IMG/VR virus record: IMGVR_UViG_3300033233_000004
Location: 64,001-128,000 of that record
Source: a virus
Reading direction: 5' to 3' (one strand)
Length of the DNA stretch: 64,000 nt
Positions within the stretch are counted from its first letter, which is position 1, and each line of letters begins with the position of its first letter. A program made the translations under genes and the position numbers. This document shows, piece after piece, positions 1 through 64,000 of this stretch. The notes under the pieces were generated by a model. The model saw nothing but the letters and a program-made list of their open reading frames with translations. It made no database searches and had not been told where the DNA came from.

Positions 1-536
1 GTCGATGGAAAATCCAATTCGGCACGAAGTTTGTTGAACGCCTCATGTCCAGCTTTACGTTCCTGAATGGAAAACATATATTTACGTTTCGTATAATCCT
101 CATCAACAGAGTAATTGAACACAGACTTATCTATGAAAGGAGTAACAATATACCAATCATTATCTGCTAAATGTGGCACCGCCAATCGGTTAAAATCATT
201 ACTGAACCAAAGCGTAATACCATGGTATAAATTAGCCCTATTAACAAAAACCTCACCTTGAATGTAACTCACTTTATGATAAAAACCTGAACGTAATAAT
301 GGCTCAACATCTTCCCATCCGACAATAACATCTTTTTTCTTATCAGCCATCCGATGCATATCTACGGTCGTGATATGTCGAACATTATAGGCAAACCATG
401 TAGGAACCTTAAGGATATCGTCATAAACAATGAACGAGTCATATCCAAGTTCACGTTCTAACTGACAAAGTTGATAATGAACCTTGATACCACCAGATGG
501 AATCAAATTTTTTGGAAGTATATGAAAGATTTTCAT
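1..536 (-). CDS. glycosyltransferase-like protein (GT-B/GT4-like N-terminus), partial, runs off the window start
   Basis: Hand translation from ATG 536 gives MKIFHILPKNLIPSGGIKVHYQLC..., a typical GT-B 'SGG' start; open to position 1; next to three other GTs. Confidence 0.6.
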   Translation of the reverse strand, partial: MKIFHILPKNLIPSGGIKVHYQLCQLERELGYDSFIVYDDILKVPTWFAYNVRHITTVDMHRMADKKKDVIVGWEDVEPLLRSGFYHKVSYIQGEVFVNRANLYHGITLWFSNDFNRLAVPHLADNDWYIVTPFIDKSVFNYSVDEDYTKRKYMFSIQERKAGHEAFNKLRAELDFPS

Positions 537-558
537 ACTGGAACTCCAAACAATTTAA

Positions 559-687
559 TTAAACGAGAAGAATGTTGTTACAAGAACATAAACATAGCCA
601 TACAACAGTACCTCTTCTCCGACCAACATCTTTAAGCACCACAAGATTACCAAATTTATGTCCTGTTAAGTCTTTATACCTACCCAC
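559..687 (-). pseudogene. N-terminal remnant of an HNH-type homing endonuclease
   Basis: (V)GRYKDLTGHKFGNLVVLKDVGRRRGTVVWLCLCSC then stop; matches the N-terminus of the intact HNH genes at 23763 and 39445. Confidence 0.6.
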
Positions 688-2623
688 TAAACATCACCTC
701 ACTTAACTGTTTTCCAACTGGAATAATATCATAATTCAATGCTTTTAGTCGTGCCTTCTCACCTTTAACTTTGACTTCTTCTGGATGTTCAAAAGCATGT
801 CTCATCAAAACACGTAAGTGTTCAATATCAGGACAACTCCACTTCGCACCAATATAATTTCTAAAATACGGAAGCACTTGAAGTGGCATGTCTTCCAAGC
901 GATAACTTAATGGATAACCCACCTCATCACTTATGAAATCCGTCATACCAGAATAATTCGTTGCAATTACTGGTATCCCACAAGCTCCCGCCTCAATTAA
1001 AAAATTACCAAACCCCTCTGCTCGTGAAGGAAAAATTCCACACTGGTGTGCCGTTATCATCTGAGGTACCATAGTCGGATGGAATGAGTTGGAAGTCAAA
1101 TAAATAGGAGCATGCGGCAACTCTCTACCACCAAGAACATTATTCCTCAACCACGTCTGAGCATCCAATCTTTGCTGTTGTAAAATATAGAACAAACTCA
1201 ACATATGAACAGAGAAAAATACGTCTTCATCAGGTTTAAATTCAGTAATAAATGCACGAAGAGCCAACTCCACACTCTTACGTTCTCCATAAGCACCCAT
1301 CATCAAGAATCCAAACTTACGACGCTTTTCAATAATCAATGGAATACGAGTTGGGTTGTAAATCTTGGTATCAATTGGATTTGGAATGATATCAATAGGA
1401 GTAGTAACACCACGCTCTATCAACAAATTCTGACAAAAAGTACTATTTGTTACCACATTGTCTACATGATTCAATTGGTCTACCCAACCATTGTGAGGTC
1501 GAGTGCCCTCAAACGTAGTATGCGCTATCCTTTTTAACCCCGGTGGCATTAAATATTGATGGTCTCCTTCTGAAGAACGCATAACGACTCTATTCCAATA
1601 ATCATTGGGTTTCTTAATCATTTCTTGTATTTCAAAATCATCCATATTCATCGGTTGATGATATTCTTCAGGAGCAATAGATACATCAACACCATTTCGT
1701 TTCAAACCCTTGGCAAGATTACGAAGAACTATGGAAAATGACCAATCACCATAGATTTTCCCTGTGATAAGAGCCTTCTTGTCACTGGTAGGCACATACT
1801 CTGACGCTGGACGATCATGCTTGAGATAGTACTTCTGCTGTTGAGCACGAGACAATTGACTTACCTTGTCTACACCACCAAAAACTTCATTGGAAGTCTT
1901 ATTTTCGTAATGAATTGTCTTAGCAGTAGGAATATAGAAAGTACGATAACCATATTTACGAGCAATAGTACAAAAATCTACTTCTTCAAAATAAGCAGGA
2001 TTGAACAACTCATCAAAACCCTGCATTACTTGTAAACATTCCTTAGTAATATAAAATAATGCGCCTGTAACATATTCCTGTTCTTCAGGATTGACTTCAA
2101 CAAAATCCTTATCCATAACGCCAGCTAATTTATGCTGCCCCCATCCATACACGTTGATAAAAGCTCCTCCATGTTGGATTCTTCCATCTGGAAAGAGTAA
2201 ACGCCCGCCAAGAATACCTATTTTATTAGCCCTATTCTTATCAGCAAAATTTACAAGTTCCTCAATACAATTGGAATACAACTCCATATCATTATTAGTA
2301 ACAAGAACGTCTGCATCAGGGTAATACTTTCTTACAATAGAAATACCATCATTACATCCACCAGCGTACCCACGATTCTCTTTGTTTAATACAAGACCTA
2401 ATGATATATTATGTGATATAATACTCATATATCCAGTATCATCTATAGCACACTTATCTCTCAAATATGTATCAGATATCCACTCTCGTGTTCCATCCGT
2501 AGAACCATTATCTACAATAACAACTGAGAAATCTTTGAAAGTTTGTCGTTCAAGACTTTTCAAAAAGAGTTTGGTGTAAAAGAGGTTGTTTATTACAGGC
2601 GTTACAACGATAACTTTAGGCAT
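680..2623 (-). CDS. bifunctional GT2 + GT4 glycosyltransferase
   Basis: GT2 motifs VDNGSTDGT, NRGYAGGCN, NND, YFEEVDF; C-terminal GT4 motif PSRAEGFGNFLIEAGACGIPVIAT. Confidence 0.9.
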   Translation of the reverse strand: MPKVIVVTPVINNLFYTKLFLKSLERQTFKDFSVVIVDNGSTDGTREWISDTYLRDKCAIDDTGYMSIISHNISLGLVLNKENRGYAGGCNDGISIVRKYYPDADVLVTNNDMELYSNCIEELVNFADKNRANKIGILGGRLLFPDGRIQHGGAFINVYGWGQHKLAGVMDKDFVEVNPEEQEYVTGALFYITKECLQVMQGFDELFNPAYFEEVDFCTIARKYGYRTFYIPTAKTIHYENKTSNEVFGGVDKVSQLSRAQQQKYYLKHDRPASEYVPTSDKKALITGKIYGDWSFSIVLRNLAKGLKRNGVDVSIAPEEYHQPMNMDDFEIQEMIKKPNDYWNRVVMRSSEGDHQYLMPPGLKRIAHTTFEGTRPHNGWVDQLNHVDNVVTNSTFCQNLLIERGVTTPIDIIPNPIDTKIYNPTRIPLIIEKRRKFGFLMMGAYGERKSVELALRAFITEFKPDEDVFFSVHMLSLFYILQQQRLDAQTWLRNNVLGGRELPHAPIYLTSNSFHPTMVPQMITAHQCGIFPSRAEGFGNFLIEAGACGIPVIATNYSGMTDFISDEVGYPLSYRLEDMPLQVLPYFRNYIGAKWSCPDIEHLRVLMRHAFEHPEEVKVKGEKARLKALNYDIIPVGKQLSEVMFSG

Positions 2624-2672
2624 GTGTATCCTCTTTCAGATAATACGACGAGCAGATAATGAAGTACTCGTA

Positions 2673-5114
2673 TCAAACGACAATTCTCCCGACCTGCGCA
2701 ATGTTAGTATTAGTCACAGTAAGAATGTTCTGCATTGCTTCATTCAAAATAACCGAAGCTCGTTCCAACGACCAGTTCTGACGAATGTCTTTACCGAGGG
2801 CTTCTGCTCGTTGTTTGGCAATTTTGTAACCATCGTGACATCTCTTAAGACGATTCTTTGCCTTTTCAAAGTCAGGATATGCCCATGTTTGACCTTGACC
2901 AAGAAGTTCTGGCATCCACATCGCTGGTGGAACCTGTCCCATTTGAAACTCAACAATATTTACCAAATCCTTATTGATAAAATCCATATGTCCAGAATAA
3001 CCAGTAACAATAATTGGAAGATCACATGCAGCAGCTTCTGCCAAAGGACGACAATTATGAACAACATAATCCTCTGTGCAATAAGTCTCGTCCTCATCCA
3101 CAGATATATTGTATACAACCTCATCAGCAATCTTAGTCTGAATCTCTTTAATAGTAAACTCCGAATAATCAGATATCAATATACTATCCTTCCTAAAATT
3201 CATCGCCGCGTTGTAGTCCATGGGTACATCAACTCCATCAACAATATTTTTAACTTTATCCACATCTTCCCCATATATACACACACGATATCCAACATTA
3301 TCAGTTGAAAACCCTTGCTTTGATGTACGAGAATACATGTTACTTCTCACACCAAATGTCCTCAACAAAAGTCGAACGTGCTGCGCAAGTCCTTTTGAAA
3401 TTGACGAATATTCAAAAGACTTCTGATTAGTGCTAAAACCACCATCCCCCCTTAATAAGCCACACAGCAAACCAAGACGAAATTCCTTTGATCCGAATAA
3501 CAAGTCTGGATGAATATCCTTATTTTTAGCACCTGTACCAAACAACGATAACAAAAAATCGGCAAGCACTGGCGACGATACAAATACTTTATTTACAAAC
3601 TTATCAATAGGTTTATGAATAGATATAGATTCTGTATTAACTAAAAACTCGGATTTTAATATAAACAACACATCATCAACATACTTATCTTCATCTTGAG
3701 AAAACGTAAACCCTACAGTACCGCCATCTGTAGAGTGCCCTTCTGCAAGATAATAACCAAATAATCTACCGACGTTAGCATTCGTATTGACAAGATTTGA
3801 TATTACATTGTCCGAAGACGATTGAAAAATATTTTTTGATTTTGTCTCAAACATTTTACCTATCTTACCATTATCTACAAAGTAACAATTATGATTTGTA
3901 TTAACATAATTGGAAACCCTAAGTAAAATATTGTTAAACCCACGGGAATTAACCCAGAACTTAGGCATAAGTAATTTATCATCCTGTAATACATCTTTGG
4001 CTTCTTTCCATTGTATGGTAGAGTGGCGGTGAATCAATACTGGATGTTCAGGAGTAATCCACGATTCATTTGCTCTATTTGTAGAATTTGTAATAAATCT
4101 ATACATATTACCGTAATAGTGTCGAGTCATTAACTTCTTAACCATTCGTAACCGTCCATTACGAGTTACAACACTATCCATTTCTGTAATTGATTTTATA
4201 GGCTTCAAACCACTATCTGTTATTATATTAGTTTCACCATTAAAACAATACCCTTCTCCATGAGTCAATAATACAGAAGCCTTAATTTGAGGATGATGAT
4301 ACAATTCTGCCAACTCCTTCTCGGTTAAAGTACCATGGACAAAGTGTACTCGACCAGCAGCCTTTGTGCCCAAAACTTCACTCATTCTTTCAATAAGAGC
4401 ATATTTGTCAGGTGAAGAGTTATTATGAAGATAAGTTTTCACAACTATACCGACCTCTGGATTGTCGGGAAAAGCATCCAAAACGGCAAGAATAGTAAGA
4501 GGTATATTCTTACGGTCTTCGCCAACATTACCCGGAAGCCATTGTCCAACAGTCAAAAAATTGAATGTAGTTGGAAAAGAAAAGGTAGGTGTAGGTATAA
4601 CAACTTCCGTTTCAGGTTCTTCTGCCAATTTATTAATCTTGAAAGGATTAATATCATTGAATACCTTCGTATCAACACCCTCCGGCACTACATACACGGG
4701 AACAGTAACACCACAACCTATCAAACGGTCTTTAACAAAGGTCGATGGTACAATAATAGCATTCATTTGATTGCAATATGCAGCCCACTTCGCTGGATAC
4801 TGCTCAACTTCAAGACCGGCAGTAATTCCGATGTTGCAGGTGTTAGATGCTCTCTTAAACTCGTGTGGTACACCCATTTGTACCCATGCAAACTCAGAAC
4901 CATCTGAGATGCGATTATTGCACATGAATACCAATGCATCATCTACATCTTTGGCTGGCTGTATGGTACTCGACCCACCCCATCCGGTTGGAATAATTGA
5001 GATATTGAAGTTGCCACTATTAAAAAGTCCCATAACAATGTCACGAGCATGACATCCGTATCCACTAAGAGAAAACACAGGCATCTGGCATATCAAATTC
5101 TTTCTTTCCATCAT
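2673..5114 (-). CDS. GT4 glycosyltransferase containing an intein (about 415 aa after splicing)
   Basis: SGYG N-terminus, RKN motif, THGEGY|intein|CRPLAEAAACDLPII. Confidence 0.9.
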   Translation of the reverse strand: MMERKNLICQMPVFSLSGYGCHARDIVMGLFNSGNFNISIIPTGWGGSSTIQPAKDVDDALVFMCNNRISDGSEFAWVQMGVPHEFKRASNTCNIGITAGLEVEQYPAKWAAYCNQMNAIIVPSTFVKDRLIGCGVTVPVYVVPEGVDTKVFNDINPFKINKLAEEPETEVVIPTPTFSFPTTFNFLTVGQWLPGNVGEDRKNIPLTILAVLDAFPDNPEVGIVVKTYLHNNSSPDKYALIERMSEVLGTKAAGRVHFVHGTLTEKELAELYHHPQIKASVLLTHGEGYCFNGETNIITDSGLKPIKSITEMDSVVTRNGRLRMVKKLMTRHYYGNMYRFITNSTNRANESWITPEHPVLIHRHSTIQWKEAKDVLQDDKLLMPKFWVNSRGFNNILLRVSNYVNTNHNCYFVDNGKIGKMFETKSKNIFQSSSDNVISNLVNTNANVGRLFGYYLAEGHSTDGGTVGFTFSQDEDKYVDDVLFILKSEFLVNTESISIHKPIDKFVNKVFVSSPVLADFLLSLFGTGAKNKDIHPDLLFGSKEFRLGLLCGLLRGDGGFSTNQKSFEYSSISKGLAQHVRLLLRTFGVRSNMYSRTSKQGFSTDNVGYRVCIYGEDVDKVKNIVDGVDVPMDYNAAMNFRKDSILISDYSEFTIKEIQTKIADEVVYNISVDEDETYCTEDYVVHNCRPLAEAAACDLPIIVTGYSGHMDFINKDLVNIVEFQMGQVPPAMWMPELLGQGQTWAYPDFEKAKNRLKRCHDGYKIAKQRAEALGKDIRQNWSLERASVILNEAMQNILTVTNTNIAQVGRIVV
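3054..4247 (-). mobile_element. intein (398 aa) with LAGLIDADG endonuclease
   Basis: Block A CFNGET, block B ITPEHP, LAGLIDADG motifs GYYLAEG and GLLRGDG, block F/G VYNISV...VVHN followed by Cys+1. Confidence 0.93.
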
Positions 5115-5128
5115 AATTAAATACTCCT

Positions 5129-6364
5129 TTACATTGTAGTAACAGTATAACGTTTGAACTTTGAAGGCATGACAACAGTTTCTTTTAGAATCTTATCCCA
5201 TGCTGCAACCGTTCTATTTATATGATAATTTTGTATAATATGTTCACGACCCGCCAGACCAAGCTCCTTAAGCTTTCCAGTTTGTTTCATCTGATATGCT
5301 TGTTCAAGAGCTTCCTCAACTGCTTCAATAGAAGTAAAATCTTGAAATATATAGGGGTTTCCAACTAATCCAAAAATGGTTCTTACTGTTGGTTTCAACA
5401 AAAGTCCAAACTCTTGTTTACCATCAGTCATTTGCTCAGTAAGTCCACCTGTTGCTACTGCAATATTGGGTGTACCTGCAAGAAGTGATTCCATACAAGA
5501 CAAACCAAAACCTTCGTTTATCGCAATATTCATAGTCACATCAGAAACATTGTAGAACTTGTTCAAGTCCGAAGAAGTAACCTTGTTTTGGTTAATAATA
5601 ATAGGTGCTGCATTGGGTTCAACTTGTTTGAGAAGCATGCCCAAATCATTTCCATCACGGTCAACAGCAACGGTGTTCATAATGAGAGCGGACTTCGGAT
5701 GTTTCGTCCAAAATCGACGGAAAGCAAGAATGACATCAGAAGTACGTTTCCGAGGAATATTACGATTATTATAAAGCACTACAAAGTCTGGTTTCTCTGG
5801 AAGGTTCTTAAACATAATATCTTTTGCAGCTTCTACTTCTTGTGGTTCCAATGGATAAAACTCAGAAGGGTCTCCACCATGTGGAGCAAAATCTACATCA
5901 ACACCACCGTTTTTCATCAACTCATAAGAAAAACGAGAGAGCATAACAATACGGTCACACGCAGCATACCACGTCTTGTTGAATGCAGGAAATGGTTCAT
6001 TATCCCACGTATGATAAAATACGAATTTGGTAAATGGACGAATCTCATTATCCAAAGTAAAAGCGTATACAAAAAATCGAGGGTCGGAAAAGAATACTGT
6101 AACATCAGGACGCTCTCTTTGAATAACCGCCTTCAACAAATTTGGGTCTCCATATCCATTACTACAGGGATACAGACGAATACCTTCAAATGTAGTTGGA
6201 TTTGGATTTTGTGGTATCAAAGAACCAGCAATGGAAACAATTTCGTATTCGCCGGTCTTGAGTAAACCTTTCATAAGCATATACGCCTGTATTGCAACAC
6301 CAGATTTTAGTCTTATATCATCCGTAACAAAAAGAATTTTGTATCTACGCATACGTAGCCCCAC
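5129..6364 (-). CDS. GT4 glycosyltransferase
   Basis: KILFVTD..SGVA, RNIPRKR, NEGFGLSCMESLLAGTP; true start probably ATG 6352. Confidence 0.9.
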   Translation of the reverse strand: MGLRMRRYKILFVTDDIRLKSGVAIQAYMLMKGLLKTGEYEIVSIAGSLIPQNPNPTTFEGIRLYPCSNGYGDPNLLKAVIQRERPDVTVFFSDPRFFVYAFTLDNEIRPFTKFVFYHTWDNEPFPAFNKTWYAACDRIVMLSRFSYELMKNGGVDVDFAPHGGDPSEFYPLEPQEVEAAKDIMFKNLPEKPDFVVLYNNRNIPRKRTSDVILAFRRFWTKHPKSALIMNTVAVDRDGNDLGMLLKQVEPNAAPIIINQNKVTSSDLNKFYNVSDVTMNIAINEGFGLSCMESLLAGTPNIAVATGGLTEQMTDGKQEFGLLLKPTVRTIFGLVGNPYIFQDFTSIEAVEEALEQAYQMKQTGKLKELGLAGREHIIQNYHINRTVAAWDKILKETVVMPSKFKRYTVTTM

Positions 6365-6528
6365 TATTTGTAATAATAATTAGAAATAACAGAAGAAATA
6401 TCTTTAATACGTCGTCCAAAATGATTATTTAATGTATCAACTACTGCTCGCATTATTCCTTACCTCTATATCAAATTGTTGAAAGCCTTTTTCTATTGCT
6501 TGTTCCATATGCAGAAAGTTTATATTCA

Positions 6529-7029
6529 TTAAGATTTACCATATCTGCGTCTCTTTTGTTGTTTTACAGGTTTAATAACGTCTTGAATAGTAAAATGATG
6601 TGGCTTTATATCAGCATATAAAATCTTAAGCCGTTTAACATCTTTCGTTAAATAGTTAATAGTATTTCTATAATTAACTGGATACAGACGGTCATCTATA
6701 AGTTTACCAGCCTCTTTAGCATCTATAAGAATAGCAATACATGCCAACACATGTCCCAAATGATGAACGCCGGAATCAGGAGCAAAATCTTCACCTTCAA
6801 GCCATGCATCCAAATGTCTACGAGCAGCATCATAATATATGGATGCTCGTACACCAGCAATACGCCAATTAGTACGACCATATTTTAGCATACCTTCAAG
6901 AAGACCAAGAACACCATACATTGTTGCCGTATTAGGCCAAAGATGGAGTGGCATCTTATCACTACCAATAATATCTTTTGGATTTGTTGGTTTAAGATTA
7001 GGTATTGCCTTAATGTTTTTCTTAATCAT
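6529..7029 (-). CDS. dATP/dGTP diphosphohydrolase domain protein (DUF5664-like)
   Basis: NPKD..G..K, GMLKYGRTNWR, YYDAARRHL.AW.EGED..PDSGVHHLGH. Confidence 0.8.
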   Translation of the reverse strand: MIKKNIKAIPNLKPTNPKDIIGSDKMPLHLWPNTATMYGVLGLLEGMLKYGRTNWRIAGVRASIYYDAARRHLDAWLEGEDFAPDSGVHHLGHVLACIAILIDAKEAGKLIDDRLYPVNYRNTINYLTKDVKRLKILYADIKPHHFTIQDVIKPVKQQKRRRYGKS

Positions 7030-7337
7030 ATATATTGTCCAAAAAGTTTTCTGAAAAATGATTCAAAAGTATTGGAATAATAAGTACCAAGCCAAAGACC
7101 TACCAACCATATCAATGAAACATAGAAGTTAACAATGATACCTTCAACCAAAAAGATTGAACACAAACCTATACCAACTGACCAGAAAGCAGCTTCTCGT
7201 AAGAGAAGCTTGCGCTTGAGAGAATCTTGTGTACGTTTACATTCAGATAATTTCTGAATGTAAATTGCCCACATGAAATCGGTAACGATTCCAGAAATAA
7301 AAAGTGTTATTGCGAGTAACCAGAGATTCATTGACAT
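7026..7337 (-). CDS. small membrane protein
   Basis: About three hydrophobic segments; ATGA overlap with the downstream gene. Confidence 0.6.
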   Translation of the reverse strand: MSMNLWLLAITLFISGIVTDFMWAIYIQKLSECKRTQDSLKRKLLLREAAFWSVGIGLCSIFLVEGIIVNFYVSLIWLVGLWLGTYYSNTFESFFRKLFGQYI

Positions 7338-7829
7338 GCGCTGGATTTTGATACATTAAAAAGTTTAGACAAAGAAGGTAGATACTTACTAAATTGAAAG
7401 TCTATATCTCGACAAGTGTTAACTAACATTCTCACAATCGTATAACCATGTTGTAAGGCAATACTGTCTTTCAAAGAATCAATTTGTTTAGTAGTTTTAT
7501 GCCAGTACGGTCTATTGACAATTCACGAGATAAGCAACCACAAGACTTAGTTATTTGTGATGTAAGGCTGTGACCTCTTACATCCTTTATCCTTCCACAA
7601 TCACAAAGACATCTCCAACTTGAAAATGATTTTGTATTGCTATTTCTTTACGTAGACAACCACAACTATTTGTATTACCAGAAGCCAATGCACCAGCTAC
7701 AACATATGCAACATTACCACAAATACATTGACATTGCCATAAAAGACCACCACGACGACGACCCACAATAGAAATAGCAGTTAGTCGTCCAAAAGTTTGT
7801 CCTATTAAATTAAGTGGGATTTTTGACGT
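7330..7829 (-). pseudogene. frameshifted homing endonuclease remnant
   Basis: Start mutated to ACG; NLIGQTFGRL..WQCQCICG..SCGC, second repeat WRCLCDCG..KSCGC in another frame, then YWH..DSLKDSIALQHGYTIVR in a third. Confidence 0.7.
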
Positions 7830-8568
7830 ATTCGGAATGTGCTATAAAATAACGAAGTATACGAAAGTAAATATTAGCATCACTATCAATATAAACATTT
7901 TTATTGTCAAATGCAAGTCTTTCAACAAAATAATTCAACATACATTCATCTCGCCACTTCTTCATACGCTCAAAGTATCGAATCTTAAGCCACGCTGGTG
8001 ACCATTGAGCATTATAGGTTTTAGAGAACAATCCATCGAGCATATCTCGTAACATAGCATCTGATACCTGAAAAAGGTCATAATGAGATTTTGGAAGTTT
8101 AAATTTGCCATTCCATTGAACAATACGAACAAGAATAGACATTCTATAAGCTTCAAACTCACTTTCCAGTCTATAAATAGGAGCTACTGGTAATGTCAAA
8201 AGAAAACCTATTACTCCACAAAACCAAAATAGCAATCCAAATTCACTAATACCTATTATACAAGCAATCAAAAGTAATGCTAATCCAATTGATTCAGGTA
8301 AAGAACCCAATAAATTATGTAACTGGTTATTTCTACGTTGAACCAGATGAACGTATTCATGAGCCAATATCTCATTTATGGTCTCATTAGAGACTCCATT
8401 AAAAGACTTCCTTGAAGGAAACCAGATAGAATTTTTAGAACATGAAATAGTATTTTTATAGTTAAAATTTATAATTTGAAATAACTTCTGTAGAATTGAG
8501 TCATCTTTGAATTTAAGTTTTATTTTTGGAAACTCAACTTGAATTATTGATTTATAAAAATCATTCAT
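7810..8568 (-). CDS. membrane-associated HExxH metallopeptidase-like protein
   Basis: LAHEYVH, two hydrophobic helices, EFEAY; I place the start at ATG 8568 because the first 83 codons of the 8817 ORF look non-coding. Confidence 0.55.
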   Translation of the reverse strand: MNDFYKSIIQVEFPKIKLKFKDDSILQKLFQIINFNYKNTISCSKNSIWFPSRKSFNGVSNETINEILAHEYVHLVQRRNNQLHNLLGSLPESIGLALLLIACIIGISEFGLLFWFCGVIGFLLTLPVAPIYRLESEFEAYRMSILVRIVQWNGKFKLPKSHYDLFQVSDAMLRDMLDGLFSKTYNAQWSPAWLKIRYFERMKKWRDECMLNYFVERLAFDNKNVYIDSDANIYFRILRYFIAHSEYVKNPT

Positions 8569-8892
8569 AACATAATATTCGGTGGTCTTTTTGTTGTTAA
8601 AAACTGTTGGTATATCTATTATTGCTGTCGGGTTGTGTTTTTCAACAACCTGACAGAAAAAATTGAGAGCGAAGCGAACACAAGTCGAATCCCCCCTACC
8701 CCCCTTTTTGCATTGCGTGGACGGGATGGGTAATGCTCCACAGTAGTTTCTGTCACTACTAACACTATTCATACTTGTTTGACCCACAAGCCATAAAGAC
8801 TCTCGTTTTGCTGACATCTGCCTACAGCTTAACTACGGCGGTTAAAAACTAAGTTATGTTTGCATGAAAAATATAGAATTATTAGAAAAGGC

Positions 8893-8921
8893 TTGACTTT
8901 GTAGATAGAAAATTATATATT
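8893..8921 (+). promoter_or_regulatory. sigma70-type promoter for the RNA ligase
   Basis: TTGACT-N17-TATATT; same architecture recurs six times in the window. Confidence 0.7.
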
Positions 8922-8964
8922 GAAGTATGATGAGGACAGGAGTCTCTACATCGAAGATAAAATC

Positions 8965-8993
8965 AATATACACATTTTTTTCATCAATGTCAA
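8965..8993 (-). promoter_or_regulatory. sigma70-type promoter, face to face with the 8893 promoter
   Basis: TTGACA-N17-TATATT. Confidence 0.7.
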
Positions 8994-9017
8994 GTGATAT
9001 GCAGGATATTTTTGAAA

Positions 9018-10160
9018 ATGAATTTTGACACTACCAATTTCAACGTTTCTGAGCAAAATGGTTTACGTCTTATTACCCCTACACGAGAGACTGCCGTATC
9101 TAACTATGCTTGGAAGACCGACAATCTCTGGTTTCGTTCACGTGTTGAGACTCTGGACGGTAAAACTGTTTCTCAAGGCTTCGGTAAATTTTGGAATCTT
9201 GGAATGGGCACACAAGGTTTTATTACAACGGTTGCTGATATAGTTCAAGCTATTACAAAAAATGACGCTGTTGCAACAATCAAAATGGACGGTTCATTAT
9301 TGATTAGAAGTGTTCACGAGGGCAAAATCATGTTACGTACTCGTGGTTCATTCGGTTACGAACATCTTGACAACGGATGGGAAGTTGACCAAATATTTAA
9401 GCAGAAGTATCCACGTCTTTGGGACATTTCACTGTTTAATGGTCTTTCGCTATTAACAGAGTGGACTACTCCCAACAACCCTATAGTTTTAAAGTATCCT
9501 GAACCTGAGCTAACCCTTGTAGGTGCTGTTAATCACTCTACAATGACCTACCTGACACTTTCTGAATTAAAGATAGTCTCGGATGCTGTTGGTATTCCTC
9601 TTGTTGAATGGTACAAGTTAGATTCACGGGGTTTGGAAGACCTCATGACTCGTGTAACAACTGAACAACGCATCGAGGGATGGGTTGTCCGTATTGACAA
9701 CGAACAAACGTTGGTAAAAATCAAATGCGATTCCTACTTAGCTCGTCATAGACTAAAGTCGAATCTTACTACAGACACGTTGGCGGAAATCTGGTTTCAG
9801 CAAGGTTGCCCCTCGTATGTTCAGTTTGTAAAGAATATGACAGAACAGTACGACGAAGAAACGGTCGCTTGGATGTTACCTGTAGTGAGTTTATTGATAG
9901 ATGGTACAAAGGTGTTACAGAATATTGTAACTGTGATTGAAGATAAGGTAAGAGTAGCCAAAGAACAAAATACATCCAGAAAAGATTTCGCTTTAGCTCG
10001 ACTTTCTGAGTATGGTCAAACAAAGAAATTTTCATTAGCTATGAACTTGTTTTCGGGAAAAACAGACAATACTGAGTTACTGAAAGGTATTCTGCTGCAA
10101 AACACTCGTCAAACTGAGCGGGGAATGTTTAGTCGCATGGAACAAAGCGAGGAAAGTTGA
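9018..10160 (+). CDS. T4 Rnl1-like RNA ligase
   Basis: FGKFWN, motif I KMDGSL, TRGS, motif IV EGWVV, motif V LVKIK; start at ATG 9018 within ORF 8994. Confidence 0.85.
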   Translation: MNFDTTNFNVSEQNGLRLITPTRETAVSNYAWKTDNLWFRSRVETLDGKTVSQGFGKFWNLGMGTQGFITTVADIVQAITKNDAVATIKMDGSLLIRSVHEGKIMLRTRGSFGYEHLDNGWEVDQIFKQKYPRLWDISLFNGLSLLTEWTTPNNPIVLKYPEPELTLVGAVNHSTMTYLTLSELKIVSDAVGIPLVEWYKLDSRGLEDLMTRVTTEQRIEGWVVRIDNEQTLVKIKCDSYLARHRLKSNLTTDTLAEIWFQQGCPSYVQFVKNMTEQYDEETVAWMLPVVSLLIDGTKVLQNIVTVIEDKVRVAKEQNTSRKDFALARLSEYGQTKKFSLAMNLFSGKTDNTELLKGILLQNTRQTERGMFSRMEQSEES

Positions 10161-10420
10161 GTTATATTGCCGTAGTTTTCGAAGTACGTCTTGGACAGTA
10201 TCTACTCGAAATCTATATAACGGGTATCCATATTTTAGAGCAAGCTTTTCTTTGATGTCATCATTTAGTATGTCTTTTGGTCTATTATGCCAGTAATGAC
10301 CACCCACCTCAAATAACTTGTCACCTATCTGACCGTCAACACTTTTACCCTCAAGTTTGAACGTCGAATCTGATTACTACTATAACGTGCTTGAACTACG
10401 CGCCGTCCAAAACGTTGGAC
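10161..10420 (-). pseudogene. internally deleted homing endonuclease remnant (Vsr/DUF559-like C-terminus)
   Basis: QRFGRRVV fragment followed in another frame by VDGQIGDKLFEVGGHYWH..DDIKEKLALKYGYPLYR. Confidence 0.6.
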
Positions 10421-10423
10421 GAA

Positions 10424-11557
10424 TTATAATTGTTCAGACCAATGAATTATACTATAACTTCCAAGACCATCTAATGTAGCTGCATAAACTTTATACCAAG
10501 CACCCGGTGGAATAATAGCCGTTAGTTGTTGATATGATGAGTATGCTTCAGTTGTTGCTGAGTCTTTAGATAATGATGTATGACCAAGAATAATAATGTC
10601 ATTATTATTAAATGAAGAGTCCACACGGTCAACATAAATAGCAGCTTCAATTGTATGTGGTGCTGCTGTAGCCACGGTTAGTAATTCGATAGATACAGAC
10701 AAAAACATACTTCCGCTTGCTGTATTTTGATAAACAGTGTTTAAAGCCCTATTACCTTCATTGCCTGCCGGGTGTCCTACATTTTTATGAATAACTGTAC
10801 TAAGAATACTTCCTGAAACTAAATCGCTTAGTACCATTCCATGAGGATTTGTAGTAGAAGGAGTACCAGTACCTACTGCTGTTATATGTTGTTCTACTGT
10901 ACTAAGTGATGGAACAGGAGAATTTTTCACCAATGTAGATTCTGCCATAGCCCATGGACGTGCCCACTCTCGTTTATCTTGGAATGTGCCTGCCGTAATA
11001 AGATTACCGTTTGCAGTAAATTGTGCAAGAGGAATCTGATTAGAACCTGATGGATAAGTATCAGAAACACGAATAAGAAAATCGCCAGTATATCGCTTAT
11101 AATATATGTTTCCACTACTATCATTACCTACCGATGAAGACATTTCTTGGTATTCTGCTGTTACATATGCTGGTTGACCATCAGTGAGTGTTCCCCATAT
11201 ACGATGAAAATCATTATCTCCTTGATTGATAGTAATCGACCCTGTAAGAATACAAATGTCTGCATTGTCAGTAATACCCCATCCTCTTTGAATACTAATT
11301 TGAGAAAGAGAACCTGTAATTGGAAGAAGGTAATCCGAATTAAACCCCCCACCAATACCTCTGTACGAAAATGGATTTGGGGTTTGATCTGCTAACGTTT
11401 GTTGTATGATAGTTGCAATAGAACCTGTATATTGATGTGAAAACTTTGCAAGCATAAATGCAAATTGTTGTCGTATAGCACTTGCTCGTGATTGTTCGGT
11501 ATTATTCAAATCCGATTCATTAACTCTCATATCTGGAAAATATAGTGTTTTGTTCAT
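10424..11557 (-). CDS. baseplate wedge / tail fibre attachment protein
   Basis: IPLAQF...QDKR and TTNPHG motifs typical of fibre-attachment proteins; last gene of the baseplate block. Confidence 0.55.
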   Translation of the reverse strand: MNKTLYFPDMRVNESDLNNTEQSRASAIRQQFAFMLAKFSHQYTGSIATIIQQTLADQTPNPFSYRGIGGGFNSDYLLPITGSLSQISIQRGWGITDNADICILTGSITINQGDNDFHRIWGTLTDGQPAYVTAEYQEMSSSVGNDSSGNIYYKRYTGDFLIRVSDTYPSGSNQIPLAQFTANGNLITAGTFQDKREWARPWAMAESTLVKNSPVPSLSTVEQHITAVGTGTPSTTNPHGMVLSDLVSGSILSTVIHKNVGHPAGNEGNRALNTVYQNTASGSMFLSVSIELLTVATAAPHTIEAAIYVDRVDSSFNNNDIIILGHTSLSKDSATTEAYSSYQQLTAIIPPGAWYKVYAATLDGLGSYSIIHWSEQL

Positions 11558-11568
11558 GACGTTTCCTT

Positions 11569-12660
11569 TTATGTTGATGAAACAATAACTTGTCCAGCTT
11601 GTTGTCCCGAACTACCAGACGTTCCAATAAAAATGGGAAGAGCATATAAATCTGTAAGCCTTGTATCAAATATAGAAGCACTCGTGTTTTGTAATCCTCG
11701 AATGGAGAACTGGTGCAATTCAAACTCATTACTACCACTGGCAAATATAGTGAAACGAGCTTGGTGGAATGGGTAGTACGAACCTGATGGCATACCAAGA
11801 TATCTTAATCGTTCTTTTGTTAGATTATAGTTGTATTTCGTTTGATTCTCGTTCAATGTTCCGGCGTAGATAACAAACTCATCGACAAACATATTTTCAC
11901 CGTGACGTACATTGAAAGGCACACTTGCTGATGCTATTCCACCAGTATATGCTGTAAAACCTTGTTGAACTCCATCTATATACAGAAATAATCCAGACCC
12001 ATGAATAAAGGAGCCTGCGAAGTAATGATAGTTAGGCGGGAACCCACTCTCTAACAACAAAGGAGCTATGGATGCAGTAACAACTCCTGATATAGATGCT
12101 GAACCAACAGTAAATCGAATGTACTGTCCTGCAAAATCAAATTCCACGGCATAACCCTGTCCGGTAGACCCTGTACGAATAAACGATAAATATGAAGTAA
12201 ATGGAGAATTATCTACATTAGTTGTAGTATTATCTATACCATAAATGTAAGTTTCCCATGCAAAACTCACATTGTCAAAAGCAAGACTTGGTAATGAGGC
12301 TGTAGCAGATAGATTGTATCCCGTACTACCACCGCCCAAAACAAGAATATTATCTCTACGAGAACAACATAGATTGTTAGTTTCAACTGATGTCTTAGAA
12401 TTAATCAATGTAGCTTGATTACCAGAAATGTCATATACTGATTGTGTTGGATGATTAACGGCAAATGTCCAATGTCCTCGAACTGACCCATCTGTTGCCA
12501 GATTTAAAAGAGGAATCGGGAATATGGGGTCATATCTCTTCCAAGGAATTGAATCTGGAATGGACTGACTATTGTACTGTCGAACCTCTACAGTATAATA
12601 AGCATCGTTCTTGGCTATTGCTGCCCAATCATAAAACCAATTGTAAGATATCGAAGCCAT
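11569..12660 (-). CDS. virion protein with LamG/concanavalin-like domain
   Basis: GHWTF, YHYFAGSF..LFLYIDG, VDEFVIY pattern. Confidence 0.7.
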   Translation of the reverse strand: MASISYNWFYDWAAIAKNDAYYTVEVRQYNSQSIPDSIPWKRYDPIFPIPLLNLATDGSVRGHWTFAVNHPTQSVYDISGNQATLINSKTSVETNNLCCSRRDNILVLGGGSTGYNLSATASLPSLAFDNVSFAWETYIYGIDNTTTNVDNSPFTSYLSFIRTGSTGQGYAVEFDFAGQYIRFTVGSASISGVVTASIAPLLLESGFPPNYHYFAGSFIHGSGLFLYIDGVQQGFTAYTGGIASASVPFNVRHGENMFVDEFVIYAGTLNENQTKYNYNLTKERLRYLGMPSGSYYPFHQARFTIFASGSNEFELHQFSIRGLQNTSASIFDTRLTDLYALPIFIGTSGSSGQQAGQVIVSST

Positions 12661-13884
12661 TTAGATTAATTCACTCCATTTAATCGCTCCACCTACGTTA
12701 GTTGTACCACTTGTAGATGTAACAACAAGTGATAAATTGATTGGATTTATTCCATTAATATCCAACGTCAAAGGTAATTTGCTGAACAATTCACCAACTG
12801 AGAGTCCTTTAATACCTGTAGCACCAGCAACAACGTATCCAGAAGCAATCACTAACCCACCAGTAATTGTAGTCGCTGATACATCCACGTCTACAACTGA
12901 TTCTGAATTAGCACTTGTGAAATTAGCACCAGATAGTGTACCATTATAAACAATTTCCCAAAAGGCTGCGTTTGTCTGAGCCAGTATCTCTGTTTCTAAT
13001 GCTGTAATTAATCCACGATTGATAATGTTATTGAAAGTCAATTTTGGACGAATAGACAGAATTGGAACTCTTGTAGTTACTGCTACAAGCGATGCGCCAG
13101 TTGAGGCTTCAAATATTTGTGAAGTTTCAGGCGTTGTTATACCTTCATTGGCTACTGCTGAACAAACATGAACCAAATCTGTTTGACTTGCAGCAGTATT
13201 TGTATTGGTCAATTCCAATCTAATAGGTAGATTTGCTGTCGTCATATATGGTGTAGTCAATGAATTAGCATTTCTAAACTCGTGACAGATGATTGGCATT
13301 CCTTTTTCAGTAAATGTGCCTAAACGTACCCTGCCTGCTCCCAACCATTCGATGTCAATGGTATAGATATTGGCTTTTGATGTATCCAAATTGAATCCAG
13401 ATACACCAGAACCATCTAATTTATCCACGTTCCAAGAGGATTGATTAACAACGGTATCTATAGAACCAGATGTTACGAAACTTCGTTGAACTACTTTTAG
13501 ATTACTACCGTCTTGCTCAAAGAATATACCATTATTACTGTCGAAATATCCCCAACGTTGACGAACGTTATTTTTCTTAGCTCCTATGATGCTACTGAGA
13601 GTAATACTTAAACCTACTCCGGGCGTGTATCTGAAATAATGTCTCGTCTGACGAATAACTGATGAACCACTTGTAGTTGTAGTAGAGATTTGTGTGGCTG
13701 ATTGATTTGGTAAATGTGTGGTAAAGCCACCATTAGATAATTGATCTTGATAAAATAATGACCCACTGTTGTATTGAGTGCTATACTCTGCTTGAGATAA
13801 TAACTGGCTGACACGTAAACGGTGAAAAGCATCTACTGAAGTGGAATCAGCGAATTGAATATTTGTTGTTGGGAAATAGCTCAT
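12661..13884 (-). CDS. virion structural protein (beta-rich, fibre or spike associated)
   Basis: DAFHRLRVS, RQT..YFRY.PG, EWLGAGRVR, ANLPIR phage virion family; GGAGG before ATG 13884. Confidence 0.65.
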   Translation of the reverse strand: MSYFPTTNIQFADSTSVDAFHRLRVSQLLSQAEYSTQYNSGSLFYQDQLSNGGFTTHLPNQSATQISTTTTSGSSVIRQTRHYFRYTPGVGLSITLSSIIGAKKNNVRQRWGYFDSNNGIFFEQDGSNLKVVQRSFVTSGSIDTVVNQSSWNVDKLDGSGVSGFNLDTSKANIYTIDIEWLGAGRVRLGTFTEKGMPIICHEFRNANSLTTPYMTTANLPIRLELTNTNTAASQTDLVHVCSAVANEGITTPETSQIFEASTGASLVAVTTRVPILSIRPKLTFNNIINRGLITALETEILAQTNAAFWEIVYNGTLSGANFTSANSESVVDVDVSATTITGGLVIASGYVVAGATGIKGLSVGELFSKLPLTLDINGINPINLSLVVTSTSGTTNVGGAIKWSELI

Positions 13885-13938
13885 ATTATTCCACCCTCCC
13901 CCTATTATGAGAATTGTATACATTGTTTTGCTCCTATT

Positions 13939-16206
13939 TTAAATTATCCACCACTGTGCTCCATCCGAAATAATTGTTATATTGGTGTAAGGCGTAGCGA
14001 TACTTTGTACAGCAGCATTATCAATTAATTCCCCAGAACTTCCGCTTACATTCACCAAATTACCACTTACATCTGTCTTTTTAACATTCAACCACATGCC
14101 CTTTACAGATATTGCTGTTGGTAATTGAATTTCTATACTTCCAGATACGGCATTGGCAAGTATTATACTATCTGTTCCAACAACAGAGTATGCACCTGCA
14201 AGAAGTGATGTTGGTGTAAATCTGATAGACCCCGATGAGAGAATAGAACCCGTGATACTGAGGTTGCCGCTCAACAACTGTAAGTTGCCCCTGTTATCCA
14301 ATATCATTCTATTAGTGCGTGTTGCAGAACCATTTGCTGTCGTTTGAAAAACTAATTCTGAACCAATTGTTGTAGCACTTCCTGAATTAAAGTTTTCTGT
14401 AGCTCTTGCAAAAATTTCAACAGAATTTGCCTGACTATACGCTGTGTCGGTGAATGCACCAAAAAGAATACGTCCTAATCTATCGCCAGATTGTGGTGGG
14501 TTATATCCTAATCTACTATGCTGTAAGAATAAAATAGGGCCAGCCGTAGGAGTATCGGATATTGAAACAAATCTCATTTGAGGGCCAGCACCACTCAAAT
14601 ATATTTTAGAACCATGGAAAAGTGTAGTAGGAAAAGTCTCTTCAATATGTAACTCTGTAAAATTATTGTCCCAAAGCATACCACTTGTATTTGTACCAAC
14701 AGCAAAGCTTCCACTAACATTTACACTTCCGCTAACATTTACACTTCCAGTTACTTGCACATCACCTTGTAATTTGGATGTGCCGTTGACATGCAACAAA
14801 TCTGTAGGAGTTATACCAATTCCAACTTTTCCATCATGTTTAATAGTTAATCGTGTTACTCTTGTTGTACTACCCGATGACGCAGTTCTAAATTCTATTC
14901 TTGTAGGTAAACTTGTAGTAGTATAATCTGCACCATCTGCAAATGCAAGCAACGCTCCACCAGAGCGTCCCGCTCCTGAAAATAAAGACCCAAAAGTAAT
15001 ACCACCAAGTTGATCTTCTGCAAATGGTGATACTAAACCAGCACGGCTGTGACGTAATTGTAAGAAGCCACCAAGATTTGCAGCATCTCCTTCGGAACGA
15101 AGCATGAGATGATTTGCAAATTGAGAAGTACCGTGAGTCACTATTTGTAATTTAACATTTGCAAGGTTTCCAGAACCAGAAGATGATTGTTCTCCAATAT
15201 GAATAGATGAAGACGCACCATCCAAACCATCAAAATAGGAAACACCATTAAAGTCTGATTGTAATGCAGCAAGTGGAACAAGACTACCATCGTCTTTAAT
15301 TCGCACACGTTTTGCACGAGTAACACTTCCACTTGGTGTCGTCCAGAAACTTATTTCTTGTCCCCAATTGGTTGGACTTTGGTCACCTATAGCATCAAAA
15401 TGAATAGATGCGGGTGAACTACTTTGAAATGCAGTTCCATCATATGTTCGTCCACCAAAACCGCCAATGAGGTCTCCATTTAATGTTGGCAATAACCCAG
15501 ATTCCGAACCATTTGCATGTATTGAGTGGAATGTACCAATAACATTAAGTTCTTTGAAATCTCCTATAGTACCTATAGCAACACCGCAGTTTGGATTTTG
15601 TAATAGAACTGAATTTACTGGTGTATGTATTTGAAGCGTATTTGTTATATGTACACTTCCACTAACATTTACACTTCCAGTTACAATCTGATTTTGTGTA
15701 AATGTATTAGGTACGGCTAATCCAGCAAATCCAGTATGTCCAGATGAGGCATAGGATAAATTCTGTAAGTCAGAATGTTTGATGCTGCCGGTGGAATTAA
15801 TTAGTAAGAAAGCTGATGCGTGTTGTCCATCCAAAAGATCAGCATTAAGGTTGGTTACTAAATTAGAGTTATCTATGCTCATCAATCCAGTAAGATGAAA
15901 TGTGCCATTAACGTCTAAAGCACCAGTGATATCAAAATTCGTAAGAAAGTTTACATTACCAACAACAGAACCAAGCCAGACACGGCCCCATTCAGCTTTA
16001 ATACTACCATCAACATACCAGAAACCATATTTTTCCTGTTCTGACCATGCAGCGACATAATTACCGCTACTTGCAGGAGATTCCACGGCGGTTGTTACTA
16101 AAACAGGAACACCTTCATCTGTTTTAATTGTAACAGTATGCCCTGTGTCTGGTTGATAAACACCTGCAACTACCTTCAAAATAACACGTGTTAATTGTCT
16201 CGACAT
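13939..16206 (-). CDS. tail fibre protein
   Basis: LNADLLDG, GKVGIG..P..LHVNG, (V.GS)n repeats, C-terminal LP....KK.D....SDG..W.II module. Confidence 0.8.
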   Translation of the reverse strand: MSRQLTRVILKVVAGVYQPDTGHTVTIKTDEGVPVLVTTAVESPASSGNYVAAWSEQEKYGFWYVDGSIKAEWGRVWLGSVVGNVNFLTNFDITGALDVNGTFHLTGLMSIDNSNLVTNLNADLLDGQHASAFLLINSTGSIKHSDLQNLSYASSGHTGFAGLAVPNTFTQNQIVTGSVNVSGSVHITNTLQIHTPVNSVLLQNPNCGVAIGTIGDFKELNVIGTFHSIHANGSESGLLPTLNGDLIGGFGGRTYDGTAFQSSSPASIHFDAIGDQSPTNWGQEISFWTTPSGSVTRAKRVRIKDDGSLVPLAALQSDFNGVSYFDGLDGASSSIHIGEQSSSGSGNLANVKLQIVTHGTSQFANHLMLRSEGDAANLGGFLQLRHSRAGLVSPFAEDQLGGITFGSLFSGAGRSGGALLAFADGADYTTTSLPTRIEFRTASSGSTTRVTRLTIKHDGKVGIGITPTDLLHVNGTSKLQGDVQVTGSVNVSGSVNVSGSFAVGTNTSGMLWDNNFTELHIEETFPTTLFHGSKIYLSGAGPQMRFVSISDTPTAGPILFLQHSRLGYNPPQSGDRLGRILFGAFTDTAYSQANSVEIFARATENFNSGSATTIGSELVFQTTANGSATRTNRMILDNRGNLQLLSGNLSITGSILSSGSIRFTPTSLLAGAYSVVGTDSIILANAVSGSIEIQLPTAISVKGMWLNVKKTDVSGNLVNVSGSSGELIDNAAVQSIATPYTNITIISDGAQWWII

Positions 16207-16214
16207 TGATTCTC

Positions 16215-16646
16215 CTAAACTGCTGGTATTGCTATAACTGCAAAGTCTTCATCGCTCAATAGATAAAGCGGTAGAATCCAATAACTACTAATTATGTATG
16301 ATGGTGTACCCGAACTTGGTGGTCTTTTTTGATTAAATGAGTGTTCCTGTACATTTCTTACTACAAGAATTGAGGTAGCATTATCAACTGTTTGTCTGAG
16401 AAAAACAGTAGGGTCACTATTTGCAGTAACCATTTTTGATAAAGTTAACGTATTAACGGTATCAGTAAATGTTATTGTATATGTTTGTGAATTTGCTACA
16501 TATACTAAACGCTCGCCGTCTGGTGGTACTGTTCCTACACTTGGAATAATAGCATAGTTGGCTCCTGATGAACTCCAAATAAATCTGCAAAGTTGTCCAG
16601 CAAAACCAACAGTAACAGGAATTATATTAAAGGAGCCTGAAATCAT
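16215..16646 (-). CDS. virion protein with Ig-like fold
   Basis: WSSSGA...TYTIT; ATGA coupling to the upstream gene at 16643-16646. Confidence 0.55.
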   Translation of the reverse strand: MISGSFNIIPVTVGFAGQLCRFIWSSSGANYAIIPSVGTVPPDGERLVYVANSQTYTITFTDTVNTLTLSKMVTANSDPTVFLRQTVDNATSILVVRNVQEHSFNQKRPPSSGTPSYIISSYWILPLYLLSDEDFAVIAIPAV

Positions 16647-17608
16647 GGTATTTGAATTACGTCTGTAATGAAAACTGAACCTGTAACGTTGGTTGGATTG
16701 GCGTTGTATATCCAACCATACTTGTTAACAGCAAAAATATTCGAACCTGAAACCATTGTATCAACCGCAGGGGCTACTGGTCGCCACAGTACAAAATCAA
16801 ATGAATAATGAATCTCTGGTTTAATGTATGCTGGTAAAACATTGTCTACTGCTGTTTCAATAACATTTTTAACATCATTTATTTGTGTTGATGAACCAGA
16901 GGGTATGAAGAAGTAGAGTAACACCCCCGCTTGTTCAAACGAGTTTTGTTTTAGAATAGTATTCAAACCGAGAATACTATATGATAAAGAAATAGTACTG
17001 CCTGTTGCAACCAACGCATCCTTAATAGGAATAACTTTTCCAAAACGTCCGAAAGAAGGAGTTACCATCACATAAAATTTCTTTGCCGCAGAATTGAACG
17101 ACGTTTCAATGACCGACCCTGAAAAATTTGATAAAATCCAGCCCGGATAGTTGTCGATGGGTTCGATAATTACGGGGCTAATACCGTTGATGGCTTGTCC
17201 AATACGAGTTAGTGCATCTGGTGTTGTTGTTTCTGTATAAGCTAATGTTAGAAATTTCAAACTTGTACGGTATGAATTGAGTATCGAACCAGTATTAAAT
17301 TGTGAGAATTCCTGAGATGGTAATTTGTTTATTCCCAACAGGATGCCAAAGTTTTCATACATCTTTGATGTACTATGTCCCTGTATTACACCATCTCGAA
17401 CATTTTCTATGAACAAGTCATTAAATGTTTGTGTAATCTCTGACGAACCAGATGATAGTTCTGATGCATACATATCTAACAAATCATATAACGTACTCCC
17501 AATGATATTTTGTGGATACCACTGTGAAGATAAATTCGAAAAAAGATTTGTAATAAATCTTTCCTTGCTATCGGGGGCTGTTGTCTGCCATTTTATGTAT
17601 ATAGACAT
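16643..17608 (-). CDS. baseplate wedge protein
   Basis: Follows baseplate J; MYENFG.L and VLPAYI motifs typical of P2 gpI / T4 gp7-like proteins. Confidence 0.6.
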   Translation of the reverse strand: MSIYIKWQTTAPDSKERFITNLFSNLSSQWYPQNIIGSTLYDLLDMYASELSSGSSEITQTFNDLFIENVRDGVIQGHSTSKMYENFGILLGINKLPSQEFSQFNTGSILNSYRTSLKFLTLAYTETTTPDALTRIGQAINGISPVIIEPIDNYPGWILSNFSGSVIETSFNSAAKKFYVMVTPSFGRFGKVIPIKDALVATGSTISLSYSILGLNTILKQNSFEQAGVLLYFFIPSGSSTQINDVKNVIETAVDNVLPAYIKPEIHYSFDFVLWRPVAPAVDTMVSGSNIFAVNKYGWIYNANPTNVTGSVFITDVIQIP

Positions 17609-17659
17609 ATTCTTAACCTATATCCTAAATAACTATGTTTGAAATCTTTTAAACGTGAC

Positions 17660-18962
17660 GTGAACTACCCACCCACGCCAGAGGCGATGGGTTGGGCTTC
17701 AAGGGTCATGAACTATCCATTTACTAAAGACAAATGGGCTTCTCGCTTCAAAGCCTGCGCCCCAACAAGTTGAGGTCTTATTTTGGCTCTGCGAGTGTAA
17801 TCGCCAGTTCCTGACGATATTATTTTTAATCCCTCTAAGAGGATATTTTTACTTGCATTTATGTCCCTGTCCAATTTATGTCCATTGGCACAAGTCCATT
17901 CCCTTTCAGAAAGATTCAAGTCCTGATGTATCCAACCACATTCTGAACAAGTTTTAGAACTCGGATACCAGCGATTTATTTTTACAACTTGTTTGTTGTT
18001 CCAATCCGCTTTGTATTCAAGCAACCTTACGAATGTTCCCCAACTTGCATCAGCAATATGTTTTGCAAGTTTGTGGTTTGCCATCATTCCTTTCACATTC
18101 AAATCTTCAACACATATCGTATCATACTCATTGGTTATCTGAGTAGATATTTTATGCAACAAATCTAATCGGGCATTTACAGTTCTTTCGTGCAATACTG
18201 CAACTTTCATCCTTTGTTTGTTTCTCCGATTTGAACCTTTTACTTTCCGTGAAAGATGTTTTTGTGCTTTTGCTAATTGTTTTTCATATTGTTTTAAGTG
18301 TTTATGATTTTCATATTTAATTCCATCAGAAGTTATCACAAAATCTTTCAGACCTAAATCTATTCCAACTGATTTGCCTGTTTTTTCTTTCGGTTGATAT
18401 TTCACTTCACAAAGTATAGACACAAAATATTTTCCTGTTGGTGTTTTACTAATCGTGCAATGTTTTATTTCTCCTTCCAATTTTCTGTGTAGATTGATTT
18501 TAATTCCCTCTTTGAACTTTGGAATATTCAATCTGTCATTTTCAACTGTTACAAATTGTGGTATAGTGAAACTATTTTTATTTTTCTTGCTTTTGAATCT
18601 CGGAAACTTTGCCTTGCCACGAAAGAAGTTTAAGTATGCAGTATCCAAATGTCTTAATGCGTGTTGCAATGTTTGACTATTCACTTCTTTCAGCCAATCC
18701 GTTTCTTTTTTCTTTTTTAATCCTGTGAGTGTTTTTGCCTGTGCATAATAGTTCGGTGATTTTTTATGCTCCTGATATTTTTCTTTTCGTTCATTCAGAA
18801 AGTGATTGTAAATATACCTGACACATCCAAAATGTTTACTCAACAAGGATTCTTGTTCCTTTGTCGGGTAAATTCGGTATTTATATGACTTGTGAATATT
18901 CTTCATTGGTCGCTTACATCCCATCCACGCTAAAGCGATGAATGGGTTTTGCGCTCCGTTTT
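17660..18962 (-). mobile_element. tnpB-only IS200/IS605-family element (about 1.3 kb, no tnpA)
   Basis: Left hairpin CCCATTCATCGC-TTTA-GCGTGGATGGG; right hairpin CCCAACCCATCGC-CTCTG-GCGTGGGTGGG ending TAGTTCAC; putative TAM TTTAT at 18963-18967. Confidence 0.8.
17713..18906 (-). CDS. tnpB: RNA-guided endonuclease TnpB
   Basis: YKYRIYP HTH, RuvC GIDLG / VEDL / DRDINA all intact, Zn ribbon CSECG..CANGH. Confidence 0.95.
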   Translation of the reverse strand: MKNIHKSYKYRIYPTKEQESLLSKHFGCVRYIYNHFLNERKEKYQEHKKSPNYYAQAKTLTGLKKKKETDWLKEVNSQTLQHALRHLDTAYLNFFRGKAKFPRFKSKKNKNSFTIPQFVTVENDRLNIPKFKEGIKINLHRKLEGEIKHCTISKTPTGKYFVSILCEVKYQPKEKTGKSVGIDLGLKDFVITSDGIKYENHKHLKQYEKQLAKAQKHLSRKVKGSNRRNKQRMKVAVLHERTVNARLDLLHKISTQITNEYDTICVEDLNVKGMMANHKLAKHIADASWGTFVRLLEYKADWNNKQVVKINRWYPSSKTCSECGWIHQDLNLSEREWTCANGHKLDRDINASKNILLEGLKIISSGTGDYTRRAKIRPQLVGAQALKREAHLSLVNG

Positions 18963-18970
18963 ATAAAACC

Positions 18971-20374
18971 TTAAAATAAATTCACTGTTATTGTACCAGC
19001 ACTGGCATAAGCGTGTTGCGGTATAATTAGATTATTATTACTATCTTGCAATATAGTACTATCTTGAGATTGAAAAGTAGTAAGAGGTACAAGTACATCA
19101 TCGACCCCAACAGTATTTAATATTTCTCTAATAACATCTGATTGATTCACCGCTTCCCCGATTCCTTTATTTGTTAAAAAAGTATTTATAGCAGAAGAAA
19201 CTAATGATGTTACATCACTTCCTGTAAACCCTTGTAAAATACGAATTGCTACTGTTATCGAAATAGGTATTTCGGTTGCCCACTTAAGAAGAGTATTACT
19301 ATTCACAACATCTTGATTATCTTTGCTGAGTAGTGATTGCAAATCTTCCACGATACCATTATATTGGTAGTTGACAACAATAGAACCAGAAGTATTAGGT
19401 ACTGCTGTTATCCAATGCAATTTATCTTGAGCTATAGTAGACCCACCGTATGCCCCAACATCTTTTGATACTGACCAACCCGAAGTAGGAAGAGCACCAT
19501 TAACACTGGACAATACAGAAGTAACAGATGCAGCAATTACTGGTTGCTTAGTAAAAATAAAATCTGGATATGGACTGAATGGGTCTGAAAATTCATCAGC
19601 AAAATTTCTGAACAACTTACCTTTAACATAAATATCTACAGCCCCAATATCCCCTCGACCAGTAGCTCCTTTTCCAACAACCAGTACGTCCTCTACGGAA
19701 TCTTGTTCAATAATAAACGACAAAAAACCAGATTTGGAACCAAGTGCTGTACCAGATAAAGCAGTACTAAGACGAGATTGCATCTGAGTAGCTGTTTCCT
19801 TATCTTGGCCGCCAGTTGCTGAAAATGGATTATAGACACCATCAATACCTGAAATAGACCCATTAATAACAGTAATTGTTCCAGCACCAACATTGCTATT
19901 TGCACCACCGTTTACTGCTTCTACATCAACAGCAATCTCGTATTTACCAGTAGTAGAATTTAAATAACTCAATGCAAGAGCCGCTATCATAGTAATCGAC
20001 TGCACTGTTCTAAATTGTACTGCGTTCGATGTATCAGAAAGTAGTGTTGAAACAAGTGTTCCAGCAGGAATAGTAATATTAGAAGATGGTGCTTGATTCT
20101 TGAAAAATCGTACTGTAGTTCGAGAACGTCGAGCACCCCTGACTACCTTGGAAAAGTTTAGTAGTGTTTTTTCTAAACCTACTTCACTGGCAGTAGAAAT
20201 ACTTTGTTCGTTGGATACTTGGTCAGTACGAGTATATAGTAATTCAAACTCTTTAGCAGGAGCATCAATTACAATGTCTTTTGTAAATGTACCTTCAGAT
20301 AATTCTGCTTTCGAATTTTTACTTCTAATAAAATCCTTAAACGCTTGCACGATAGTGAGGAAGTTTCGAGCCAT
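18971..20374 (-). CDS. baseplate J-like wedge protein
   Basis: IPAGT.V, VEA..GG..SNVGAGTI, GGQDKET, GAVDIYV. Confidence 0.85.
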   Translation of the reverse strand: MARNFLTIVQAFKDFIRSKNSKAELSEGTFTKDIVIDAPAKEFELLYTRTDQVSNEQSISTASEVGLEKTLLNFSKVVRGARRSRTTVRFFKNQAPSSNITIPAGTLVSTLLSDTSNAVQFRTVQSITMIAALALSYLNSTTGKYEIAVDVEAVNGGANSNVGAGTITVINGSISGIDGVYNPFSATGGQDKETATQMQSRLSTALSGTALGSKSGFLSFIIEQDSVEDVLVVGKGATGRGDIGAVDIYVKGKLFRNFADEFSDPFSPYPDFIFTKQPVIAASVTSVLSSVNGALPTSGWSVSKDVGAYGGSTIAQDKLHWITAVPNTSGSIVVNYQYNGIVEDLQSLLSKDNQDVVNSNTLLKWATEIPISITVAIRILQGFTGSDVTSLVSSAINTFLTNKGIGEAVNQSDVIREILNTVGVDDVLVPLTTFQSQDSTILQDSNNNLIIPQHAYASAGTITVNLF

Positions 20375-20379
20375 TAGAT

Positions 20380-20877
20380 TTACCTCTTGAGTTGAGTTGT
20401 CACACCAGCAGTAGCTCCTGCTACTGTAAGTACAGAAACATTAACAGTAACTGCACGTGGGTCTGTTTCGGTAACAAAAGCATCCAGTACAGTAATGCTT
20501 TGTCCATTTGTACTGATTTCTTCTGTTGGAAGATAAATGAAACCCTCTTTTTTTTCTTGTTGTTGAGAAGATTTCAAATATTCTATACATCGTACAATTT
20601 CAGATTTAACTGCTGTTATTGTATTGGGAGCAATTACACCAGAAAGAACACTGTAGTCGAAACCATAACCGGACGGCCTCTTTGTTTCTGTCAATATTTT
20701 CTGTATCTGTTGTATCAATTTATTAACACCTGATACCGTAACTATTTTACCATCTGTACCAAATTGATAGGCGTTATAGAAACCTTTACCAAGACAACGA
20801 GGGCAAGTCAACAAAATAAATTGTTGAAGTGGATTACCCAATATATGATTACATGTAACTTTAAATTGCGCATCCAT
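20380..20877 (-). CDS. baseplate wedge subunit (gp25-like) with CxxC
   Basis: CPRCLGKG, KL.Q...KIL.TE, DPR; position upstream of baseplate J. Confidence 0.6.
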   Translation of the reverse strand: MDAQFKVTCNHILGNPLQQFILLTCPRCLGKGFYNAYQFGTDGKIVTVSGVNKLIQQIQKILTETKRPSGYGFDYSVLSGVIAPNTITAVKSEIVRCIEYLKSSQQQEKKEGFIYLPTEEISTNGQSITVLDAFVTETDPRAVTVNVSVLTVAGATAGVTTQLKR

Positions 20878-21432
20878 CTATTGCATCCTTGAGAAGATTG
20901 CTAAATATGTATCAATTACAGAAAGAGAACGGTCTATACTTGTAGATAATTTACTGGCCTTGTCAGAAACAGTCAACGCTCGTTGTAAACGAAACGCTAA
21001 TTCATCTAATTTGTTACGCATGCTTTTATAATCGGTAACACCAGTGAATATATCAAATCCATCTATATTTGCAGCTTGAGTAATAAAACTTGATGGAATA
21101 GCGGTTGGAGTATTGTCTACAACGTGTTGAAGGTCTTCAGTTGCTCCCGCACATTTACTAAGTTGTGCAAAAGGTATTGCACCAAGAATAGTATTGAAGG
21201 GAGCTAATGCTGCCCGACCTGCTGCTACAATAATACCTAATTGTTGAGCAATTACGTCTGCCTGTGCTGTTTTGCCAACAAGTTTTGCTTTTTCTGCAAG
21301 TAGAATCGCTCTATAGGTTTGTAAAAAAGTTGTTAATGAAGCTCTAAGTGGGAACGATAGAGCTACCAATACAGATACTAAACAACGAGATGCGCCTGTT
21401 GCTGCTACAATATTATCAACAAGAGAAGACAT
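20878..21432 (-). CDS. hypothetical virion protein
   Basis: Tightly packed in the baseplate operon; helical. Confidence 0.55.
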   Translation of the reverse strand: MSSLVDNIVAATGASRCLVSVLVALSFPLRASLTTFLQTYRAILLAEKAKLVGKTAQADVIAQQLGIIVAAGRAALAPFNTILGAIPFAQLSKCAGATEDLQHVVDNTPTAIPSSFITQAANIDGFDIFTGVTDYKSMRNKLDELAFRLQRALTVSDKASKLSTSIDRSLSVIDTYLAIFSRMQ

Positions 21433-21435
21433 TGT

Positions 21436-21774
21436 TTAACCTATATCCCAAATGATGACGAACTTACAACCCAAATAGTCTTCGATTTCTTTCTGACGAA
21501 TAGTACTTATTTTCTTCTTCTGTTCATCAGAAAGAGTTTTACAAAAATGTGTGAGGCTTAAATTTTTTCTATGTTCTTCGGAAAAAACCCTTCCCAAATT
21601 AGCTTTTCTAATTTTTTCTCGGATTTTATCAGAACGAGGTTTACCAGATAAGGCAATACTTATTTTTCTTTTAGTCTCTTCAGAAAGATGTTTTTCTGAT
21701 GTTCTAAGTTTCTGTTTAATTTTTTTTGTCCGTATGTACATATCTTTAAGCATAATTACTATGTCTACTTTCAA
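21436..21774 (-). pseudogene. NUMOD3-repeat endonuclease remnant
   Basis: HLSEETKRKIS, FSEEHRKNLS, LSDEQKKKIS joined directly to C-terminal RQKEIEDYLGCKFVIIWD; catalytic core missing. Confidence 0.65.
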
Positions 21775-21806
21775 AATATAAGCATTTCTTACCCGTTCTT
21801 GTAGTC

Positions 21807-22880
21807 CTACCCTAACTTAACTTTCTGACTTAAAATGGTTGTCAAATTGTTTTTGATACTGGTAAATGTAGCTGCATTGATAGGTGTACTTGTTGGCCCA
21901 CCGCCCGAAGGTGCGGTAACTGTAATAGAATTAATAGCATCTATAAGACTTTCCAATGTAGATTTAAGCGTGTTACCCAACACTGCTTTTTCTGTTGCAT
22001 TCTCACTTCCTAAACGAATATCATCACATGTTTCAACTATTCTTGGTGCAGTTACATAGAGTTTACCAGATTTATCAATTGTAACAAGAAGTGACCCTGC
22101 ACTTGATTGAATTTCCAGCTTAAGAGCTAATGCTGAACCACTGGTGGTTGATACAATAGCATTGTCCTTGTCTCGAACTTTACCTTCGTCATCAACTACC
22201 GTTCCTATAGTTACTTTACATATAGGCGTGGAAGCTTGATATTTGTCCGTAATTGTTAGATTAAGTTCTGTTAAAGGAGTACCATCAGGAAATGTTACTG
22301 TTGGAATACCATCAGAAATAACTTTATTAGTACCTTGTGTTCCTTCTTGTACCCATCGTCTAACTTGTCCAAACGTTTCTGTACCAGCAGCCGAGGCTAC
22401 TTTCCAATTAACAGTTTTAGCACGAATAGTACTAATGTCAGGGTCTATTTCAAAAATATCATCAAAAGGTGATACTAAAGAAATCTTACCTGTGCTATTC
22501 ATATAGATGTACGCTCCACCAACACTTTCCCAATATTTTTCACCTGCTTTAAGTTTAGGTAATGTTCCTGTTCCACCTTCGGAAGGAAATTTTTGACGTT
22601 GTACCTGATTCAAATTAATGTAACGAACAATACGAGCTTGGTCATTTTTGTCAAATTGAACGAGAACTATTGCCCCCTCTATAGGCATATTATATTCACC
22701 CCAACTACCTTGTGTAAGAAGTACATTTACACGTCCCCCCGGATGATCCAACCAACGCAAAACACAAACACCATTATCAGTATCGACTGAACTAATAACA
22801 GCAGGACGATTGTATCGAGATAAATGCTCTTGTGGATTAATGGCTTGTAATGGATATATTTTTCGTCGTCGTATATGCAT
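21807..22880 (-). CDS. baseplate central spike / gpV-like protein
   Basis: OB-fold start (VD...G...V...P.EG..VLV.F); C-terminal AVLGNTL...GPTSTPIN...ILSQKVK. Confidence 0.7.
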   Translation of the reverse strand: MHIRRRKIYPLQAINPQEHLSRYNRPAVISSVDTDNGVCVLRWLDHPGGRVNVLLTQGSWGEYNMPIEGAIVLVQFDKNDQARIVRYINLNQVQRQKFPSEGGTGTLPKLKAGEKYWESVGGAYIYMNSTGKISLVSPFDDIFEIDPDISTIRAKTVNWKVASAAGTETFGQVRRWVQEGTQGTNKVISDGIPTVTFPDGTPLTELNLTITDKYQASTPICKVTIGTVVDDEGKVRDKDNAIVSTTSGSALALKLEIQSSAGSLLVTIDKSGKLYVTAPRIVETCDDIRLGSENATEKAVLGNTLKSTLESLIDAINSITVTAPSGGGPTSTPINAATFTSIKNNLTTILSQKVKLG

Positions 22881-22885
22881 AAAGA

Positions 22886-23716
22886 TTATATGATTTTTTG
22901 GAGATGAACTCTCTCTATTGCAAGCAGGGGAGTATTTCCTGCGACGTTCAAACCGTTGGCAACGTGGACATCAAGTCTCGCTACTGTCGGGATATCGGTT
23001 GTATTTACTGCTGAATATGCAAGTGTTCTGGTAACCGAGCCTGTGGACGGATTTCCAGTCACACGCCAAACATCCATGCCAAATCGTGATTTGTCTGGTA
23101 AAAACGATATTAGTACTTCTAAGATATCTCCATTTACTCTTGGTATACCAGTATCAGTTCTAACAGGAGTGCCACCACCACTATGCATATGAAACCAATT
23201 AGGAGTGCTACCGGAAACTGAGTCTGTTGTATCATATCCTATCCCATAACAATTTAGAATACTTGATGGCTGAGATGCATCACTTCCTGCTAAACCTGAT
23301 GTAGGATGTAACCCTACATATGCCTTAATCCCGGTTCGATCCGCATCAATACCAAACCTGATAAATGCACGATACAATGTAAACACTGTAAAGGAATTCA
23401 TTGAAAACCAAAAACCAGTTCCAAGTCCTTGATACGTATTTGTTAAACCACCGCCAACACCCGCAAATTCAACCATGTAATATAATGACTTTGCGGACGT
23501 ACCAACACCTGTTCCTATAATAGAATTACTCCCGGCAGCAGACATATTATGAGCTATGTTAAGATTATAGGTGGAAGTAGTTAAAAAAATAAATCCTTCA
23601 CTGGTCGTATAAGCAAATAAATTCTCTTTAGAGTCATTGGATATGTCGATAGTATTGGCGGAACCTGAAACGACTATTCCGTCACTGCCTATTAGCGACC
23701 TTAAATTTACCTGCAC
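22886..23716 (-). CDS. fibre tip / receptor-binding-like protein, paralogue 3
   Basis: Shares NLRSL.GSD, F.RFG, GIGYD and VWR..GNP with the 24380 and 25232 proteins. Confidence 0.6.
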   Translation of the reverse strand: MQVNLRSLIGSDGIVVSGSANTIDISNDSKENLFAYTTSEGFIFLTTSTYNLNIAHNMSAAGSNSIIGTGVGTSAKSLYYMVEFAGVGGGLTNTYQGLGTGFWFSMNSFTVFTLYRAFIRFGIDADRTGIKAYVGLHPTSGLAGSDASQPSSILNCYGIGYDTTDSVSGSTPNWFHMHSGGGTPVRTDTGIPRVNGDILEVLISFLPDKSRFGMDVWRVTGNPSTGSVTRTLAYSAVNTTDIPTVARLDVHVANGLNVAGNTPLLAIERVHLQKII

Positions 23717-23727
23717 TTTTTAACCCC

Positions 23728-23756
23728 TTGCATTTGATATTAAAAATACGTATATT
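23728..23756 (+). promoter_or_regulatory. promoter of a leaderless HNH-AP2 gene
   Basis: TTGCAT-N17-TATATT-N6-ATG. Confidence 0.6.
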
Positions 23757-23762
23757 GTAACT

Positions 23763-24461
23763 ATGCCTAAAAGACGGAATCTTATAAATCAAACTTTTGG
23801 ACGATTAACCGTACTTGAATTTGCTGGTATAAGCAAGTATGGTTATAGTCTTTGGTTATGTCGTTGTAATTGTGATAAAGAAATCATTATTGCTGGCAGA
23901 GATTTAAAATCTGGTAATACACAATCTTGTGGATGTTTGAAAACAAAACATGGATTATCTCGTACACCAGAATATTATACTTGGCACCATATGAAAACAC
24001 GTTGTACTAATTCAAAACAGAAATATTATCCTCGTTATAATTCTCTCGGTATCTATGAACCATGGTTGAAGTTTGAAGTATTCCTACAATACCTCAAAAA
24101 CAATAACATGTATCCACGTCCTGAAGGCAAATCTATAGACCGTATTAAAAATGAACAAGGATACTTTCCCGGTAATATCAGGTGGTCTACTCCTGAAGAA
24201 CAAGCCAATAATCGTAGACCACATAAAATTCGTTCTGATAATACATCTGGATTCAAAGGTGTCTCGTACAATAAAGCTAAAAAGAAGTGGATAGCACAAA
24301 TCTCAATCAATAATAAACGAATCTTCCTCGGTTATTTTCCCACTCCCGAATTAGCTGCTCAAGCCATCGAAGAGGCTCTTCAAGAACGGAATACCCACCC
24401 TTTTTCTATCAGAGTGCTACTTCCAATACCAGTAGCCGATCCGTTACTTGTCGCAACCTGA
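23763..24461 (+). CDS. free-standing HNH-AP2 homing endonuclease
   Basis: QTFGRLTV..WLCRCNC..SCGC, SIDRIKN..GY.PGNIRW, AP2 motif NTSGFKGV...LGYF.T.E.AA. Confidence 0.85.
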   Translation: MPKRRNLINQTFGRLTVLEFAGISKYGYSLWLCRCNCDKEIIIAGRDLKSGNTQSCGCLKTKHGLSRTPEYYTWHHMKTRCTNSKQKYYPRYNSLGIYEPWLKFEVFLQYLKNNNMYPRPEGKSIDRIKNEQGYFPGNIRWSTPEEQANNRRPHKIRSDNTSGFKGVSYNKAKKKWIAQISINNKRIFLGYFPTPELAAQAIEEALQERNTHPFSIRVLLPIPVADPLLVAT

Positions 24462-25231
24462 ACCCCAATTGCTTGTCCAGTACTGGGAAGAGACCCAGTG
24501 ACAACAGCGTTGTAGATTTGTGTGCGAGTAATCAAAGTGGATGTAGATGGATTTCCCGCCAACCGCCAAACAGTAACAGTATAACTTGTGCTTGCTGGAT
24601 CAAATTCCAAAAGTAAATCTATAAAATCAGTTGTATTTCTTGGTAGTAATGTTAATTCTGTTTTAACAGCATTTCCACTTGCGCCGTTATGGTATAATGA
24701 CCAATTACCACTTGACAAATCCGCATTGTCATATCCTATTCCAAATAACTCCACAGAGCCTGAAGGGTCACTCGCTATGGTAGCAGAACCAGCAAACGCT
24801 ACATTGGCTGCGGCACAAATACCCACGAACCCCCTTGTGTTATTCCTATTATCGCCTTTTCCAAATCTCAAGAATACTTTGTATTTTGTAAAATGTGAAT
24901 ATTGAGAAAGTACAATACTTCCTGACGATCTTACTCCACTACCAACATTTGCACCAGTTGCACCAACGAACGAAGCATATGAAAATATATCTCTTGCTTG
25001 TGCAGGTGCTGCGGTAACAGAAATAAAAGTTTCAGTTCCAAGTTTAACTGTAGGCGCATTAATCCAATTGGCTCCTTGAGAATTTGTACCTATACCAACA
25101 CGAGGAGACAATAATGCCCAGTCCCCACTTAGACTGAATGGGTTGAAATGAGGGTTGCTCAGGGTAATATCGCTCGGATTTTGCAGGATATCTATATCAG
25201 AAGAAACCAATGATTTTAAATTAGCTATCAT
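24380..25231 (-). CDS. fibre tip / receptor-binding-like protein, paralogue 2
   Basis: Collinear with and highly similar to 25232..26083. Confidence 0.6.
   Translation of the reverse strand: MIANLKSLVSSDIDILQNPSDITLSNPHFNPFSLSGDWALLSPRVGIGTNSQGANWINAPTVKLGTETFISVTAAPAQARDIFSYASFVGATGANVGSGVRSSGSIVLSQYSHFTKYKVFLRFGKGDNRNNTRGFVGICAAANVAFAGSATIASDPSGSVELFGIGYDNADLSSGNWSLYHNGASGNAVKTELTLLPRNTTDFIDLLLEFDPASTSYTVTVWRLAGNPSTSTLITRTQIYNAVVTGSLPSTGQAIGVQVATSNGSATGIGSSTLIEKGWVFRS
24631..24682. repeat. 52-nt identical segment shared with 25486..25537 (duplicated paralogues)
   Basis: ttgtatttcttggtagtaatgttaattctgttttaacagcatttccacttgc occurs at both sites. Confidence 0.85.
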
Positions 25232-26083
25232 TTATACACCCCGAAAAATGAAACCTTTTGAGATAGCTATGCCCTCTCCTGTACCACTTGCCGAAGCATT
25301 TGCAACGGCGCATTGAACTCCTATACTTGATCCTGTTACTGGAAGAGAACCCGTAACTACTGCTGAAAATATTCCTGCTCTTGTTATTTGTGTTGATGTT
25401 GCAGGATTCCCTGTTATTCTAAATACTTGTATAGTATATTGAGTGGAGGCTGGATTGAATTCTATTAACAAATCAATCATGTCATTTGTATTTCTTGGTA
25501 GTAATGTTAATTCTGTTTTAACAGCATTTCCACTTGCCCCGTTATAATACAAACTCCAATTACCACTTGCTAAGTCGGCATTGTCGTACCCTATCCCAAA
25601 CAGATTCGTAGAACCGGAAGGATCAGTAGCCATGGTTGCGCCTTGAAACGCCACATTAGCCATAGCTCCAATACCTACAAAGGCTCTCGTATTATTCTTA
25701 TTAGTTGTTTTTCCAAATCTCAAGAATACCTTGTATTTTGTAAAATGTGCATACTGCGTAAGTGGTATACTACCGGAGGAACGAATACCAGTACCTGTAT
25801 TTGCCGTAGTTGCTGAAACAAATTGAGCATATGAAAATATATCTCTGGCCTGTGCCGGTGCTGCTGTAGGAGACACAAAAGTTTCAGTTCCAAATTTTAC
25901 TGTAGACGCATTAATCCAATTGGCTGCGAAAGTAGATGCACCTAATACTACGCGAGGCGACAATAGGGCATATGCTCCAGAAGTACTGAATGGGTTGTAA
26001 TTGGTGTTGGATAACGTAATGTCATTTGGATTTTGTACGACATCAATATCAGAGCCTACAAGCGAACGAAAGTTAACAGCCAT
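25232..26083 (-). CDS. fibre tip / receptor-binding-like protein, paralogue 1
   Basis: Beta-rich, G/S/T/A-rich, tandem paralogue. Confidence 0.6.
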   Translation of the reverse strand: MAVNFRSLVGSDIDVVQNPNDITLSNTNYNPFSTSGAYALLSPRVVLGASTFAANWINASTVKFGTETFVSPTAAPAQARDIFSYAQFVSATTANTGTGIRSSGSIPLTQYAHFTKYKVFLRFGKTTNKNNTRAFVGIGAMANVAFQGATMATDPSGSTNLFGIGYDNADLASGNWSLYYNGASGNAVKTELTLLPRNTNDMIDLLIEFNPASTQYTIQVFRITGNPATSTQITRAGIFSAVVTGSLPVTGSSIGVQCAVANASASGTGEGIAISKGFIFRGV

Positions 26084-26096
26084 ATTAGTTTAATCC

Positions 26097-26429
26097 TTAC
26101 GTTGACCCGCTATAAATTTGTGCGCCACCGCCCACATTTTGAAACGTGATTGCCAAGTCCAATTTAATATCATTGGCATTTTGAATTATGCTTATGTTGT
26201 TACTTCCACTTGTTAAGGTCTTAAACTGTAAATCGGTACCAACCTTTTGTAAAAAAATTCCAGCACCAGTACCAACATTAACACCTGTTGTTCTTCCACC
26301 AATAAGGTCTGATATAACCTGTAAACTGATTTTTTCAGTAACACCATTAATTACAATTGGTAGATAAGCCTGAGCCGGGTCTACAGATGCAGAAGTAAGT
26401 TGTTCTGGTAATTGAGAAATTTTTGGCAT
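26097..26429 (-). CDS. short fibre stem / adaptor protein
   Basis: N-terminal KISQLP..LPIV..G.T.KI attachment motif; NVG.GA.IF...LQFKTL repeat. Confidence 0.6.
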   Translation of the reverse strand: MPKISQLPEQLTSASVDPAQAYLPIVINGVTEKISLQVISDLIGGRTTGVNVGTGAGIFLQKVGTDLQFKTLTSGSNNISIIQNANDIKLDLAITFQNVGGGAQIYSGST

Positions 26430-26444
26430 AAAAACTCTTTCTGT

Positions 26445-27080
26445 TTAGTGTTCTATCAACAAGGAGATATTATCTTCTGTATATATAATAGATAGAGGAT
26501 AATCAAACTGTTCTGTTAACAATTCGAAATTAAGACTTGGTTCAAACAAATGTGTATCCCTTGTATCGGGTAATAAAATGTTTCGCAATCGGTCTTTACG
26601 TATAGCGTCTTGAAAAAGAATACCGGGACACGACACAGATACAACATCACTATGTAGTAAAATGTCTGTTATTGAAGGTACATTATCTCTAACAAGAGCT
26701 ATCAATTTTTCTAATGTATTTATCTGTGCAATAGATGGTAGATTAATATCGAAATTTCCAAGAAGCACGATGTGTAAAGCTTGATAATTCATCTGTTGAT
26801 TAGAACAAGCATCTGCGATATCATGTAATGTGTATTTAAACACCGAATACAAAGGTGCGTTCTCGATGTATTGTGTAGGATTTGCTGCTCGAATCCAACG
26901 TGGACTAAGATCAATTCTCCCATTAACATTAACAATAATGTCAAAAGGTATTCCAAACAACCCTTCTTGTACTAATGCTGCATTGATGTCTTTACCACTC
27001 ACTGGTTGAAAATGTTCTGAATGATGAAGCATAACAAACTTAAGGTCGGAATTCTTTCGTATGTTACGGGTTATAGGCAT
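26445..27080 (-). CDS. N-acetylmuramoyl-L-alanine amidase-like protein (Amidase_2), probably virion associated
   Basis: LHHS, IVLLGNF...P..AQ..TL..L, H.DV...SCPG; C-terminal LLTE/IYTE motifs. Confidence 0.75.
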   Translation of the reverse strand: MPITRNIRKNSDLKFVMLHHSEHFQPVSGKDINAALVQEGLFGIPFDIIVNVNGRIDLSPRWIRAANPTQYIENAPLYSVFKYTLHDIADACSNQQMNYQALHIVLLGNFDINLPSIAQINTLEKLIALVRDNVPSITDILLHSDVVSVSCPGILFQDAIRKDRLRNILLPDTRDTHLFEPSLNFELLTEQFDYPLSIIYTEDNISLLIEH

Positions 27081-29251
27081 TATGGTCTATTTGGAATAGT
27101 AGTTGGGTTTGTTTGTGTATCTGGCAATAGAGTCGAAGAATCTGTAAGTACAGACTGGCGTAGACCAGTATTATCAACCTTGGGTTGATTAGCGTCATCA
27201 TTTTTGACAATACGAATATGACCGTCTGTAGCATGCATGATATCAAAATCCTGTGTTAGTATTTCTGAAATTTCTTCCCACGGTTTATGTCCATACGCCA
27301 AATGAAGTGTAGTCGTATGTTGTCCACCAAATGTAAAAGCATGCTCTACCGTTTCGACCCAATACACCATGTTACGGAAGGGGATATAAACCGGAAAGCC
27401 GGGTTCTATTTCGGCTCTTCCTACAATAGTTATTTGTCCTTGTAGTTTATTAGCTATCAATTGTTGAAGCAGTTTCTTCGCATAGAAATTAGCTTGGTCA
27501 GAAGAGAAAGGTCTGGCATTGGCTATATCATCAATAGAAGCTAAAAATGGATTTGTCATAGTCAGAATTTTTACACCAAACTTATACATAAGTAGTTCGT
27601 CAGCATAAAAACCTCTTCCTAAAGCGTCACCAATTTGTCCCGGAGGTTGTACACCACCTTTTGCTGAAATACCAGCTTCAGACGCTACAACAGCAACAGA
27701 ATACACATTGGTGTCATCTTCGACAAAACCGTAACTGATAATAGAATCGTCTTCTATGATAGGTAATTTGTCGTTCTCTGCTGCAAGAATCCAACCGTTA
27801 GAATAACGAGGCGGATGAAACCAAATATGTCCATTACGGTCGGCGTAGAAGTTGAACTTAGAGTCCTCAGCGACCTTGTAGCAAATATCTCTACGATTCA
27901 TATACTCGGTCTGGAACTCTGAAGGCAACATAAAATTAGTTTTGTACGCAAGGTAATAATCTAAATCAGTAATGGTGGGGTCAATAACGTGTACTGCGGA
28001 TTTGGTAAAAAGTGTTCCCATCATACCACGAACGTCTATCGTGGAAACTTTCTTAGAAGCACCCGATACAGCATCATTCGTTACAACAAACGAGTCTGTA
28101 GTATTGTCATAAACAATGTTTTGATTATTTGTGGTATTCTCACCAGCAATCACATACAAACCAACACCAAGAAAATCTTTACCTCGTCCATCAAAACCAG
28201 TTCGTGCGGCTGTGGCAGTATCAAGACCCTTTGTTCCTAATGTAAGAAAACGAATAACATTTGGCGCACTCAGCCCTGCAAAAATATTGGTAACTGAAAT
28301 TTCTTTACTACTTATTGATAATTTACCATGTAGTTGGTCTTCTATAACAGCAACGGGGTTTGTTGGAACAACAGAAAGTTTAAGCCATTTGGTTACATCC
28401 TCACCAGACACTGTGATGGTATTGCCGCCTGAATCGGCATAACCCATTTGTACAGTGTTTACTAATCCAGTGAATACACGCACAAGTTCAGTCTTTGGTA
28501 CTTGATTGATTTTCCAGTTTCCAGTGTTGTCTTGAGTGAAACGCTTTGAAATGAAAATAGCAACTCTATCCATAGGTTCGATCTTACATCGACCGACAGT
28601 CTTGGTAACACCCAATTGATATTTACTTAAAAAATCTACATTAGATTTCTTCAACAAAGTAAACAAACGTGTTTTTGTTTGTCCTGCTGAATTCTTCACC
28701 GTAAATGGGAGTGTTTTACCATTGGTAGTTGGACTTTGGAAATCCTCTTCCGATAGATCATCAGATACGGTAATGACATCTCCATTTTCATCAAATGCCC
28801 ATCGTTCTACAACATTACCATCAGGCGTGCGTCGATAATGAATTGGTGTACGAAATTTTCTGTCTGTGGATACCAGCACGCCCCATTGAAATGTAAGCCA
28901 AGGAAATTTGCCATCCTTGAGTCCATCAAATTCATAATAGCGTTGTCCGCCTTTTTTGGTAGACTTAAAGCTACGTTGGGATATGTCTCGTTTGACTTGA
29001 AAGTCAGAGTTATACTTCAAGTTAGGTATCTCTATAGTTGGATTATCTGGTAAAGAAAATCTGTTGGCAACATCATTGATAGTTATAGAAAATGTTCCGG
29101 GATTGTTCGCAACAGTTAGTGTTACATTCAATGATGCTATCTCTTTTGTGTGTAATAGAAGAAGATCGTCATTAGTAATATTTTCTATCTCTCGAAATGA
29201 TTTTAAGAACACTACCAATGCGTCTGGGTAATAGTGAGTGGTCTGTGCCAT
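27080..29251 (-). CDS. baseplate hub protein
   Basis: PMDRV.IF, VFTGLV, FYAD.NG.I.F.PP.Y, I.GRAEIEPG.PVY...YWVE.V.H. Confidence 0.7.
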   Translation of the reverse strand: MAQTTHYYPDALVVFLKSFREIENITNDDLLLLHTKEIASLNVTLTVANNPGTFSITINDVANRFSLPDNPTIEIPNLKYNSDFQVKRDISQRSFKSTKKGGQRYYEFDGLKDGKFPWLTFQWGVLVSTDRKFRTPIHYRRTPDGNVVERWAFDENGDVITVSDDLSEEDFQSPTTNGKTLPFTVKNSAGQTKTRLFTLLKKSNVDFLSKYQLGVTKTVGRCKIEPMDRVAIFISKRFTQDNTGNWKINQVPKTELVRVFTGLVNTVQMGYADSGGNTITVSGEDVTKWLKLSVVPTNPVAVIEDQLHGKLSISSKEISVTNIFAGLSAPNVIRFLTLGTKGLDTATAARTGFDGRGKDFLGVGLYVIAGENTTNNQNIVYDNTTDSFVVTNDAVSGASKKVSTIDVRGMMGTLFTKSAVHVIDPTITDLDYYLAYKTNFMLPSEFQTEYMNRRDICYKVAEDSKFNFYADRNGHIWFHPPRYSNGWILAAENDKLPIIEDDSIISYGFVEDDTNVYSVAVVASEAGISAKGGVQPPGQIGDALGRGFYADELLMYKFGVKILTMTNPFLASIDDIANARPFSSDQANFYAKKLLQQLIANKLQGQITIVGRAEIEPGFPVYIPFRNMVYWVETVEHAFTFGGQHTTTLHLAYGHKPWEEISEILTQDFDIMHATDGHIRIVKNDDANQPKVDNTGLRQSVLTDSSTLLPDTQTNPTTIPNRP

Positions 29252-29257
29252 AACTTA

Positions 29258-30109
29258 TTATTGATTTAAGTCTTTAAAAGGAAATGTGGTACCAGCCGTT
29301 ACTGCATTTTTAATTGTGGGGCTGAAAGTGGACACATTGGTTTCATAAAGTATTTTCATTGTGAAAGCATAATCAAACTGATAAGGTGAATCCGAAGATT
29401 GATTAGGCCCACTAAAGCTTGTAAAATATCCAACGTAAAAAGAATCGTAGACTGCTATACCCAATAATGTTAATTGTTCTTGGTTACGTACAGCATGGTC
29501 TATATCATACAACTGTTTGAGTTGTAGAAGTCTTCGCCATGCTTCAGTATCTGTAACATCCTGTCCTTCTCGTAAACCGTCACCGCTTTCTTGAGCTTGT
29601 GCAGATGCATTTTCTATAGCAGCTACTGTAGTATCTCTATTAATACGAGGTGTATTTCCTCTTCGATGCATACCACCTGATTTACCTTCTATTCGAAGTT
29701 CAGTTAAAGCATCACCCCAATGTTGAACTTCCCATCCACCACGAGTACGAATTTCAGAAACAATTTTGGAATAATTGGGTGATAGTCTTTGAGGGTTGAC
29801 ATAAAATTCAAATACAACAGGAATATCGGCTATTGTTTCTGCCATGGCAGGAGTTCTAATATATAATTTATTAGCTCCATCAAGAATAACATATTTTCCT
29901 AATTTGTCAGTGTATACTTTTGTTAATATTGCTTGAGCTAACGGTTGATTAGCAGGAGTTTCATTTATAGCGATATATTCACTTCCATCTTGAAATGTAG
30001 TAATATCATTTGTAGTTACATTACTAACAAAACGTGTTGGTGCATTATCGAGTATAGCAAATTGCGTTTGTTGAAGACGGAATATTTTAATAGGGATACG
30101 TGATGGCAT
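29258..30109 (-). CDS. tail tube initiator / baseplate protein
   Basis: YVNPQ, RTRGGW..QHWGD, YVGYF.SF; follows the tape measure gene. Confidence 0.55.
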   Translation of the reverse strand: MPSRIPIKIFRLQQTQFAILDNAPTRFVSNVTTNDITTFQDGSEYIAINETPANQPLAQAILTKVYTDKLGKYVILDGANKLYIRTPAMAETIADIPVVFEFYVNPQRLSPNYSKIVSEIRTRGGWEVQHWGDALTELRIEGKSGGMHRRGNTPRINRDTTVAAIENASAQAQESGDGLREGQDVTDTEAWRRLLQLKQLYDIDHAVRNQEQLTLLGIAVYDSFYVGYFTSFSGPNQSSDSPYQFDYAFTMKILYETNVSTFSPTIKNAVTAGTTFPFKDLNQ

Positions 30110-30113
30110 AAAA

Positions 30114-32165
30114 TTACTCTAAGGCTTTGGGTGTAGTGGTTTGGTCATGATTAATTTGTTCTTTTACACGAGCAGCTATTTTTTCACTATCTACATAAAT
30201 ATTAACTTGATTCACAATAGGTTCTCTCATTCCAAATATAGGAGTGTTACTCGTTTTTGTTGGAAATACTGTAGAAGGAGCCATAGTATTTTTTTCTGAT
30301 GCTGGTACAGACCCCATTTGTTGCATGTCATTATAATATTGTGCTCGTTCTTTTATAGACATATGTTCTACATCTGGAAGCGTTGGGGTTCCCTGAGCGA
30401 GTGTCCCTGCGGGTGTAGTATAGAAACCTTGATTTTTCTTTCTTTCTTCTTCTAACAATATTGTACGTGTTTTTTGGATTACAGGAGCATTTGCATTGAT
30501 ACTATCAATCAATTCGTAAATGCTGTAAACTGCTCCTGCCCAACCTAAAACACGACTGCCTATTTTTGCAAAACGCATAAATTTTGAAGCCACTGTTGCA
30601 GTAGATTCAAAAGGTAATGTACTCATTACAGTAGAAGTACCAACACCAAAGCCAGTACCGCCTGCTCCGCCGCTACCTAACGCACCTAATATACCCCCAC
30701 CACCTAAACGACCGAATAAACGTGGAATATCGGCCAATAACCCACCCGCTAAAGTTACAGCACCAAGCGCAATTGCAGCAGCATCAGCAGCTATAGATGC
30801 TAAACCTAAACTTTTTGCCATAGAGTCCAAAGACTCTTGCCATGTACCTGCTGCTTCTAATATGGCATTGAGTTTAGAATCGAATTGAGTTAACCCATTA
30901 TCAGCAATCTGTTTTAATTTATCATTTAAAGAATCTGCTGGCTGTTTAATATTAACAGTTTCTCCACGAAGAAGCTTACCCCAATCTTCTATAGATACTC
31001 CCAACATCTGGAACTCTTTTATCATCTGATTGCTATTCTTTGACATGGCAATCCAATCAATATCACCCGTCTTCGTTGTAGGAATAACATTACGAGCATA
31101 TTGTTGCAAGAAACCCATGAATTTTCCGGGTTCCATACGTTGCATAGCAAACATAGCTTCATCTGACCTAAGCCCTTGTTTTGTATATGGAGATAACATG
31201 GCATTCATTTCTTTAGGCATGAGTTGTTGTGCCATAGCAGTAAATCGTAATCTATTTTGTATTCCTTGTTGACCGAACTCTCTAAGACCAGCAGTACTAC
31301 GATACATTTGAAGCATACTATCAGTAGTTAATCCTAATTGATTAGCGGCTTGATTCATTTCCAGCATGGCTTGAGTTGCTTGTGGTAATCGCATGCCTTG
31401 TGTAACAAACTCTGTCAGTAATTGAGTACCAGCTTCAATGTTGTCATTCAAATTACCGATAGCTGTGTCGCCTTTATTCCAAGCATCGCGTATCATATCA
31501 ACCGCAGATAGAGCTTCCATGCTACTGACTTTGTAATTGCTCATGTGGTCTTGTAAGACGCTAATAGCACGACCATAATCCACGCCGGTTGCCATAGAGA
31601 GTCCTGTAATAACCTCAAACATCTTCTGCTGGCGAGTCGCTGGCATACCTTCCCGAAGAACTCTGCTCTGCATCTGCTCTACTGTCTTTTTGAACTGATC
31701 TGCAAATTCTTTACCATAGGTGTATTGCATTGACATTTGCGCCTTGGTTAAACCCATAGCTCCTTCAAAACCAGTTCCGTATGCTGTACCGCCACGTTCC
31801 CCACCCATTTTGATAAGAGATACACGTGTCTTTTCTACCTCATCTCGAATAGACCTTAAACGAAGACCAATAGCGAGTACGTGTGACCCAAGGGCCATCC
31901 AACTTCGTGGGTCTTTCATCAAAGAGAATTCTTGGTTGGTGCTTTTTGCCTCTTCTTTTAACTTTTTGATTTGTTGAATAACACGTCCAATTTGATTTTC
32001 TACACCAATAACAGCCAAAGGTGCTGCTAATGGATTTTTAGAAATAGTATATAAAAGGCTATTAAGTTGAGAGAGAATACCAACCGCAGCCGTCATAGTA
32101 CCAAGACCGGCTTCTGATAGAGCTAACGACTCCCCAAGATTTCCGCCTTCTGTTTCTTTTGCCAT
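30114..32165 (-). CDS. tape measure protein
   Basis: Long helical A/G/M/Q-rich protein with hydrophobic segments downstream of tube and chaperone genes. Confidence 0.65.
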   Translation of the reverse strand: MAKETEGGNLGESLALSEAGLGTMTAAVGILSQLNSLLYTISKNPLAAPLAVIGVENQIGRVIQQIKKLKEEAKSTNQEFSLMKDPRSWMALGSHVLAIGLRLRSIRDEVEKTRVSLIKMGGERGGTAYGTGFEGAMGLTKAQMSMQYTYGKEFADQFKKTVEQMQSRVLREGMPATRQQKMFEVITGLSMATGVDYGRAISVLQDHMSNYKVSSMEALSAVDMIRDAWNKGDTAIGNLNDNIEAGTQLLTEFVTQGMRLPQATQAMLEMNQAANQLGLTTDSMLQMYRSTAGLREFGQQGIQNRLRFTAMAQQLMPKEMNAMLSPYTKQGLRSDEAMFAMQRMEPGKFMGFLQQYARNVIPTTKTGDIDWIAMSKNSNQMIKEFQMLGVSIEDWGKLLRGETVNIKQPADSLNDKLKQIADNGLTQFDSKLNAILEAAGTWQESLDSMAKSLGLASIAADAAAIALGAVTLAGGLLADIPRLFGRLGGGGILGALGSGGAGGTGFGVGTSTVMSTLPFESTATVASKFMRFAKIGSRVLGWAGAVYSIYELIDSINANAPVIQKTRTILLEEERKKNQGFYTTPAGTLAQGTPTLPDVEHMSIKERAQYYNDMQQMGSVPASEKNTMAPSTVFPTKTSNTPIFGMREPIVNQVNIYVDSEKIAARVKEQINHDQTTTPKALE

Positions 32166-32171
32166 ATAATC

Positions 32172-32945
32172 CTACTTGATAATATCCAAGTCGTTATCCG
32201 ACTCGATATTTTGTGATTTGGATTGTTCTGCTACTTCCAACTGAGAAATGATAGCTTTATCTGATTCTGGTAATCCAAAGGTACCGCTCAACATTTGTTT
32301 CTTGTGTTCTTCAAATTCCACATTGGTCTTTTTATTTTCTTTAACTTTCTCAACAAATTGATACAATTCCTGATTTAACCATGGTTTGATAGACTCTACT
32401 ATATCTACTACGAATTTACGTTCCTCCTGTCGGTAGAATGCACTGGCATAAGCTATCCACAATTGCTGTTCCATAGATACTGGAAGAGTCATTATAGCAT
32501 TAATACCAATAGATTGAGCAATCTCCCATTGAAATTTTGAAATAGGTTGTTTGGTATAATCTGCCAAGTGTTCATAAAAAAAAGTCTTCCAATTTGAAAA
32601 TTCTCGTATAACTTCTGCGAAGATTAGGTTAACAAGAGGCATATTAGTAGTGGAAAGAAAATGAAAAAGCTCTGGTTCGGTCAATTTCGAATTCTTGATA
32701 GCTACAATAACTTTGGAGAGACGACTATGAAGTGGAGTACTGTTGTTATCAAGATGGCGTGAAGAAAGCTGTATACGAAAATTCATTCGTTGAAGTTGCT
32801 CATTGCAAGACGCTCGAAAAGGATAGATGTTTACTTCGGGTGCCAGATTGTGAAATAATACTTTTTCAATATCGAAATCATTAAACCGTGTTTGTTGTTT
32901 TTTCATGTGTTTCTGCCAAGTCAATAAGATAGTCTCTGTATTCAT
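32172..32945 (-). CDS. putative tail assembly chaperone
   Basis: Position between tube and tape measure; start may be ATG 32906. Confidence 0.45.
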   Translation of the reverse strand: MNTETILLTWQKHMKKQQTRFNDFDIEKVLFHNLAPEVNIYPFRASCNEQLQRMNFRIQLSSRHLDNNSTPLHSRLSKVIVAIKNSKLTEPELFHFLSTTNMPLVNLIFAEVIREFSNWKTFFYEHLADYTKQPISKFQWEIAQSIGINAIMTLPVSMEQQLWIAYASAFYRQEERKFVVDIVESIKPWLNQELYQFVEKVKENKKTNVEFEEHKKQMLSGTFGLPESDKAIISQLEVAEQSKSQNIESDNDLDIIK

Positions 32946-33609
32946 CTTGAGTTTTAAAATCAGCAGGAGTCCTTACAGTAGGCGTGTTTTGAGGTGATGC
33001 TGCGGTGGGTTGAACGTCGTCTTTTTTCGGTTCAGGAATTAATTCTTGTTCTTCAAATTCAAATGCGTCTTCTTCACTTATCTTAGGCAAACAATCAATA
33101 CAAAGGAATTCTGCTGTACTAAACTTAAGTTTACGAGCACCCTCTGGAAGTATATGGTCTATGCGTTTACAAATACCACACATCTGCATCCCCATTACTT
33201 TTCGAGCTTGTTTTTGTTGCAGTTCTGAGTAGAGCGAGTATAGATAGTCTACTAAATACTGTTCAAAATCATTAACAAAAACTCGTTTATACTCAAGGTC
33301 AGATAGTTCTGTTTTATGCGCTTGGTTGTACTGTTCTAAATCTTCTTTGACAACAACATTAGAACCATCTACTGTCCATAAGGTACGAGCAACAATTTCC
33401 TTTTTAAGAGCTTGGTCTTGAGCCGTAACAGAAGCATTGTTGATATATTCCAATGATTGTTCGAGTTCTCCTGCATTCAAAAGACGCAATCCAACCGTTC
33501 TACCTCTCCATAAAGGAAGTCCAAACCAAGCTCGAAACGGTTTAAGCACTGTTATCCCATTAGGACTTAATGCTGTGAGTTCTGTAAGTATTTTCAAAAT
33601 GGATGCCAT
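32881..33609 (-). CDS. putative tail assembly chaperone with CxxC..CxxC
   Basis: LRLLN..E, VDYLY..Y.EL; directly after the tube gene. Confidence 0.55.
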   Translation of the reverse strand: MASILKILTELTALSPNGITVLKPFRAWFGLPLWRGRTVGLRLLNAGELEQSLEYINNASVTAQDQALKKEIVARTLWTVDGSNVVVKEDLEQYNQAHKTELSDLEYKRVFVNDFEQYLVDYLYSLYSELQQKQARKVMGMQMCGICKRIDHILPEGARKLKFSTAEFLCIDCLPKISEEDAFEFEEQELIPEPKKDDVQPTAASPQNTPTVRTPADFKTQDEYRDYLIDLAETHEKTTNTV

Positions 33610-33640
33610 AGAGGAACCTATAGGTAAGATGAAGGAAGGA

Positions 33641-33665
33641 GCGGCACTTAAAATATAAAGTGCCG
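33641..33665 (-). terminator. hairpin after the tail tube gene
   Basis: CGGCACTT-N7-AAGTGCCG followed by a pyrimidine-rich tract. Confidence 0.45.
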
Positions 33666-33681
33666 TTAATATAAGAATGGA

Positions 33682-34146
33682 TTACTTATTACTCATAAAA
33701 ATTCTTTCGCACTCTAACGTAGCATTTTCTTTAATTGTAATTTCACCGGCACCAACTGTCTTACTCCAACCTGTTATCCAGCAACGGTCATATACTATTT
33801 GGCGAGACTCACCATTAGGGCCTGTGATTTGTTCAACAATGGTAATTGGGTCACGAATTTGAGCGATTGATTCACCAAAAATATTGTAACCTAATGCTTT
33901 GATAACGTTCTTATTGTATGTTTCAATACGGTCGATAGTGATTTTGAATTCAGAACGACCCGGAACAATTTCAAACGTGTCTTCCAACGTATTTAGAATT
34001 TCACGAACACGTTCGACTGCTCGGTTAGCCGTAGGATTAAATCCTTGAAGTGTACCAATTTCTACACCTTGGGATTTAATTGTGTAGCTATAGGAGACCA
34101 CACTTTGAGTATTTGGAATTTGAGTATGATTTTTGAAATTTAACAT
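33682..34146 (-). CDS. tail tube protein
   Basis: 154 aa after sheath; IG.LQ.F....R..ERVREI, EIVPG, Y..CWI, I.ENAT. Confidence 0.8.
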   Translation of the reverse strand: MLNFKNHTQIPNTQSVVSYSYTIKSQGVEIGTLQGFNPTANRAVERVREILNTLEDTFEIVPGRSEFKITIDRIETYNKNVIKALGYNIFGESIAQIRDPITIVEQITGPNGESRQIVYDRCWITGWSKTVGAGEITIKENATLECERIFMSNK

Positions 34147-35228
34147 GTGATATTCTCCTTCGAGACATAGTTTACAAATTGTGAAATTTTGTTCTTGAGA
34201 TGTAGCATGTCTTTTAGTTCATGTTCCCAAATGACAAGACAAGTAACACCGATTGCTGAATAATTATTAACAATGTCGGCTTCATGGTCGGCTGGTTCAA
34301 GGTCTTCAAAATGTTTACCGTGCCAGTAGGTACCAAAGCATTCAATTACGGCTGTGCGAGATGGAAACAACGTAAAATCGGCATTCTTATTACGACCATC
34401 TTGAAACTTGAACATACCAGACGGATTGAAGTCGCCAGTATATTGAAAGTCTGATGGAAGAAAAGCAGCAATCTTTTGTTCAAACTTGTTAGGTCGAAGC
34501 TTGAGACCTTTCTGAAGAGCATCCCAATACTTCTGAGATTGCATACTACGCTTGAGGCTTTCTTTTCGTTTTGCGATCTCTTCTGGCGAATGCTTTCTAC
34601 CAGTTTGTGCTTTACTAACAGCGTCTTTTACATTCTGTGGTGCACGATAGCCATTAATTGCTTTTGAAGCTTTTATCTTGGCAAGAGTTTCGGAAGAACG
34701 TGGGATACCCCGCCTTTTGTTTGCTAATCTCGCAGTAATTTGTTTACCAATATCTGTCTGATAAAACTCTTTGAGTTTCTTTGAAACTTCTGGTCGTTTA
34801 ATACCACGTGTAGATTGTGCAAGTTCTTTTTGTCTATCTTTACCTTGCGGACTTTTCCAATACGCTCTCAAGATTTTTGAATTATCTTTAGATAAATTCG
34901 GGTATAACTTTTTACGAGTTTCGACACCCCTCTTCACACCACTTTTCCATTTCGATCCTTGGAAAACTTCATGCATTCGTACTTTATGCTTATACAAGGC
35001 TTCTTCTGACCACGGCTTATATTTCTTCTTTGGTACAGTAGAGGACTTAAAAGACTTTAATTCAAAGGATTTTTTACTAACAGTAATAGCATTTGGAAAT
35101 CTTTGCCTGTAATCTTTCAAAGTAGTTTGATGTATTTGTCTAAGATGTGATGCGGACAATCTTTTACTTCTGCGTCCACACAATTCACAAATTACATAAT
35201 CTATATTTTGTAAGTTATTATCAGACAT
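34140..35228 (-). CDS. free-standing homing endonuclease (Zn finger + NUMOD3 + Vsr-like PD-(D/E)xK)
   Basis: ICELCG...SHL..IH, HSPEEIAKR, ADF...VIECFGTYWHG, LVIWEHE; sits between sheath and tube. Confidence 0.8.
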   Translation of the reverse strand: MSDNNLQNIDYVICELCGRRSKRLSASHLRQIHQTTLKDYRQRFPNAITVSKKSFELKSFKSSTVPKKKYKPWSEEALYKHKVRMHEVFQGSKWKSGVKRGVETRKKLYPNLSKDNSKILRAYWKSPQGKDRQKELAQSTRGIKRPEVSKKLKEFYQTDIGKQITARLANKRRGIPRSSETLAKIKASKAINGYRAPQNVKDAVSKAQTGRKHSPEEIAKRKESLKRSMQSQKYWDALQKGLKLRPNKFEQKIAAFLPSDFQYTGDFNPSGMFKFQDGRNKNADFTLFPSRTAVIECFGTYWHGKHFEDLEPADHEADIVNNYSAIGVTCLVIWEHELKDMLHLKNKISQFVNYVSKENITC

Positions 35229-35232
35229 ACTC

Positions 35233-36759
35233 TTATATGAAGGTCGAAACCACGATGTTGATAAACTTCATTGGATAAAGGAATTTTATACTGCATGTTA
35301 CGTTAATTCTTCGCGGTTCATTTACATCCTGAATTGCAGTAATCTTGGTTTCACCAGTGTTGGGATCATCCTTAATACCATATCCAAATATTTCTCCTGC
35401 TTGACGTAAACTATTGAGAATTGAACGAGTCGTTGCCTCAACATCACGTACCGTTGAAGGGTTAATCGTTTTGCCTTTATTGGTGTAAACCTCAAACAAC
35501 TTAGCGGAAAGTGTACGCTCAACCAATCGACGCTGTGATACTACAGAAATCTCTTGTGTATCAGCACTTGTACTATCAGTCGTAATAGCATCACGAATAG
35601 TAATGAGACCAGCAATGTTTTGTAATACCAAAACACCACCAGCACCAAGAGAATTCATCTGGAACATATCCCACTTATCTTCTTCAATATTAATACCAGT
35701 TACCGGGAATCCAGTTATTGGAATGGAACGCAATGGTTGTGCAGCATGAACACCAGCAATAGCACATGCAGCGTATGCCGAATCCAGTTCTATACGAATA
35801 TTATTATTGTCAAATCTCCATACAACAGATGGAGCAACTAAAGCAACATCTTCATGCGAAAATGCTTTTGCTTTACCAATGTAAGAATTTGATACACTGG
35901 AATCTCCAATAAGGTCAAAACTTTCAGATGGATTGTATAATGGAGACGATACACCATAATACATACCTCTCCAACGACCATTAAGATTCATTAATTGTGT
36001 ATGCTGAAATAAATATGTCTGAACATCGTTACGGAATGTCGATGTTGGAAGAGAACCACTTGGGAAAATAGCAATAACTTCTTCAATAGCACTCTTCTTA
36101 CGCAATTTATCAATAGCATCTCGATAATTTGCAACAGAGAATGATGCCAACGAACCAGACACTTGACATACAATAACAGCAGGTGCTCCATTTTCTAAAG
36201 CAATAGATGCAGCAATTGTCAAGCTACCCGATGTGTTATTTTCCTCACCGAAGAAATCAACAAGAGATTGCTTGTCGGAGAATGTCATTGGTAAGAATTG
36301 TGATGCAGGAACGTCAAATTGATATGTTACATAATACACAGAACCTGTTGCTGGAACCGAACCTGTAGTAACTGCTGCGGCTTCTTGATTCCAAGAAATT
36401 ATACCATTAGTATACAAACCATTACTTCCAAAGTAACCTGCAACTGGAAATACACCACCTGCTGGAATAGAACCAGATGGAAGATAAAGACTTCCATTCA
36501 CACCTTGAATAGCATCTGGACTACTACCGCTTACCAAGCCTGTACGTTTTGCAACTTTTGTAATGACAACATTCGTGGATGGATACGCAGCAAGAGCATC
36601 AGTACCGCCGACACCTCTTTGTACAGCTTCATCAACAACATAGCGAACAACAGGGCCTATGCCGACAATGGCTGGCAATCGTGCCTCACCAGCAATATTA
36701 ATAATGCGTGGATTTGGAACGACATTGACATCGACTTTTGGTGGAGAATAAAGAGACAT
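35233..36759 (-). CDS. tail sheath protein
   Basis: Y.PP.V.V start, IRDAITTD, EISV, EPRRINV....K..YP...I.I C-terminus. Confidence 0.88.
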   Translation of the reverse strand: MSLYSPPKVDVNVVPNPRIINIAGEARLPAIVGIGPVVRYVVDEAVQRGVGGTDALAAYPSTNVVITKVAKRTGLVSGSSPDAIQGVNGSLYLPSGSIPAGGVFPVAGYFGSNGLYTNGIISWNQEAAAVTTGSVPATGSVYYVTYQFDVPASQFLPMTFSDKQSLVDFFGEENNTSGSLTIAASIALENGAPAVIVCQVSGSLASFSVANYRDAIDKLRKKSAIEEVIAIFPSGSLPTSTFRNDVQTYLFQHTQLMNLNGRWRGMYYGVSSPLYNPSESFDLIGDSSVSNSYIGKAKAFSHEDVALVAPSVVWRFDNNNIRIELDSAYAACAIAGVHAAQPLRSIPITGFPVTGINIEEDKWDMFQMNSLGAGGVLVLQNIAGLITIRDAITTDSTSADTQEISVVSQRRLVERTLSAKLFEVYTNKGKTINPSTVRDVEATTRSILNSLRQAGEIFGYGIKDDPNTGETKITAIQDVNEPRRINVTCSIKFLYPMKFINIVVSTFI

Positions 36760-36821
36760 ATGATTACTCCTATGACTTTGGTAGTGTATCCCAAATAATT
36801 AGGTGTTATAATAGCTGTTGT

Positions 36822-36863
36822 TACATACTATAAATACACACTTTGTAAGGTATTTTATAGTGG
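36822..36863 (-). promoter_or_regulatory. candidate late promoter upstream of the sheath gene
   Basis: CCACTATAAA-N17-TATTTATAGTATGTA; matched at 48706..48747. Confidence 0.55.
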
Positions 36864-36888
36864 TATAATGAGATTTTTTATGGTCTTA

Positions 36889-37977
36889 TCAAAACCCAGT
36901 AACTGCGCCATGAGTATTGATTTCTTTAATAGTTTGTTCTTCAAAATCAAGGCTCCATTCGGTACGTATATCAACAGTAAGACCAATAGTGAAAATTATG
37001 TCATTATCTCCACGCTTACGGTTCTCTAAGGCTCCCTTTGCCACTTTTTTAATAGAAATACCTTTACTGGTAAGGAAAGGTACATTATCAACCAATAATC
37101 TGGATAAATTGAGTTTGGCTTCATTAGTGCTTGAACGACTCAATGCACCATACTGTCCCATTTTAATGTATATTTCACTTAAATCTGCAAGATTTTGTGC
37201 TTTTTCCATAGAGTTCTTTGAAGAACAACGAATAATAATGGAGAATTCTTGAGCACCACCCATTCGCATAAGCGGAGAATAACGTAATCCGCCATAAATA
37301 CTGCCAGTGACCAGAGTGCCTATAGGAGTGCTGCCTGAGTAGGCTATGGAAGAATAAACACCATTGTACGTAGTATCTATAGCAATTCGATATACTGAAC
37401 CTGATTTTGGTGTAAGTTCAATCCAGTAGTCCTGACCATTCTGAATCAAAGGATATGAATAGAAACCACCGAAATATGTACTTGTCGTAAGAGAATCAAA
37501 ACTCTGAATACTACCTGATGCAAGAAGTACAGACCCTGTAGTAAAGTAATTTTGAAATAGTTTGATAGTGATGTCTTCAACATTCTCACCATTTTTCCAT
37601 ACCATATCTGTAATAAATCCACCCAAAGAACCTGTAAAATTGGATGGTAATTTAAAAGCAAATGGAGTACTGGTTGAAAAATTTACTAAAGCTAACGACC
37701 GAGTACCAAGTGGAGATGTGAAATCAAAAGTGTTATCTACTTGGTCATTGAAACCGAGTGATACAGACGTACCACCTAAAGAACCCACGGTTATCAAAGG
37801 ATACTTTTCAGGCTCTTCAAAAAATTGTTCGAAGACAAGTTCACCTTCTGGCTTATCTACCGAAACTATCTCCAATTCACGATTAGTCCATGAACCACCA
37901 TATCTAAAACAACGTCTTAGATATTCTACAAATGTATCTTTTCCATGTTTTTCAAAACGATAAAATAGTTTATCCAT
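36889..37977 (-). CDS. tail terminator / completion protein with inserted beta domain
   Basis: EKYPLITV motif; upstream of sheath. Confidence 0.5.
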   Translation of the reverse strand: MDKLFYRFEKHGKDTFVEYLRRCFRYGGSWTNRELEIVSVDKPEGELVFEQFFEEPEKYPLITVGSLGGTSVSLGFNDQVDNTFDFTSPLGTRSLALVNFSTSTPFAFKLPSNFTGSLGGFITDMVWKNGENVEDITIKLFQNYFTTGSVLLASGSIQSFDSLTTSTYFGGFYSYPLIQNGQDYWIELTPKSGSVYRIAIDTTYNGVYSSIAYSGSTPIGTLVTGSIYGGLRYSPLMRMGGAQEFSIIIRCSSKNSMEKAQNLADLSEIYIKMGQYGALSRSSTNEAKLNLSRLLVDNVPFLTSKGISIKKVAKGALENRKRGDNDIIFTIGLTVDIRTEWSLDFEEQTIKEINTHGAVTGF

Positions 37978-38247
37978 TACAATACACCTTTTAATATTAA
38001 GGCTTTTTGAATACTGTGTTTATAAAACTCGATTGCCTTAGAAACAGCAGCCGTGTTCTCAACTACACAACGAATTATTGAAAACCCGTATTTTAATGCC
38101 AACCTATCTTTATAGTCATCATTTTCTTTTTGATTCTTGTGCCAGTATGTACTGTCATCCACAGGACATTGTTTCACCCGCCAACAAGTGTCCCATAACC
38201 GACAGCATTCCAAATTTCTGTCCAGTTATATTTTTGAAGACACCCAT
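37977..38247 (-). pseudogene. internally deleted homing endonuclease remnant
   Basis: MGVFKNITGQKFGMLSV..SCG* then frameshift to YWHKNQKENDDYKDRLALKYGFSIIR. Confidence 0.7.
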
Positions 38248-38251
38248 AGGT

Positions 38252-39118
38252 TTACTTTATGAACGGAATATCATAACGCTGGTCGAATTTCTCAAGCAAA
38301 TTTAACTTGAAACGTTGAGATACAAGTTGTCGTTGGATTACAGAGTCTGTGGAGTTAACAATTTCGTACCGATACTCTATTCCATCAGGACTATCCTCAG
38401 CATCGAGTATTAGTACATCAAAGTCATTCACATATGGAGTCCAAGCCATATGAGAATCACGATTTTCAATAATTACTTTACCCTCATCACTAATAACTAC
38501 ATCATGAATATTGATTGGAAGACGAACCAATACTTGATTTGGTTTTTGAACGAGGTTCCAAAAATTGTTGATATATTGTCGCCAGCCAAATAAAGATTGG
38601 TTAATAGAATCCCCTCGTTTTACAGAAAGGTCTTCAACACCATCTTCCCATGTTGTATAATGATATGTAACCGCGGTAGTATTAGTAAAACCAACATTGA
38701 AGACTACTTCTACACGATGTGGGTCTGTGTCTTTTCTTTCCACTACTGCTATTTCAGTATCGGCAATTATGTCATCGGGGGTTAGCACACGTGTAAGACG
38801 AGAACCATTGACATAAATACCAATATTTCCCTGTCCATTATTAACATATGGACGTGTGTCAGGATGATTAGACCCACCACCCCAAATTATTAATCTGTAT
38901 TGATTGTTGGATAATATAAATTGCTCTGATAACGGTGCTATTTGTGCACTGGCATAACCTACAGGTACACCACCAGTTGCTTTCTGTAGAAGATACATTG
39001 GTGTATGCGAAATTCTTTGTAACACCAAGTAAGTATCACGAATATATTGAATATGTAGGGGATCAATTCCCAGATATTCGTCGTATCCAAAAGAAATATT
39101 TCGAGGTGTAATGGTCAT
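38252..39118 (-). CDS. neck / head closure protein
   Basis: W.PYVNDFDVLI, RYEI...T.S, QRFKL; position between head and tail genes. Confidence 0.5.
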   Translation of the reverse strand: MTITPRNISFGYDEYLGIDPLHIQYIRDTYLVLQRISHTPMYLLQKATGGVPVGYASAQIAPLSEQFILSNNQYRLIIWGGGSNHPDTRPYVNNGQGNIGIYVNGSRLTRVLTPDDIIADTEIAVVERKDTDPHRVEVVFNVGFTNTTAVTYHYTTWEDGVEDLSVKRGDSINQSLFGWRQYINNFWNLVQKPNQVLVRLPINIHDVVISDEGKVIIENRDSHMAWTPYVNDFDVLILDAEDSPDGIEYRYEIVNSTDSVIQRQLVSQRFKLNLLEKFDQRYDIPFIK

Positions 39119-39126
39119 GAAATGTA

Positions 39127-39363
39127 TTACCCACTGCTCTTTTTTTCTTTAGGTTCTTTAATATCTTTCGCCTTTGGTATTTGTATAGATGGTGTATCTA
39201 CATATTCAAATAATGTGTCTATGGCATCACGAAGCTGTTCTTGAGTTAACACAACTTCTTCACCTTCTTCGGTATTATACTCCAAAGCATCAGTACGAAT
39301 AGGATTCCCCTTTTCATCCAATGTAACCACATTGATAGTTATGTCTGTAATGAATTTGTTCAT
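39127..39363 (-). CDS. hypothetical protein
   Basis: 78 aa, AGGTG ribosome binding site, in operon. Confidence 0.5.
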   Translation of the reverse strand: MNKFITDITINVVTLDEKGNPIRTDALEYNTEEGEEVVLTQEQLRDAIDTLFEYVDTPSIQIPKAKDIKEPKEKKSSG

Positions 39364-39409
39364 AGCGACACCTATTGTACTAATGTGAATGTTGTGATAC
39401 GAAAAAAAT

Positions 39410-39438
39410 TTGCTTTTGATGTAGAAAATGTGTATATT
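39410..39438 (+). promoter_or_regulatory. promoter of a leaderless HNH-AP2 gene
   Basis: TTGCTT-N17-TATATT-N6-ATG. Confidence 0.6.
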
Positions 39439-39444
39439 GTATAT

Positions 39445-40134
39445 ATGAATAAACGATTGAATCTCATAGGGAAAACCTTCAACAGACTAACTGTTGTTGA
39501 GTTTGCTTTTGTGGATAAACGACATAAGTCTTATTGGAAATGCCGTTGTGAATGTGGTAAAGAAATAGTTGTTCGCTCTGATTGTCTAAAATCAAACCAC
39601 ACTAAATCTTGTGGTTGTCTAAGTAAAGAAATAACAAGTAAACGACTACAAGGAAATAAATTAGCTTTCAAACATGGACATTCCACGAAGACTAAGAAGT
39701 CGCCAGAATATTGGTCGTGGAAAGATATGGTTCATAGATGCATTTACAAAGGATATCGGTATTACAAACGCTATAGTGAGCTTGGTATCTATGAACCTTG
39801 GTTAATCTTTACCAACTTCTTGCAATATCTTAAAGATAACGGTATGTATCCAAGACCTAATGGGCTATCCATCCACAGAATTGATAATGAACAAGGATAC
39901 TTTCCCGGTAATATAAAATGGGCTACATCTAAAGAACAGGCCAACAATCGAAGACCACCTAAAATTCAATCTAATAATACATCTGGTTTCAAAGGTGTCT
40001 CGTACAATAAAACTGCAAGAAAATGGGTAGCACAGATTAAAGGAACTTATCTCGGTTTATTTCCTACTCCTGAATTAGCTGCTCAAGCCTATAAAGAAGC
40101 TGCAATTAAAACATACGTTAGTTTACCAATGTAA
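39445..40134 (+). CDS. free-standing HNH-AP2 homing endonuclease
   Basis: Paralogue of 23763 (SIHRIDNEQGYFPGNIKW, NTSGFKGV); ATG 39445 aligns with the paralogue start. Confidence 0.85.
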   Translation: MNKRLNLIGKTFNRLTVVEFAFVDKRHKSYWKCRCECGKEIVVRSDCLKSNHTKSCGCLSKEITSKRLQGNKLAFKHGHSTKTKKSPEYWSWKDMVHRCIYKGYRYYKRYSELGIYEPWLIFTNFLQYLKDNGMYPRPNGLSIHRIDNEQGYFPGNIKWATSKEQANNRRPPKIQSNNTSGFKGVSYNKTARKWVAQIKGTYLGLFPTPELAAQAYKEAAIKTYVSLPM

Positions 40135-40660
40135 AGTAACAAATTCTGAAATAATTTGATGGTTGGATAGTTCTCGTTTTTTGAAAAACCCCACCGCCCT
40201 CGAACTGAGAACCAACCTCATTAGAACTCGTATTCCCTTCTATTGTCTCTCCTGATACTGTACCCCACCTGCGTATAAATCCAATATGACCAAGTGGCCC
40301 TGTTCCACGTTTCCATATTACAAGCGAACCAGACGGAATTTTGATTTTGCCAATTAAAACGTCGTTCGCCTTTATGGATTGTTTCGTAATGAACTTCTGT
40401 GCTAATGCAGAACGAATTGGAAATGTAGAATGGGATACTGTAAGGCAATACGATACAAACGCTGCACACCAAGAATACCCTTTTTCTAATCCAACCGAAC
40501 GAAGAAATTTCTCAACATTTACGCCATCATTATGACCCGTCGCCTCGACAGTACCGACATATGTATTTGCAGTATCAAGATGTGCTGCTGTTTTGTAATG
40601 ACCATGGGATGTGGATATACAAAACAAAGAAAACAGCAATATAATAATATACCGATACAT
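40118..40660 (-). CDS. CHAP-domain peptidoglycan hydrolase with signal peptide (endolysin candidate)
   Basis: WCAAFVS, GHIGF, TIEGNT; hydrophobic N-terminus. Confidence 0.85.
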   Translation of the reverse strand: MYRYIIILLFSLFCISTSHGHYKTAAHLDTANTYVGTVEATGHNDGVNVEKFLRSVGLEKGYSWCAAFVSYCLTVSHSTFPIRSALAQKFITKQSIKANDVLIGKIKIPSGSLVIWKRGTGPLGHIGFIRRWGTVSGETIEGNTSSNEVGSQFEGGGVFQKTRTIQPSNYFRICYFTLVN

Positions 40661-40663
40661 GTT

Positions 40664-40978
40664 TTATGATGCTATAATTGCACAACCAATAACTACTGCC
40701 AAAGAAAGTAAAAATAATCCGTAAGCAATATTACCCTTCTTTAACTGTCCCACTGTATCTATTTGTTTCATCATAAAAGAATCCATGAGCCAAAAGAGAA
40801 TAATACCCATTCCTGCTTTTGCAAGAGCTATTGCAAATGAAGATAATTCAATAGCAAATGAAAACGTGATAAAGACACCAAAAATGGCAACTATAGAAAG
40901 CAACACCATGAATTTGCTATGTGTTGAACGAGGTATAATTGCTTTTTCAAGTGTATTAATTGTAGTTGTTGTATTCAT
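40664..40978 (-). CDS. DUF350-like membrane protein
   Basis: Three TM segments, QLKKGNIAYG. Confidence 0.55.
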   Translation of the reverse strand: MNTTTTINTLEKAIIPRSTHSKFMVLLSIVAIFGVFITFSFAIELSSFAIALAKAGMGIILFWLMDSFMMKQIDTVGQLKKGNIAYGLFLLSLAVVIGCAIIAS

Positions 40979-40990
40979 AATACTACTCCT

Positions 40991-41416
40991 TTATCGTGAT
41001 GTACTTGAACGAATCCAAGCCTCGCCTTCTAACCAACGTTCAGCAAGCTCAACATTTCCACTTGGATACATAAACAAGTCCCATACTCCACGAAGACCGC
41101 TCTCAAGAGGTCTCGATTGTGAAGCCAGAAGACTAAGAGTTAAACCGCCATTACTATCTGAAGAACCTGTATTTGGATTACTACCACTAAATGTAATAGT
41201 GAATTGTACCATAACATTCGGATTGTTGTAACCATCTCGTATTTGTGCAAGACCAGTAAAGCCAGTTAAATCTATAGGAACAAAAACAGGATTGGCAGAA
41301 GATGACGGAGCAAAGAAAGTGATGGGTAAATTAAATATTGCACCTTTATCAATCGTAATATCATAGTGAACAGCATTGTTTCGTTGTTCAAGATTGATGT
41401 TCGCTATGTTCGGCAT
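40991..41416 (-). CDS. virion adaptor protein (BppU/LtfC-like beta sandwich)
   Basis: DITIDKGA.F, PIDLTGFT..AQIR, WDL......RWLEG. Confidence 0.6.
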   Translation of the reverse strand: MPNIANINLEQRNNAVHYDITIDKGAIFNLPITFFAPSSSANPVFVPIDLTGFTGLAQIRDGYNNPNVMVQFTITFSGSNPNTGSSDSNGGLTLSLLASQSRPLESGLRGVWDLFMYPSGNVELAERWLEGEAWIRSSTSR

Positions 41417-41418
41417 AG

Positions 41419-41919
41419 TTAATTATCCTTCTTTTTACCCATGTGCACAAAAACACGAAGTTTATCAAGAAGACCATTTGGAAATGGTAATCCTGCTATC
41501 ATACATGCATTTTCCACGATTGAAATAACTTCAGTTATAGCCAACCATGCTAAAGCTCCTGTATCGAGACCCATCCAACCAAAAATAAATAAACTGACAT
41601 ATGACAAAGAATGAAAAGCACCTATGATAATGAAATACATAAGTAACTTTATCAAACCGTTTCGAAATGCACTTGAATTGAATGAATTGTTTTTGAAAGC
41701 AAGCCATACTCCTGTTAGTTGGTCAATTAACACTAATCCAACTAATACACCGACACCCATTACATTTGAATGAATAAAAAAAGTGATAAAAGAAGCTATA
41801 ACAGTTAATGCTGTTTTTAACCATGGGAATTCCCACAATGAAGCAAAGTTATGTTTCAGAGGAAGAAAAAGCAAATTCAAATATTCCATTGATTCTATCT
41901 CACATTCTTTTGCACACAT
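41419..41919 (-). CDS. phage holin (holin_4 family)
   Basis: LIDQLTG, S...R.G..K, EVISIVEN...G.P.P. Confidence 0.85.
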   Translation of the reverse strand: MCAKECEIESMEYLNLLFLPLKHNFASLWEFPWLKTALTVIASFITFFIHSNVMGVGVLVGLVLIDQLTGVWLAFKNNSFNSSAFRNGLIKLLMYFIIIGAFHSLSYVSLFIFGWMGLDTGALAWLAITEVISIVENACMIAGLPFPNGLLDKLRVFVHMGKKKDN

Positions 41920-41944
41920 AAAAGTAAACTCCTGACACGCATAT

Positions 41945-42100
41945 TATATATCCCAAATAATTACAAACTATAGTTTGGATTCTTACTACCAGACATTAAA
42001 GCACTCATTATCACCCATATTTTTACCAGTACAAGCTCTACTAATTTTACGCTTAATTTCCTCAGAATTTTTACAACCAAGTTTAGGCATACAATTATCC
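41945..42100 (-). pseudogene. NUMOD3 endonuclease remnant
   Basis: MPKLGCKNSEEIKRKISRACTGK...; ends FVIIWDI* in another frame. Confidence 0.55.
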
Positions 42101-42649
42101 ACCCATCCCAAGACGTGTTCCTCTGAGACCTCTTGTAAGACTTCGTGGAAAAGAGGTTTGACCAGAAAAAGCACCCTTCGGATGTATACGCTCGAAGGCG
42201 AGGGTCTTTCTTAAAACGGGAAGTGTTGTATTAATAAAGGAAAGAATAGAACCATTGGCAATTGCGGCGTAATCTTGTTGCTTCTTACGCATTAAACTTA
42301 TACCATTATCCGAATATTCGAAATGGGTTCCAGCTTCGAAAATTTGTAAACGAACGCAAACAAAGAATTCAGCACATATCATCACTGGTGTAGAAAGTAT
42401 AGAAGATACAGTTTCATCTGTAGGATTAGCTGCACCCGCATATAAATCGGAAGAAGTAAATGTCGTAATGATTGGTGGAAAGGTATTGAAAAAATTGAGA
42501 CCCATACGAAAATCTTCCCACAACTCATCATTACTTAATTGACCCGGAAGTCGAAAATTAGAACCCGATGCTAATTGAGTCCTCATAGAAATTCTTGATC
42601 GTAAAAGGTCTACGAAAAATAACTGTTCAGTAGATAATTGATAAGGCAT
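42095..42649 (-). CDS. head-tail adaptor (neck) protein
   Basis: FNTFPP, FEYSDNGISL; start at ATG 42649. Confidence 0.55.
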   Translation of the reverse strand: MPYQLSTEQLFFVDLLRSRISMRTQLASGSNFRLPGQLSNDELWEDFRMGLNFFNTFPPIITTFTSSDLYAGAANPTDETVSSILSTPVMICAEFFVCVRLQIFEAGTHFEYSDNGISLMRKKQQDYAAIANGSILSFINTTLPVLRKTLAFERIHPKGAFSGQTSFPRSLTRGLRGTRLGMGG

Positions 42650-42663
42650 GTAATCACCGCAGA

Positions 42664-43152
42664 TTAAATTTGAAATTGTATTGATAACCAAGTCCAACCA
42701 GCACTCTTACTACCATTTCCACCGAATCCAACAACTCTTAGAAGTATATCAGTTTTCGCTGGTGGCGCAATTGTAACAAAGGGGGTAGTTCTTACCACTG
42801 TTCCGCCAGTTCCTGCATTTATATCACTAAGTGTTCCAGTGGATTCCAGACTTTGCCATGTAGAACCAGAATCTAATGAATATTGAACTCGTAATTTTGC
42901 AGTAGAAAACCCATCAATATCTTGAATACTACATATACGAAATTGTTCAAAATAACGTAGGTTAACCATTCTTCTGGCATATACTCCATTTTTGAATTCT
43001 GTAAGAGCAACGGGAATAGTCCAAGTAGTATCATACGCCACAGTTTGAGATACAATAGTCAAATCAAAAAAGGTATGATTCGGCAATATATCAGAGGATT
43101 GTAATAATTGCGGTTGTCCATCAACTACAACTACTGGTCTTCTAACAGTCAT
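42664..43152 (-). CDS. virion accessory protein
   Basis: RRPVVVVDG..Q.LQ..D N-terminus shared with 43154; VQYSLDSG.TW. Confidence 0.55.
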   Translation of the reverse strand: MTVRRPVVVVDGQPQLLQSSDILPNHTFFDLTIVSQTVAYDTTWTIPVALTEFKNGVYARRMVNLRYFEQFRICSIQDIDGFSTAKLRVQYSLDSGSTWQSLESTGTLSDINAGTGGTVVRTTPFVTIAPPAKTDILLRVVGFGGNGSKSAGWTWLSIQFQI

Positions 43153-43153
43153 T

Positions 43154-43618
43154 TTAGAGTTTTATTGGTTGTCTTTGAGTAATTTCAAAAGACGTTGCAG
43201 ACAATGCTTGACCAACTTCGACCACGTATCCGGTAACTGGTGGAGTATTGGATAGTCGTCCCTCTATTGTATCCAAATAATATACAGATTGAGGAACAAG
43301 GAATGTAGAACCAATGACTGCCGTCCAATCACTCTGTTCCAACTCACCATCAGTAATTATACTTCCACTGGCACCTGATAGAATGCTCGTATCATACACC
43401 AAACCAAATACACGCTGTTTTCCAGCAGTGGCGGCATTGGCAAGGTTTATACTACCACCAGAAGCTACGTAAACTGGTTGTCCTTTTACAATAGAACCTG
43501 TATTAGCATTGCCAGCTAATACCAAATCTAACTGTATGCCAAAAGCATCCAGAGTATCGCCAAATTGTAATTGTTCAATTTGACCGTTGTTTAAGACAAG
43601 GGGTTTTCGAGATGACAT
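43154..43618 (-). CDS. capsid cement / fibre-like protein (DUF2190-like)
   Basis: GQPVY, LANA, YYL....G.L...PP..GYV..VG.A. Confidence 0.6.
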   Translation of the reverse strand: MSSRKPLVLNNGQIEQLQFGDTLDAFGIQLDLVLAGNANTGSIVKGQPVYVASGGSINLANAATAGKQRVFGLVYDTSILSGASGSIITDGELEQSDWTAVIGSTFLVPQSVYYLDTIEGRLSNTPPVTGYVVEVGQALSATSFEITQRQPIKL

Positions 43619-43626
43619 AAATTACC

Positions 43627-44085
43627 TCATAATATAATAGGTTCATTAAACGAAAGTAATATTGTGCTTGGTTCAATAACTAACGCTATCCTTTGAACAA
43701 ATCCTGTAGATGGCGGTTCGTTAGAGAGTACTTTTCCATTTAAAAACAATTTATTACCCACTGTCCAAGACCAAGTGGGATTAACTACAAAACCATGTTG
43801 TTGTACTTGTTTTATTTCATCAATAGCCATATCTTCCAATGCAATTCCAACAAGCATTCCGCTCATTGAAATATCAGAAGAATTTGCTACTCGGCCATCT
43901 ATTGTAACAACATCATAAGCTGAGATTAATTCAGTAGCTTGAATTGCTACAGTATTTGTACCACCAGTAAATTGCAGTAGTCGTTCAATATTATCAACAG
44001 CTTCGGCAAGTAATAATACCTGATTTCTATTAGCTGCCCATGTATGCTCGCCGTAATTATCAAGAATGAATTTATTAATTGGCAT
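43627..44085 (-). CDS. capsid cement / fibre-like protein
   Basis: VGIA, G.V.N..WSW..G..LFL, PPSTGFVQRIA; start at ATG 44085. Confidence 0.6.
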   Translation of the reverse strand: MPINKFILDNYGEHTWAANRNQVLLLAEAVDNIERLLQFTGGTNTVAIQATELISAYDVVTIDGRVANSSDISMSGMLVGIALEDMAIDEIKQVQQHGFVVNPTWSWTVGNKLFLNGKVLSNEPPSTGFVQRIALVIEPSTILLSFNEPIIL

Positions 44086-44107
44086 AAGATAGGAAGTATT
44101 AAAACGC

Positions 44108-44145
44108 AAAAAGGGTTAACCCTCGTTAAGAAGGTTAACCCCTTT
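44108..44145 (-). terminator. intrinsic terminator after the major capsid gene
   Basis: AAAGGGGTTAACCTTC-TTAAC-GAGGGTTAACCCTTTTT. Confidence 0.75.
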
Positions 44146-44183
44146 GAAGGTTTCTTAAAAATTACAGATTAAATTACCCTATG

Positions 44184-46152
44184 TTATTGGGTAATTGTAC
44201 CTGAATGCGTACCACGAGCAACGCCGTTAGCAACCAAAGCCGCCATACCAAGTTCCTCATAAGCTACGTAACCGATACTTGCCTGTTTTGGAGCATCGTC
44301 TGGCATAAGCATAAGCTCAGTACGGACAGGCATAACACCAAAGAATCTTGGCTCTGCCAATGCGTACACTGAACCACGCTGTACCTGACGGCTGACAATA
44401 AGGTCAATACCCCAAATGGAACCGTACAGACCAGTTTCCAATACCTCACGAAGAGATACAGGGTCGAGGTCTTTGTTCGACCAAACACGGATGTCTGCGA
44501 ACGAACGGAAACGCATAAGGAATGCGTACTGTGGGAGGTCGAAGTCCATGATAGACGTAGATAAGTCGTTCAAGAAAATCTTGCTTGCACCAGCCGTACC
44601 AACTGTGTAAGGAACATTGGCAAGGTTACCTGCCGTTGTACCATTCAAAAGTGCCAAGAACTGCAAGTCTTCCTGTTCCTGAACTGCAATCTTAAGTGCT
44701 TCTTGAGTACGATCAAGAATGTTGAAACGCCTCTGTTGAATCTCAGACAGACGGATGTTTGCGTCTGCGAAGATTTCCCAAGTCGTCGGTTCAACAAACT
44801 CAGCGTTGATATTAACTTCATCAACCGCACCCTTCTTTGCAACTACGAAAGCATTAACTTGTTTCTTAATGTCCCTATCGTAACGAACAATCTGACCTTG
44901 AGCCAGAATGTCAATTTCGAGGAACTTTCGGGCTACACCAACGTAGTCCAATTGTTCACGGATAGGCACTGCCATTTGCAATATGTTACGTCTTATTCAG
45001 ACGGTGACAGTATTTCTACTGCACTCTTACTGTTGCCAGTAAGCTCGGACTATCTCTTCACTTTGGTATATTCAACCAAAATGTTTCACGTATAGTCTCT
45101 GAGGAGCACAAAACTTCTTTATGCATTTTGTATTTGAAATAAGGAACATAAAATCGAGAAAGATATTTGCTCAATATATGTCTTGTATCAGCCGCAAAAT
45201 ACAAATACCAATAGTGGGTTTTTCCATTACTTTTTTGAATCGGTGTTGTTTTTATTCCAAATTTTTTGAAGAAGTAATACCGAATAAGTTTTACTTCTTC
45301 TAAAGTAAAGGAACATGTTGATAACCAATAACTATTTTTATCAAATGCTCCATCGTCATAGAATAAAAAGACAAGGCCAAGTATACTTAACCTATCCAAC
45401 GCCTCTTCTGTAACAATTTTACGTTTTTCTTCATTATACATCATCCTATATATACATTTCAAATCGGGATGTTGTATAGTAGAAAATCCGCAACTAACAT
45501 CGTTCATTTCATATTTTATATCTTGAACACATAGATTATTCAGCAGTAGCCTTTTAATCTTTACGTATTCTTGTTGTTTATACGAATGATGAACTCTTAG
45601 TCTAACAGAACCATTTTTATTAATATCTAAATTACCATCTCCAAAAATAGTGCCAATAATAAAACCATATTGCCATTCTGGAATTGGATTACATCGAAGT
45701 ACTTCCGCCCGTTGTTGAATATCGGCAAGTTCTGTTGTCAATCCAAAAGATTTTCTATAAAATATTATAGGGTCTATAGGAATATTCAGTATACTTGCAA
45801 CTTCAACATGAGAAAGTTGCTTGATATCATTTTGATTAAGAAAAGATTCTGTCAGTATGTTACTATACTTGTAACGATACGTTCCCATCTTAGTTTTGCT
45901 TTCCTGCTGATTGACTCTGTTCTCGGATTTTTACCCTTTGGGTACCGCTAACATTAAATGAGTTGTTCCAGCATATAGTGAAATTAGGTGCCCAAATTAC
46001 TAAGCACCAACTGCTTGCCTTCCCGCTTCTGTTTGCAACGCATCAAACACTTGGTCTACGCTTACGGCATCCTGAAACGTCTGGAATCCGTCTTGTGCAG
46101 CCGTTGCCTGTGATGCTGTTGTTGCAAAACCTGCTTGTGGCTTGTTATTCAT
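44184..46152 (-). CDS. major capsid protein (314 aa), spliced: join(46152..46003, 44978..44184)
   Basis: Exon 1 MNNKPQ...EAGRQAVGA joins in frame to exon 2 QMAVPIREQLDYVGVARK...RRFNILDR.Q...Q.QED...G.YG.IWG...EELGM, a large-phage capsid family pattern. Confidence 0.88.
44979..46002 (-). ncRNA. group I intron (1024 nt) in the major capsid gene
   Basis: P1 GGUGCU/GGCACC with U.G, P10 AUUUG/CAAAU, P AUGCUGGAA, Q AAUCAGCAGG, R CAGAGACUA, S AAGAGAUAGUCC, P3 UUUCAC/GUGAAA, P9 hairpins, terminal G. Confidence 0.93.
45058..45888 (-). CDS. intron-encoded LAGLIDADG homing endonuclease
   Basis: IIGTIFGDG and FLFYDDG motifs, LST.SFT.EEV. Confidence 0.88.
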   Translation of the reverse strand: MGTYRYKYSNILTESFLNQNDIKQLSHVEVASILNIPIDPIIFYRKSFGLTTELADIQQRAEVLRCNPIPEWQYGFIIGTIFGDGNLDINKNGSVRLRVHHSYKQQEYVKIKRLLLNNLCVQDIKYEMNDVSCGFSTIQHPDLKCIYRMMYNEEKRKIVTEEALDRLSILGLVFLFYDDGAFDKNSYWLSTCSFTLEEVKLIRYYFFKKFGIKTTPIQKSNGKTHYWYLYFAADTRHILSKYLSRFYVPYFKYKMHKEVLCSSETIRETFWLNIPK

Positions 46153-46266
46153 GATATTACCTCTCATGTTATTATGTGATTATATTACCTGCAAGACAAA
46201 CTTGCAGTTATTGTACCGATATTGGAGCGGGATTTAAGGGAACCCCGCTCAGACCTTTTGCACAGC

Positions 46267-46749
46267 TTAGATACGGAACAAAATACCAAGCGTGTAATCG
46301 TTGGCTGCATTAGGCACCTGAATAAGCTTTGCCTGTACAGAACCTGTCTGGCTTGCGCCACCAACTGTAACCACCGAACCAGTAAGCGTTAGCCTACCAA
46401 GAGAGTTGACCCACAAGTTATTACCAACAGAACCAGCTTCAACATCAAGTGCATATGCACGAGTTGGATCACCTGCTGCAACTTCTGCGGAGTGGTTGAT
46501 ATAAACCTTTGAACCAACACCATAGATACCAGTCAACAGAGAACCTGTTGGCGGAGTCGAAAGACCCAACTGTGTGGTATTTGCAGGGTCAACACCCATG
46601 AAGAGAGCATTGTCATTTGCTGCTAATACTGCTTCCCCAAGAGAGTTTAATGTGAAAAAGTTACCCGGAACCCAACCAGTTGTAATGGTTGCTGCGGAAA
46701 CTTTGAAAGTGTCTTTTGCAAACACACGATTCATTAATACTTTACTCAT
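46267..46749 (-). CDS. capsid decoration / cement protein
   Basis: 160 aa directly upstream of the capsid gene; G..LWVN..G.LT, VP.A....LG. Confidence 0.6.
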   Translation of the reverse strand: MSKVLMNRVFAKDTFKVSAATITTGWVPGNFFTLNSLGEAVLAANDNALFMGVDPANTTQLGLSTPPTGSLLTGIYGVGSKVYINHSAEVAAGDPTRAYALDVEAGSVGNNLWVNSLGRLTLTGSVVTVGGASQTGSVQAKLIQVPNAANDYTLGILFRI

Positions 46750-46801
46750 AATATTACCTCTTTACATTTGAGATTGAACGAATTTACGATTTTTTGACCG
46801 C

Positions 46802-48652
46802 TTACACTTTTTTCCTGTAATGCGGACGAACTTTTCGATACGATTCTTGTTCAGGGTCGAGTCCTTGTTTACGCAGACGATTTGCATACGTATCAAGATT
46901 ATGTGCAAATGATGTCTTAGTTAACGAAGACGTTGTTTGCATCTGTGGTACTACTGCGGCTTGAGTAATCTTACCATCAGTACTTACTTCTGATGCAACA
47001 CCTTCTGTATCAACATTCTTGTTATCTGGTTTACGAACAGCTTCATGAGTATTTGCAAGAATACCTTGTTCTACTTCTTCATTATCAGGAATACGAGCTT
47101 CTTTCAAAGCCGCTTCATTGACGATTGGCATAGACTCAATAAGTTCTTTCTGTGCTGCGAACTTAGCTTCGTCATATTCGACAACCTTACGAGCATACTC
47201 TGCAATAGCCGTCTTTGTAAACTTCACAATACCACGGCTTGCTGCCAAACGAGAGAAGTCAACTGCTACGCGAGCTTTTGCCCTGCGTATTTCAACTGAA
47301 GCTTCCGTCTTTGGCTTACCAGAACCAACTGAATCTGCATCATTACCACCAGTCAAACCACCCTCTACATCGTTTGCCGACTCTTCCTCTGGCTTGTAGT
47401 TAATGTTCATATCAACACCACTCTTGGTACCTGCATTTGCAGCAGCATCATTGATACCTGCGCCAAGATTAGCACCAGTCTTCTGACTTGATGTTAATGC
47501 TTTTGCAAACTCTGCATCACCAAATGCATCTTTGTAATATGCACGAAGTTTTGCTTTGTCCTTTACCTTTGGTTCGCGTTCTGCCGTTGCTTCCAAACCA
47601 ATAGTATCAACTTCTGCATTCAAATATGCTGCAACAGCCTCGATACCATTCTTTCTAATATGATTTACAACATTCTGTGAGAATGCTGGACTTGTGAAAA
47701 TAGCATAATTTTCTGCGGTCTTATCACCAACTGCTTTTGCCAATTTATCCCACGTTACAACAGCGTACTTACCTTGTTTGTCCTTGTTCAATGCACGAAG
47801 AACAAGAGCCGAACCAAATACATTGTTCTTGTTAACAACCTTGGCATTAACATATGCACCGAATTCATGTGGGTTACCTTCATCAGTCAAACGAGGTTCA
47901 GCAGCAGCATTTGGAAGAGCATCTTCCTTTGCCTTGTTTGTATGGAATTCTGCATTACCTGCTTCGTAGTGTTTGATTTCTTTTTTTGCGGAGTAGTTAA
48001 TGTCTCCATTAATACCCTTATCACCACTAAACTCTGCACCTGTTGGTGGAACTGCGGTACCAAATACTGTACCAAGTTCTGACCATGCTTGTTTTGCTTC
48101 TTTCACGTTCTGAACAACTGCATGAAGAGGGGAGTTATTGGAAACTTTAGTTGATGTTGATTTTCGTTTCAAAAGAAAAGCCCAATGACGAATTGCTCCA
48201 CGAGCATCCTCAACTGCGGAAATAGCTTGCTGTGTCAAAAGACCAATTTCGTTTTGTGCCTTTGCACTCAAACGGAAAGTCTTACTTGAAGTCTTTTGTT
48301 CCATATCAGCACCTTGGTCGGTAATGTTGTCGATACCCTCAACAACAGCCTTAAGGTCTGTGATAGCTTCATTAACAGTCTTCTTCGCCTCTTCAGGAGT
48401 CTTGATCTCAGGAACTTTTTCTTTACCTTCTTCTGTACCTGCTGGTGCACCAATTTCACTACCACCTGTCATGTCAACACCACCAAGATTTGCACTATCT
48501 TCATTGGACATATCGCCTGTACCTGCACCTGTAAAGGATTCAGGCGTATCATTAGATAGTTTGTTAATTAAATACTGTGCGCTCTTTTTGACAGAAGCAA
48601 GTTCAGTCAACATTTCACGCAGACTCTGGTTAACCTGTGCAGTTGAAATCAT
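46802..48652 (-). CDS. prohead scaffold / core protein
   Basis: Charged, coiled-coil, low-complexity protein heading the capsid operon; start at ATG 48652. Confidence 0.5.
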   Translation of the reverse strand: MISTAQVNQSLREMLTELASVKKSAQYLINKLSNDTPESFTGAGTGDMSNEDSANLGGVDMTGGSEIGAPAGTEEGKEKVPEIKTPEEAKKTVNEAITDLKAVVEGIDNITDQGADMEQKTSSKTFRLSAKAQNEIGLLTQQAISAVEDARGAIRHWAFLLKRKSTSTKVSNNSPLHAVVQNVKEAKQAWSELGTVFGTAVPPTGAEFSGDKGINGDINYSAKKEIKHYEAGNAEFHTNKAKEDALPNAAAEPRLTDEGNPHEFGAYVNAKVVNKNNVFGSALVLRALNKDKQGKYAVVTWDKLAKAVGDKTAENYAIFTSPAFSQNVVNHIRKNGIEAVAAYLNAEVDTIGLEATAEREPKVKDKAKLRAYYKDAFGDAEFAKALTSSQKTGANLGAGINDAAANAGTKSGVDMNINYKPEEESANDVEGGLTGGNDADSVGSGKPKTEASVEIRRAKARVAVDFSRLAASRGIVKFTKTAIAEYARKVVEYDEAKFAAQKELIESMPIVNEAALKEARIPDNEEVEQGILANTHEAVRKPDNKNVDTEGVASEVSTDGKITQAAVVPQMQTTSSLTKTSFAHNLDTYANRLRKQGLDPEQESYRKVRPHYRKKV

Positions 48653-48705
48653 ATGAGAACCCCATTTTAAAAATTCATGTAAAAGAAGATGGTATATGTC
48701 CACCC

Positions 48706-48747
48706 TACACACTAAAAGTAATGCTGAGAGGTCGAAATTTATAGTGG
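48706..48747 (-). promoter_or_regulatory. candidate late promoter upstream of the head operon
   Basis: CCACTATAAA-N17-TACTTTTAGTGTGTA. Confidence 0.55.
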
Positions 48748-48930
48748 GTAAGAGAAAAAAGTAAAATAAAAAGAGATGCCACTTACAATGACATCTTTTC
48801 GATGACGAAACTTATGTTAATTGCTTAATATAGAGTAGATTGAGCTATCCCGTATGAGATGCAGTATTTAGCTTCTTTTGGAAGTTTAATACCATGCCAC
48901 ACAGAAATAATAAGATAAACAGAAATGTTA

Positions 48931-49743
48931 TTATACTACAATTGAGGAAGGTTTTCCAATAACTTGTAATGTCACCAAGTCTGGAAAAGATACTGCGGTA
49001 AGAATACCTGATTGGAAACAGCCTGTATCAACTCCACAAGCTTTTTTACTGAACTTAGGTACATCTCCTACAATTTTGTGTCCATAGAAAACAAAGAATT
49101 CCCCATCATAATTATTTTCCCAATCAATACGGTCTGGCTTACCTTCAAGAGAGACAGAACGAACAGGGCCGTATATTGCATATTCCATTGTCTTCGCTGG
49201 CCCCCATTCATTGACCATACCATAGCCATAAAAATGTGGATAAAAGGCTGCATGTACAGCTACAGCAGTTTGCGTTGGAGCAACCATCTTAATAGTTAAA
49301 GGTGTAGTTGCAAGAAATCGTTTATATGTATTTCGAGTATGCTCATCGACACCGGCAATTTGAAATAGAGTTGTATCAAGACCATGTTTTGGTTGAACTT
49401 TATTACCATTAAGTGCTCGAAGTAATTTCTCATCATGATTTCCAAGCACATTAAAAAATGGCATAAGAAGTTGGTCTTGTGTAAATCCTGCTCCTCGAAG
49501 ATATAACATAAGATGTAAACTCTGAAGAGAATCCTCACCACGATCACAAATATCTCCAATAAATACTATTTTTGTAGTGAAGTTGTCATTCGCTCCACCA
49601 TCTTTACCAAGAGCTATCTCATAGTCAGCAATTTTGAAAAGAAGGTCTTGAAATTGATTAACCATACCATGGACATCACCTATAATCCAAAATCGGTTGG
49701 CTGTCTCTTCTTGTACAAATGGCATTGTTGCTGGAATTTTCAT
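48931..49743 (-). CDS. metallophosphoesterase (Pnkp-phosphatase / PrpE-like)
   Basis: GDVHG, GDICDRG, GNHD, YGH, DTGC..SG.LTA. Confidence 0.88.
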   Translation of the reverse strand: MKIPATMPFVQEETANRFWIIGDVHGMVNQFQDLLFKIADYEIALGKDGGANDNFTTKIVFIGDICDRGEDSLQSLHLMLYLRGAGFTQDQLLMPFFNVLGNHDEKLLRALNGNKVQPKHGLDTTLFQIAGVDEHTRNTYKRFLATTPLTIKMVAPTQTAVAVHAAFYPHFYGYGMVNEWGPAKTMEYAIYGPVRSVSLEGKPDRIDWENNYDGEFFVFYGHKIVGDVPKFSKKACGVDTGCFQSGILTAVSFPDLVTLQVIGKPSSIVV

Positions 49744-49991
49744 TGACGGTCACCTTTGTGTATAGAATCTACTATATCCTTCATCTTTGAAAAAACGTCA
49801 TTGATAGCATTCCATGAATTTTCAAGTTGAATATAACTTTGTTTTATTTCGAATAGTTGAGTTTCTAACCATAGTTGATATTCCCAAGAAGCAAAACCTA
49901 ATTCACCATGACAAACTGGATTTGTTAACCATCTTTTACCAGTAGTTCTTTCATAATCTTCTCGTATAACTTCTGTTATTTCTTTATTCAT
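49740..49991 (-). CDS. hypothetical protein
   Basis: ATGA-coupled on both sides. Confidence 0.6.
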   Translation of the reverse strand: MNKEITEVIREDYERTTGKRWLTNPVCHGELGFASWEYQLWLETQLFEIKQSYIQLENSWNAINDVFSKMKDIVDSIHKGDRQ

Positions 49992-50464
49992 AGTCGGTCA
50001 TCCTCCACAAATGGAAAAGCGTGTTTAAAATTGTTATGATAGCGTCGCACCACATCTTCTGATACTCGACGTTCACGATTGGCGTTTGCTATTAATGCAT
50101 CTTCAAGCGTAGTACCAAGGATAATATATACAATACGATATCCATATCGCTTTGCATAGTCGGCCATAATACGGCGAGTTTTTTGTTTGACCATGTATGC
50201 TGCATCAAAAATGACATCTTGTTTGAAACGCATTGCTTCTTCCAAACGTTGATATGCAATACGCCATGCTTCAGCATTTACTGATTGGTCAGATTCATCA
50301 CCGGATATTTCTGCACGAATTTCATCAGGACATATCTCGTTGACATTATGTGGGGCATCTATTGATTGTTGTTGAAGAAGCCCCAAGGACAAAGTTCGAC
50401 GAATAGTGCTCTTTCCTGTGGAGATACCACCTATTAATAAATACAATATAGGTGTATGTGTCAT
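49988..50464 (-). CDS. P-loop polynucleotide kinase-like protein (AAA_33)
   Basis: GGISTGKST, PDEIR, IFDA, RERRVSEDVV. Confidence 0.8.
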   Translation of the reverse strand: MTHTPILYLLIGGISTGKSTIRRTLSLGLLQQQSIDAPHNVNEICPDEIRAEISGDESDQSVNAEAWRIAYQRLEEAMRFKQDVIFDAAYMVKQKTRRIMADYAKRYGYRIVYIILGTTLEDALIANANRERRVSEDVVRRYHNNFKHAFPFVEDDRL

Positions 50465-50889
50465 ATTGTGATTACCTTTCTTTGAATTAAATACTCTTGT
50501 AACCTATCCAAAAATACAACTTGAGTGTGATGAATTATCGTTTTTGCTTCTTCAATAGAATAGGGTGCAAAACTATTAATCTCCCAACTAAGCTTTCCAA
50601 AGCCGATATATGGATGACAAAAACCATGTATTGTCTTCTGACCGTGTTTATACAATGAACAGCCAAGATAATACAAGTCTTTATCTTGTGCTTCAATACC
50701 AATTTCCTCTTTTACTTCTCTAATGGCACAATGACGAAAACTATTTTCATCAATAGCGTCCATCTCTCCTTTAGGAATACTCCACTTAGCTTTACTATTA
50801 TCGTTGATAACAGAAGATGGATGAACTAACCAAACTCTTAGATCAAAAACACGTTGTTCATAGAAAAGAATACCCGCCGTATAAATCAC
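50461..50889 (-). CDS. NUDIX hydrolase
   Basis: WSIPKGE...CAIREVKEEIG. Confidence 0.88.
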   Translation of the reverse strand: MIYTAGILFYEQRVFDLRVWLVHPSSVINDNSKAKWSIPKGEMDAIDENSFRHCAIREVKEEIGIEAQDKDLYYLGCSLYKHGQKTIHGFCHPYIGFGKLSWEINSFAPYSIEEAKTIIHHTQVVFLDRLQEYLIQRKVITI

Positions 50890-51191
50890 TTCTCGTCTTC
50901 TTCTTTCACAATAGATTTCTTGATAAGATGTTTATGTTCTGATTCTTTGTATGGAATCACCTCTGTATGTCTTGAAATAAGCTCATGTTTATACATAGGT
51001 GGATAAGTAACCATTACATTACCTAAACCAATACTTATCAATTCGATAATTTTGTCACAATCAACAATAACATACTTTTCGCCTACTTTGCCATTTTTGA
51101 TATACATTAATCCTTCCTGCAAAGGATAAGATGGATTATCATAACTTTGGTCGATATGTTCTTCTTGTTTTGACTTCATGTTTATCTCCAC
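50886..51191 (-). CDS. hypothetical protein
   Basis: In operon; start uncertain (ATG 51179 likely). Confidence 0.5.
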   Translation of the reverse strand: MEINMKSKQEEHIDQSYDNPSYPLQEGLMYIKNGKVGEKYVIVDCDKIIELISIGLGNVMVTYPPMYKHELISRHTEVIPYKESEHKHLIKKSIVKEEDEK

Positions 51192-51508
51192 GAACGCAAT
51201 TGTGTATGACCTTTGACTCCACGATTATGTCTTCGAGCAAGTCTTTGAGCTTTACGAAATTTCTTTCTGGCAACAATAGCTCGCCTCTTACTTTTACTCG
51301 TTTGGTTATTAATTCTCTTATTTGGTGAAACAATCCCTCTTTTGAAACGACGCAGTATTCCCTGTACTGCATTGAGTGCACTATCACTATGTGGATATAA
51401 TTCTGTACCTTCTCCACGTGAGTCTATAAAAGGTTCCGATGGTATCTTATCAGAACGTAGTGGTTGATTAGCAACCACATCAAGTTTCTCGTCTTTTTCC
51501 GAAGTCAT
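51182..51508 (-). CDS. basic protein, possible divergent ribosomal protein bS21
   Basis: ILRRFKR followed by a K/R-rich helix SKSKRRAIVARKKFRK; AGGAG ribosome binding site. Confidence 0.4.
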   Translation of the reverse strand: MTSEKDEKLDVVANQPLRSDKIPSEPFIDSRGEGTELYPHSDSALNAVQGILRRFKRGIVSPNKRINNQTSKSKRRAIVARKKFRKAQRLARRHNRGVKGHTQLRSWR

Positions 51509-51524
51509 AACAAAATCTCCTGTG

Positions 51525-51551
51525 AATATAAATGGGGGACTTTCATCCCCC
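51525..51551 (-). terminator. intrinsic terminator after the DUF932 gene
   Basis: GGGGGA-TGAAAG-TCCCCC-ATTTATATT. Confidence 0.55.
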
Positions 51552-51562
51552 GTGGGGCTTGT

Positions 51563-52591
51563 TCAGTTCACGTTGATATTGCTGATTGGACGTTTGTCGT
51601 CAGCTAATACCAGTGCATGGTTGAATGCCAGTTGCTTCTTTTGGTAACCAGTACCAAAAAGTAAGCTATCTGCACGAGCATCAAGAGTTTTGAATGTAGT
51701 CTCGTGGTCGATGAATTCAGCTACAGCATTGAAGGCTCCCCAAACAGTTCCTTTCGCTGTTTCCAACTGAGCACCGTGCCCAACTTCAACAAGTTGAAGA
51801 ACCTTGTCTCTTTTCTCTTGAACACGCCCTTTAATGAGGTCAGATGCTTCTTTCTTGATGGGAAGAAGTGTGTTTACATATCGAAGAAGTTCGTCTGGTG
51901 TAATTTTGGCAAGAGCCATCTTGTTGAAAACTTTGCCAATCTCCATATTGTATTGATTGACCAGACCCATCAAACGAGACGCTTCTTCCATACGTCCTTC
52001 CGCAGAAGCTGTATGACGTATGGAAACCTGTGAGAAATTATTATTCAACGCCATATTAAGAGTGTTATTGCATACTACTCTTATTGGCGTGAGCATTGCA
52101 AGAAGAGATGAGGTTCCATCATGCCAATTCGCTAACAACATGTATGGACGAATCTTATCATCTTCATGACCAAGAATCTTGATAAAGTCAGGAAGAACTG
52201 CCAACAAGAAGATTGCACGTCCCTGCTTCAGGATACCAGCCGTCTCGTAGATAGCTTCGCCCTTACCGACCACATTGTCGAAAAACTTGAAGGCATCGAC
52301 ATTCTGGATAGGCGTGTAATTACGACCAACCCGCCCACACAGAATTGACTCGGTACCATCTTGATTAATACGGACGTTGGAAAAGGAGTCGCTGAGAGCG
52401 ATAGTTTCAATGCGCCCGCGCTCTCGTTTGAGAAATGTGGTGTTCTGTCGTTTCTCGACCTTGAAGTTGAAATTGGGAACGTACTGAATTATCTCTTCCG
52501 AGGTAATCAGTTGTTGTGGGAGAACGGTTGCGATACCATGCCACGGTACCAGACCTTTTGTGCTGACCATATTCTCGATTTTGTGTGCCAT
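51563..52591 (-). CDS. DUF932 / LGT_TIGR03299 family protein
   Basis: MAH, PWHG, YTPIQN..AF.FFD, ETAG.L..G, TPIRVVCNNT, GTVWGAFNAVAE. Confidence 0.9.
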   Translation of the reverse strand: MAHKIENMVSTKGLVPWHGIATVLPQQLITSEEIIQYVPNFNFKVEKRQNTTFLKRERGRIETIALSDSFSNVRINQDGTESILCGRVGRNYTPIQNVDAFKFFDNVVGKGEAIYETAGILKQGRAIFLLAVLPDFIKILGHEDDKIRPYMLLANWHDGTSSLLAMLTPIRVVCNNTLNMALNNNFSQVSIRHTASAEGRMEEASRLMGLVNQYNMEIGKVFNKMALAKITPDELLRYVNTLLPIKKEASDLIKGRVQEKRDKVLQLVEVGHGAQLETAKGTVWGAFNAVAEFIDHETTFKTLDARADSLLFGTGYQKKQLAFNHALVLADDKRPISNINVN

Positions 52592-52639
52592 AATAGAATC
52601 TCCTTTTTGAGTGATTGGATGACAACTTTTGACACATTC

Positions 52640-52668
52640 AATATACTACATAGAAATTTAAAAGTCAA
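52640..52668 (-). promoter_or_regulatory. sigma70-type early promoter
   Basis: TTGACT-N17-TATATT. Confidence 0.75.
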
Positions 52669-53411
52669 GTAGCTATATGAAAATTCTTTACATTTTCTTC
52701 TGGAATAGTTATATCAGTAAAAAGACCAGTTTCTGTATCAAATTCAAGAAATGTATACTCACTTTGCAGACAGTCAATATTGTAATTATTACCGATGGAA
52801 CGTATCCCGTTTGTAATACCATCTCGCGCTGCATCCTTATGTATGTCTATCCACAATGTGTGCCCAAATACTTGCTTCAGTCCTTCTACAGGTTCGAAAT
52901 CTAAATTATAATCACACCAAAGTATTCCAGAACATGGTCTTCTACCGCCCCTCGATTGACCAATCCAATGAATCGGAGATTCTACTGGTGTCGATGACCA
53001 TGTAGTCAGGGTTTCTTCTACTTTGTCTAATGTCAAACCTACATTATCCCATAACCCTTTTGAAAGACCTGCATGTGTTACCAATAATTGATGGTCTTTC
53101 AAATAGAGAAAATATTTTGATCGAGCTTTAATAGCATCGTAATATGGTTGTAATAAATAATCTGTTTCTGGATTCCAACCAGAAGCTCTCATGTGTTGAT
53201 ATAAATACGATTCCTCGTGATTACCTCTGATTAAACCACAATCACTACTCAGAATTAAACGCATACATTCAACTTGATCTCTTGGTGTGAATTTAAACGA
53301 ATCCATAATATCACCAACAAAACAAAGTTGATATTGCGAGAAATTTCCAAGTAAGAATTGAACCAACTTTAAATCACCGTGGATATCGCCTATGAACAAA
53401 TACTTACTCAT
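52665..53411 (-). CDS. metallophosphoesterase
   Basis: GDIHG, GDIMD, GNHE, THAG, FGHT. Confidence 0.88.
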   Translation of the reverse strand: MSKYLFIGDIHGDLKLVQFLLGNFSQYQLCFVGDIMDSFKFTPRDQVECMRLILSSDCGLIRGNHEESYLYQHMRASGWNPETDYLLQPYYDAIKARSKYFLYLKDHQLLVTHAGLSKGLWDNVGLTLDKVEETLTTWSSTPVESPIHWIGQSRGGRRPCSGILWCDYNLDFEPVEGLKQVFGHTLWIDIHKDAARDGITNGIRSIGNNYNIDCLQSEYTFLEFDTETGLFTDITIPEENVKNFHIAT

Positions 53412-53671
53412 TCTTCAAGAGAGCCTATTATGATATTTCGTTTGCGAACAATATCAAAAGCTTCATCTACGTCTACAACCATTTCGGTTTTGATATCTGC
53501 TGGTTTATTTAATGAATATTGCCATTCATCTTTACCAGTCCCTTTACTCTTTTTACAAAAGACAAAGGCTCGGTCATCCTGTTTATGTGTTGCCGCAGGA
53601 AGTGTAAATCCTGTTTCAAATTGAACCTCGTTCATAATATGCCTTATTGATTTGTTATTGAATTCACACAC
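53408..53671 (-). CDS. hypothetical protein
   Basis: Coupled to neighbouring genes. Confidence 0.5.
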   Translation of the reverse strand: MCEFNNKSIRHIMNEVQFETGFTLPAATHKQDDRAFVFCKKSKGTGKDEWQYSLNKPADIKTEMVVDVDEAFDIVRKRNIIIGSLEE

Positions 53672-54462
53672 ATATCAGTATAATAAGTTCCAGCCATAAG
53701 TTGTATCAGTAATTTATCTATAGCTTCTCTATCTGGCTGTGTAGGTAGAGTAGATGCTAACCAAGCTGATGTTAATTCTTTTTGTAAACCTTCTGCCATA
53801 TCCTGAATAGCAGATAGTGAATATTTCCCACGCTTGATCTCTGTAAGATAATCTGCATCTATATTGGTACGATCACAAATTATTTCACCAGTCCTTAAGA
53901 ACTCAGTCCCTTGTCTCAATAACAAAATGAGACTACTGGCATTCTTTGTATCATAGCCGAAGTTATCCACCATCTCTTTGCGCTTGGCACCCATATCACG
54001 TGTATGTCCACCATTCTTCATACGATGTAATTGACCAAGAGCATATTTTCCAAATGATTCATAAGCTAATTTGCTACTAAAGAGATGTCGATTAGATCGA
54101 AGTAATTGATATTGCCATTTACGAGTAATAATTTTGTTATCTGGTATCCAAAGTATTTCCATCAAATTTGGATTACATTTAAGCATTAGTCGAACTACTT
54201 TATCCATACTATAAACAATGACATCCCAATCACCATCTTCCTCTGATGATTGATGTTCAAATTGTTCCCATTTATCAGGCGGCGCATTATTCAAACCTAT
54301 GATATGTGTCAAAGGCGGTGTAACAAAACCAATAAGGTCATTATCGGAAAGACCTTGGATATAGGTACCATGAAGCATACTTCCTCTATACGCCAAGAAA
54401 ACCGTGTTAGGAAGTAAATCAAACCGTGTTTCTCGACCAAAGAGTTCAGGTATTTGTATCAT
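53644..54462 (-). CDS. Pol-beta superfamily nucleotidyltransferase (YcgL / RlaP-like)
   Basis: RGS..HGT....SDNDLIG, NPNLME.LW, GYDTK.A; start at ATG 54462. Confidence 0.85.
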   Translation of the reverse strand: MIQIPELFGRETRFDLLPNTVFLAYRGSMLHGTYIQGLSDNDLIGFVTPPLTHIIGLNNAPPDKWEQFEHQSSEEDGDWDVIVYSMDKVVRLMLKCNPNLMEILWIPDNKIITRKWQYQLLRSNRHLFSSKLAYESFGKYALGQLHRMKNGGHTRDMGAKRKEMVDNFGYDTKNASSLILLLRQGTEFLRTGEIICDRTNIDADYLTEIKRGKYSLSAIQDMAEGLQKELTSAWLASTLPTQPDREAIDKLLIQLMAGTYYTDMCVNSITNQ

Positions 54463-55780
54463 ACTTAACCTTTTTTCTTTCCCAATAGCGTTTGATTGCC
54501 AATAGTTCACATTTCTTGGTAAATTGTGCACCCGTTTCACCTTCAGAGGCATTCACAAGTGGTAAAATCTCTGTTAGTGGGTCAAACTCGGTGAGAATAC
54601 GATTTGCAATCATTGTTCTACCAGTCGCATCTGGTGAAATAAATTCAACCAATTTATCAATTCTACCCGGTCTTGTACTTTCACCTTGTTTATTCAATAT
54701 ACCTAAAGCCGAATCAATTCTCGAAATATCATTTGCTGTTATAAATGTTAAAACTCCATTCGATTGTTCAACACCAGAAATACAGTTGAGTAAACTATCA
54801 AGGGTCATAGCATTTTGGTTCATTTTATGTCCAACATTGAAATTACCATCCTTGTCAAACAGACGGTCGATATCTTCAAATAAAGCAACACACGGAGCAT
54901 GTTCAAGCATGTATTGCCAATTTTTTACTAAATCCTGATTATTCATTGAATTTAAATCAAAAGAAAAAATGGGTATATCCAATAATTGTGCAATGGCTCT
55001 AATGAAACTTGATTTACCAGTGCCAGCAGACCCATATGCGCAAACTCCAAATCGCCAATCAAGTCCGTGGTCTAAATACCACTGTTCAGATTCTTTCCAT
55101 TGTTGTAATAATACTTTCATCTCTTCTAATGAGTTATTCAAAGCCAAATATTCAAATGGCTTTTTTGAAGTTGGTGCACCAAGGTCAGAAAGCGTATATT
55201 TTAACGGACGAATACCAGTTTCGAGTTCTGCGAATGACTTTATATTACGTTCGTCGCCGGATGATGGAGCGGTAGTTTTATTACCTTGGTCATTTCTTAA
55301 TTGGAGAATTGAACCAAACAACTTTTCAATTCTAAATCTTGTTTTCCCGTTAGCATTTTGTTTACGATGATTATATTCATCTATAGCATTAATCAATAAC
55401 TCTTCTGTATTAAACAAGCCGCGTACAAATGATATAGTAAGCATATTATTTGGGTCTCCATTATTATTAAATCCTTGAGAAACGAATAATGGTTTCCAAC
55501 CTTTGAAAAATGTTAGTGCTTTACCTGAGCTTTCAAAAGGCACAGATTCATAACGATTACTTGGTTTAACAAATATATCTATGGCAATGTATCGTTTTTT
55601 TCCAATACGACTCGTTTTGAAATTACGCCATAGATATCCCATTGTTGCTTCTGCTATTGTTCCATGTATCTCAAATGAAACAACAACATATGAAGTTAGC
55701 CGTTGAAGAAAACCACGTATTTGATTCCACATTGCGATAATTGCAGCAATAGGGCCGAAGGTCATTAGATCAGCCATCAT
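54446..55780 (-). CDS. BCS1-like AAA+ ATPase with N-terminal membrane anchor
   Basis: Walker A GSAGTGKS, Walker B LFEDID, LLNCISG, RPGRID, WY..HGL.WR.G. Confidence 0.8.
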   Translation of the reverse strand: MMADLMTFGPIAAIIAMWNQIRGFLQRLTSYVVVSFEIHGTIAEATMGYLWRNFKTSRIGKKRYIAIDIFVKPSNRYESVPFESSGKALTFFKGWKPLFVSQGFNNNGDPNNMLTISFVRGLFNTEELLINAIDEYNHRKQNANGKTRFRIEKLFGSILQLRNDQGNKTTAPSSGDERNIKSFAELETGIRPLKYTLSDLGAPTSKKPFEYLALNNSLEEMKVLLQQWKESEQWYLDHGLDWRFGVCAYGSAGTGKSSFIRAIAQLLDIPIFSFDLNSMNNQDLVKNWQYMLEHAPCVALFEDIDRLFDKDGNFNVGHKMNQNAMTLDSLLNCISGVEQSNGVLTFITANDISRIDSALGILNKQGESTRPGRIDKLVEFISPDATGRTMIANRILTEFDPLTEILPLVNASEGETGAQFTKKCELLAIKRYWERKKVKYDTNT

Positions 55781-55783
55781 GGT

Positions 55784-56047
55784 TTATATTTTCTCCTGCT
55801 GTTTCATTTGGTTGGTTAAATTTTTCAAAAATTCTAAGGGGTATTGTTCCATTGGATGTTCCTTTATATACTCTTCACATTGTACCCATATCCATCCTTT
55901 TCTTGGTCTATAGTGCCGAGTTGTGCCAGTATTTTTTGGGTCAACTTCCAACTTATAGACATAATAGTAATACTCATCTAAGATTTGTTGTAATTCAAAT
56001 AACGCTTTTGATAGTTTGCTGGCAATATTTGATTTGAACTCATCCAT
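55784..56047 (-). CDS. hypothetical protein
   Basis: In operon. Confidence 0.5.
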   Translation of the reverse strand: MDEFKSNIASKLSKALFELQQILDEYYYYVYKLEVDPKNTGTTRHYRPRKGWIWVQCEEYIKEHPMEQYPLEFLKNLTNQMKQQEKI

Positions 56048-56125
56048 TACATAAGCTTACAAGTAATGAAACAAAGACACCAACTACAAGAAATAATGCA
56101 ACAACCAATATGAGATGTTTGTATT

Positions 56126-56626
56126 TCATCTGCCATGACACTTTTTGAATTTCTTATTTGAGCCGCAATAACATTTTTCATTACGACCGATCTTTCGATT
56201 GATATCGGTAATTAAAATTCCATCAAGATGATTTGTCTCATGTTGATATACTCTGGAATCATCCCCTGTCAGAACACAATGTCCCATAACATCATCACTA
56301 ACTTCAATTTGAGAATATCGTTCTACCCAACAATACACATCAGGTAAAGACAAACAACCTTCTTCTGATGTAATCATCGGACGGTCAAAACGAATAATAG
56401 TCGGATTAGCAACTCGATTCAAGACTTTCTTGGCATCTTCCAATTTGCCAGAAGCTCCCCAATATACAAAAGCTCTTTTCTTGATGCCTATTTGTGGAGC
56501 ACTCAACCCAATTGCATTTTTATGTTTCTTGATTTCTTCTTCCAATTGAGCAAATATAGATTCATATTCTTCTGGATAAATCGGGTCGGACGGCTTATGT
56601 AGTTCGACGAGATCAGTTACTATCAT
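56126..56626 (-). CDS. def: peptide deformylase fused to a SEC-C motif
   Basis: GLSAPQIG, EGCLS, QHETNHLDG; C-terminal IGRNEKCYCGSNKKFKKCHG. Confidence 0.92.
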   Translation of the reverse strand: MIVTDLVELHKPSDPIYPEEYESIFAQLEEEIKKHKNAIGLSAPQIGIKKRAFVYWGASGKLEDAKKVLNRVANPTIIRFDRPMITSEEGCLSLPDVYCWVERYSQIEVSDDVMGHCVLTGDDSRVYQHETNHLDGILITDINRKIGRNEKCYCGSNKKFKKCHGR

Positions 56627-56637
56627 GATTACCCTTT

Positions 56638-57330
56638 CTATTTACGTGCATAACGACTCCAAATTTCATAATCCAATTGTGCGGGACTCATCTTGAGATT
56701 ATCCGCACAACGTAAGAACATCTCTTCCCAATATAGATACTTCTTACCTGTTGGCGTTGAAGTTGGTACATCTTCTTTATTATATACCTCTTTGAGAAAT
56801 TTCAAGATGTGTGTGTCAAGTACTGCCAATCGTTGATTAGGTCTGGTGTGGAGAATAAAAAATCGAGCCGTCTTAGCTCCAATGCCATGAATCTTTTCCA
56901 AATCTTCAACCGAACACATCCGTAAATTGATACCAGATCGAACCAATTCTGCATATGATCGTGTAAGTACATCATATCTTCCAAGACTGGCCGTCTTAAG
57001 ATTTCTTCTCAGTGTACGTTTTGCCAGCATACGTCGAACTCTTAAGAAAGGAGATGTCCCTTTTTCCAAAGCAAGAAACTTGTCTATTGCAAGCACAATT
57101 GTTTTTGCTGTCTTACCAGCTACTGCTACAGCAAACAAAATGAACTTCTCAAGTTGTGCATCAGACATCTTCTTATGAGGGTCTGGACTTGCTAAATTGA
57201 ACTCTATATTTACTTTGTGTTTTTGTGGCACTTTTTCTTTCTTTAGTCTGTTTATTTCACCATTTTCTTTGGAACGTTGTTTCCAGTTTTGTTGTCGAAG
57301 AAAGTATAAGTATGAATGTCCACCATCCAA
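56638..57330 (-). CDS. HhH-GPD (Ogg-like) DNA glycosylase; start probably downstream of 57330
   Basis: LEKIHGIGAKTARFF, AVLDTHILK, LD..IW. Confidence 0.7.
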   Translation of the reverse strand: MDGGHSYLYFLRQQNWKQRSKENGEINRLKKEKVPQKHKVNIEFNLASPDPHKKMSDAQLEKFILFAVAVAGKTAKTIVLAIDKFLALEKGTSPFLRVRRMLAKRTLRRNLKTASLGRYDVLTRSYAELVRSGINLRMCSVEDLEKIHGIGAKTARFFILHTRPNQRLAVLDTHILKFLKEVYNKEDVPTSTPTGKKYLYWEEMFLRCADNLKMSPAQLDYEIWSRYARK

Positions 57331-57407
57331 CCATACCAGTTATACAAAGATATATTCCAAGACCAATTGTGATTATTGAAAACCAATTTATTATAAGTTT
57401 CATATCA

Positions 57408-58103
57408 TTACTCCTCAGTTGTTGGTTTTAACCATAGTTGTGGATAAAGCTTAAAAAGGGTATATGTTAACCGCCCAAACTTATTCAAAGCAAGGAGAGT
57501 CTTATATGAATTTGCTTTGAAGCATTTGGTCAACTCATCACGTACTCGATCTACGGAGACAGTATTCAACTTGTTAATAAGCTTATCATTATAGAGACAT
57601 ACTTCCGTCTCATTCACAATCTGAAAGTCTTTCGTAATAGAGAAGCGAATAGCTCTCAACATACGGAGCGGGTCTTCATTGAAGCGGTCAAATGAATTAC
57701 CAACGCATCGAATAAGACCGACAGTGATAGCTGTACGTCCATTATGAGGATCAATATACTCTCCTGTCTCGACATCTTGAGCAATGGCGTTCATGGTGAA
57801 ATCTCGTCTGGCTAAGTCATCGTAGATGGTACCCACTGTAACATTATCTGGTCGTCTGCCATCTGAATAGAAACCATCCCTGCGACATAATACAAAATCA
57901 GCATCACCCAACTTTGGCATCTTAGCCCGAATGGTCAGATACTGTTCCCGTTCCTGCCATATGGTACCACCATTGGCGAGAATGTAGTCACGCATAGCTT
58001 CATAGCTTGGAGCTTCAACAGCGTAGTCCAAATCTTTACCAATAGATAAACCAAGCAACTGGTCTCGAAGGGTTCCACCAACAAGATAAATTTTGATACT
58101 CAT
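57408..58103 (-). CDS. cca: tRNA nucleotidyltransferase (CCA-adding enzyme)
   Basis: YLVGG.LRD.LLG...KDLD, DDLARRDFTMNA, EDPLRMLRAIRF. Confidence 0.9.
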   Translation of the reverse strand: MSIKIYLVGGTLRDQLLGLSIGKDLDYAVEAPSYEAMRDYILANGGTIWQEREQYLTIRAKMPKLGDADFVLCRRDGFYSDGRRPDNVTVGTIYDDLARRDFTMNAIAQDVETGEYIDPHNGRTAITVGLIRCVGNSFDRFNEDPLRMLRAIRFSITKDFQIVNETEVCLYNDKLINKLNTVSVDRVRDELTKCFKANSYKTLLALNKFGRLTYTLFKLYPQLWLKPTTEE

Positions 58104-58121
58104 GAAGTTCCTTTATGACAC

Positions 58122-58150
58122 AATATAACACATGAAAGTGTCAATGTCAA
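58122..58150 (-). promoter_or_regulatory. sigma70-type early promoter
   Basis: TTGACA-N17-TATATT. Confidence 0.75.
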
Positions 58151-58221
58151 GTAAAATTAAAAAAAAACTCAACATCTACAATTTCTTGTAAACATTGAGT
58201 TTAACAATGTTAATAGTTACT

Positions 58222-58884
58222 TTATCTGATTTTTGCACTATCTATATTATTTGCAATTTGTATTTTGGTTAATAATGTTTCAAAAGCCGATACTTGAGCG
58301 GCTACACCATATACGATTTGATTATCTATACCAACAGACTTTTCTATTATACCTATCAATTCGCCGTCAGTATTGAAAACTCCACTACCAGAGGCTCCCG
58401 GTAATATCGCTTGATTAATTGAGAAATGATTAGTATAGATACGATTGATATAACCAGTATTATGATAAAGGTGCAAGTGTGGTACATTTAATGAGTCATA
58501 AAATGTTAAAGGTTGTATCCAATAAATAATTTCACCTAAGTAAACATGTTGATTAACAACAATAGGAGATTTACTTTTACAATATGTACCCTTTAGTAAA
58601 GCTTGGTCTTCAACACTATCAACTACAGATACAACACTATCAATTAATTCATCATTAATTATAGCCCAATGACTACAATTAATTACGACATGTTGTGCTG
58701 TGATAACATATTTGTTTCCTATTTGTACGCCAGACCCAAAGCCGTCATCTGTCCATACAATAACATAACGTGATATCATCTCACGAGTATCAATTCCGTT
58801 TCTATAAAAACAAGAAGAAAGAAACGGAATTATGACAATGAATAGAAATGCTTTCACAAAAAAACGCATGGATTTTTCCTTCAA
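58222..58884 (-). CDS. trypsin-like serine protease, lipoprotein
   Basis: LSSC lipobox, ITAQHV, D.ALL, PGASGSG. Confidence 0.85.
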   Translation of the reverse strand: MKEKSMRFFVKAFLFIVIIPFLSSCFYRNGIDTREMISRYVIVWTDDGFGSGVQIGNKYVITAQHVVINCSHWAIINDELIDSVVSVVDSVEDQALLKGTYCKSKSPIVVNQHVYLGEIIYWIQPLTFYDSLNVPHLHLYHNTGYINRIYTNHFSINQAILPGASGSGVFNTDGELIGIIEKSVGIDNQIVYGVAAQVSAFETLLTKIQIANNIDSAKIR

Positions 58885-59333
58885 TATATGAAAATGAATT
58901 TTAACCGATGATACAAACCAGTTGCACCAAGTGGTGGTATAAAGACTTTTGTCTTAGCCATGTGTTGTAATGTTTCATTAGGAAGAATCACAGATTTTAT
59001 AGAAACAAATTGTGGGTCTTGAATATTAATAAATGTATCTACATGACCAATTTGTCCAGTACTCACAAGGTCTGGTCTGTCATTATCATATGCTTGAAGC
59101 GTGAAATATACTTCCAAATAAGGTACAACCCGTAGAGGTATAGTTCCTGTATTTGTAATATCACCGCCCGTAAATACGAAATAACTTAATCCTGTATCGG
59201 TTCTAATATAGAAGCCATAATTAAATTCGTATTGAGGATATACTGAAGTGACGATATCTCCTTTACAACTAAAGAGAGATGTGCAGAGTATAAGTAAGAA
59301 GAAAAAAGAAAAGTATTTGAAAGAAGGATTCAT
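58881..59333 (-). CDS. putative lipoprotein
   Basis: Signal peptide ending LFSC. Confidence 0.6.
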   Translation of the reverse strand: MNPSFKYFSFFFLLILCTSLFSCKGDIVTSVYPQYEFNYGFYIRTDTGLSYFVFTGGDITNTGTIPLRVVPYLEVYFTLQAYDNDRPDLVSTGQIGHVDTFINIQDPQFVSIKSVILPNETLQHMAKTKVFIPPLGATGLYHRLKFIFIY

Positions 59334-59335
59334 AG

Positions 59336-59421
59336 TACCCTCAGTAGGATTCGAACCTACACGCTACTATTACTTCGCACTGGCTTCTAAGGCCAGCATG
59401 TCTGCATTTCATCATGAGGGC
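59336..59421 (-). tRNA. tRNA-Leu(UAG), no encoded CCA
   Basis: GCCCTCA/TGAGGGT acceptor, CTGGC-CTTAGAA-GCCAG, long variable arm, GGTTCGAATCC. Confidence 0.9.
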
Positions 59422-59611
59422 AGTAATAAGTACTATGGTGACATTGCATTTGCAGCGAAGGACTTACTCTTAAAGTTACTGGCGGAAAAAGCACAAGAAG
59501 CAGGCGAAAGTATACCTTCTTGTGTAAGACCAGCAAGTAAACGAGCGGACAATGAACGAACTATACTTGAAGAGCTATCATTTGCTACGCCAGTACACAT
59601 TACAACTATTG

Positions 59612-59684
59612 TCAAGGTGTTGGGAATCGAACCCAAATTATTCCAATTTCCGATACTGGTACCATACCATTAGGCGACACCCTG
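59612..59684 (-). tRNA. tRNA-Pro(CGG), atypical anticodon loop
   Basis: CAGGGTG/CACCTTG-A, CCAGT-ATCGGAA-ATTGG, GGTTCGATTCC. Confidence 0.75.
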
Positions 59685-59756
59685 AAATTTTTGAGGAGTC
59701 ACGGTCGCACACGCTTCGTGCATCCAAGTTAACCGTTTGTGAGTTGACTCCTCATT

Positions 59757-60251
59757 TTATAACTCTCTTCGTACTATTTTATCCGCCGCATAAGATGCAG
59801 CATATGCTTCTGGCTTAGGCGTACATGGAAAACCACAACCTCGAACCCATCCTATTGCCCAATCATACATTTCATTGCTTTTGAATTCTTTCTCTTTGTT
59901 GAAGTCTAAATGCATGTCATACTCCACAATATTTGGTAATTCAAATGTACCAGTATCTCTGAAATAAGTAGCCATCTCAATGATAATTTCAACTTCACGA
60001 CTCAATCGTTTGAAATCATCTCGATGATATTCTCTTGTCATAGTCCCAACAATGTGTGCACCTTTACCATAACGGTAAAGTACAATAGCGATACCAAATT
60101 CTGCCCATCCCGCATCTTTTGGAAGAGAATCACATCCTACCCAAAGAGAAAATGGTTCCTGTCGATACTCAGCAACATATGCTTTAATATATTGTGCCAA
60201 GTCAGTAATATGAACACGAGAGAGACCAGTTGTTCTAAACTTGAAATCCAT
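59757..60251 (-). CDS. RNase H-like YkuK (DUF458) family protein
   Basis: VGCDS, GKGAH, RL..EV, HLDFN, KP.AYAASYAAD. Confidence 0.85.
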   Translation of the reverse strand: MDFKFRTTGLSRVHITDLAQYIKAYVAEYRQEPFSLWVGCDSLPKDAGWAEFGIAIVLYRYGKGAHIVGTMTREYHRDDFKRLSREVEIIIEMATYFRDTGTFELPNIVEYDMHLDFNKEKEFKSNEMYDWAIGWVRGCGFPCTPKPEAYAASYAADKIVRREL

Positions 60252-60291
60252 GTCTATGGTTTCCTTTCTTTGTCAGCGTAACTTATTATTG

Positions 60292-60362
60292 CTGCCCCAC
60301 AGAGATTCGAACTCCGATAAACACCTTCAAAGGGTGCCGTCCTTCCGTTGAACGATGAGGCA
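60292..60362 (-). tRNA. tRNA-Gln(UUG), no CCA
   Basis: TGCCTCA/TGGGGCA-G, GCACC-CTTTGAA-GGTGT. Confidence 0.9.
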
Positions 60363-60368
60363 ATTATT

Positions 60369-60875
60369 TTACATAAAAATAAATGCTATAACGAATGACA
60401 CAATCAAACCAATTGCTGCTTGAATCAACAAGATTCTTCCAAAAATAGGTGTCACTCTTGTTATCTTTGGTGAAATCTTCTTAAATATGAAATTGTATGC
60501 CTGTAAAAATAATCCAACCAATGTCCACGATGCCCATACAACTTCGTTTCCCAATACTTCCAACATAAATGCAAATTTATGATTGTACCAATTGAATATG
60601 TAGCAGAACAGATAGTAAAGCAAATCTGCCAACCATACATCCCACATGAAAAGAAACAAAATTGCAGGAACCCAACTAAACTGCCACCAAAGTACTGTTG
60701 TAAGAAGTATCTGAAAAATGGTTTGATAGATTCGATATTCATTAACTTCCCATTTAAAAAATGTAACCATAATATTATTTCGCCCAAGTTTGTTATACCC
60801 TATATAATCAAATAAGGCAAACACAAACAATGCTGCAAAAGCTATTAACCATATAATAATCCATGAAAACATCAT
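60369..60875 (-). CDS. multi-pass membrane protein
   Basis: Several TM helices; start at ATG 60875 after GAAGG, since the longer ORF overlaps tRNA-Lys. Confidence 0.65.
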   Translation of the reverse strand: MMFSWIIIWLIAFAALFVFALFDYIGYNKLGRNNIMVTFFKWEVNEYRIYQTIFQILLTTVLWWQFSWVPAILFLFMWDVWLADLLYYLFCYIFNWYNHKFAFMLEVLGNEVVWASWTLVGLFLQAYNFIFKKISPKITRVTPIFGRILLIQAAIGLIVSFVIAFIFM

Positions 60876-60889
60876 AGTACCTTCCTTTT

Positions 60890-60965
60890 TGGTGCATCCA
60901 GTAGGAGTCGAACCTACAACCTTTCGATTAAGAATCGAAAGCTCTACCAATTGAGCTATGGATAC
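60890..60965 (-). tRNA. tRNA-Lys(CUU) with encoded CCA
   Basis: Canonical 76-nt cloverleaf, TTCGA-TTCTTAA-TCGAA. Confidence 0.95.
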
Positions 60966-60992
60966 GTATTTTTAAATTCGAACTGTATTTTG

Positions 60993-61064
60993 TGCCGCCA
61001 CTCAGAATCGAACTGAGGCCTCGCTGCTTAAAAGGCAGGTGAGCTACCATTACCCCATGGGGGC
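60993..61064 (-). tRNA. tRNA-Lys(UUU), with stem mismatches
   Basis: CTGC-CTTTTAA-GCAG, CTCAG-TTCGATT-CTGAG; C.C mismatches in acceptor and anticodon stems. Confidence 0.75.
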
Positions 61065-61106
61065 GATTTTATTTCATCCCATAAGGCGTTTCATCAATTG
61101 GTGAAA

Positions 61107-61589
61107 CTACTCATTAGGTGAAACTTCAAACGGAGACTCCTGTTTAAGAGCCTCAGTCTGTTTAGAACGTAATTCATCAAGTTCCTGTTTGGATTCTATA
61201 ACTTCTTGTTTCATTGCTTCTACAAGAGTATCCACAAGTGTAGGAGTTAATGCAACAGACTGACCAGATACTTCCGTATTTCGTTCTTGTTCATCCTTAA
61301 CAAACTTATAACACGAAGACAGATTTTTCTTGATTAACTTGGCATTATTCAAATCAGCACGAATATAACTTTCTATCTTTCCATTGAATAAATATTGTGC
61401 TTTAGCACCGTCCATTCCATTCCATATATATCGAACAGAACCATCATTGAAAAATAATGCTAATTCAAATGCAACAGTACCTTCTGGAAGATTCAGAGCT
61501 TTAATATCTTCATTGATATCCGGTCTATTAACCAAACCCATTTCTGCATTAATTTCTTCTGCTGATTTTGTTACTGTATTTTCTTCCAT
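61107..61589 (-). CDS. hypothetical acidic protein
   Basis: GAGGA ribosome binding site, 160 aa. Confidence 0.6.
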   Translation of the reverse strand: MEENTVTKSAEEINAEMGLVNRPDINEDIKALNLPEGTVAFELALFFNDGSVRYIWNGMDGAKAQYLFNGKIESYIRADLNNAKLIKKNLSSCYKFVKDEQERNTEVSGQSVALTPTLVDTLVEAMKQEVIESKQELDELRSKQTEALKQESPFEVSPNE

Positions 61590-61685
61590 GATATCCTCTT
61601 TGTGTCTGGATATGTCTTGATACTTATGAATTGATTAAATACTGTCTATTTTCTGGACATTTATCTGGACATAATGTCCAAATTG

Positions 61686-61768
61686 CAGATAGTACGAGAC
61701 TTGAACTCGTAATCCCAATTAAGGACACCAATATTCCAAATTGGCTCTTTTCCATTCAGTTACTCTTT
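61686..61768 (-). tRNA. degenerate tRNA-Ser(GGA), probable pseudogene
   Basis: CCAAT-TTGGAAT-ATTGG, long variable arm, ACGAG-TTCAAGT-CTCGT, G73; two acceptor mismatches. Confidence 0.55.
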
Positions 61769-62221
61769 ATTTACATTAGTTGTTGCTCCCCATCCACGAG
61801 CTTGTCTATATGCAGTTGTGTCTTGTTCTGGATGAAGGCTACGAAAATTTCTTTTGTTTATTATTTTACAAAGTTTACATATTCTGCTGTTTCTGTTTGG
61901 TGGTATATAAGTATTGTCTTTATCATATGCATGTCCTTTTGGACAATGTGTTTTATTGGTTCGAGGTTCTCCAACATTACACGCTAAATGACTGAAAGCT
62001 ATATTACTTAAATCCCAAAATAATTTGGGGTCATTATTTAACCATGCAGTCTTATGCTCAATCGACAAGTCTTCTACAAATTCTATACAGCGATTACATC
62101 TATAACAAATATTCTCGTTATGAAGAATAAGCAAATGAAAGATAATCATTTTACGTAAACGTCCATTTGCCGTTCCAAATGGCATACCTAACTGTGCAGT
62201 TTTAATTGCATTAGAGTTCAT
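61760..62221 (-). CDS. HNH endonuclease
   Basis: CYRC..LSIEH...N....H..CN; THCPKGH..Y...RICKLC. Confidence 0.8.
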   Translation of the reverse strand: MNSNAIKTAQLGMPFGTANGRLRKMIIFHLLILHNENICYRCNRCIEFVEDLSIEHKTAWLNNDPKLFWDLSNIAFSHLACNVGEPRTNKTHCPKGHAYDKDNTYIPPNRNSRICKLCKIINKRNFRSLHPEQDTTAYRQARGWGATTNVNKE

Positions 62222-62253
62222 TTTAAGTCCTTTGACATTATGAACAAATAGAG

Positions 62254-62342
62254 CGGAGAGGTAGGGACTCGAACCCTATTGGGAGCTTTCGCCCCCCACG
62301 GTTTAGCAGACCGTTGCGACGCACCATCTTCGCCGCCTCTCC
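62254..62342 (-). tRNA. tRNA-Ser(GCU), no CCA
   Basis: GGAGAGG/CCTCTCC-G, ACGGT-CTGCTAA-ACCGT, long variable arm. Confidence 0.92.
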
Positions 62343-62395
62343 ATGCAAGTTTTCAAATAATGTCAATACTTAGGAGACCTTGCAACCCATACGAA

Positions 62396-62704
62396 CTAAT
62401 TCAACATTTCCATCCGTTTCACAGATAATAACATTCTTACAGTAAATACATTGGCTTCATCTTCCATATCATGACATTCACAAACAGGAAAGAAGACCAA
62501 TCTTGAAGTACCATCACCACGAGACCCAAATCCAAGAGCAGCCTCATCACCATCTGGAAGAATTACACCCCAATTATTAGTCGATGCTGTACAAATCCAG
62601 CAAGATGCATAACTGTTCTTTAATGAAGCAATCTTATTTTTGATAGCTTTGCTGAATTCTTCTATAGTTGGTATATTCATACAGTTTTCGCCAATCCTGT
62701 TCAT
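62396..62704 (-). CDS. hypothetical Cys-motif protein
   Basis: CWIC...CECH. Confidence 0.55.
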   Translation of the reverse strand: MNRIGENCMNIPTIEEFSKAIKNKIASLKNSYASCWICTASTNNWGVILPDGDEAALGFGSRGDGTSRLVFFPVCECHDMEDEANVFTVRMLLSVKRMEMLN

Positions 62705-62740
62705 TATTTATCTCTGTTCACAAAAAATGAACATATCAAA

Positions 62741-62995
62741 AAATGAACACAATGAGCTTACGCCAACTTCTGCTTTAGGTCATGATTTCTCTTGCGGCCT
62801 GTACCCGCCTTCATCGGTAAAGAATGCGTCTACCTCTGGCTGTTTCAGTTGCACACATACTGGTGGTACTATCGAACTGACCGTAGCTTTCAGGGCTACG
62901 ACCAGTTCTCCCGCTCATTCTTAGTGTGGTCGGACGTTTCTCTCATCCCTATTCCTACAGGGATAGAGCCATGACTTCTCTGTTGTGTTTCATTT
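62741..62995 (-). ncRNA. rnpB: RNase P RNA, minimal (catalytic domain intact, specificity domain reduced, no P18)
   Basis: P1, P2 GUCAUGG/UCAUGAC, P3, P4 ACG(U)CCGAC/GUUGGCGU, P5 CACAC/GUGUG, P6 GAAUG/CAUUC, P15 CUG/CAG with GGGUA loop, P16, P17. Confidence 0.88.
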
Positions 62996-63194
62996 CATAC
63001 TTCTCGTTCAAACAATACAAACACATTTGTTGCGTTGCATAACCGTTATCCAATTCATATCTCTTTGTTTCAACATATGCATGATGTTTGAATATATGAC
63101 ACAGTATTGCTCTACCGAGAGGTTTCAACGAACCTACATATATCACTATCCTCGGAAAAAGATACGGAATTCGTATGACAATTGGATTTTTCAT
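62955..63194 (-). CDS. hypothetical protein; 3' end overlaps the RNase P RNA
   Basis: MKNPIV...LCHIFKH...CLYC; the upstream part of the listed ORF lies in tRNA-Gly. Confidence 0.45.
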   Translation of the reverse strand: MKNPIVIRIPYLFPRIVIYVGSLKPLGRAILCHIFKHHAYVETKRYELDNGYATQQMCLYCLNEKYEMKHNREVMALSL

Positions 63195-63196
63195 TG

Positions 63197-63269
63197 TGTA
63201 GGTGAAGAGATTCGAACTCTCACGCCAGCGTTGGCAACGCCGTATGCTAACCATTAACATCACACCTAC
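63197..63269 (-). tRNA. tRNA-Gly(GCC), atypical acceptor stem
   Basis: GTAGGTG/CACCTAC-A, CGGCG-TTGCCAA-CGCTG. Confidence 0.88.
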
Positions 63270-63354
63270 AAAAACTTAGCTGTCTCATATTGCTCTATCG
63301 TGCGACATTCAACCCATACGAATCTTAATAGGCACTCCTATCCGAATGGGTTTG

Positions 63355-63429
63355 TAGCCTCAGAAGGAGTTGAACCCTCAAATCTCTGCGTTCGAAGCGC
63401 AGCATGTTATCCAGTTACACCATGAGGCC
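63355..63429 (-). tRNA. tRNA-Arg(UCG), no CCA
   Basis: GGCCTCA/TGAGGCT-A, CTGCG-CTTCGAA-CGCAG. Confidence 0.9.
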
Positions 63430-63639
63430 AAAATGAATCTTTTACAGTTCGACCAACATCAAGGTCAAAGTCGAGTTCAAAATAGAAGCAACTTACGTTA
63501 CCTTGTATTTAACAAGTTCCACCGACAGAAAGCGTTTGGTAGTAAGTAAGGGAGACTATTATCGACTGGCGGTGCCATAACCGTTAGTCCAGTTGATGCT
63601 TTCGTCTTCTTCTTTATGGCAAGTACTCCTATTTTTTTG

Positions 63640-63710
63640 AGCGGGTAGTGGTAGTTGAAACCACGTCCGATGGTTGGAAGCCACCTATAATACCGTTATA
63701 CGATACCCGC
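63640..63710 (-). tRNA. tRNA-Gly(UCC), no CCA
   Basis: GCGGGTA/TACCCGC-T, GGTGG-CTTCCAA-CCATC. Confidence 0.9.
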
Positions 63711-63711
63711 A

Positions 63712-63966
63712 TTATTCTTTATCCCAAAAATTCACATTAGAAAAATCGTGTGGTAAACCTAATGAATCTTCTAATTTATTCAATTGATAATTTTGATAAT
63801 CTAATTGCTGTTGTTGAAGCTTGTATAGAGACTCATATTGCATACGTTGAGCTTTTGCTGTTACATATGTTCCATGTTCTTTAACAAGAGAGTTTAATTC
63901 AATACAGAACCAAAGAAGTGCAGTAACTAATAAAAGAGTCATTACTACTTTTATAACATTCATCAT
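63712..63966 (-). CDS. small membrane-anchored coiled-coil protein
   Basis: N-terminal TM helix, Q-rich coil. Confidence 0.55.
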   Translation of the reverse strand: MMNVIKVVMTLLLVTALLWFCIELNSLVKEHGTYVTAKAQRMQYESLYKLQQQQLDYQNYQLNKLEDSLGLPHDFSNVNFWDKE

Positions 63967-64000
63967 GCAACCTTATTTGATTGTTTTCTCTGAAAATCAA

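Follow-up and report, generated by a model that had tools for sequence, protein, structure and literature searches.

Virion glycosylation by phages has reportedly been described for mycobacteriophages by Freeman et al. 2023 (Cell Host Microbe). As in the proposal made here, phage-encoded cytoplasmic glycosyltransferases (GTs), whose genes lie next to the structural genes, modify virion proteins of the same phage, and a shielding role has been proposed. According to PMC12619734, capsid and tail-tube subunits bear the mycobacteriophage glycans on extensions at their C-termini. The C-terminal tails of these two proteins form the single well-studied case, and glycosylation of phage structural proteins is considered rare (PMC5852040).

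The window analysed here, a stretch of 64,000 nt, comes from the 171,836-bp genome of an uncultured 172-kb phage (G000), in which the original prediction had read the tripeptide [S/T]-G-S on outer virion proteins, together with a cluster of four GTs, as a virion glycosylation system. In contrast to the mycobacteriophages, the capsid 3' exon and the tail tube are free of the motif, and about 70 short candidate sites lie in internal loops of fibre, baseplate, outer sheath, neck and decoration proteins rather than in C-terminal extensions. The hosts also differ, being aquatic (for the cultured relatives, Flavobacterium and Microcystis); moreover, the phages belong to unrelated lineages and bring a large island for sugar synthesis, and the system is known here from sequence.

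Chloroviruses glycosylate their own capsid, whose major capsid protein bears the known glycans in N-linkage at atypical sequons, and encode B736L, a soluble retaining GT-B enzyme. B736L (PDB 3oy2) is the closest solved relative of two enzymes of the window, GT4a (E 4.5e-15) and GT4b (E 5.5e-9), at low identity; to our knowledge, no acceptor of B736L has been established. It belongs to a eukaryotic virus with N-linked glycans, whereas O-linkage is proposed for the phage. In streptococci, GtfA-GtfB is the O-GlcNAc transferase of serine-rich repeat adhesins, formed by adjacent GT-B paralogs as a cytoplasmic complex. The likeness lies in two adjacent GT-B paralogs forming a complex, which for GT4a-GT4b is a heterodimer supported by models, but GtfB is non-catalytic while GT4a and GT4b both keep the EX7E motif, and its substrates are long Ser-rich repeats instead of isolated SGS loops; the match to Gtf1 (4pqg) reaches only E 0.006.

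The TibC/AAH (BAHT) heptosyltransferases are cytoplasmic and modify many serines in short loops between the short β-strands of a β-rich surface protein. This is a likeness of structural context (hydrophobic-SGS-hydrophobic in the phage), whereas enzyme family and sugar differ and the BAHT substrates are bacterial adhesins. The general O-glycosylation system of Bacteroidota, which is periplasmic and host-encoded, uses the sequon D-(S/T)-(A/I/L/V/M/T). It resembles the present proposal in that three residues specify O-glycosylation, and it belongs to the phylum of Flavobacterium, one of the cultured hosts, but its motif is different. The analogy to eukaryotic Ser-Gly xylosylation that had been drawn for this locus fails because the flanks here are hydrophobic, not acidic; the Golgi xylosyltransferase belongs to another family than the GT4 enzymes, and the common point is a Ser beside a Gly.

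The Ser/Thr-Gly-Ser motif on virion proteins

Outward-facing tail, fibre, neck and head-decoration proteins carry Ser/Thr-Gly-Ser at four to six times chance. Across the open reading frames (ORFs) of the window, [ST]GS occurs 71 times against 17.4 expected from 2000 per-protein shuffles (sd 4.0, z 13.4), with 46 SGS (9.0 expected) and 25 TGS (8.3 expected). Control tripeptides stay flat in the window shuffles (observed/expected: SGT 6/8.3, GSS 9/9.2, AGS 7/7.4, SGA 6/7.4), and TGT, SAS and TAS likewise lack enrichment. Of all 8000 tripeptides, SGS (45/7.1) is the most over-represented in the virion block, followed by TGS (25/6.6); the other 135 kb of the genome show no excess of either (SGS 8/9.5, TGS 6/8.8).

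The signal is specific by position: position 1 takes S or T, position 2 admits only G and position 3 only S, and I/V/L/F/M make up residue +3 at 63% of sites versus a background of 29%. Enrichment survives correction for composition and for dipeptides, SGS lying 2.3-3 fold above the first-order (dipeptide) expectation, and the varied codon use noted earlier was confirmed, both Ser codon families being employed. A recount reproduced all per-protein hand counts of the original prediction and found no motif in the tail tube, the tape measure, the protein at 27080-29251, the major capsid protein, the GTs and the RNA ligase; in agreement with the original prediction, the sole non-virion case of the window is a protease (GASGSG in 58222-58884, trypsin-like). 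The virion features are as follows.

13939..16206, minus strand: tail fibre protein, 14 motifs (PHROG tail-fibre families)
35233..36759, minus strand: tail sheath, 7 motifs (Foldseek matches to phi812, pyocin and AFP sheaths)
16643..17608, minus strand: baseplate-region protein, 7 motifs
36889..37977, minus strand: neck/sheath-end-like protein, 6 motifs (AF2 and Foldseek)
10424..11557, minus strand: virion (fibre/baseplate-region) protein, 6 motifs
11569..12660, minus strand: virion protein, 4 motifs
12661..13923, minus strand: virion structural protein (phrog_1645), 3 motifs
18971..20374, minus strand: baseplate wedge subunit (phrog_6), 2 motifs
22886..26429, minus strand: three fibre-tip-like proteins (22886, 24380 and 25232; 3, 3 and 4 motifs) and a 110-aa protein (26097; 2 motifs)
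40991..43618, minus strand: small head-proximal virion-module proteins, four ORFs (40991-41416, 2 motifs; 42095-42697, 1; 42664-43152, 1; 43154-43618, 2)
46267..46749, minus strand: putative decoration protein of 160 aa beside the capsid gene, 3 motifs
27080..34146, minus strand: contrast set of hub-region proteins, tape measure, a 257-aa protein and the tail tube (33682-34146), 0 motifs
44184..44981, minus strand: contrast, 3' exon of the major capsid protein (phrog_2522), 0 motifs

Two of the fibre-tip-like proteins are paralogous 283-aa proteins, and the homologs of 16643-17608 in the relatives G2, G5 and L070 are motif-rich too. The protein at 46267-46749, which by its position only would be a decoration protein, has homologs in G2 and G5. 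The label 'LamG' formerly attached to 11569-12660 found no confirmation in Pfam or PHROGs.

Mapping onto two AlphaFold models (35233-36759 and 36889-37977) places the motifs in loops of outward-facing domains. All 7 sheath motifs are confined to the N-terminal half (residues 77-234), with 0 in the conserved C-terminal half, as had been claimed; in the AF2 model (pLDDT 84.5) every one of them is in a loop, before a strand, at a helix N-cap or after a strand, and the conserved C-terminal sheath domain has 0 sites in both motif-bearing lineages described below. The 6 motifs of 36889-37977, earlier assigned to a central insertion, all lie within its central β-sandwich domain (residues 86-235; AF2 model pLDDT 76) at strand/loop junctions, and these sites are conserved with S/T swaps at position 1. 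The best Foldseek matches of this protein are phage 812 neck and baseplate chains, at low TM-scores.

The glycosyltransferase pair and the sugar island

The four GT genes of the window were confirmed, the first of them running beyond its edge.

1..536, minus strand: 3' part of a GT4 gene (whole gene 63589-64536 of the genome, 315 aa; Pfam Glycos_transf_1 / Glyco_trans_1_4 above cut-off)
680..2623, minus strand: GT2-GT4 fusion glycosyltransferase of 647 aa (Pfam Glycos_transf_2 at residues 6-132, Glycos_transf_1 at 518-568; G2 ortholog 47% identical)
2673..5114, minus strand: GT4b, one half of a conserved GT4 pair, interrupted by an intein (orthologs)
3054..4247, minus strand: intein with LAGLIDADG endonuclease, residues 290-687 of GT4b (Pfam LAGLIDADG_3, Intein_splicing, Hint)
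5129..6364, minus strand: GT4a, the most conserved GT of the cluster (Pfam Glycos_transf_1 2e-12)

GT4a matches Glycos_transf_1 (PF00534) with 47.4 bits against a cut-off of 26.4; the GT4b orthologs of relatives match this family too, and in the window the GT4b domain is split by the intein. The two enzymes are paralogs (hhalign 98.5%), and EX7E is present in GT4a as invariant E..GFGL....E columns and in GT4b as GEG[FWY]..PL.EA with an invariant E. Comparison with the G2 ortholog, which lacks the intein, shows that the intein interrupts the catalytic EX7E of GT4b, with boundaries GEGY/C...VVHN/CRPLAEA; inteins usually occupy conserved sites of important proteins. Intein-free GT4b orthologs of about 390-430 aa occur in G2, G5, G21, immuto and Mel-JY01. 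The cluster (1-6364) has the same orientation as the virion genes, which start at 10424, about 4 kb off; G2 and G5 show this arrangement as well, and GT4a directly adjoins the virion module in relatives.

Complex prediction for the G2 proteins gives GT4a+GT4b an ipSAE of 0.85 versus 0.00 for the best control. In calibration, 58 of 80 solved complexes but also 2 of 110 mismatched pairs attain this mark, counts that apply only roughly because the prediction used custom alignments; GT-B dimers have already been solved, and the score may partly mirror likeness to known structures. Contact agreement between runs is at least 96% and partner pLDDT at least 88. The models suggest that GT4a and GT4b probably work as a heterodimer.

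The system is larger than the original prediction described: just upstream of the window lie a fifth GT and a nucleotide-sugar island of roughly 15 kb, which encodes a 4,6-dehydratase, a DegT aminotransferase, a TPP enzyme, methyltransferases, a B12-radical-SAM enzyme and several SDR epimerases/reductases, and which resembles O-antigen-type sugar pathways. DNA as the target of the GTs is disfavoured because no ThyA-type hydroxymethylase (PF00303) was found in a search whose control worked, and because the DNA of immuto, the one relative from which the DNA chemistry is taken, was found by LC-UV-MS/MS to contain canonical dA, dC and dT together with fdPreQ1, no glycosylated nucleoside being reported (PMC10516641). 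A search for TET/JBP (PF12851) gave no match, its control likewise matching nothing anywhere.

Motif and enzyme pair across phages

In 34 IMG/VR loci of the clade the motif is in 2-5 fold excess at GC contents of 0.30-0.52, and sheath homologs down to 34% identity carry 4-7 motifs versus about 0.7 expected. Individual sites come and go, yet their density is maintained: two are nearly fixed, and about 30 further alignment columns hold a site only sporadically. Between G000 and G2, 33% of sites are retained versus 9.5% for control tripeptides, 45 of the 56 motif sites of G2 are new relative to G000, and many sites arise at conserved Gly columns that pre-existed. All six clade records of at least 74% completeness have 4-8 GT4 genes; GT4b relatives occur in more than 565 places in IMG/VR, and GT4a is adjacent to GT4b at all 80 loci found there via GT4b.

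The same excess is found in an unrelated T4-like lineage, to which G021, Microcystis phage Mel-JY01 and Flavobacterium phage immuto belong. In the proteome of immuto, SGS heads the tripeptide ranking; 8 motifs are present in the sheath of G021 where 0.7 would be expected, and the 120 best sheath homologs each have 2-8 motifs versus 0.57 expected. The T4-like sheath search returned 7674 proteins. Only 8 BLAST-detectable proteins are common to G000 and this lineage, mostly replication-type genes together with GT4a, GT4b and the GT4 domain of the fusion. GT4a orthologs are full length in both lineages at 30-46% identity, and in 50,697 phage records a full-length GT4a is confined to immuto, Mel-JY01 and LR756508. 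As the SGS excess is also present in a Microcystis phage, the motif follows the phage and not the host.

No motif excess exists in T4, Bacillus phage G, Tonenili and L039 (GT-less) or in P-HM1 (GT-less; 15/14.5). In the T4-like sheath alignment, T4 and P-HM1 carry unrelated residues in the SGS columns, the motif thus being missing at homologous positions of GT-less relatives. In two unrelated lineages the excess goes together with a single GT4 gene pair; since motif and pair are universal inside each of them, this co-variation amounts to about two independent lineages plus outgroups. The jumbo phage LR756508, which has a GT4a ortholog and no GT4b, shows no SGS excess in 84 kb sampled, which means that GT4a alone is not predictive of the motif. 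TJE1 and S-CBS4 have distant GT4 homologs without the motif, so the claim is confined to this GT4 orthogroup.

Computed directly here were the motif statistics, the confinement of the motif to virion proteins, its placement in loops, the turnover of its sites and its association with the GT pair; the evidence leading from motif to glycosylation is in all members one of association. The sequon interpretation of the original prediction is partly supported: each computational check that it had suggested turned out favourably (enrichment after correction, loop placement, absence from GT-less phages and association with the GT pair), and it is weakened by the jumbo phage with GT4a only and by the loss of the xylosylation analogy.

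The proposed glycan coat and its alternatives

The reading of [S/T]-G-S as a candidate cytoplasmic O-glycosylation sequon used by a GT4a/GT4b enzyme is given slightly better than even chances, the motif then probably being the attachment signal for a phage-made sugar coat. The phage's own island of roughly 15 kb would supply an unusual nucleotide sugar. Working in the cytoplasm, the soluble retaining GT4a/GT4b pair, a probable heterodimer, would transfer the sugar to Ser/Thr hydroxyls of loops exposed on the fibres, the periphery of the baseplate, the outer domains of the sheath, the neck and the head decoration. The acceptor would be [S/T]-G-S with S-G-S as its core, usually with a hydrophobic residue on each side. 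Lineage-variable GTs (GT2, the GT2-GT4 fusion and further GT4s) would extend the glycan into a coat covering the particle surface. We infer the action of the GTs on virion proteins, the residue modified and the purpose of such a coat, which might shield the particle from proteases, defence or grazers, or tune adsorption. The lack of a site in the major capsid protein counts against the glycosylation sequon, and pooled non-virion proteins are not depleted of the motif (56 versus 50.0 expected), which is unexpected for a promiscuous cytoplasmic enzyme reading a bare tripeptide.

A wider proposal, held tentatively and at somewhat less than even chances, is that a portable two-subunit O-glycosylation system (GT4a/GT4b heterodimer, exchangeable sugar-synthesis and extension genes, S-G-S sequon) moved between unrelated myovirus lineages, whose recipients convergently evolved dozens of sequons on all outward-facing virion proteins, so that glycan-coated particles would be the norm in thousands of aquatic phages. 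A short, countable sequon would make virion glycosylation predictable from sequence and mappable residue by residue, with Flavobacterium phage immuto (NC_055915) and Microcystis phage Mel-JY01 (PP395634) as cultured stand-ins. If true, a large share of aquatic myoviruses would wear a self-made glycan coat, with consequences for adsorption, stability, grazing and the stickiness of particles as well as for the reading of cryo-EM densities and of masses in proteomics, and a compact soluble O-glycosylation tag-and-enzyme pair would be available for glyco-engineering. The same data would offer a clean example of convergent motif acquisition following horizontal enzyme transfer.

It is unlikely that SGS is purely structural, as a tight turn or β-arc between hydrophobic strands in β-rich surface domains to which the GTs and the sugar island are unrelated. 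Hydrophobic flanks around a central Gly, which also count against the glycosylation sequon, would fit such a turn, as would the strand/loop junctions in 36889-37977, the pre-existing conserved Gly columns and the undepleted non-virion proteins; a generic turn, however, would take G-T, G-N, G-D or A/N at position 1, where only [ST]-G-S is enriched. In addition, the structural contexts in the sheath differ, the homologous folds of T4 and P-HM1 lack SGS, and the sharing of GT4 pair and motif by two unrelated lineages would have to be coincidence.

There is similarly little probability that the GTs and the island modify the host envelope (e.g. LPS, capsule or S-layer, for superinfection exclusion or release) or make a free or lipid-linked glycan, with the motif as the target or binding site of another shared factor. 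Replication genes aside, the GT4s are the only factors common to both motif-bearing lineages, their cluster is contiguous and co-oriented with the virion module, and a non-exhaustive scan of ORFs near the GTs found no membrane-associated polymerase, flippase or Gtr-type gene; these points stand against the similarity of the island to O-antigen-type pathways, GTs without a recognisable protein-acceptor domain, and the phage LPS/glycan gene clusters that have reportedly been proposed for marine myoviruses.

Very improbable is a motif serving another modification or recognition (Ser phosphorylation, acylation, cross-linking, chaperone or protease recognition) while the GTs glycosylate phage DNA, for which a phosphatase gene beside the head module and signs of modified purines could be cited, but the phosphatase is not common to the T4-like lineage, no kinase or alternative candidate writer co-varies with the motif, and both the missing ThyA-like hydroxymethylase and the DNA chemistry of immuto, a phage with the GT pair, argue against DNA glycosylation. 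The sign of modified purines in the genome is a MazZ-like gene (6529-7029), and the phosphatase gene, of the Ser/Thr type, occupies 48931-49743.

Distribution of the tripeptide in the virion module

The window corresponds to bases 64001-128000 of a complete record of an uncultured virus (G000; 171,836 bp, with direct terminal repeats). It has a GC content of 38% and carries nearly all of its genes on the minus strand. The virion module of a myovirus occupies 10424-46749 and comprises tail fibre and "virion structural protein" families, a gp6-like wedge, the tape measure, tube and lysis proteins, and the major capsid protein. The AF2 model of the sheath matches the sheaths of phi812, pyocin and AFP. 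A nucleotide search with the sheath region found no match among 50,697 phage records, and the protein search recovered distant sheaths only, the nearest cultured ones being those of Bacillus phage G, mycobacteriophage Tonenili and Tunturi_5 (23-28% identity). The label "LamG" previously given to 11569-12660 was left unconfirmed.

The module is peppered with mobile elements. An IS200/IS605-type transposase/TnpB-like gene (17713-18924, minus strand; phrog_506, 3.5e-144) is flanked by baseplate genes, and an HNH endonuclease lies on the opposite strand in the neck/head region (39385-40134, plus strand). The major capsid gene (44184-46250, minus strand) appears to be interrupted: ORF 44184-44981 matches capsid-family positions 63-315 only, a LAGLIDADG homing endonuclease ORF (45058-45888) lies upstream of it, and 45026-45212 matches a group I intron (44.2 bits, under the gathering score of 50; E 1.4e-9). 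The capsid gene of the relative G5 is uninterrupted.

The original prediction held that SGS and TGS on outer virion proteins form a glycosylation sequon served by the phage's own glycosyltransferases (GTs). Its hand counts were all reproduced, and the excess survives composition correction. Shuffling each protein 2000 times with its composition preserved gives an expectation of 17.4 for [ST]GS in the window ORFs, against 71 observed (z 13.4); SGS is at 46 against 9.0 and TGS at 25 against 8.3, while the proposed control tripeptides are flat (observed/expected: SGT 6/8.3, GSS 9/9.2, AGS 7/7.4, SGA 6/7.4). When all 8000 tripeptides of the virion block are ranked, SGS (45/7.1) is first and TGS (25/6.6) second, followed by overlaps of the motif itself (GSI, GSV, PSG, VSG). 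This block holds 70 of the 84 occurrences genome-wide, and the remaining 189 ORFs are at expectation (SGS 8/9.5, TGS 6/8.8). The tube, tape measure, hub-region proteins, capsid protein, GTs and RNA ligase carry none, as had been noticed, and the sole non-virion case in the window, a catalytic GASGSG, belongs to a trypsin-like protease. Outside the virion block, the strongest over-representation is that of KTA (33/9.4), DII (36/11.1) and ADI (32/9.4).

The motif is sharply bounded, with only S or T at position 1, only G at position 2 and only S at position 3. Near-variants are at expectation (SGT 6/6.6, TGT 4/6.2), and [S/T]-A-S is not enriched in G000 (SAS 6/6.0, TAS 5/5.6). SGS also exceeds what the SG and GS dipeptide counts predict (45 vs 16.4). 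Position +3 is I, V, L, F or M at 63% of sites against a background of 29%, and position -1 favours V and P. The varied codon usage noted earlier extends to both Ser codon families and all four Gly codons, which implies a protein-level signal rather than a DNA repeat.

The seven sheath sites all fall in loops of the model (pLDDT 84.5), between residues 77 and 234: two in a long loop, one after a helix, one before a strand, one at a helix N-cap, and the last two in strand-to-helix loops of an alpha/beta domain. The conserved C-terminal half carries none, and in sheath architecture it is the N-terminal and inserted domains that face outward. The six sites of 36889-37977 (model pLDDT 76), which had been assigned to a central insertion, all fall where strands meet loops in a central beta-sandwich domain; the best structural matches of this protein are neck and sheath-end chains of phage 812, with low TM-scores.

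Glycosyltransferase genes and the sugar island

All four GT genes of the original prediction exist, its "fourth GT-B gene" being a GT4 gene cut by the window start, and further glycosylation genes that it had not seen lie upstream.

Glycosylation genes of the window and of the sugar island directly upstream
1-536: GT4 gene, 3' part
680-2623: GT2-GT4 fusion
2673-5114: GT4 with intein (GT4b)
5129-6364: GT4 (GT4a)
G000 48739-63592, sugar island: GDP-mannose/dTDP-glucose-type 4,6-dehydratase; DegT aminotransferase; three-domain TPP enzyme; ketopantoate-hydroxymethyltransferase homolog (3.4e-90); three more SDR epimerases/reductases; B12-binding radical-SAM enzyme; GT2; several methyltransferases

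The island and the GT cluster adjoin the virion genes and share their orientation, and the synteny is kept in a relative whose sheath is only 50% identical. Judged by gene content, the island and the GTs would make and transfer an unusual sugar, whether amino, methylated or branched. The combination of the TPP enzyme, the ketopantoate-hydroxymethyltransferase homolog and the B12-radical-SAM enzyme with the dehydratase, aminotransferase and SDRs (G000 48739-58668, window -15261 to -5332) suggests a branched-chain or C-methylated amino sugar. Such a combination of enzymes is odd for a phage.

Two ORFs next to the cluster have other affinities. The minus-strand ORF 7810-8817 (335 aa), with the GT cluster on one side and the RNA ligase on the other, was rejected as a GT; it has no Pfam match and weakly matches the distal tail protein Dit of SPP1 (2x8k, E 0.0027). 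ORF 6529-7029 (minus strand) encodes a dATP/dGTP diphosphohydrolase N-terminal domain (PF18909, MazZ-like; 1.5e-22), which hints at a modified purine in the DNA, possibly through a 2-aminoadenine or deazaguanine-type pathway.

GT4a and GT4b are the best-conserved GTs, are neighbours in all relatives and are mutual paralogs (hhalign 98.5%). Both retain the EX7E signature, and the best solved relative of each is the chlorovirus GT4 enzyme B736L. Inteins are unusual in glycosyltransferases, yet GT4b contains one of 398 residues (3054-4247, minus strand) with a LAGLIDADG endonuclease, Cys1, terminal His-Asn and Cys+1, inserted exactly within the catalytic EX7E; the ortholog in the relative G2 is free of it. 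In the uncultured T4-like phage G021 and in Microcystis phage Mel-JY01, GT4a consists of two consecutive ORFs (~183 and ~309 aa), one per Rossmann half (L088 9688-11158 and L100 9001-10492, respectively). As the split is shared by an uncultured and a cultured phage, it is probably a true split enzyme and not a pseudogene.

Structure prediction supports, without showing, a GT4a-GT4b heterodimer. For the G2 pair, with our own alignments, the ipSAE was 0.85, whereas the best of three controls scored 0.00. Of the solved complexes 58 of 80 come up to this mark, as do 2 of 110 mismatched pairs, and it is to be read in the knowledge that solved GT-B dimers exist. The contacts are at least 96% the same from run to run, the partner pLDDT does not fall below 88, and the conserved C-terminal tail of GT4a (residues 422-428) packs on GT4b residues 237-245 in the model.

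Conservation in the clade and in a second lineage

Within the clade of G000, the number of sites is 4-7 in 63 sheath homologs with identities as low as 34%, where ~0.7 would be expected, with 1-2 in a few divergent ones; an outgroup with a 27%-identical sheath has no excess. Two sites are almost fixed in the alignment of 61 sequences (52/61 and 47/61), and about 30 other columns hold the motif in part of the sequences only. In sheath-gene neighbourhoods from 34 IMG/VR loci, the motif is in 2-5 fold excess regardless of GC (0.30-0.52), with [ST]GT near expectation. Two relatives taken as whole genomes (182 kb and 168 kb) show the excess only in virion bins, which adjoin the GT cluster. Sites of G000 are retained in these two relatives at 33% vs 9.5% for control tripeptides and at 19% vs 5.1%, or 3.5x, while about 80% of the relatives' sites fall at non-site positions of G000. 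Close relatives preserve the sites with swaps between S and T at position 1.

Raised conservation together with high turnover at constant density is what a modification sequon displays; a structurally indispensable residue would not show such turnover. The hydrophobic-S-G-S-hydrophobic pattern would also make a plausible tight turn, and a purely structural role is a less likely alternative.

An IMG/VR search with GT4a recovered the same adjacent pair in phages without detectable structural similarity to G000. One of them, G021, is T4-like, with a phrog_23 sheath, a gp23-like capsid protein and a gp13-like adaptor, and its nearest cultured phages are Flavobacterium phage vB_FspM_immuto and Mel-JY01. 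Only eight G000 proteins have BLAST matches in this lineage, mostly replication-type proteins plus GT4a, GT4b and the GT4 domain of the fusion. Twelve pair-bearing fragments yielded no G000-type sheath and come from T4-like phages. The G021 sheath has 8 sites against 0.7 expected, and several fibre/baseplate proteins have 4-10. Every one of its 120 best homologs has 2-8 sites, and 118 have 4-8, where 0.57 would be expected; the sites are confined to the N-terminal two thirds, which are variable. In the T4-like sheath alignment, the SGS columns are occupied by unrelated residues in T4 and P-HM1.

Among 50,697 phage records, full-length GT4a occurs only in immuto, Mel-JY01 and an uncultured 484-kb phage (LR756508). 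In immuto and Mel-JY01 the genes after it encode GT4b, a GT2, sugar enzymes and methyltransferases. No tripeptide of the immuto proteome is more over-represented than SGS (65/23.8), one virion bin having 52 against 11.1, and the tail bins of Mel-JY01 have 49 against 6.8. The cultured hosts belong to different phyla, so that the motif follows the phage-borne GT pair rather than the host. In seven pooled records with low-complexity ORFs removed, virion proteins have SGS 189/45.7 and TGS 112/41.8; other proteins have SGS 56/50.0 and TGS 38/40.1.

The excess is not shared by virion proteins in general: SGS and TGS are at expectation in the structural-gene regions of T4, Bacillus phage G, Tonenili and outgroup L039, and the T4-like cyanophage P-HM1 has 15 against 14.5. 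Phages with distant GT4 homologs (TJE1, S-CBS4) show no SGS excess either, which ties the link to the GT4a/GT4b orthogroup and not to phage GT4s generally.

Motif and GT pair co-occur in two lineages and not in the outgroups, with one phage as a partial exception. LR756508.1 (L123, L124; uncultured) has GT4a, adjoining the same PD-(D/E)XK nuclease neighbour as in immuto and G021, and GT4b nowhere. It shows no clear excess in the 84 kb sampled, with SGS at 3/3.3 in 43 kb around the sheath and little excess around the GT (13/6.2). Either GT4b or the pair is the relevant enzyme, or the link between GT and motif is weakened. All six clade records at least 74% complete have 4-8 GT4 genes, and GT4a is beside GT4b in 80 of 80 loci. 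Motif and pair being universal within each lineage, the association amounts to about two independent lineages plus outgroups. TGS is enriched in some members only and SGT also in immuto, which makes the tolerated variants lineage-specific.

The motif as a candidate sequon

A phage-encoded O-glycosylation sequon is the most likely explanation of the motif on the sequence evidence, with a probability that we place a little above even, and the original interpretation is to that extent partly supported. The candidate is directly testable in two cultured phages. DNA as the target of the GTs would account for the enzymes differently and is argued against: the genome has no ThyA-type hydroxymethylase (a TET/JBP search also found no match, but its control likewise matched nothing). 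In immuto, LC-UV-MS/MS found canonical dA, dC and dT and complete replacement of dG by formyl-preQ1, with no glycosylated nucleoside among those reported (PMC10516641). As immuto carries GT4a, GT4b and the sugar island, its GTs should have another acceptor. SEA-domain-like autoproteolysis at G|S[IV] was dropped, since 14 cuts in one fibre are implausible and it offers no link to the GT pair.

If the GTs read the motif as a glycosylation sequon, they would also need its context (hydrophobic flanks, a loop or a folded surface), or off-target modification would be harmless, because non-virion proteins do not consistently avoid it: SGS is at 51/71.7 in the 80 loci, and together with the pooled records there is no consistent depletion. 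The 20-kb GT4b neighbourhoods are a poor test of avoidance, as the pair has replication genes for neighbours in T4-like phages, and all control tripeptides are raised by 13 S/G/T-rich ORFs of low complexity.

Autotransporter heptosyltransferases modify loops between short strands, an acceptor context reminiscent of the present one. The proposed analogy with Ser-Gly xylosylation fails on flanking residues. The two-enzyme arrangement resembles the GT-B pair GtfA/GtfB, with the difference that both partners look catalytic here. In mycobacteriophages (virion) and chloroviruses (capsid), soluble GTs encoded by the virus glycosylate its own particle, as is predicted here. The mycobacteriophage glycans sit at the C-terminal tails of two kinds of subunit, capsid and tube (PMC12619734), a placement that defines that case and that the G000 sites do not match. 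A literature search found neither an S-G-S O-glycosylation sequon nor glycosylated tail proteins described for these phages.

Low-complexity S/G/T-rich ORFs with SGT/TSG/GTS repeats are common to many GT-pair-bearing phages, as in Mel-JY01 635-4591 (SGT 96/22.8) and in the 13 ORFs of loci L125-L204. These could be mucin-like hyper-glycosylated fibres, or unrelated.

Follow-up and report, generated by a model that had tools for sequence, protein, structure and literature searches.

The RNA enzyme RNase P, which trims new tRNAs, counts as a housekeeping ribozyme of the cell. The locus described here raises the question of whether a phage carries such a ribozyme of its own and, if so, what it would be for. 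An earlier note, made from the letters of a 64,000-nt stretch of phage DNA (hereafter the window), had proposed a miniaturised RNase P RNA within a tRNA array. Judged by its sequence, the minus strand at window 62743-62993 carries, within a phage tRNA array, a genuine homologue of RNase P RNA (Table 1). A covariance-model match and covariation seen across independent homologues from phages support this identity. We found no published phage- or virus-encoded RNase P RNA in full-text searches, where most matches were judged from titles or abstracts and subscription papers mostly lay outside coverage, or when a 2024 review was checked by keyword; diverged cellular forms of this RNA are already known in CPR (PMC8172020).

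Identification of the RNA and its genomic setting

In an Rfam covariance search, the bacterial type A model RF00010 matched the locus over model positions 1-367 with 30.5 bits and E-values of 3.3e-7 (local) and 5.5e-9 (whole genome), the sole match in the genome. The covariance-model check that the earlier note had suggested thus came out positive for bacterial type A, while the archaeal and type T models remained blank. The score lies below the gathering threshold of 100 bits, so that the RNA is missed at Rfam gathering thresholds. Neither the bacterial type B model RF00011 nor the archaeal type A/M model RF00373 gave a match at E<=10, with controls detected; the type T model RF02357 gave none at E<=10 either, with a control set that held no true type T genome. 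The fold z-score of the RNA is modest (-2.3), and a blastn search with the RNA against cultured phages returned only chance matches in helicase genes. A second weak model match at window 27375-27443 (E 0.05-0.1) was rejected as a mere CR-V-like word.

The record that holds the locus is a complete phage genome of 171,836 bp, probably from sediment, with terminal repeats, a terminase and a tail sheath. The probable source run was also assembled independently; in that assembly, probably of the same sample, one 26-kb contig crosses the locus with zero differences. On the minus strand near the RNA, we found neither a sigma-70 promoter nor a terminator. The 79-codon ORF at 62955-63194 (minus) starts 1 nt past tRNA-Gly and has a Cys/His pattern. 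By eye, the ORF list also contains a chaperonin of GroEL-like type and a series of sugar-nucleotide-like enzymes (G000 C1 21995-23626 and 48739-58668).

Table 1. Features at and around the phage RNase P RNA locus, in window coordinates.
Feature	Position	Strand	Basis or remark
Miniature RNase P RNA gene	62743..62993	minus	251 nt, P1-bounded; RF00010 E 5.5e-9, helix map, leave-one-out phage model R2 36.2 bits E 7.2e-9
P1	62993-62978/62756-62743	minus	helix map
P2	62975-62970/62784-62779	minus	6 bp plus conserved unpaired G
P3	62968-62959/62950-62942	minus	helix map
CR-I and P4 5' strand	62929..62942	minus	equivalents of G61, A62, A65, A66, G68 and bulged U69 kept; G64-to-A, A67-to-C
P4	62937-62929/62767-62760	minus	8/8 pairs; bulged U 62934
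P5	62928-62924/62856-62852	minus	helix map
P6 pseudoknot	62922-62916/62826-62820	minus	7 Watson-Crick pairs
S-domain remnant	62857..62915	minus	59 nt between P6 and P5 3'
Remnant lower stem	62914-62911/62866-62863	minus	4 bp including one C.A mismatch, then GA step
Remnant hairpin	62908-62874	minus	perfect 14 bp
Remnant loop strand	62873-62867	minus	7 nt; 3' end is a candidate T-loop pentamer U-N-N-N-A
J5/15 CAA, 3-bp P15, L15, P16, P17 block	62799..62851	minus	helix map and family comparison
J5/15 CAA	62851-62849	minus	helix map
L15	62845-62841/62806-62802	minus	GGU pairing with tRNA 3' RCC
P16	62840-62838/62809-62807	minus	helix map
Kink-turn, P16/P17 junction	62810..62837	minus	tandem G.A/A.G 62836-62835 and 62812-62811; 3-nt bulge 62815-62813
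CR-IV	62785..62792	minus	J15/2 just upstream, without P18
CR-V and P4 3' strand	62760..62773	minus	equivalents of G350/A351/A352 kept; U359-to-G, A347-to-G
ORF, 79 codons, reality uncertain	62955..63194	minus	overlaps first 39 nt of the RNA (P1-P3 5' strands); no Pfam match
tRNA-Gly(GCC)	63196..63269	minus	nearest upstream tRNA
tRNA-Ser(GCU)	62253..62342	minus	nearest downstream tRNA
tRNA array, window part	59335..63710	minus	continues past window
tRNA nucleotidyltransferase, CCA-adding family	57408..58103	minus	PHROG 24229 E 8e-51; PF01743

A complete catalytic domain of bacterial type A

Every strand that the earlier note had named for the type A catalytic helices was found on the minus strand and in the correct order, with small corrections. 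The RNA is as short as had been estimated (about 255 nt), its ends now refined to 251 nt (62993 to 62743). P2 (GUCAUGG/UCAUGAC) consists of six pairs and a conserved unpaired G, and the P6 pseudoknot extends beyond GAAUG/CAUUC to seven pairs. This extension leaves P17 (GGUAGA/UUUACC), initially read as 6 bp, with 4 bp that abut P6, as in the homologues. P4 with its bulged U and compensated C-G change, the L15 loop AAACA/GGGUA and P16 lie where they had been placed, and the helix map bears out the absence of P18. Altogether, about 70 base pairs form in this map, with one mismatch.

The conserved core is likewise largely in register. In the numbering of E. coli M1 RNA, G19, C20-G61, A62, A65, A66, G68, U69 and G350-A352 have their equivalents, as have J5/15 CAA, L15 GGGUA and CR-IV; by the same numbering, the variants are G64-to-A, A67-U359 to C-G and A347-to-G. 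The U359-to-G change compensates C67, giving C-G where E. coli has A67-U359. The RNA thus possesses the general RNase P RNA framework of CR-IV and P1/P2/P3 and a P4 pseudoknot with bulged U, built from CR-I and CR-V. It further has the type A P6 pseudoknot with P16/P17 and the type A substrate contacts, L15 GGU and J5/15 CAA; its P15 comprises only 3 bp. P8-P14 and P18 of type A are lacking, with a P7/P9-like stem only, and in place of the interdigitated T-loops of CR-II/CR-III there is at most one candidate T-loop. This anatomy is best explained by descent from bacterial type A: the catalytic domain is complete, and of the specificity domain (S-domain) a one-stem remnant is left.

The S-domain remnant and a kink-turn

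The S-domain region had been described as about 59 nt consisting mainly of one 14-bp hairpin. Its length and the hairpin stand, but the region also holds a conserved internal loop. The remnant is laid out as a stem of 4 bp, followed by a GA step, a hairpin that varies and a loop strand of 6-8 nt that begins with a purine and ends with A; a pairing-only search found this internal loop (2 x 6-8) in 17 of the 25 family members. The last five bases of the loop strand read U-N-N-N-A in most members; because a T-loop is difficult to recognise in the letters alone, that of the remnant is only a candidate. Given this conserved loop, the relaxed specificity suggested in the earlier note is less certain than stated there. 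At its tip, the 14-bp hairpin has a 7-nt loop (62888-62894, minus) with a T-loop-like purine/pyrimidine pattern; in several homologues a GNRA tetraloop stands there, although any significance of this is speculative.

An addition to the first reading is a kink-turn joining P16 and P17. Both K-turn adenines occur in 23 of 25 family members, and seven, the phage copy included, have the fully canonical tandem G.A form.

A family of miniature phage RNase P RNAs

Homologues were sought on viral and metagenome contigs by motif scans for CR-I and CR-V spaced 120-180 nt apart, and 24 were chosen by eye as lacking the canonical CR-II/III pair and keeping P6. Most of these short homologues lie beside tRNA genes; a few are on short contigs not shown to be viral. 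The 24 fall into two grades. Two scan matches put to Rfam scored 75-80 bits over 227-235 nt, among tRNAs. The cultured Microbacterium phage A3Wally has an unannotated homologue (172 bits) between two tRNA-Pro genes, which belongs to the larger grade, with a conserved AU-rich module at the former T-loop site and without P12. In the minimal grade (L015, L037, L047, L121, L199, L035), only 40-47 nt separate the P5 strands. Further short phage RNAs, which retain CR-II/III, form a third group. J5/15 is CAA in 22 of the 24 homologues, and L15 reads GGGUA in most.

The phage copy is 57-70% identical to the homologues, most closely to the minimal grade. The leave-one-out model R2 found it (36.2 bits, compared with 118-210 bits for training members of model R1), but short cellular RNAs score above it on the leave-one-out model, so that its placement rests on architecture and not on score. 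By this architecture, namely the remnant internal loop, the kink-turn, the 3-bp P15 and the location in a tRNA array, the phage copy belongs to the miniature family.

The covariation check among homologous phage RNAs, also proposed in the earlier note, revealed covariation in P2, P5, P6, P16 and P17. In a sequence-only alignment with 93.5% of cells paired, the covariation score was 0.53, compared with 0.18 for shuffles and <=0.12 for slid controls. Double changes occurred in 18 of 25 pairs, including all six P2 pairs and most pairs of P5, P16 and P17, and P6 averaged 5.4 Watson-Crick bp within sequences as opposed to 2.3 across sequences. The invariance of P4 was partly imposed by the search pattern and is therefore not counted as evidence. 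At G64, A67 and A347 the phage copy itself matches none of the 24 homologues, a comparison biased by search patterns that fixed or favoured these positions.

Close relatives with the C67-G359 pair were not found; when relatives sharing the CR-I variants of the phage copy were sought, the 4 and 43 matches of the scans all proved spurious. The closest relative by terminase (75%) is a 38-kb fragment that does not cover the locus, the contig of the closest relative by CCA enzyme (85%) stops short of the expected RNA position, and more distant CCA-enzyme neighbourhoods, all fragments, did not reveal the RNA. A genome scan returned mainly short cellular RNAs with CR-II kept.

Several other loci deserve mention. 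In one carrier phage, a GOLLD RNA and a tmRNA also lie inside the same tRNA array (L007:2438-2853 and 6827-7195). A 190-kb phage (L014:10586-10806, = L027) presents the opposite reduction, with P8, CR-II and a P18-like hairpin kept, and P12 and P16/P17 seemingly absent. The minimal-grade homologue L035:129-387 carries an insertion of about 40 nt past L15 and lies on a 1.3-kb contig without a tRNA. An AT-rich group near tRNAs (L019, L040, L065, L083, L089, L114, L132, L136) has a canonical P4 and no recognisable P5/P15 landmarks, and may be organelle-like or degenerate. Elusimicrobia and Dojkabacteria (L145, L179, L203, L205, L208; L142, L148, L162, L174) have unusually short cellular RNase P RNAs with a core span of 180-202 nt.

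The tRNA array and partner genes

The whole array (G000 C1 123335-140228) lies on the minus strand, with 36 tRNA genes and one for a tmRNA; it is followed by genes for a peptide deformylase and an enzyme of the CCA-adding family. The latter is likely the 3'-end partner of the RNase P RNA; a homologue occurs in six of eight carrier records. The tmRNA and the peptide deformylase point to a bacterial host. The gene for the RNase P protein, rnpA, already reported missing from the window, is absent from the whole genome as well, and from all ten records searched (the phage genome and nine other carriers, several of them incomplete); L7Ae and HARP were not found in the phage genome.

The phage tRNAs had been called atypical, yet at the RNase P site they are not notably so: U is found at position -1 in 30 of 36 genes (background 29%) and C74 in 35 of 36 (background 17%). 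CCA is encoded in only 4 of the 36, and 22 read C74-A75. Carriers of reduced-grade RNAs have C74 in 146/146 and CCA in 12/146 tRNA genes, compared with CCA in 90/129 in carriers that keep CR-II/III; the C74/CCA pattern recurs in other reduced-grade carriers and in phage fragments without a detected RNA. We initially considered U-1 and C74 as a specific sign of the phage RNA and rejected this, since they suit host RNase P equally well and are seen in fragments without such an RNA. The pattern fits an RNA-based RNase P, irrespective of whose.

The tRNA-His gene (G000 C1 134688-134761) apparently has A73 and no encoded G-1, as in the alphaproteobacterial form, which is a possible clue to the host. 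A weak tRNA-Ser(GGA) at 61685-61768 (minus; 25.5 bits, 5/7 acceptor pairs) overlaps the end of an HNH endonuclease ORF (61760-62221) and is perhaps degenerate.

Proposed function and alternatives

From the conserved parts of the RNA and its neighbours, we consider it probable that it matures the phage pre-tRNAs with the help of host RnpA, as part of a phage tRNA kit. The RNA would be made from the minus-strand transcript of the tRNA array and would fold through the P4 and P6 pseudoknots, aided by the P16/P17 kink-turn. Host RnpA would bind at P2/P3/P15 and the CR-IV/V face, and phage pre-tRNAs would be gripped via J5/15 (U at -1) and L15 (N73-C74), the tRNA elbow possibly being contacted by the single T-loop in the way that models propose for archaeal type T. 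The 5' leaders would then be cut off with Mg2+ bound at P4. Together with the phage CCA-adding enzyme and the tmRNA, the RNA would constitute a tRNA-maturation kit that adds capacity, or stands in for host RNase P RNA should this be limiting or destroyed. In favour of tRNA maturation, the substrate-contact sites in J5/15 and L15 are kept besides the protein-binding face. Against it count the 32 of 36 precursors that lack the full CCA with which L15 normally pairs, the C.A mismatch in the remnant stem, the core variants, and the roughly 120-fold lower rate of E. coli RNA upon S-domain loss (PMC5839562).

An active ribozyme could also have been retargeted beyond tRNA maturation, to phage or host RNAs in the course of infection. 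In this unlikely scenario, a stripped phage RNase P converging on type T, working with host RnpA and perhaps a host kink-turn-binding protein, would read the elbow little and cut minihelix-like or NCCA-ended substrates (phage polycistronic RNA, tmRNA, host RNAs). E. coli RNA without the S-domain does cleave model hairpin substrates (PMC5839562), the S-domain has shrunk repeatedly in the family, and plain redundancy with the RNase P that the host already has needs a reason. However, the carriers lie inside tRNA arrays, usually with a CCA enzyme, the T-loop-like internal loop is conserved, and the equally reduced type T RNA is modelled as still reading the tRNA elbow (PMC13462272). An unsystematic look noticed neither a guide sequence nor target complementarity, and nothing in our analysis supports the cutting of host RNAs that the earlier note had considered.

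The conserved protein-binding face and the lack of a phage-encoded protein partner would also suit a non-catalytic RNA acting as a decoy, be it for host RnpA, which it would soak up, or for a host defence nuclease that targets RNase P RNA or tRNA. This we consider improbable: a sponge would need neither the nucleotides of the substrate contacts and metal site (J5/15, L15 GGU, the bulged U, CR-V) nor P6, which are conserved across the family, and with RnpA blocked, a phage whose 36 tRNAs bear leaders would itself suffer. It is equally doubtful that the family is functional and the phage copy a decaying relic. This copy is indeed the most divergent member, as its leave-one-out score indicates, with three unusual core bases, one mismatch and an ORF possibly overlapping its 5' end. 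Its 18 P2, P4 and P5 pairs, however, contain eight double changes and no broken pair, which argues against decay, and these paired changes, together with the perfect 7-bp P6 and the canonical kink-turn, indicate selection on structure in the lineage of the phage copy. Finally, a host rnpB or an assembly artefact is scarcely credible: the genomes of CPR, Elusimicrobia and DPANN do harbour short RNase P RNAs of cellular kind (PMC8172020), but the record is a complete phage, the independent contig is identical, and the homologue in cultured A3Wally largely refutes this explanation.

If phage pre-tRNA maturation is the function, a phage RNase P RNA may explain how tRNA-rich phages keep up their tRNA supply. 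The graded S-domain loss among phage RNAs (CR-II/III still present, then P12 gone, then one stem only) constitutes a natural test series for the minimum size of an RNase P ribozyme and for cut-site finding without a double T-loop. With the A3Wally homologue (host Microbacterium foliorum), function is directly testable.

Comparison with known RNase P RNAs

With bacterial type A (E. coli M1 RNA/rnpB, RF00010), the phage RNA shares the order of P1-P6 and P15-P17, CR-I/IV/V, the bulged U of P4, J5/15 CAA, L15 GGU and a 6-bp P2. It differs in its size (251 nt as opposed to a 367-position model), in lacking P8, P10-P14, P18 and the CR-II/III T-loop pair, in its 3-bp P15, and in being encoded by a phage without rnpA.

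In its reduction it resembles archaeal type T. In the Pyrobaculum RNA, the S-domain is one stem, a single T-loop is modelled between P7 and P9, a kink-turn lies in the pseudoknot region, and CR-II is absent as well (PMC13462272); type T further has a short P15, a 3-bp P2 and a 2-nt J5/15 (PMC3579882). The phage RNA shares the single-stem S-domain with a T-loop-like insert, the retained P6, the missing P18, a P15 one pair short and the kink-turn in the pseudoknot region. Its P2, however, has 6 bp instead of 3 and its J5/15 3 nt instead of 2, the type T model does not match it, and the phage has a tmRNA and a peptide deformylase, with no L7Ae found. As these two type T hallmarks are missing, the likeness is one of convergence, and this convergence on a single stem, a T-loop, a kink-turn and a 3-bp P15 suggests a minimal solution common to both.

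The diverged CPR RNAs are likewise shortened, of bacterial type A origin and missed at Rfam thresholds, but these are cellular, lack P12-P14 and P18, and often do without P16/P17 and the UGG motif (PMC8172020). The short cellular copies in our scans mostly keep CR-II, whereas the phage RNA keeps P6/P16/P17 and drops the S-domain. In this respect, it recalls the engineered E. coli and P. furiosus RNAs that consist of the catalytic domain only and, like it, have P6 and can dispense with P18: without its S-domain, the E. coli catalytic domain still cleaves, provided that it has a P6 mimic (PMC5839562). Those RNAs, however, are laboratory constructs with reduced rates, while the phage RNA is natural and has a conserved remnant stem.
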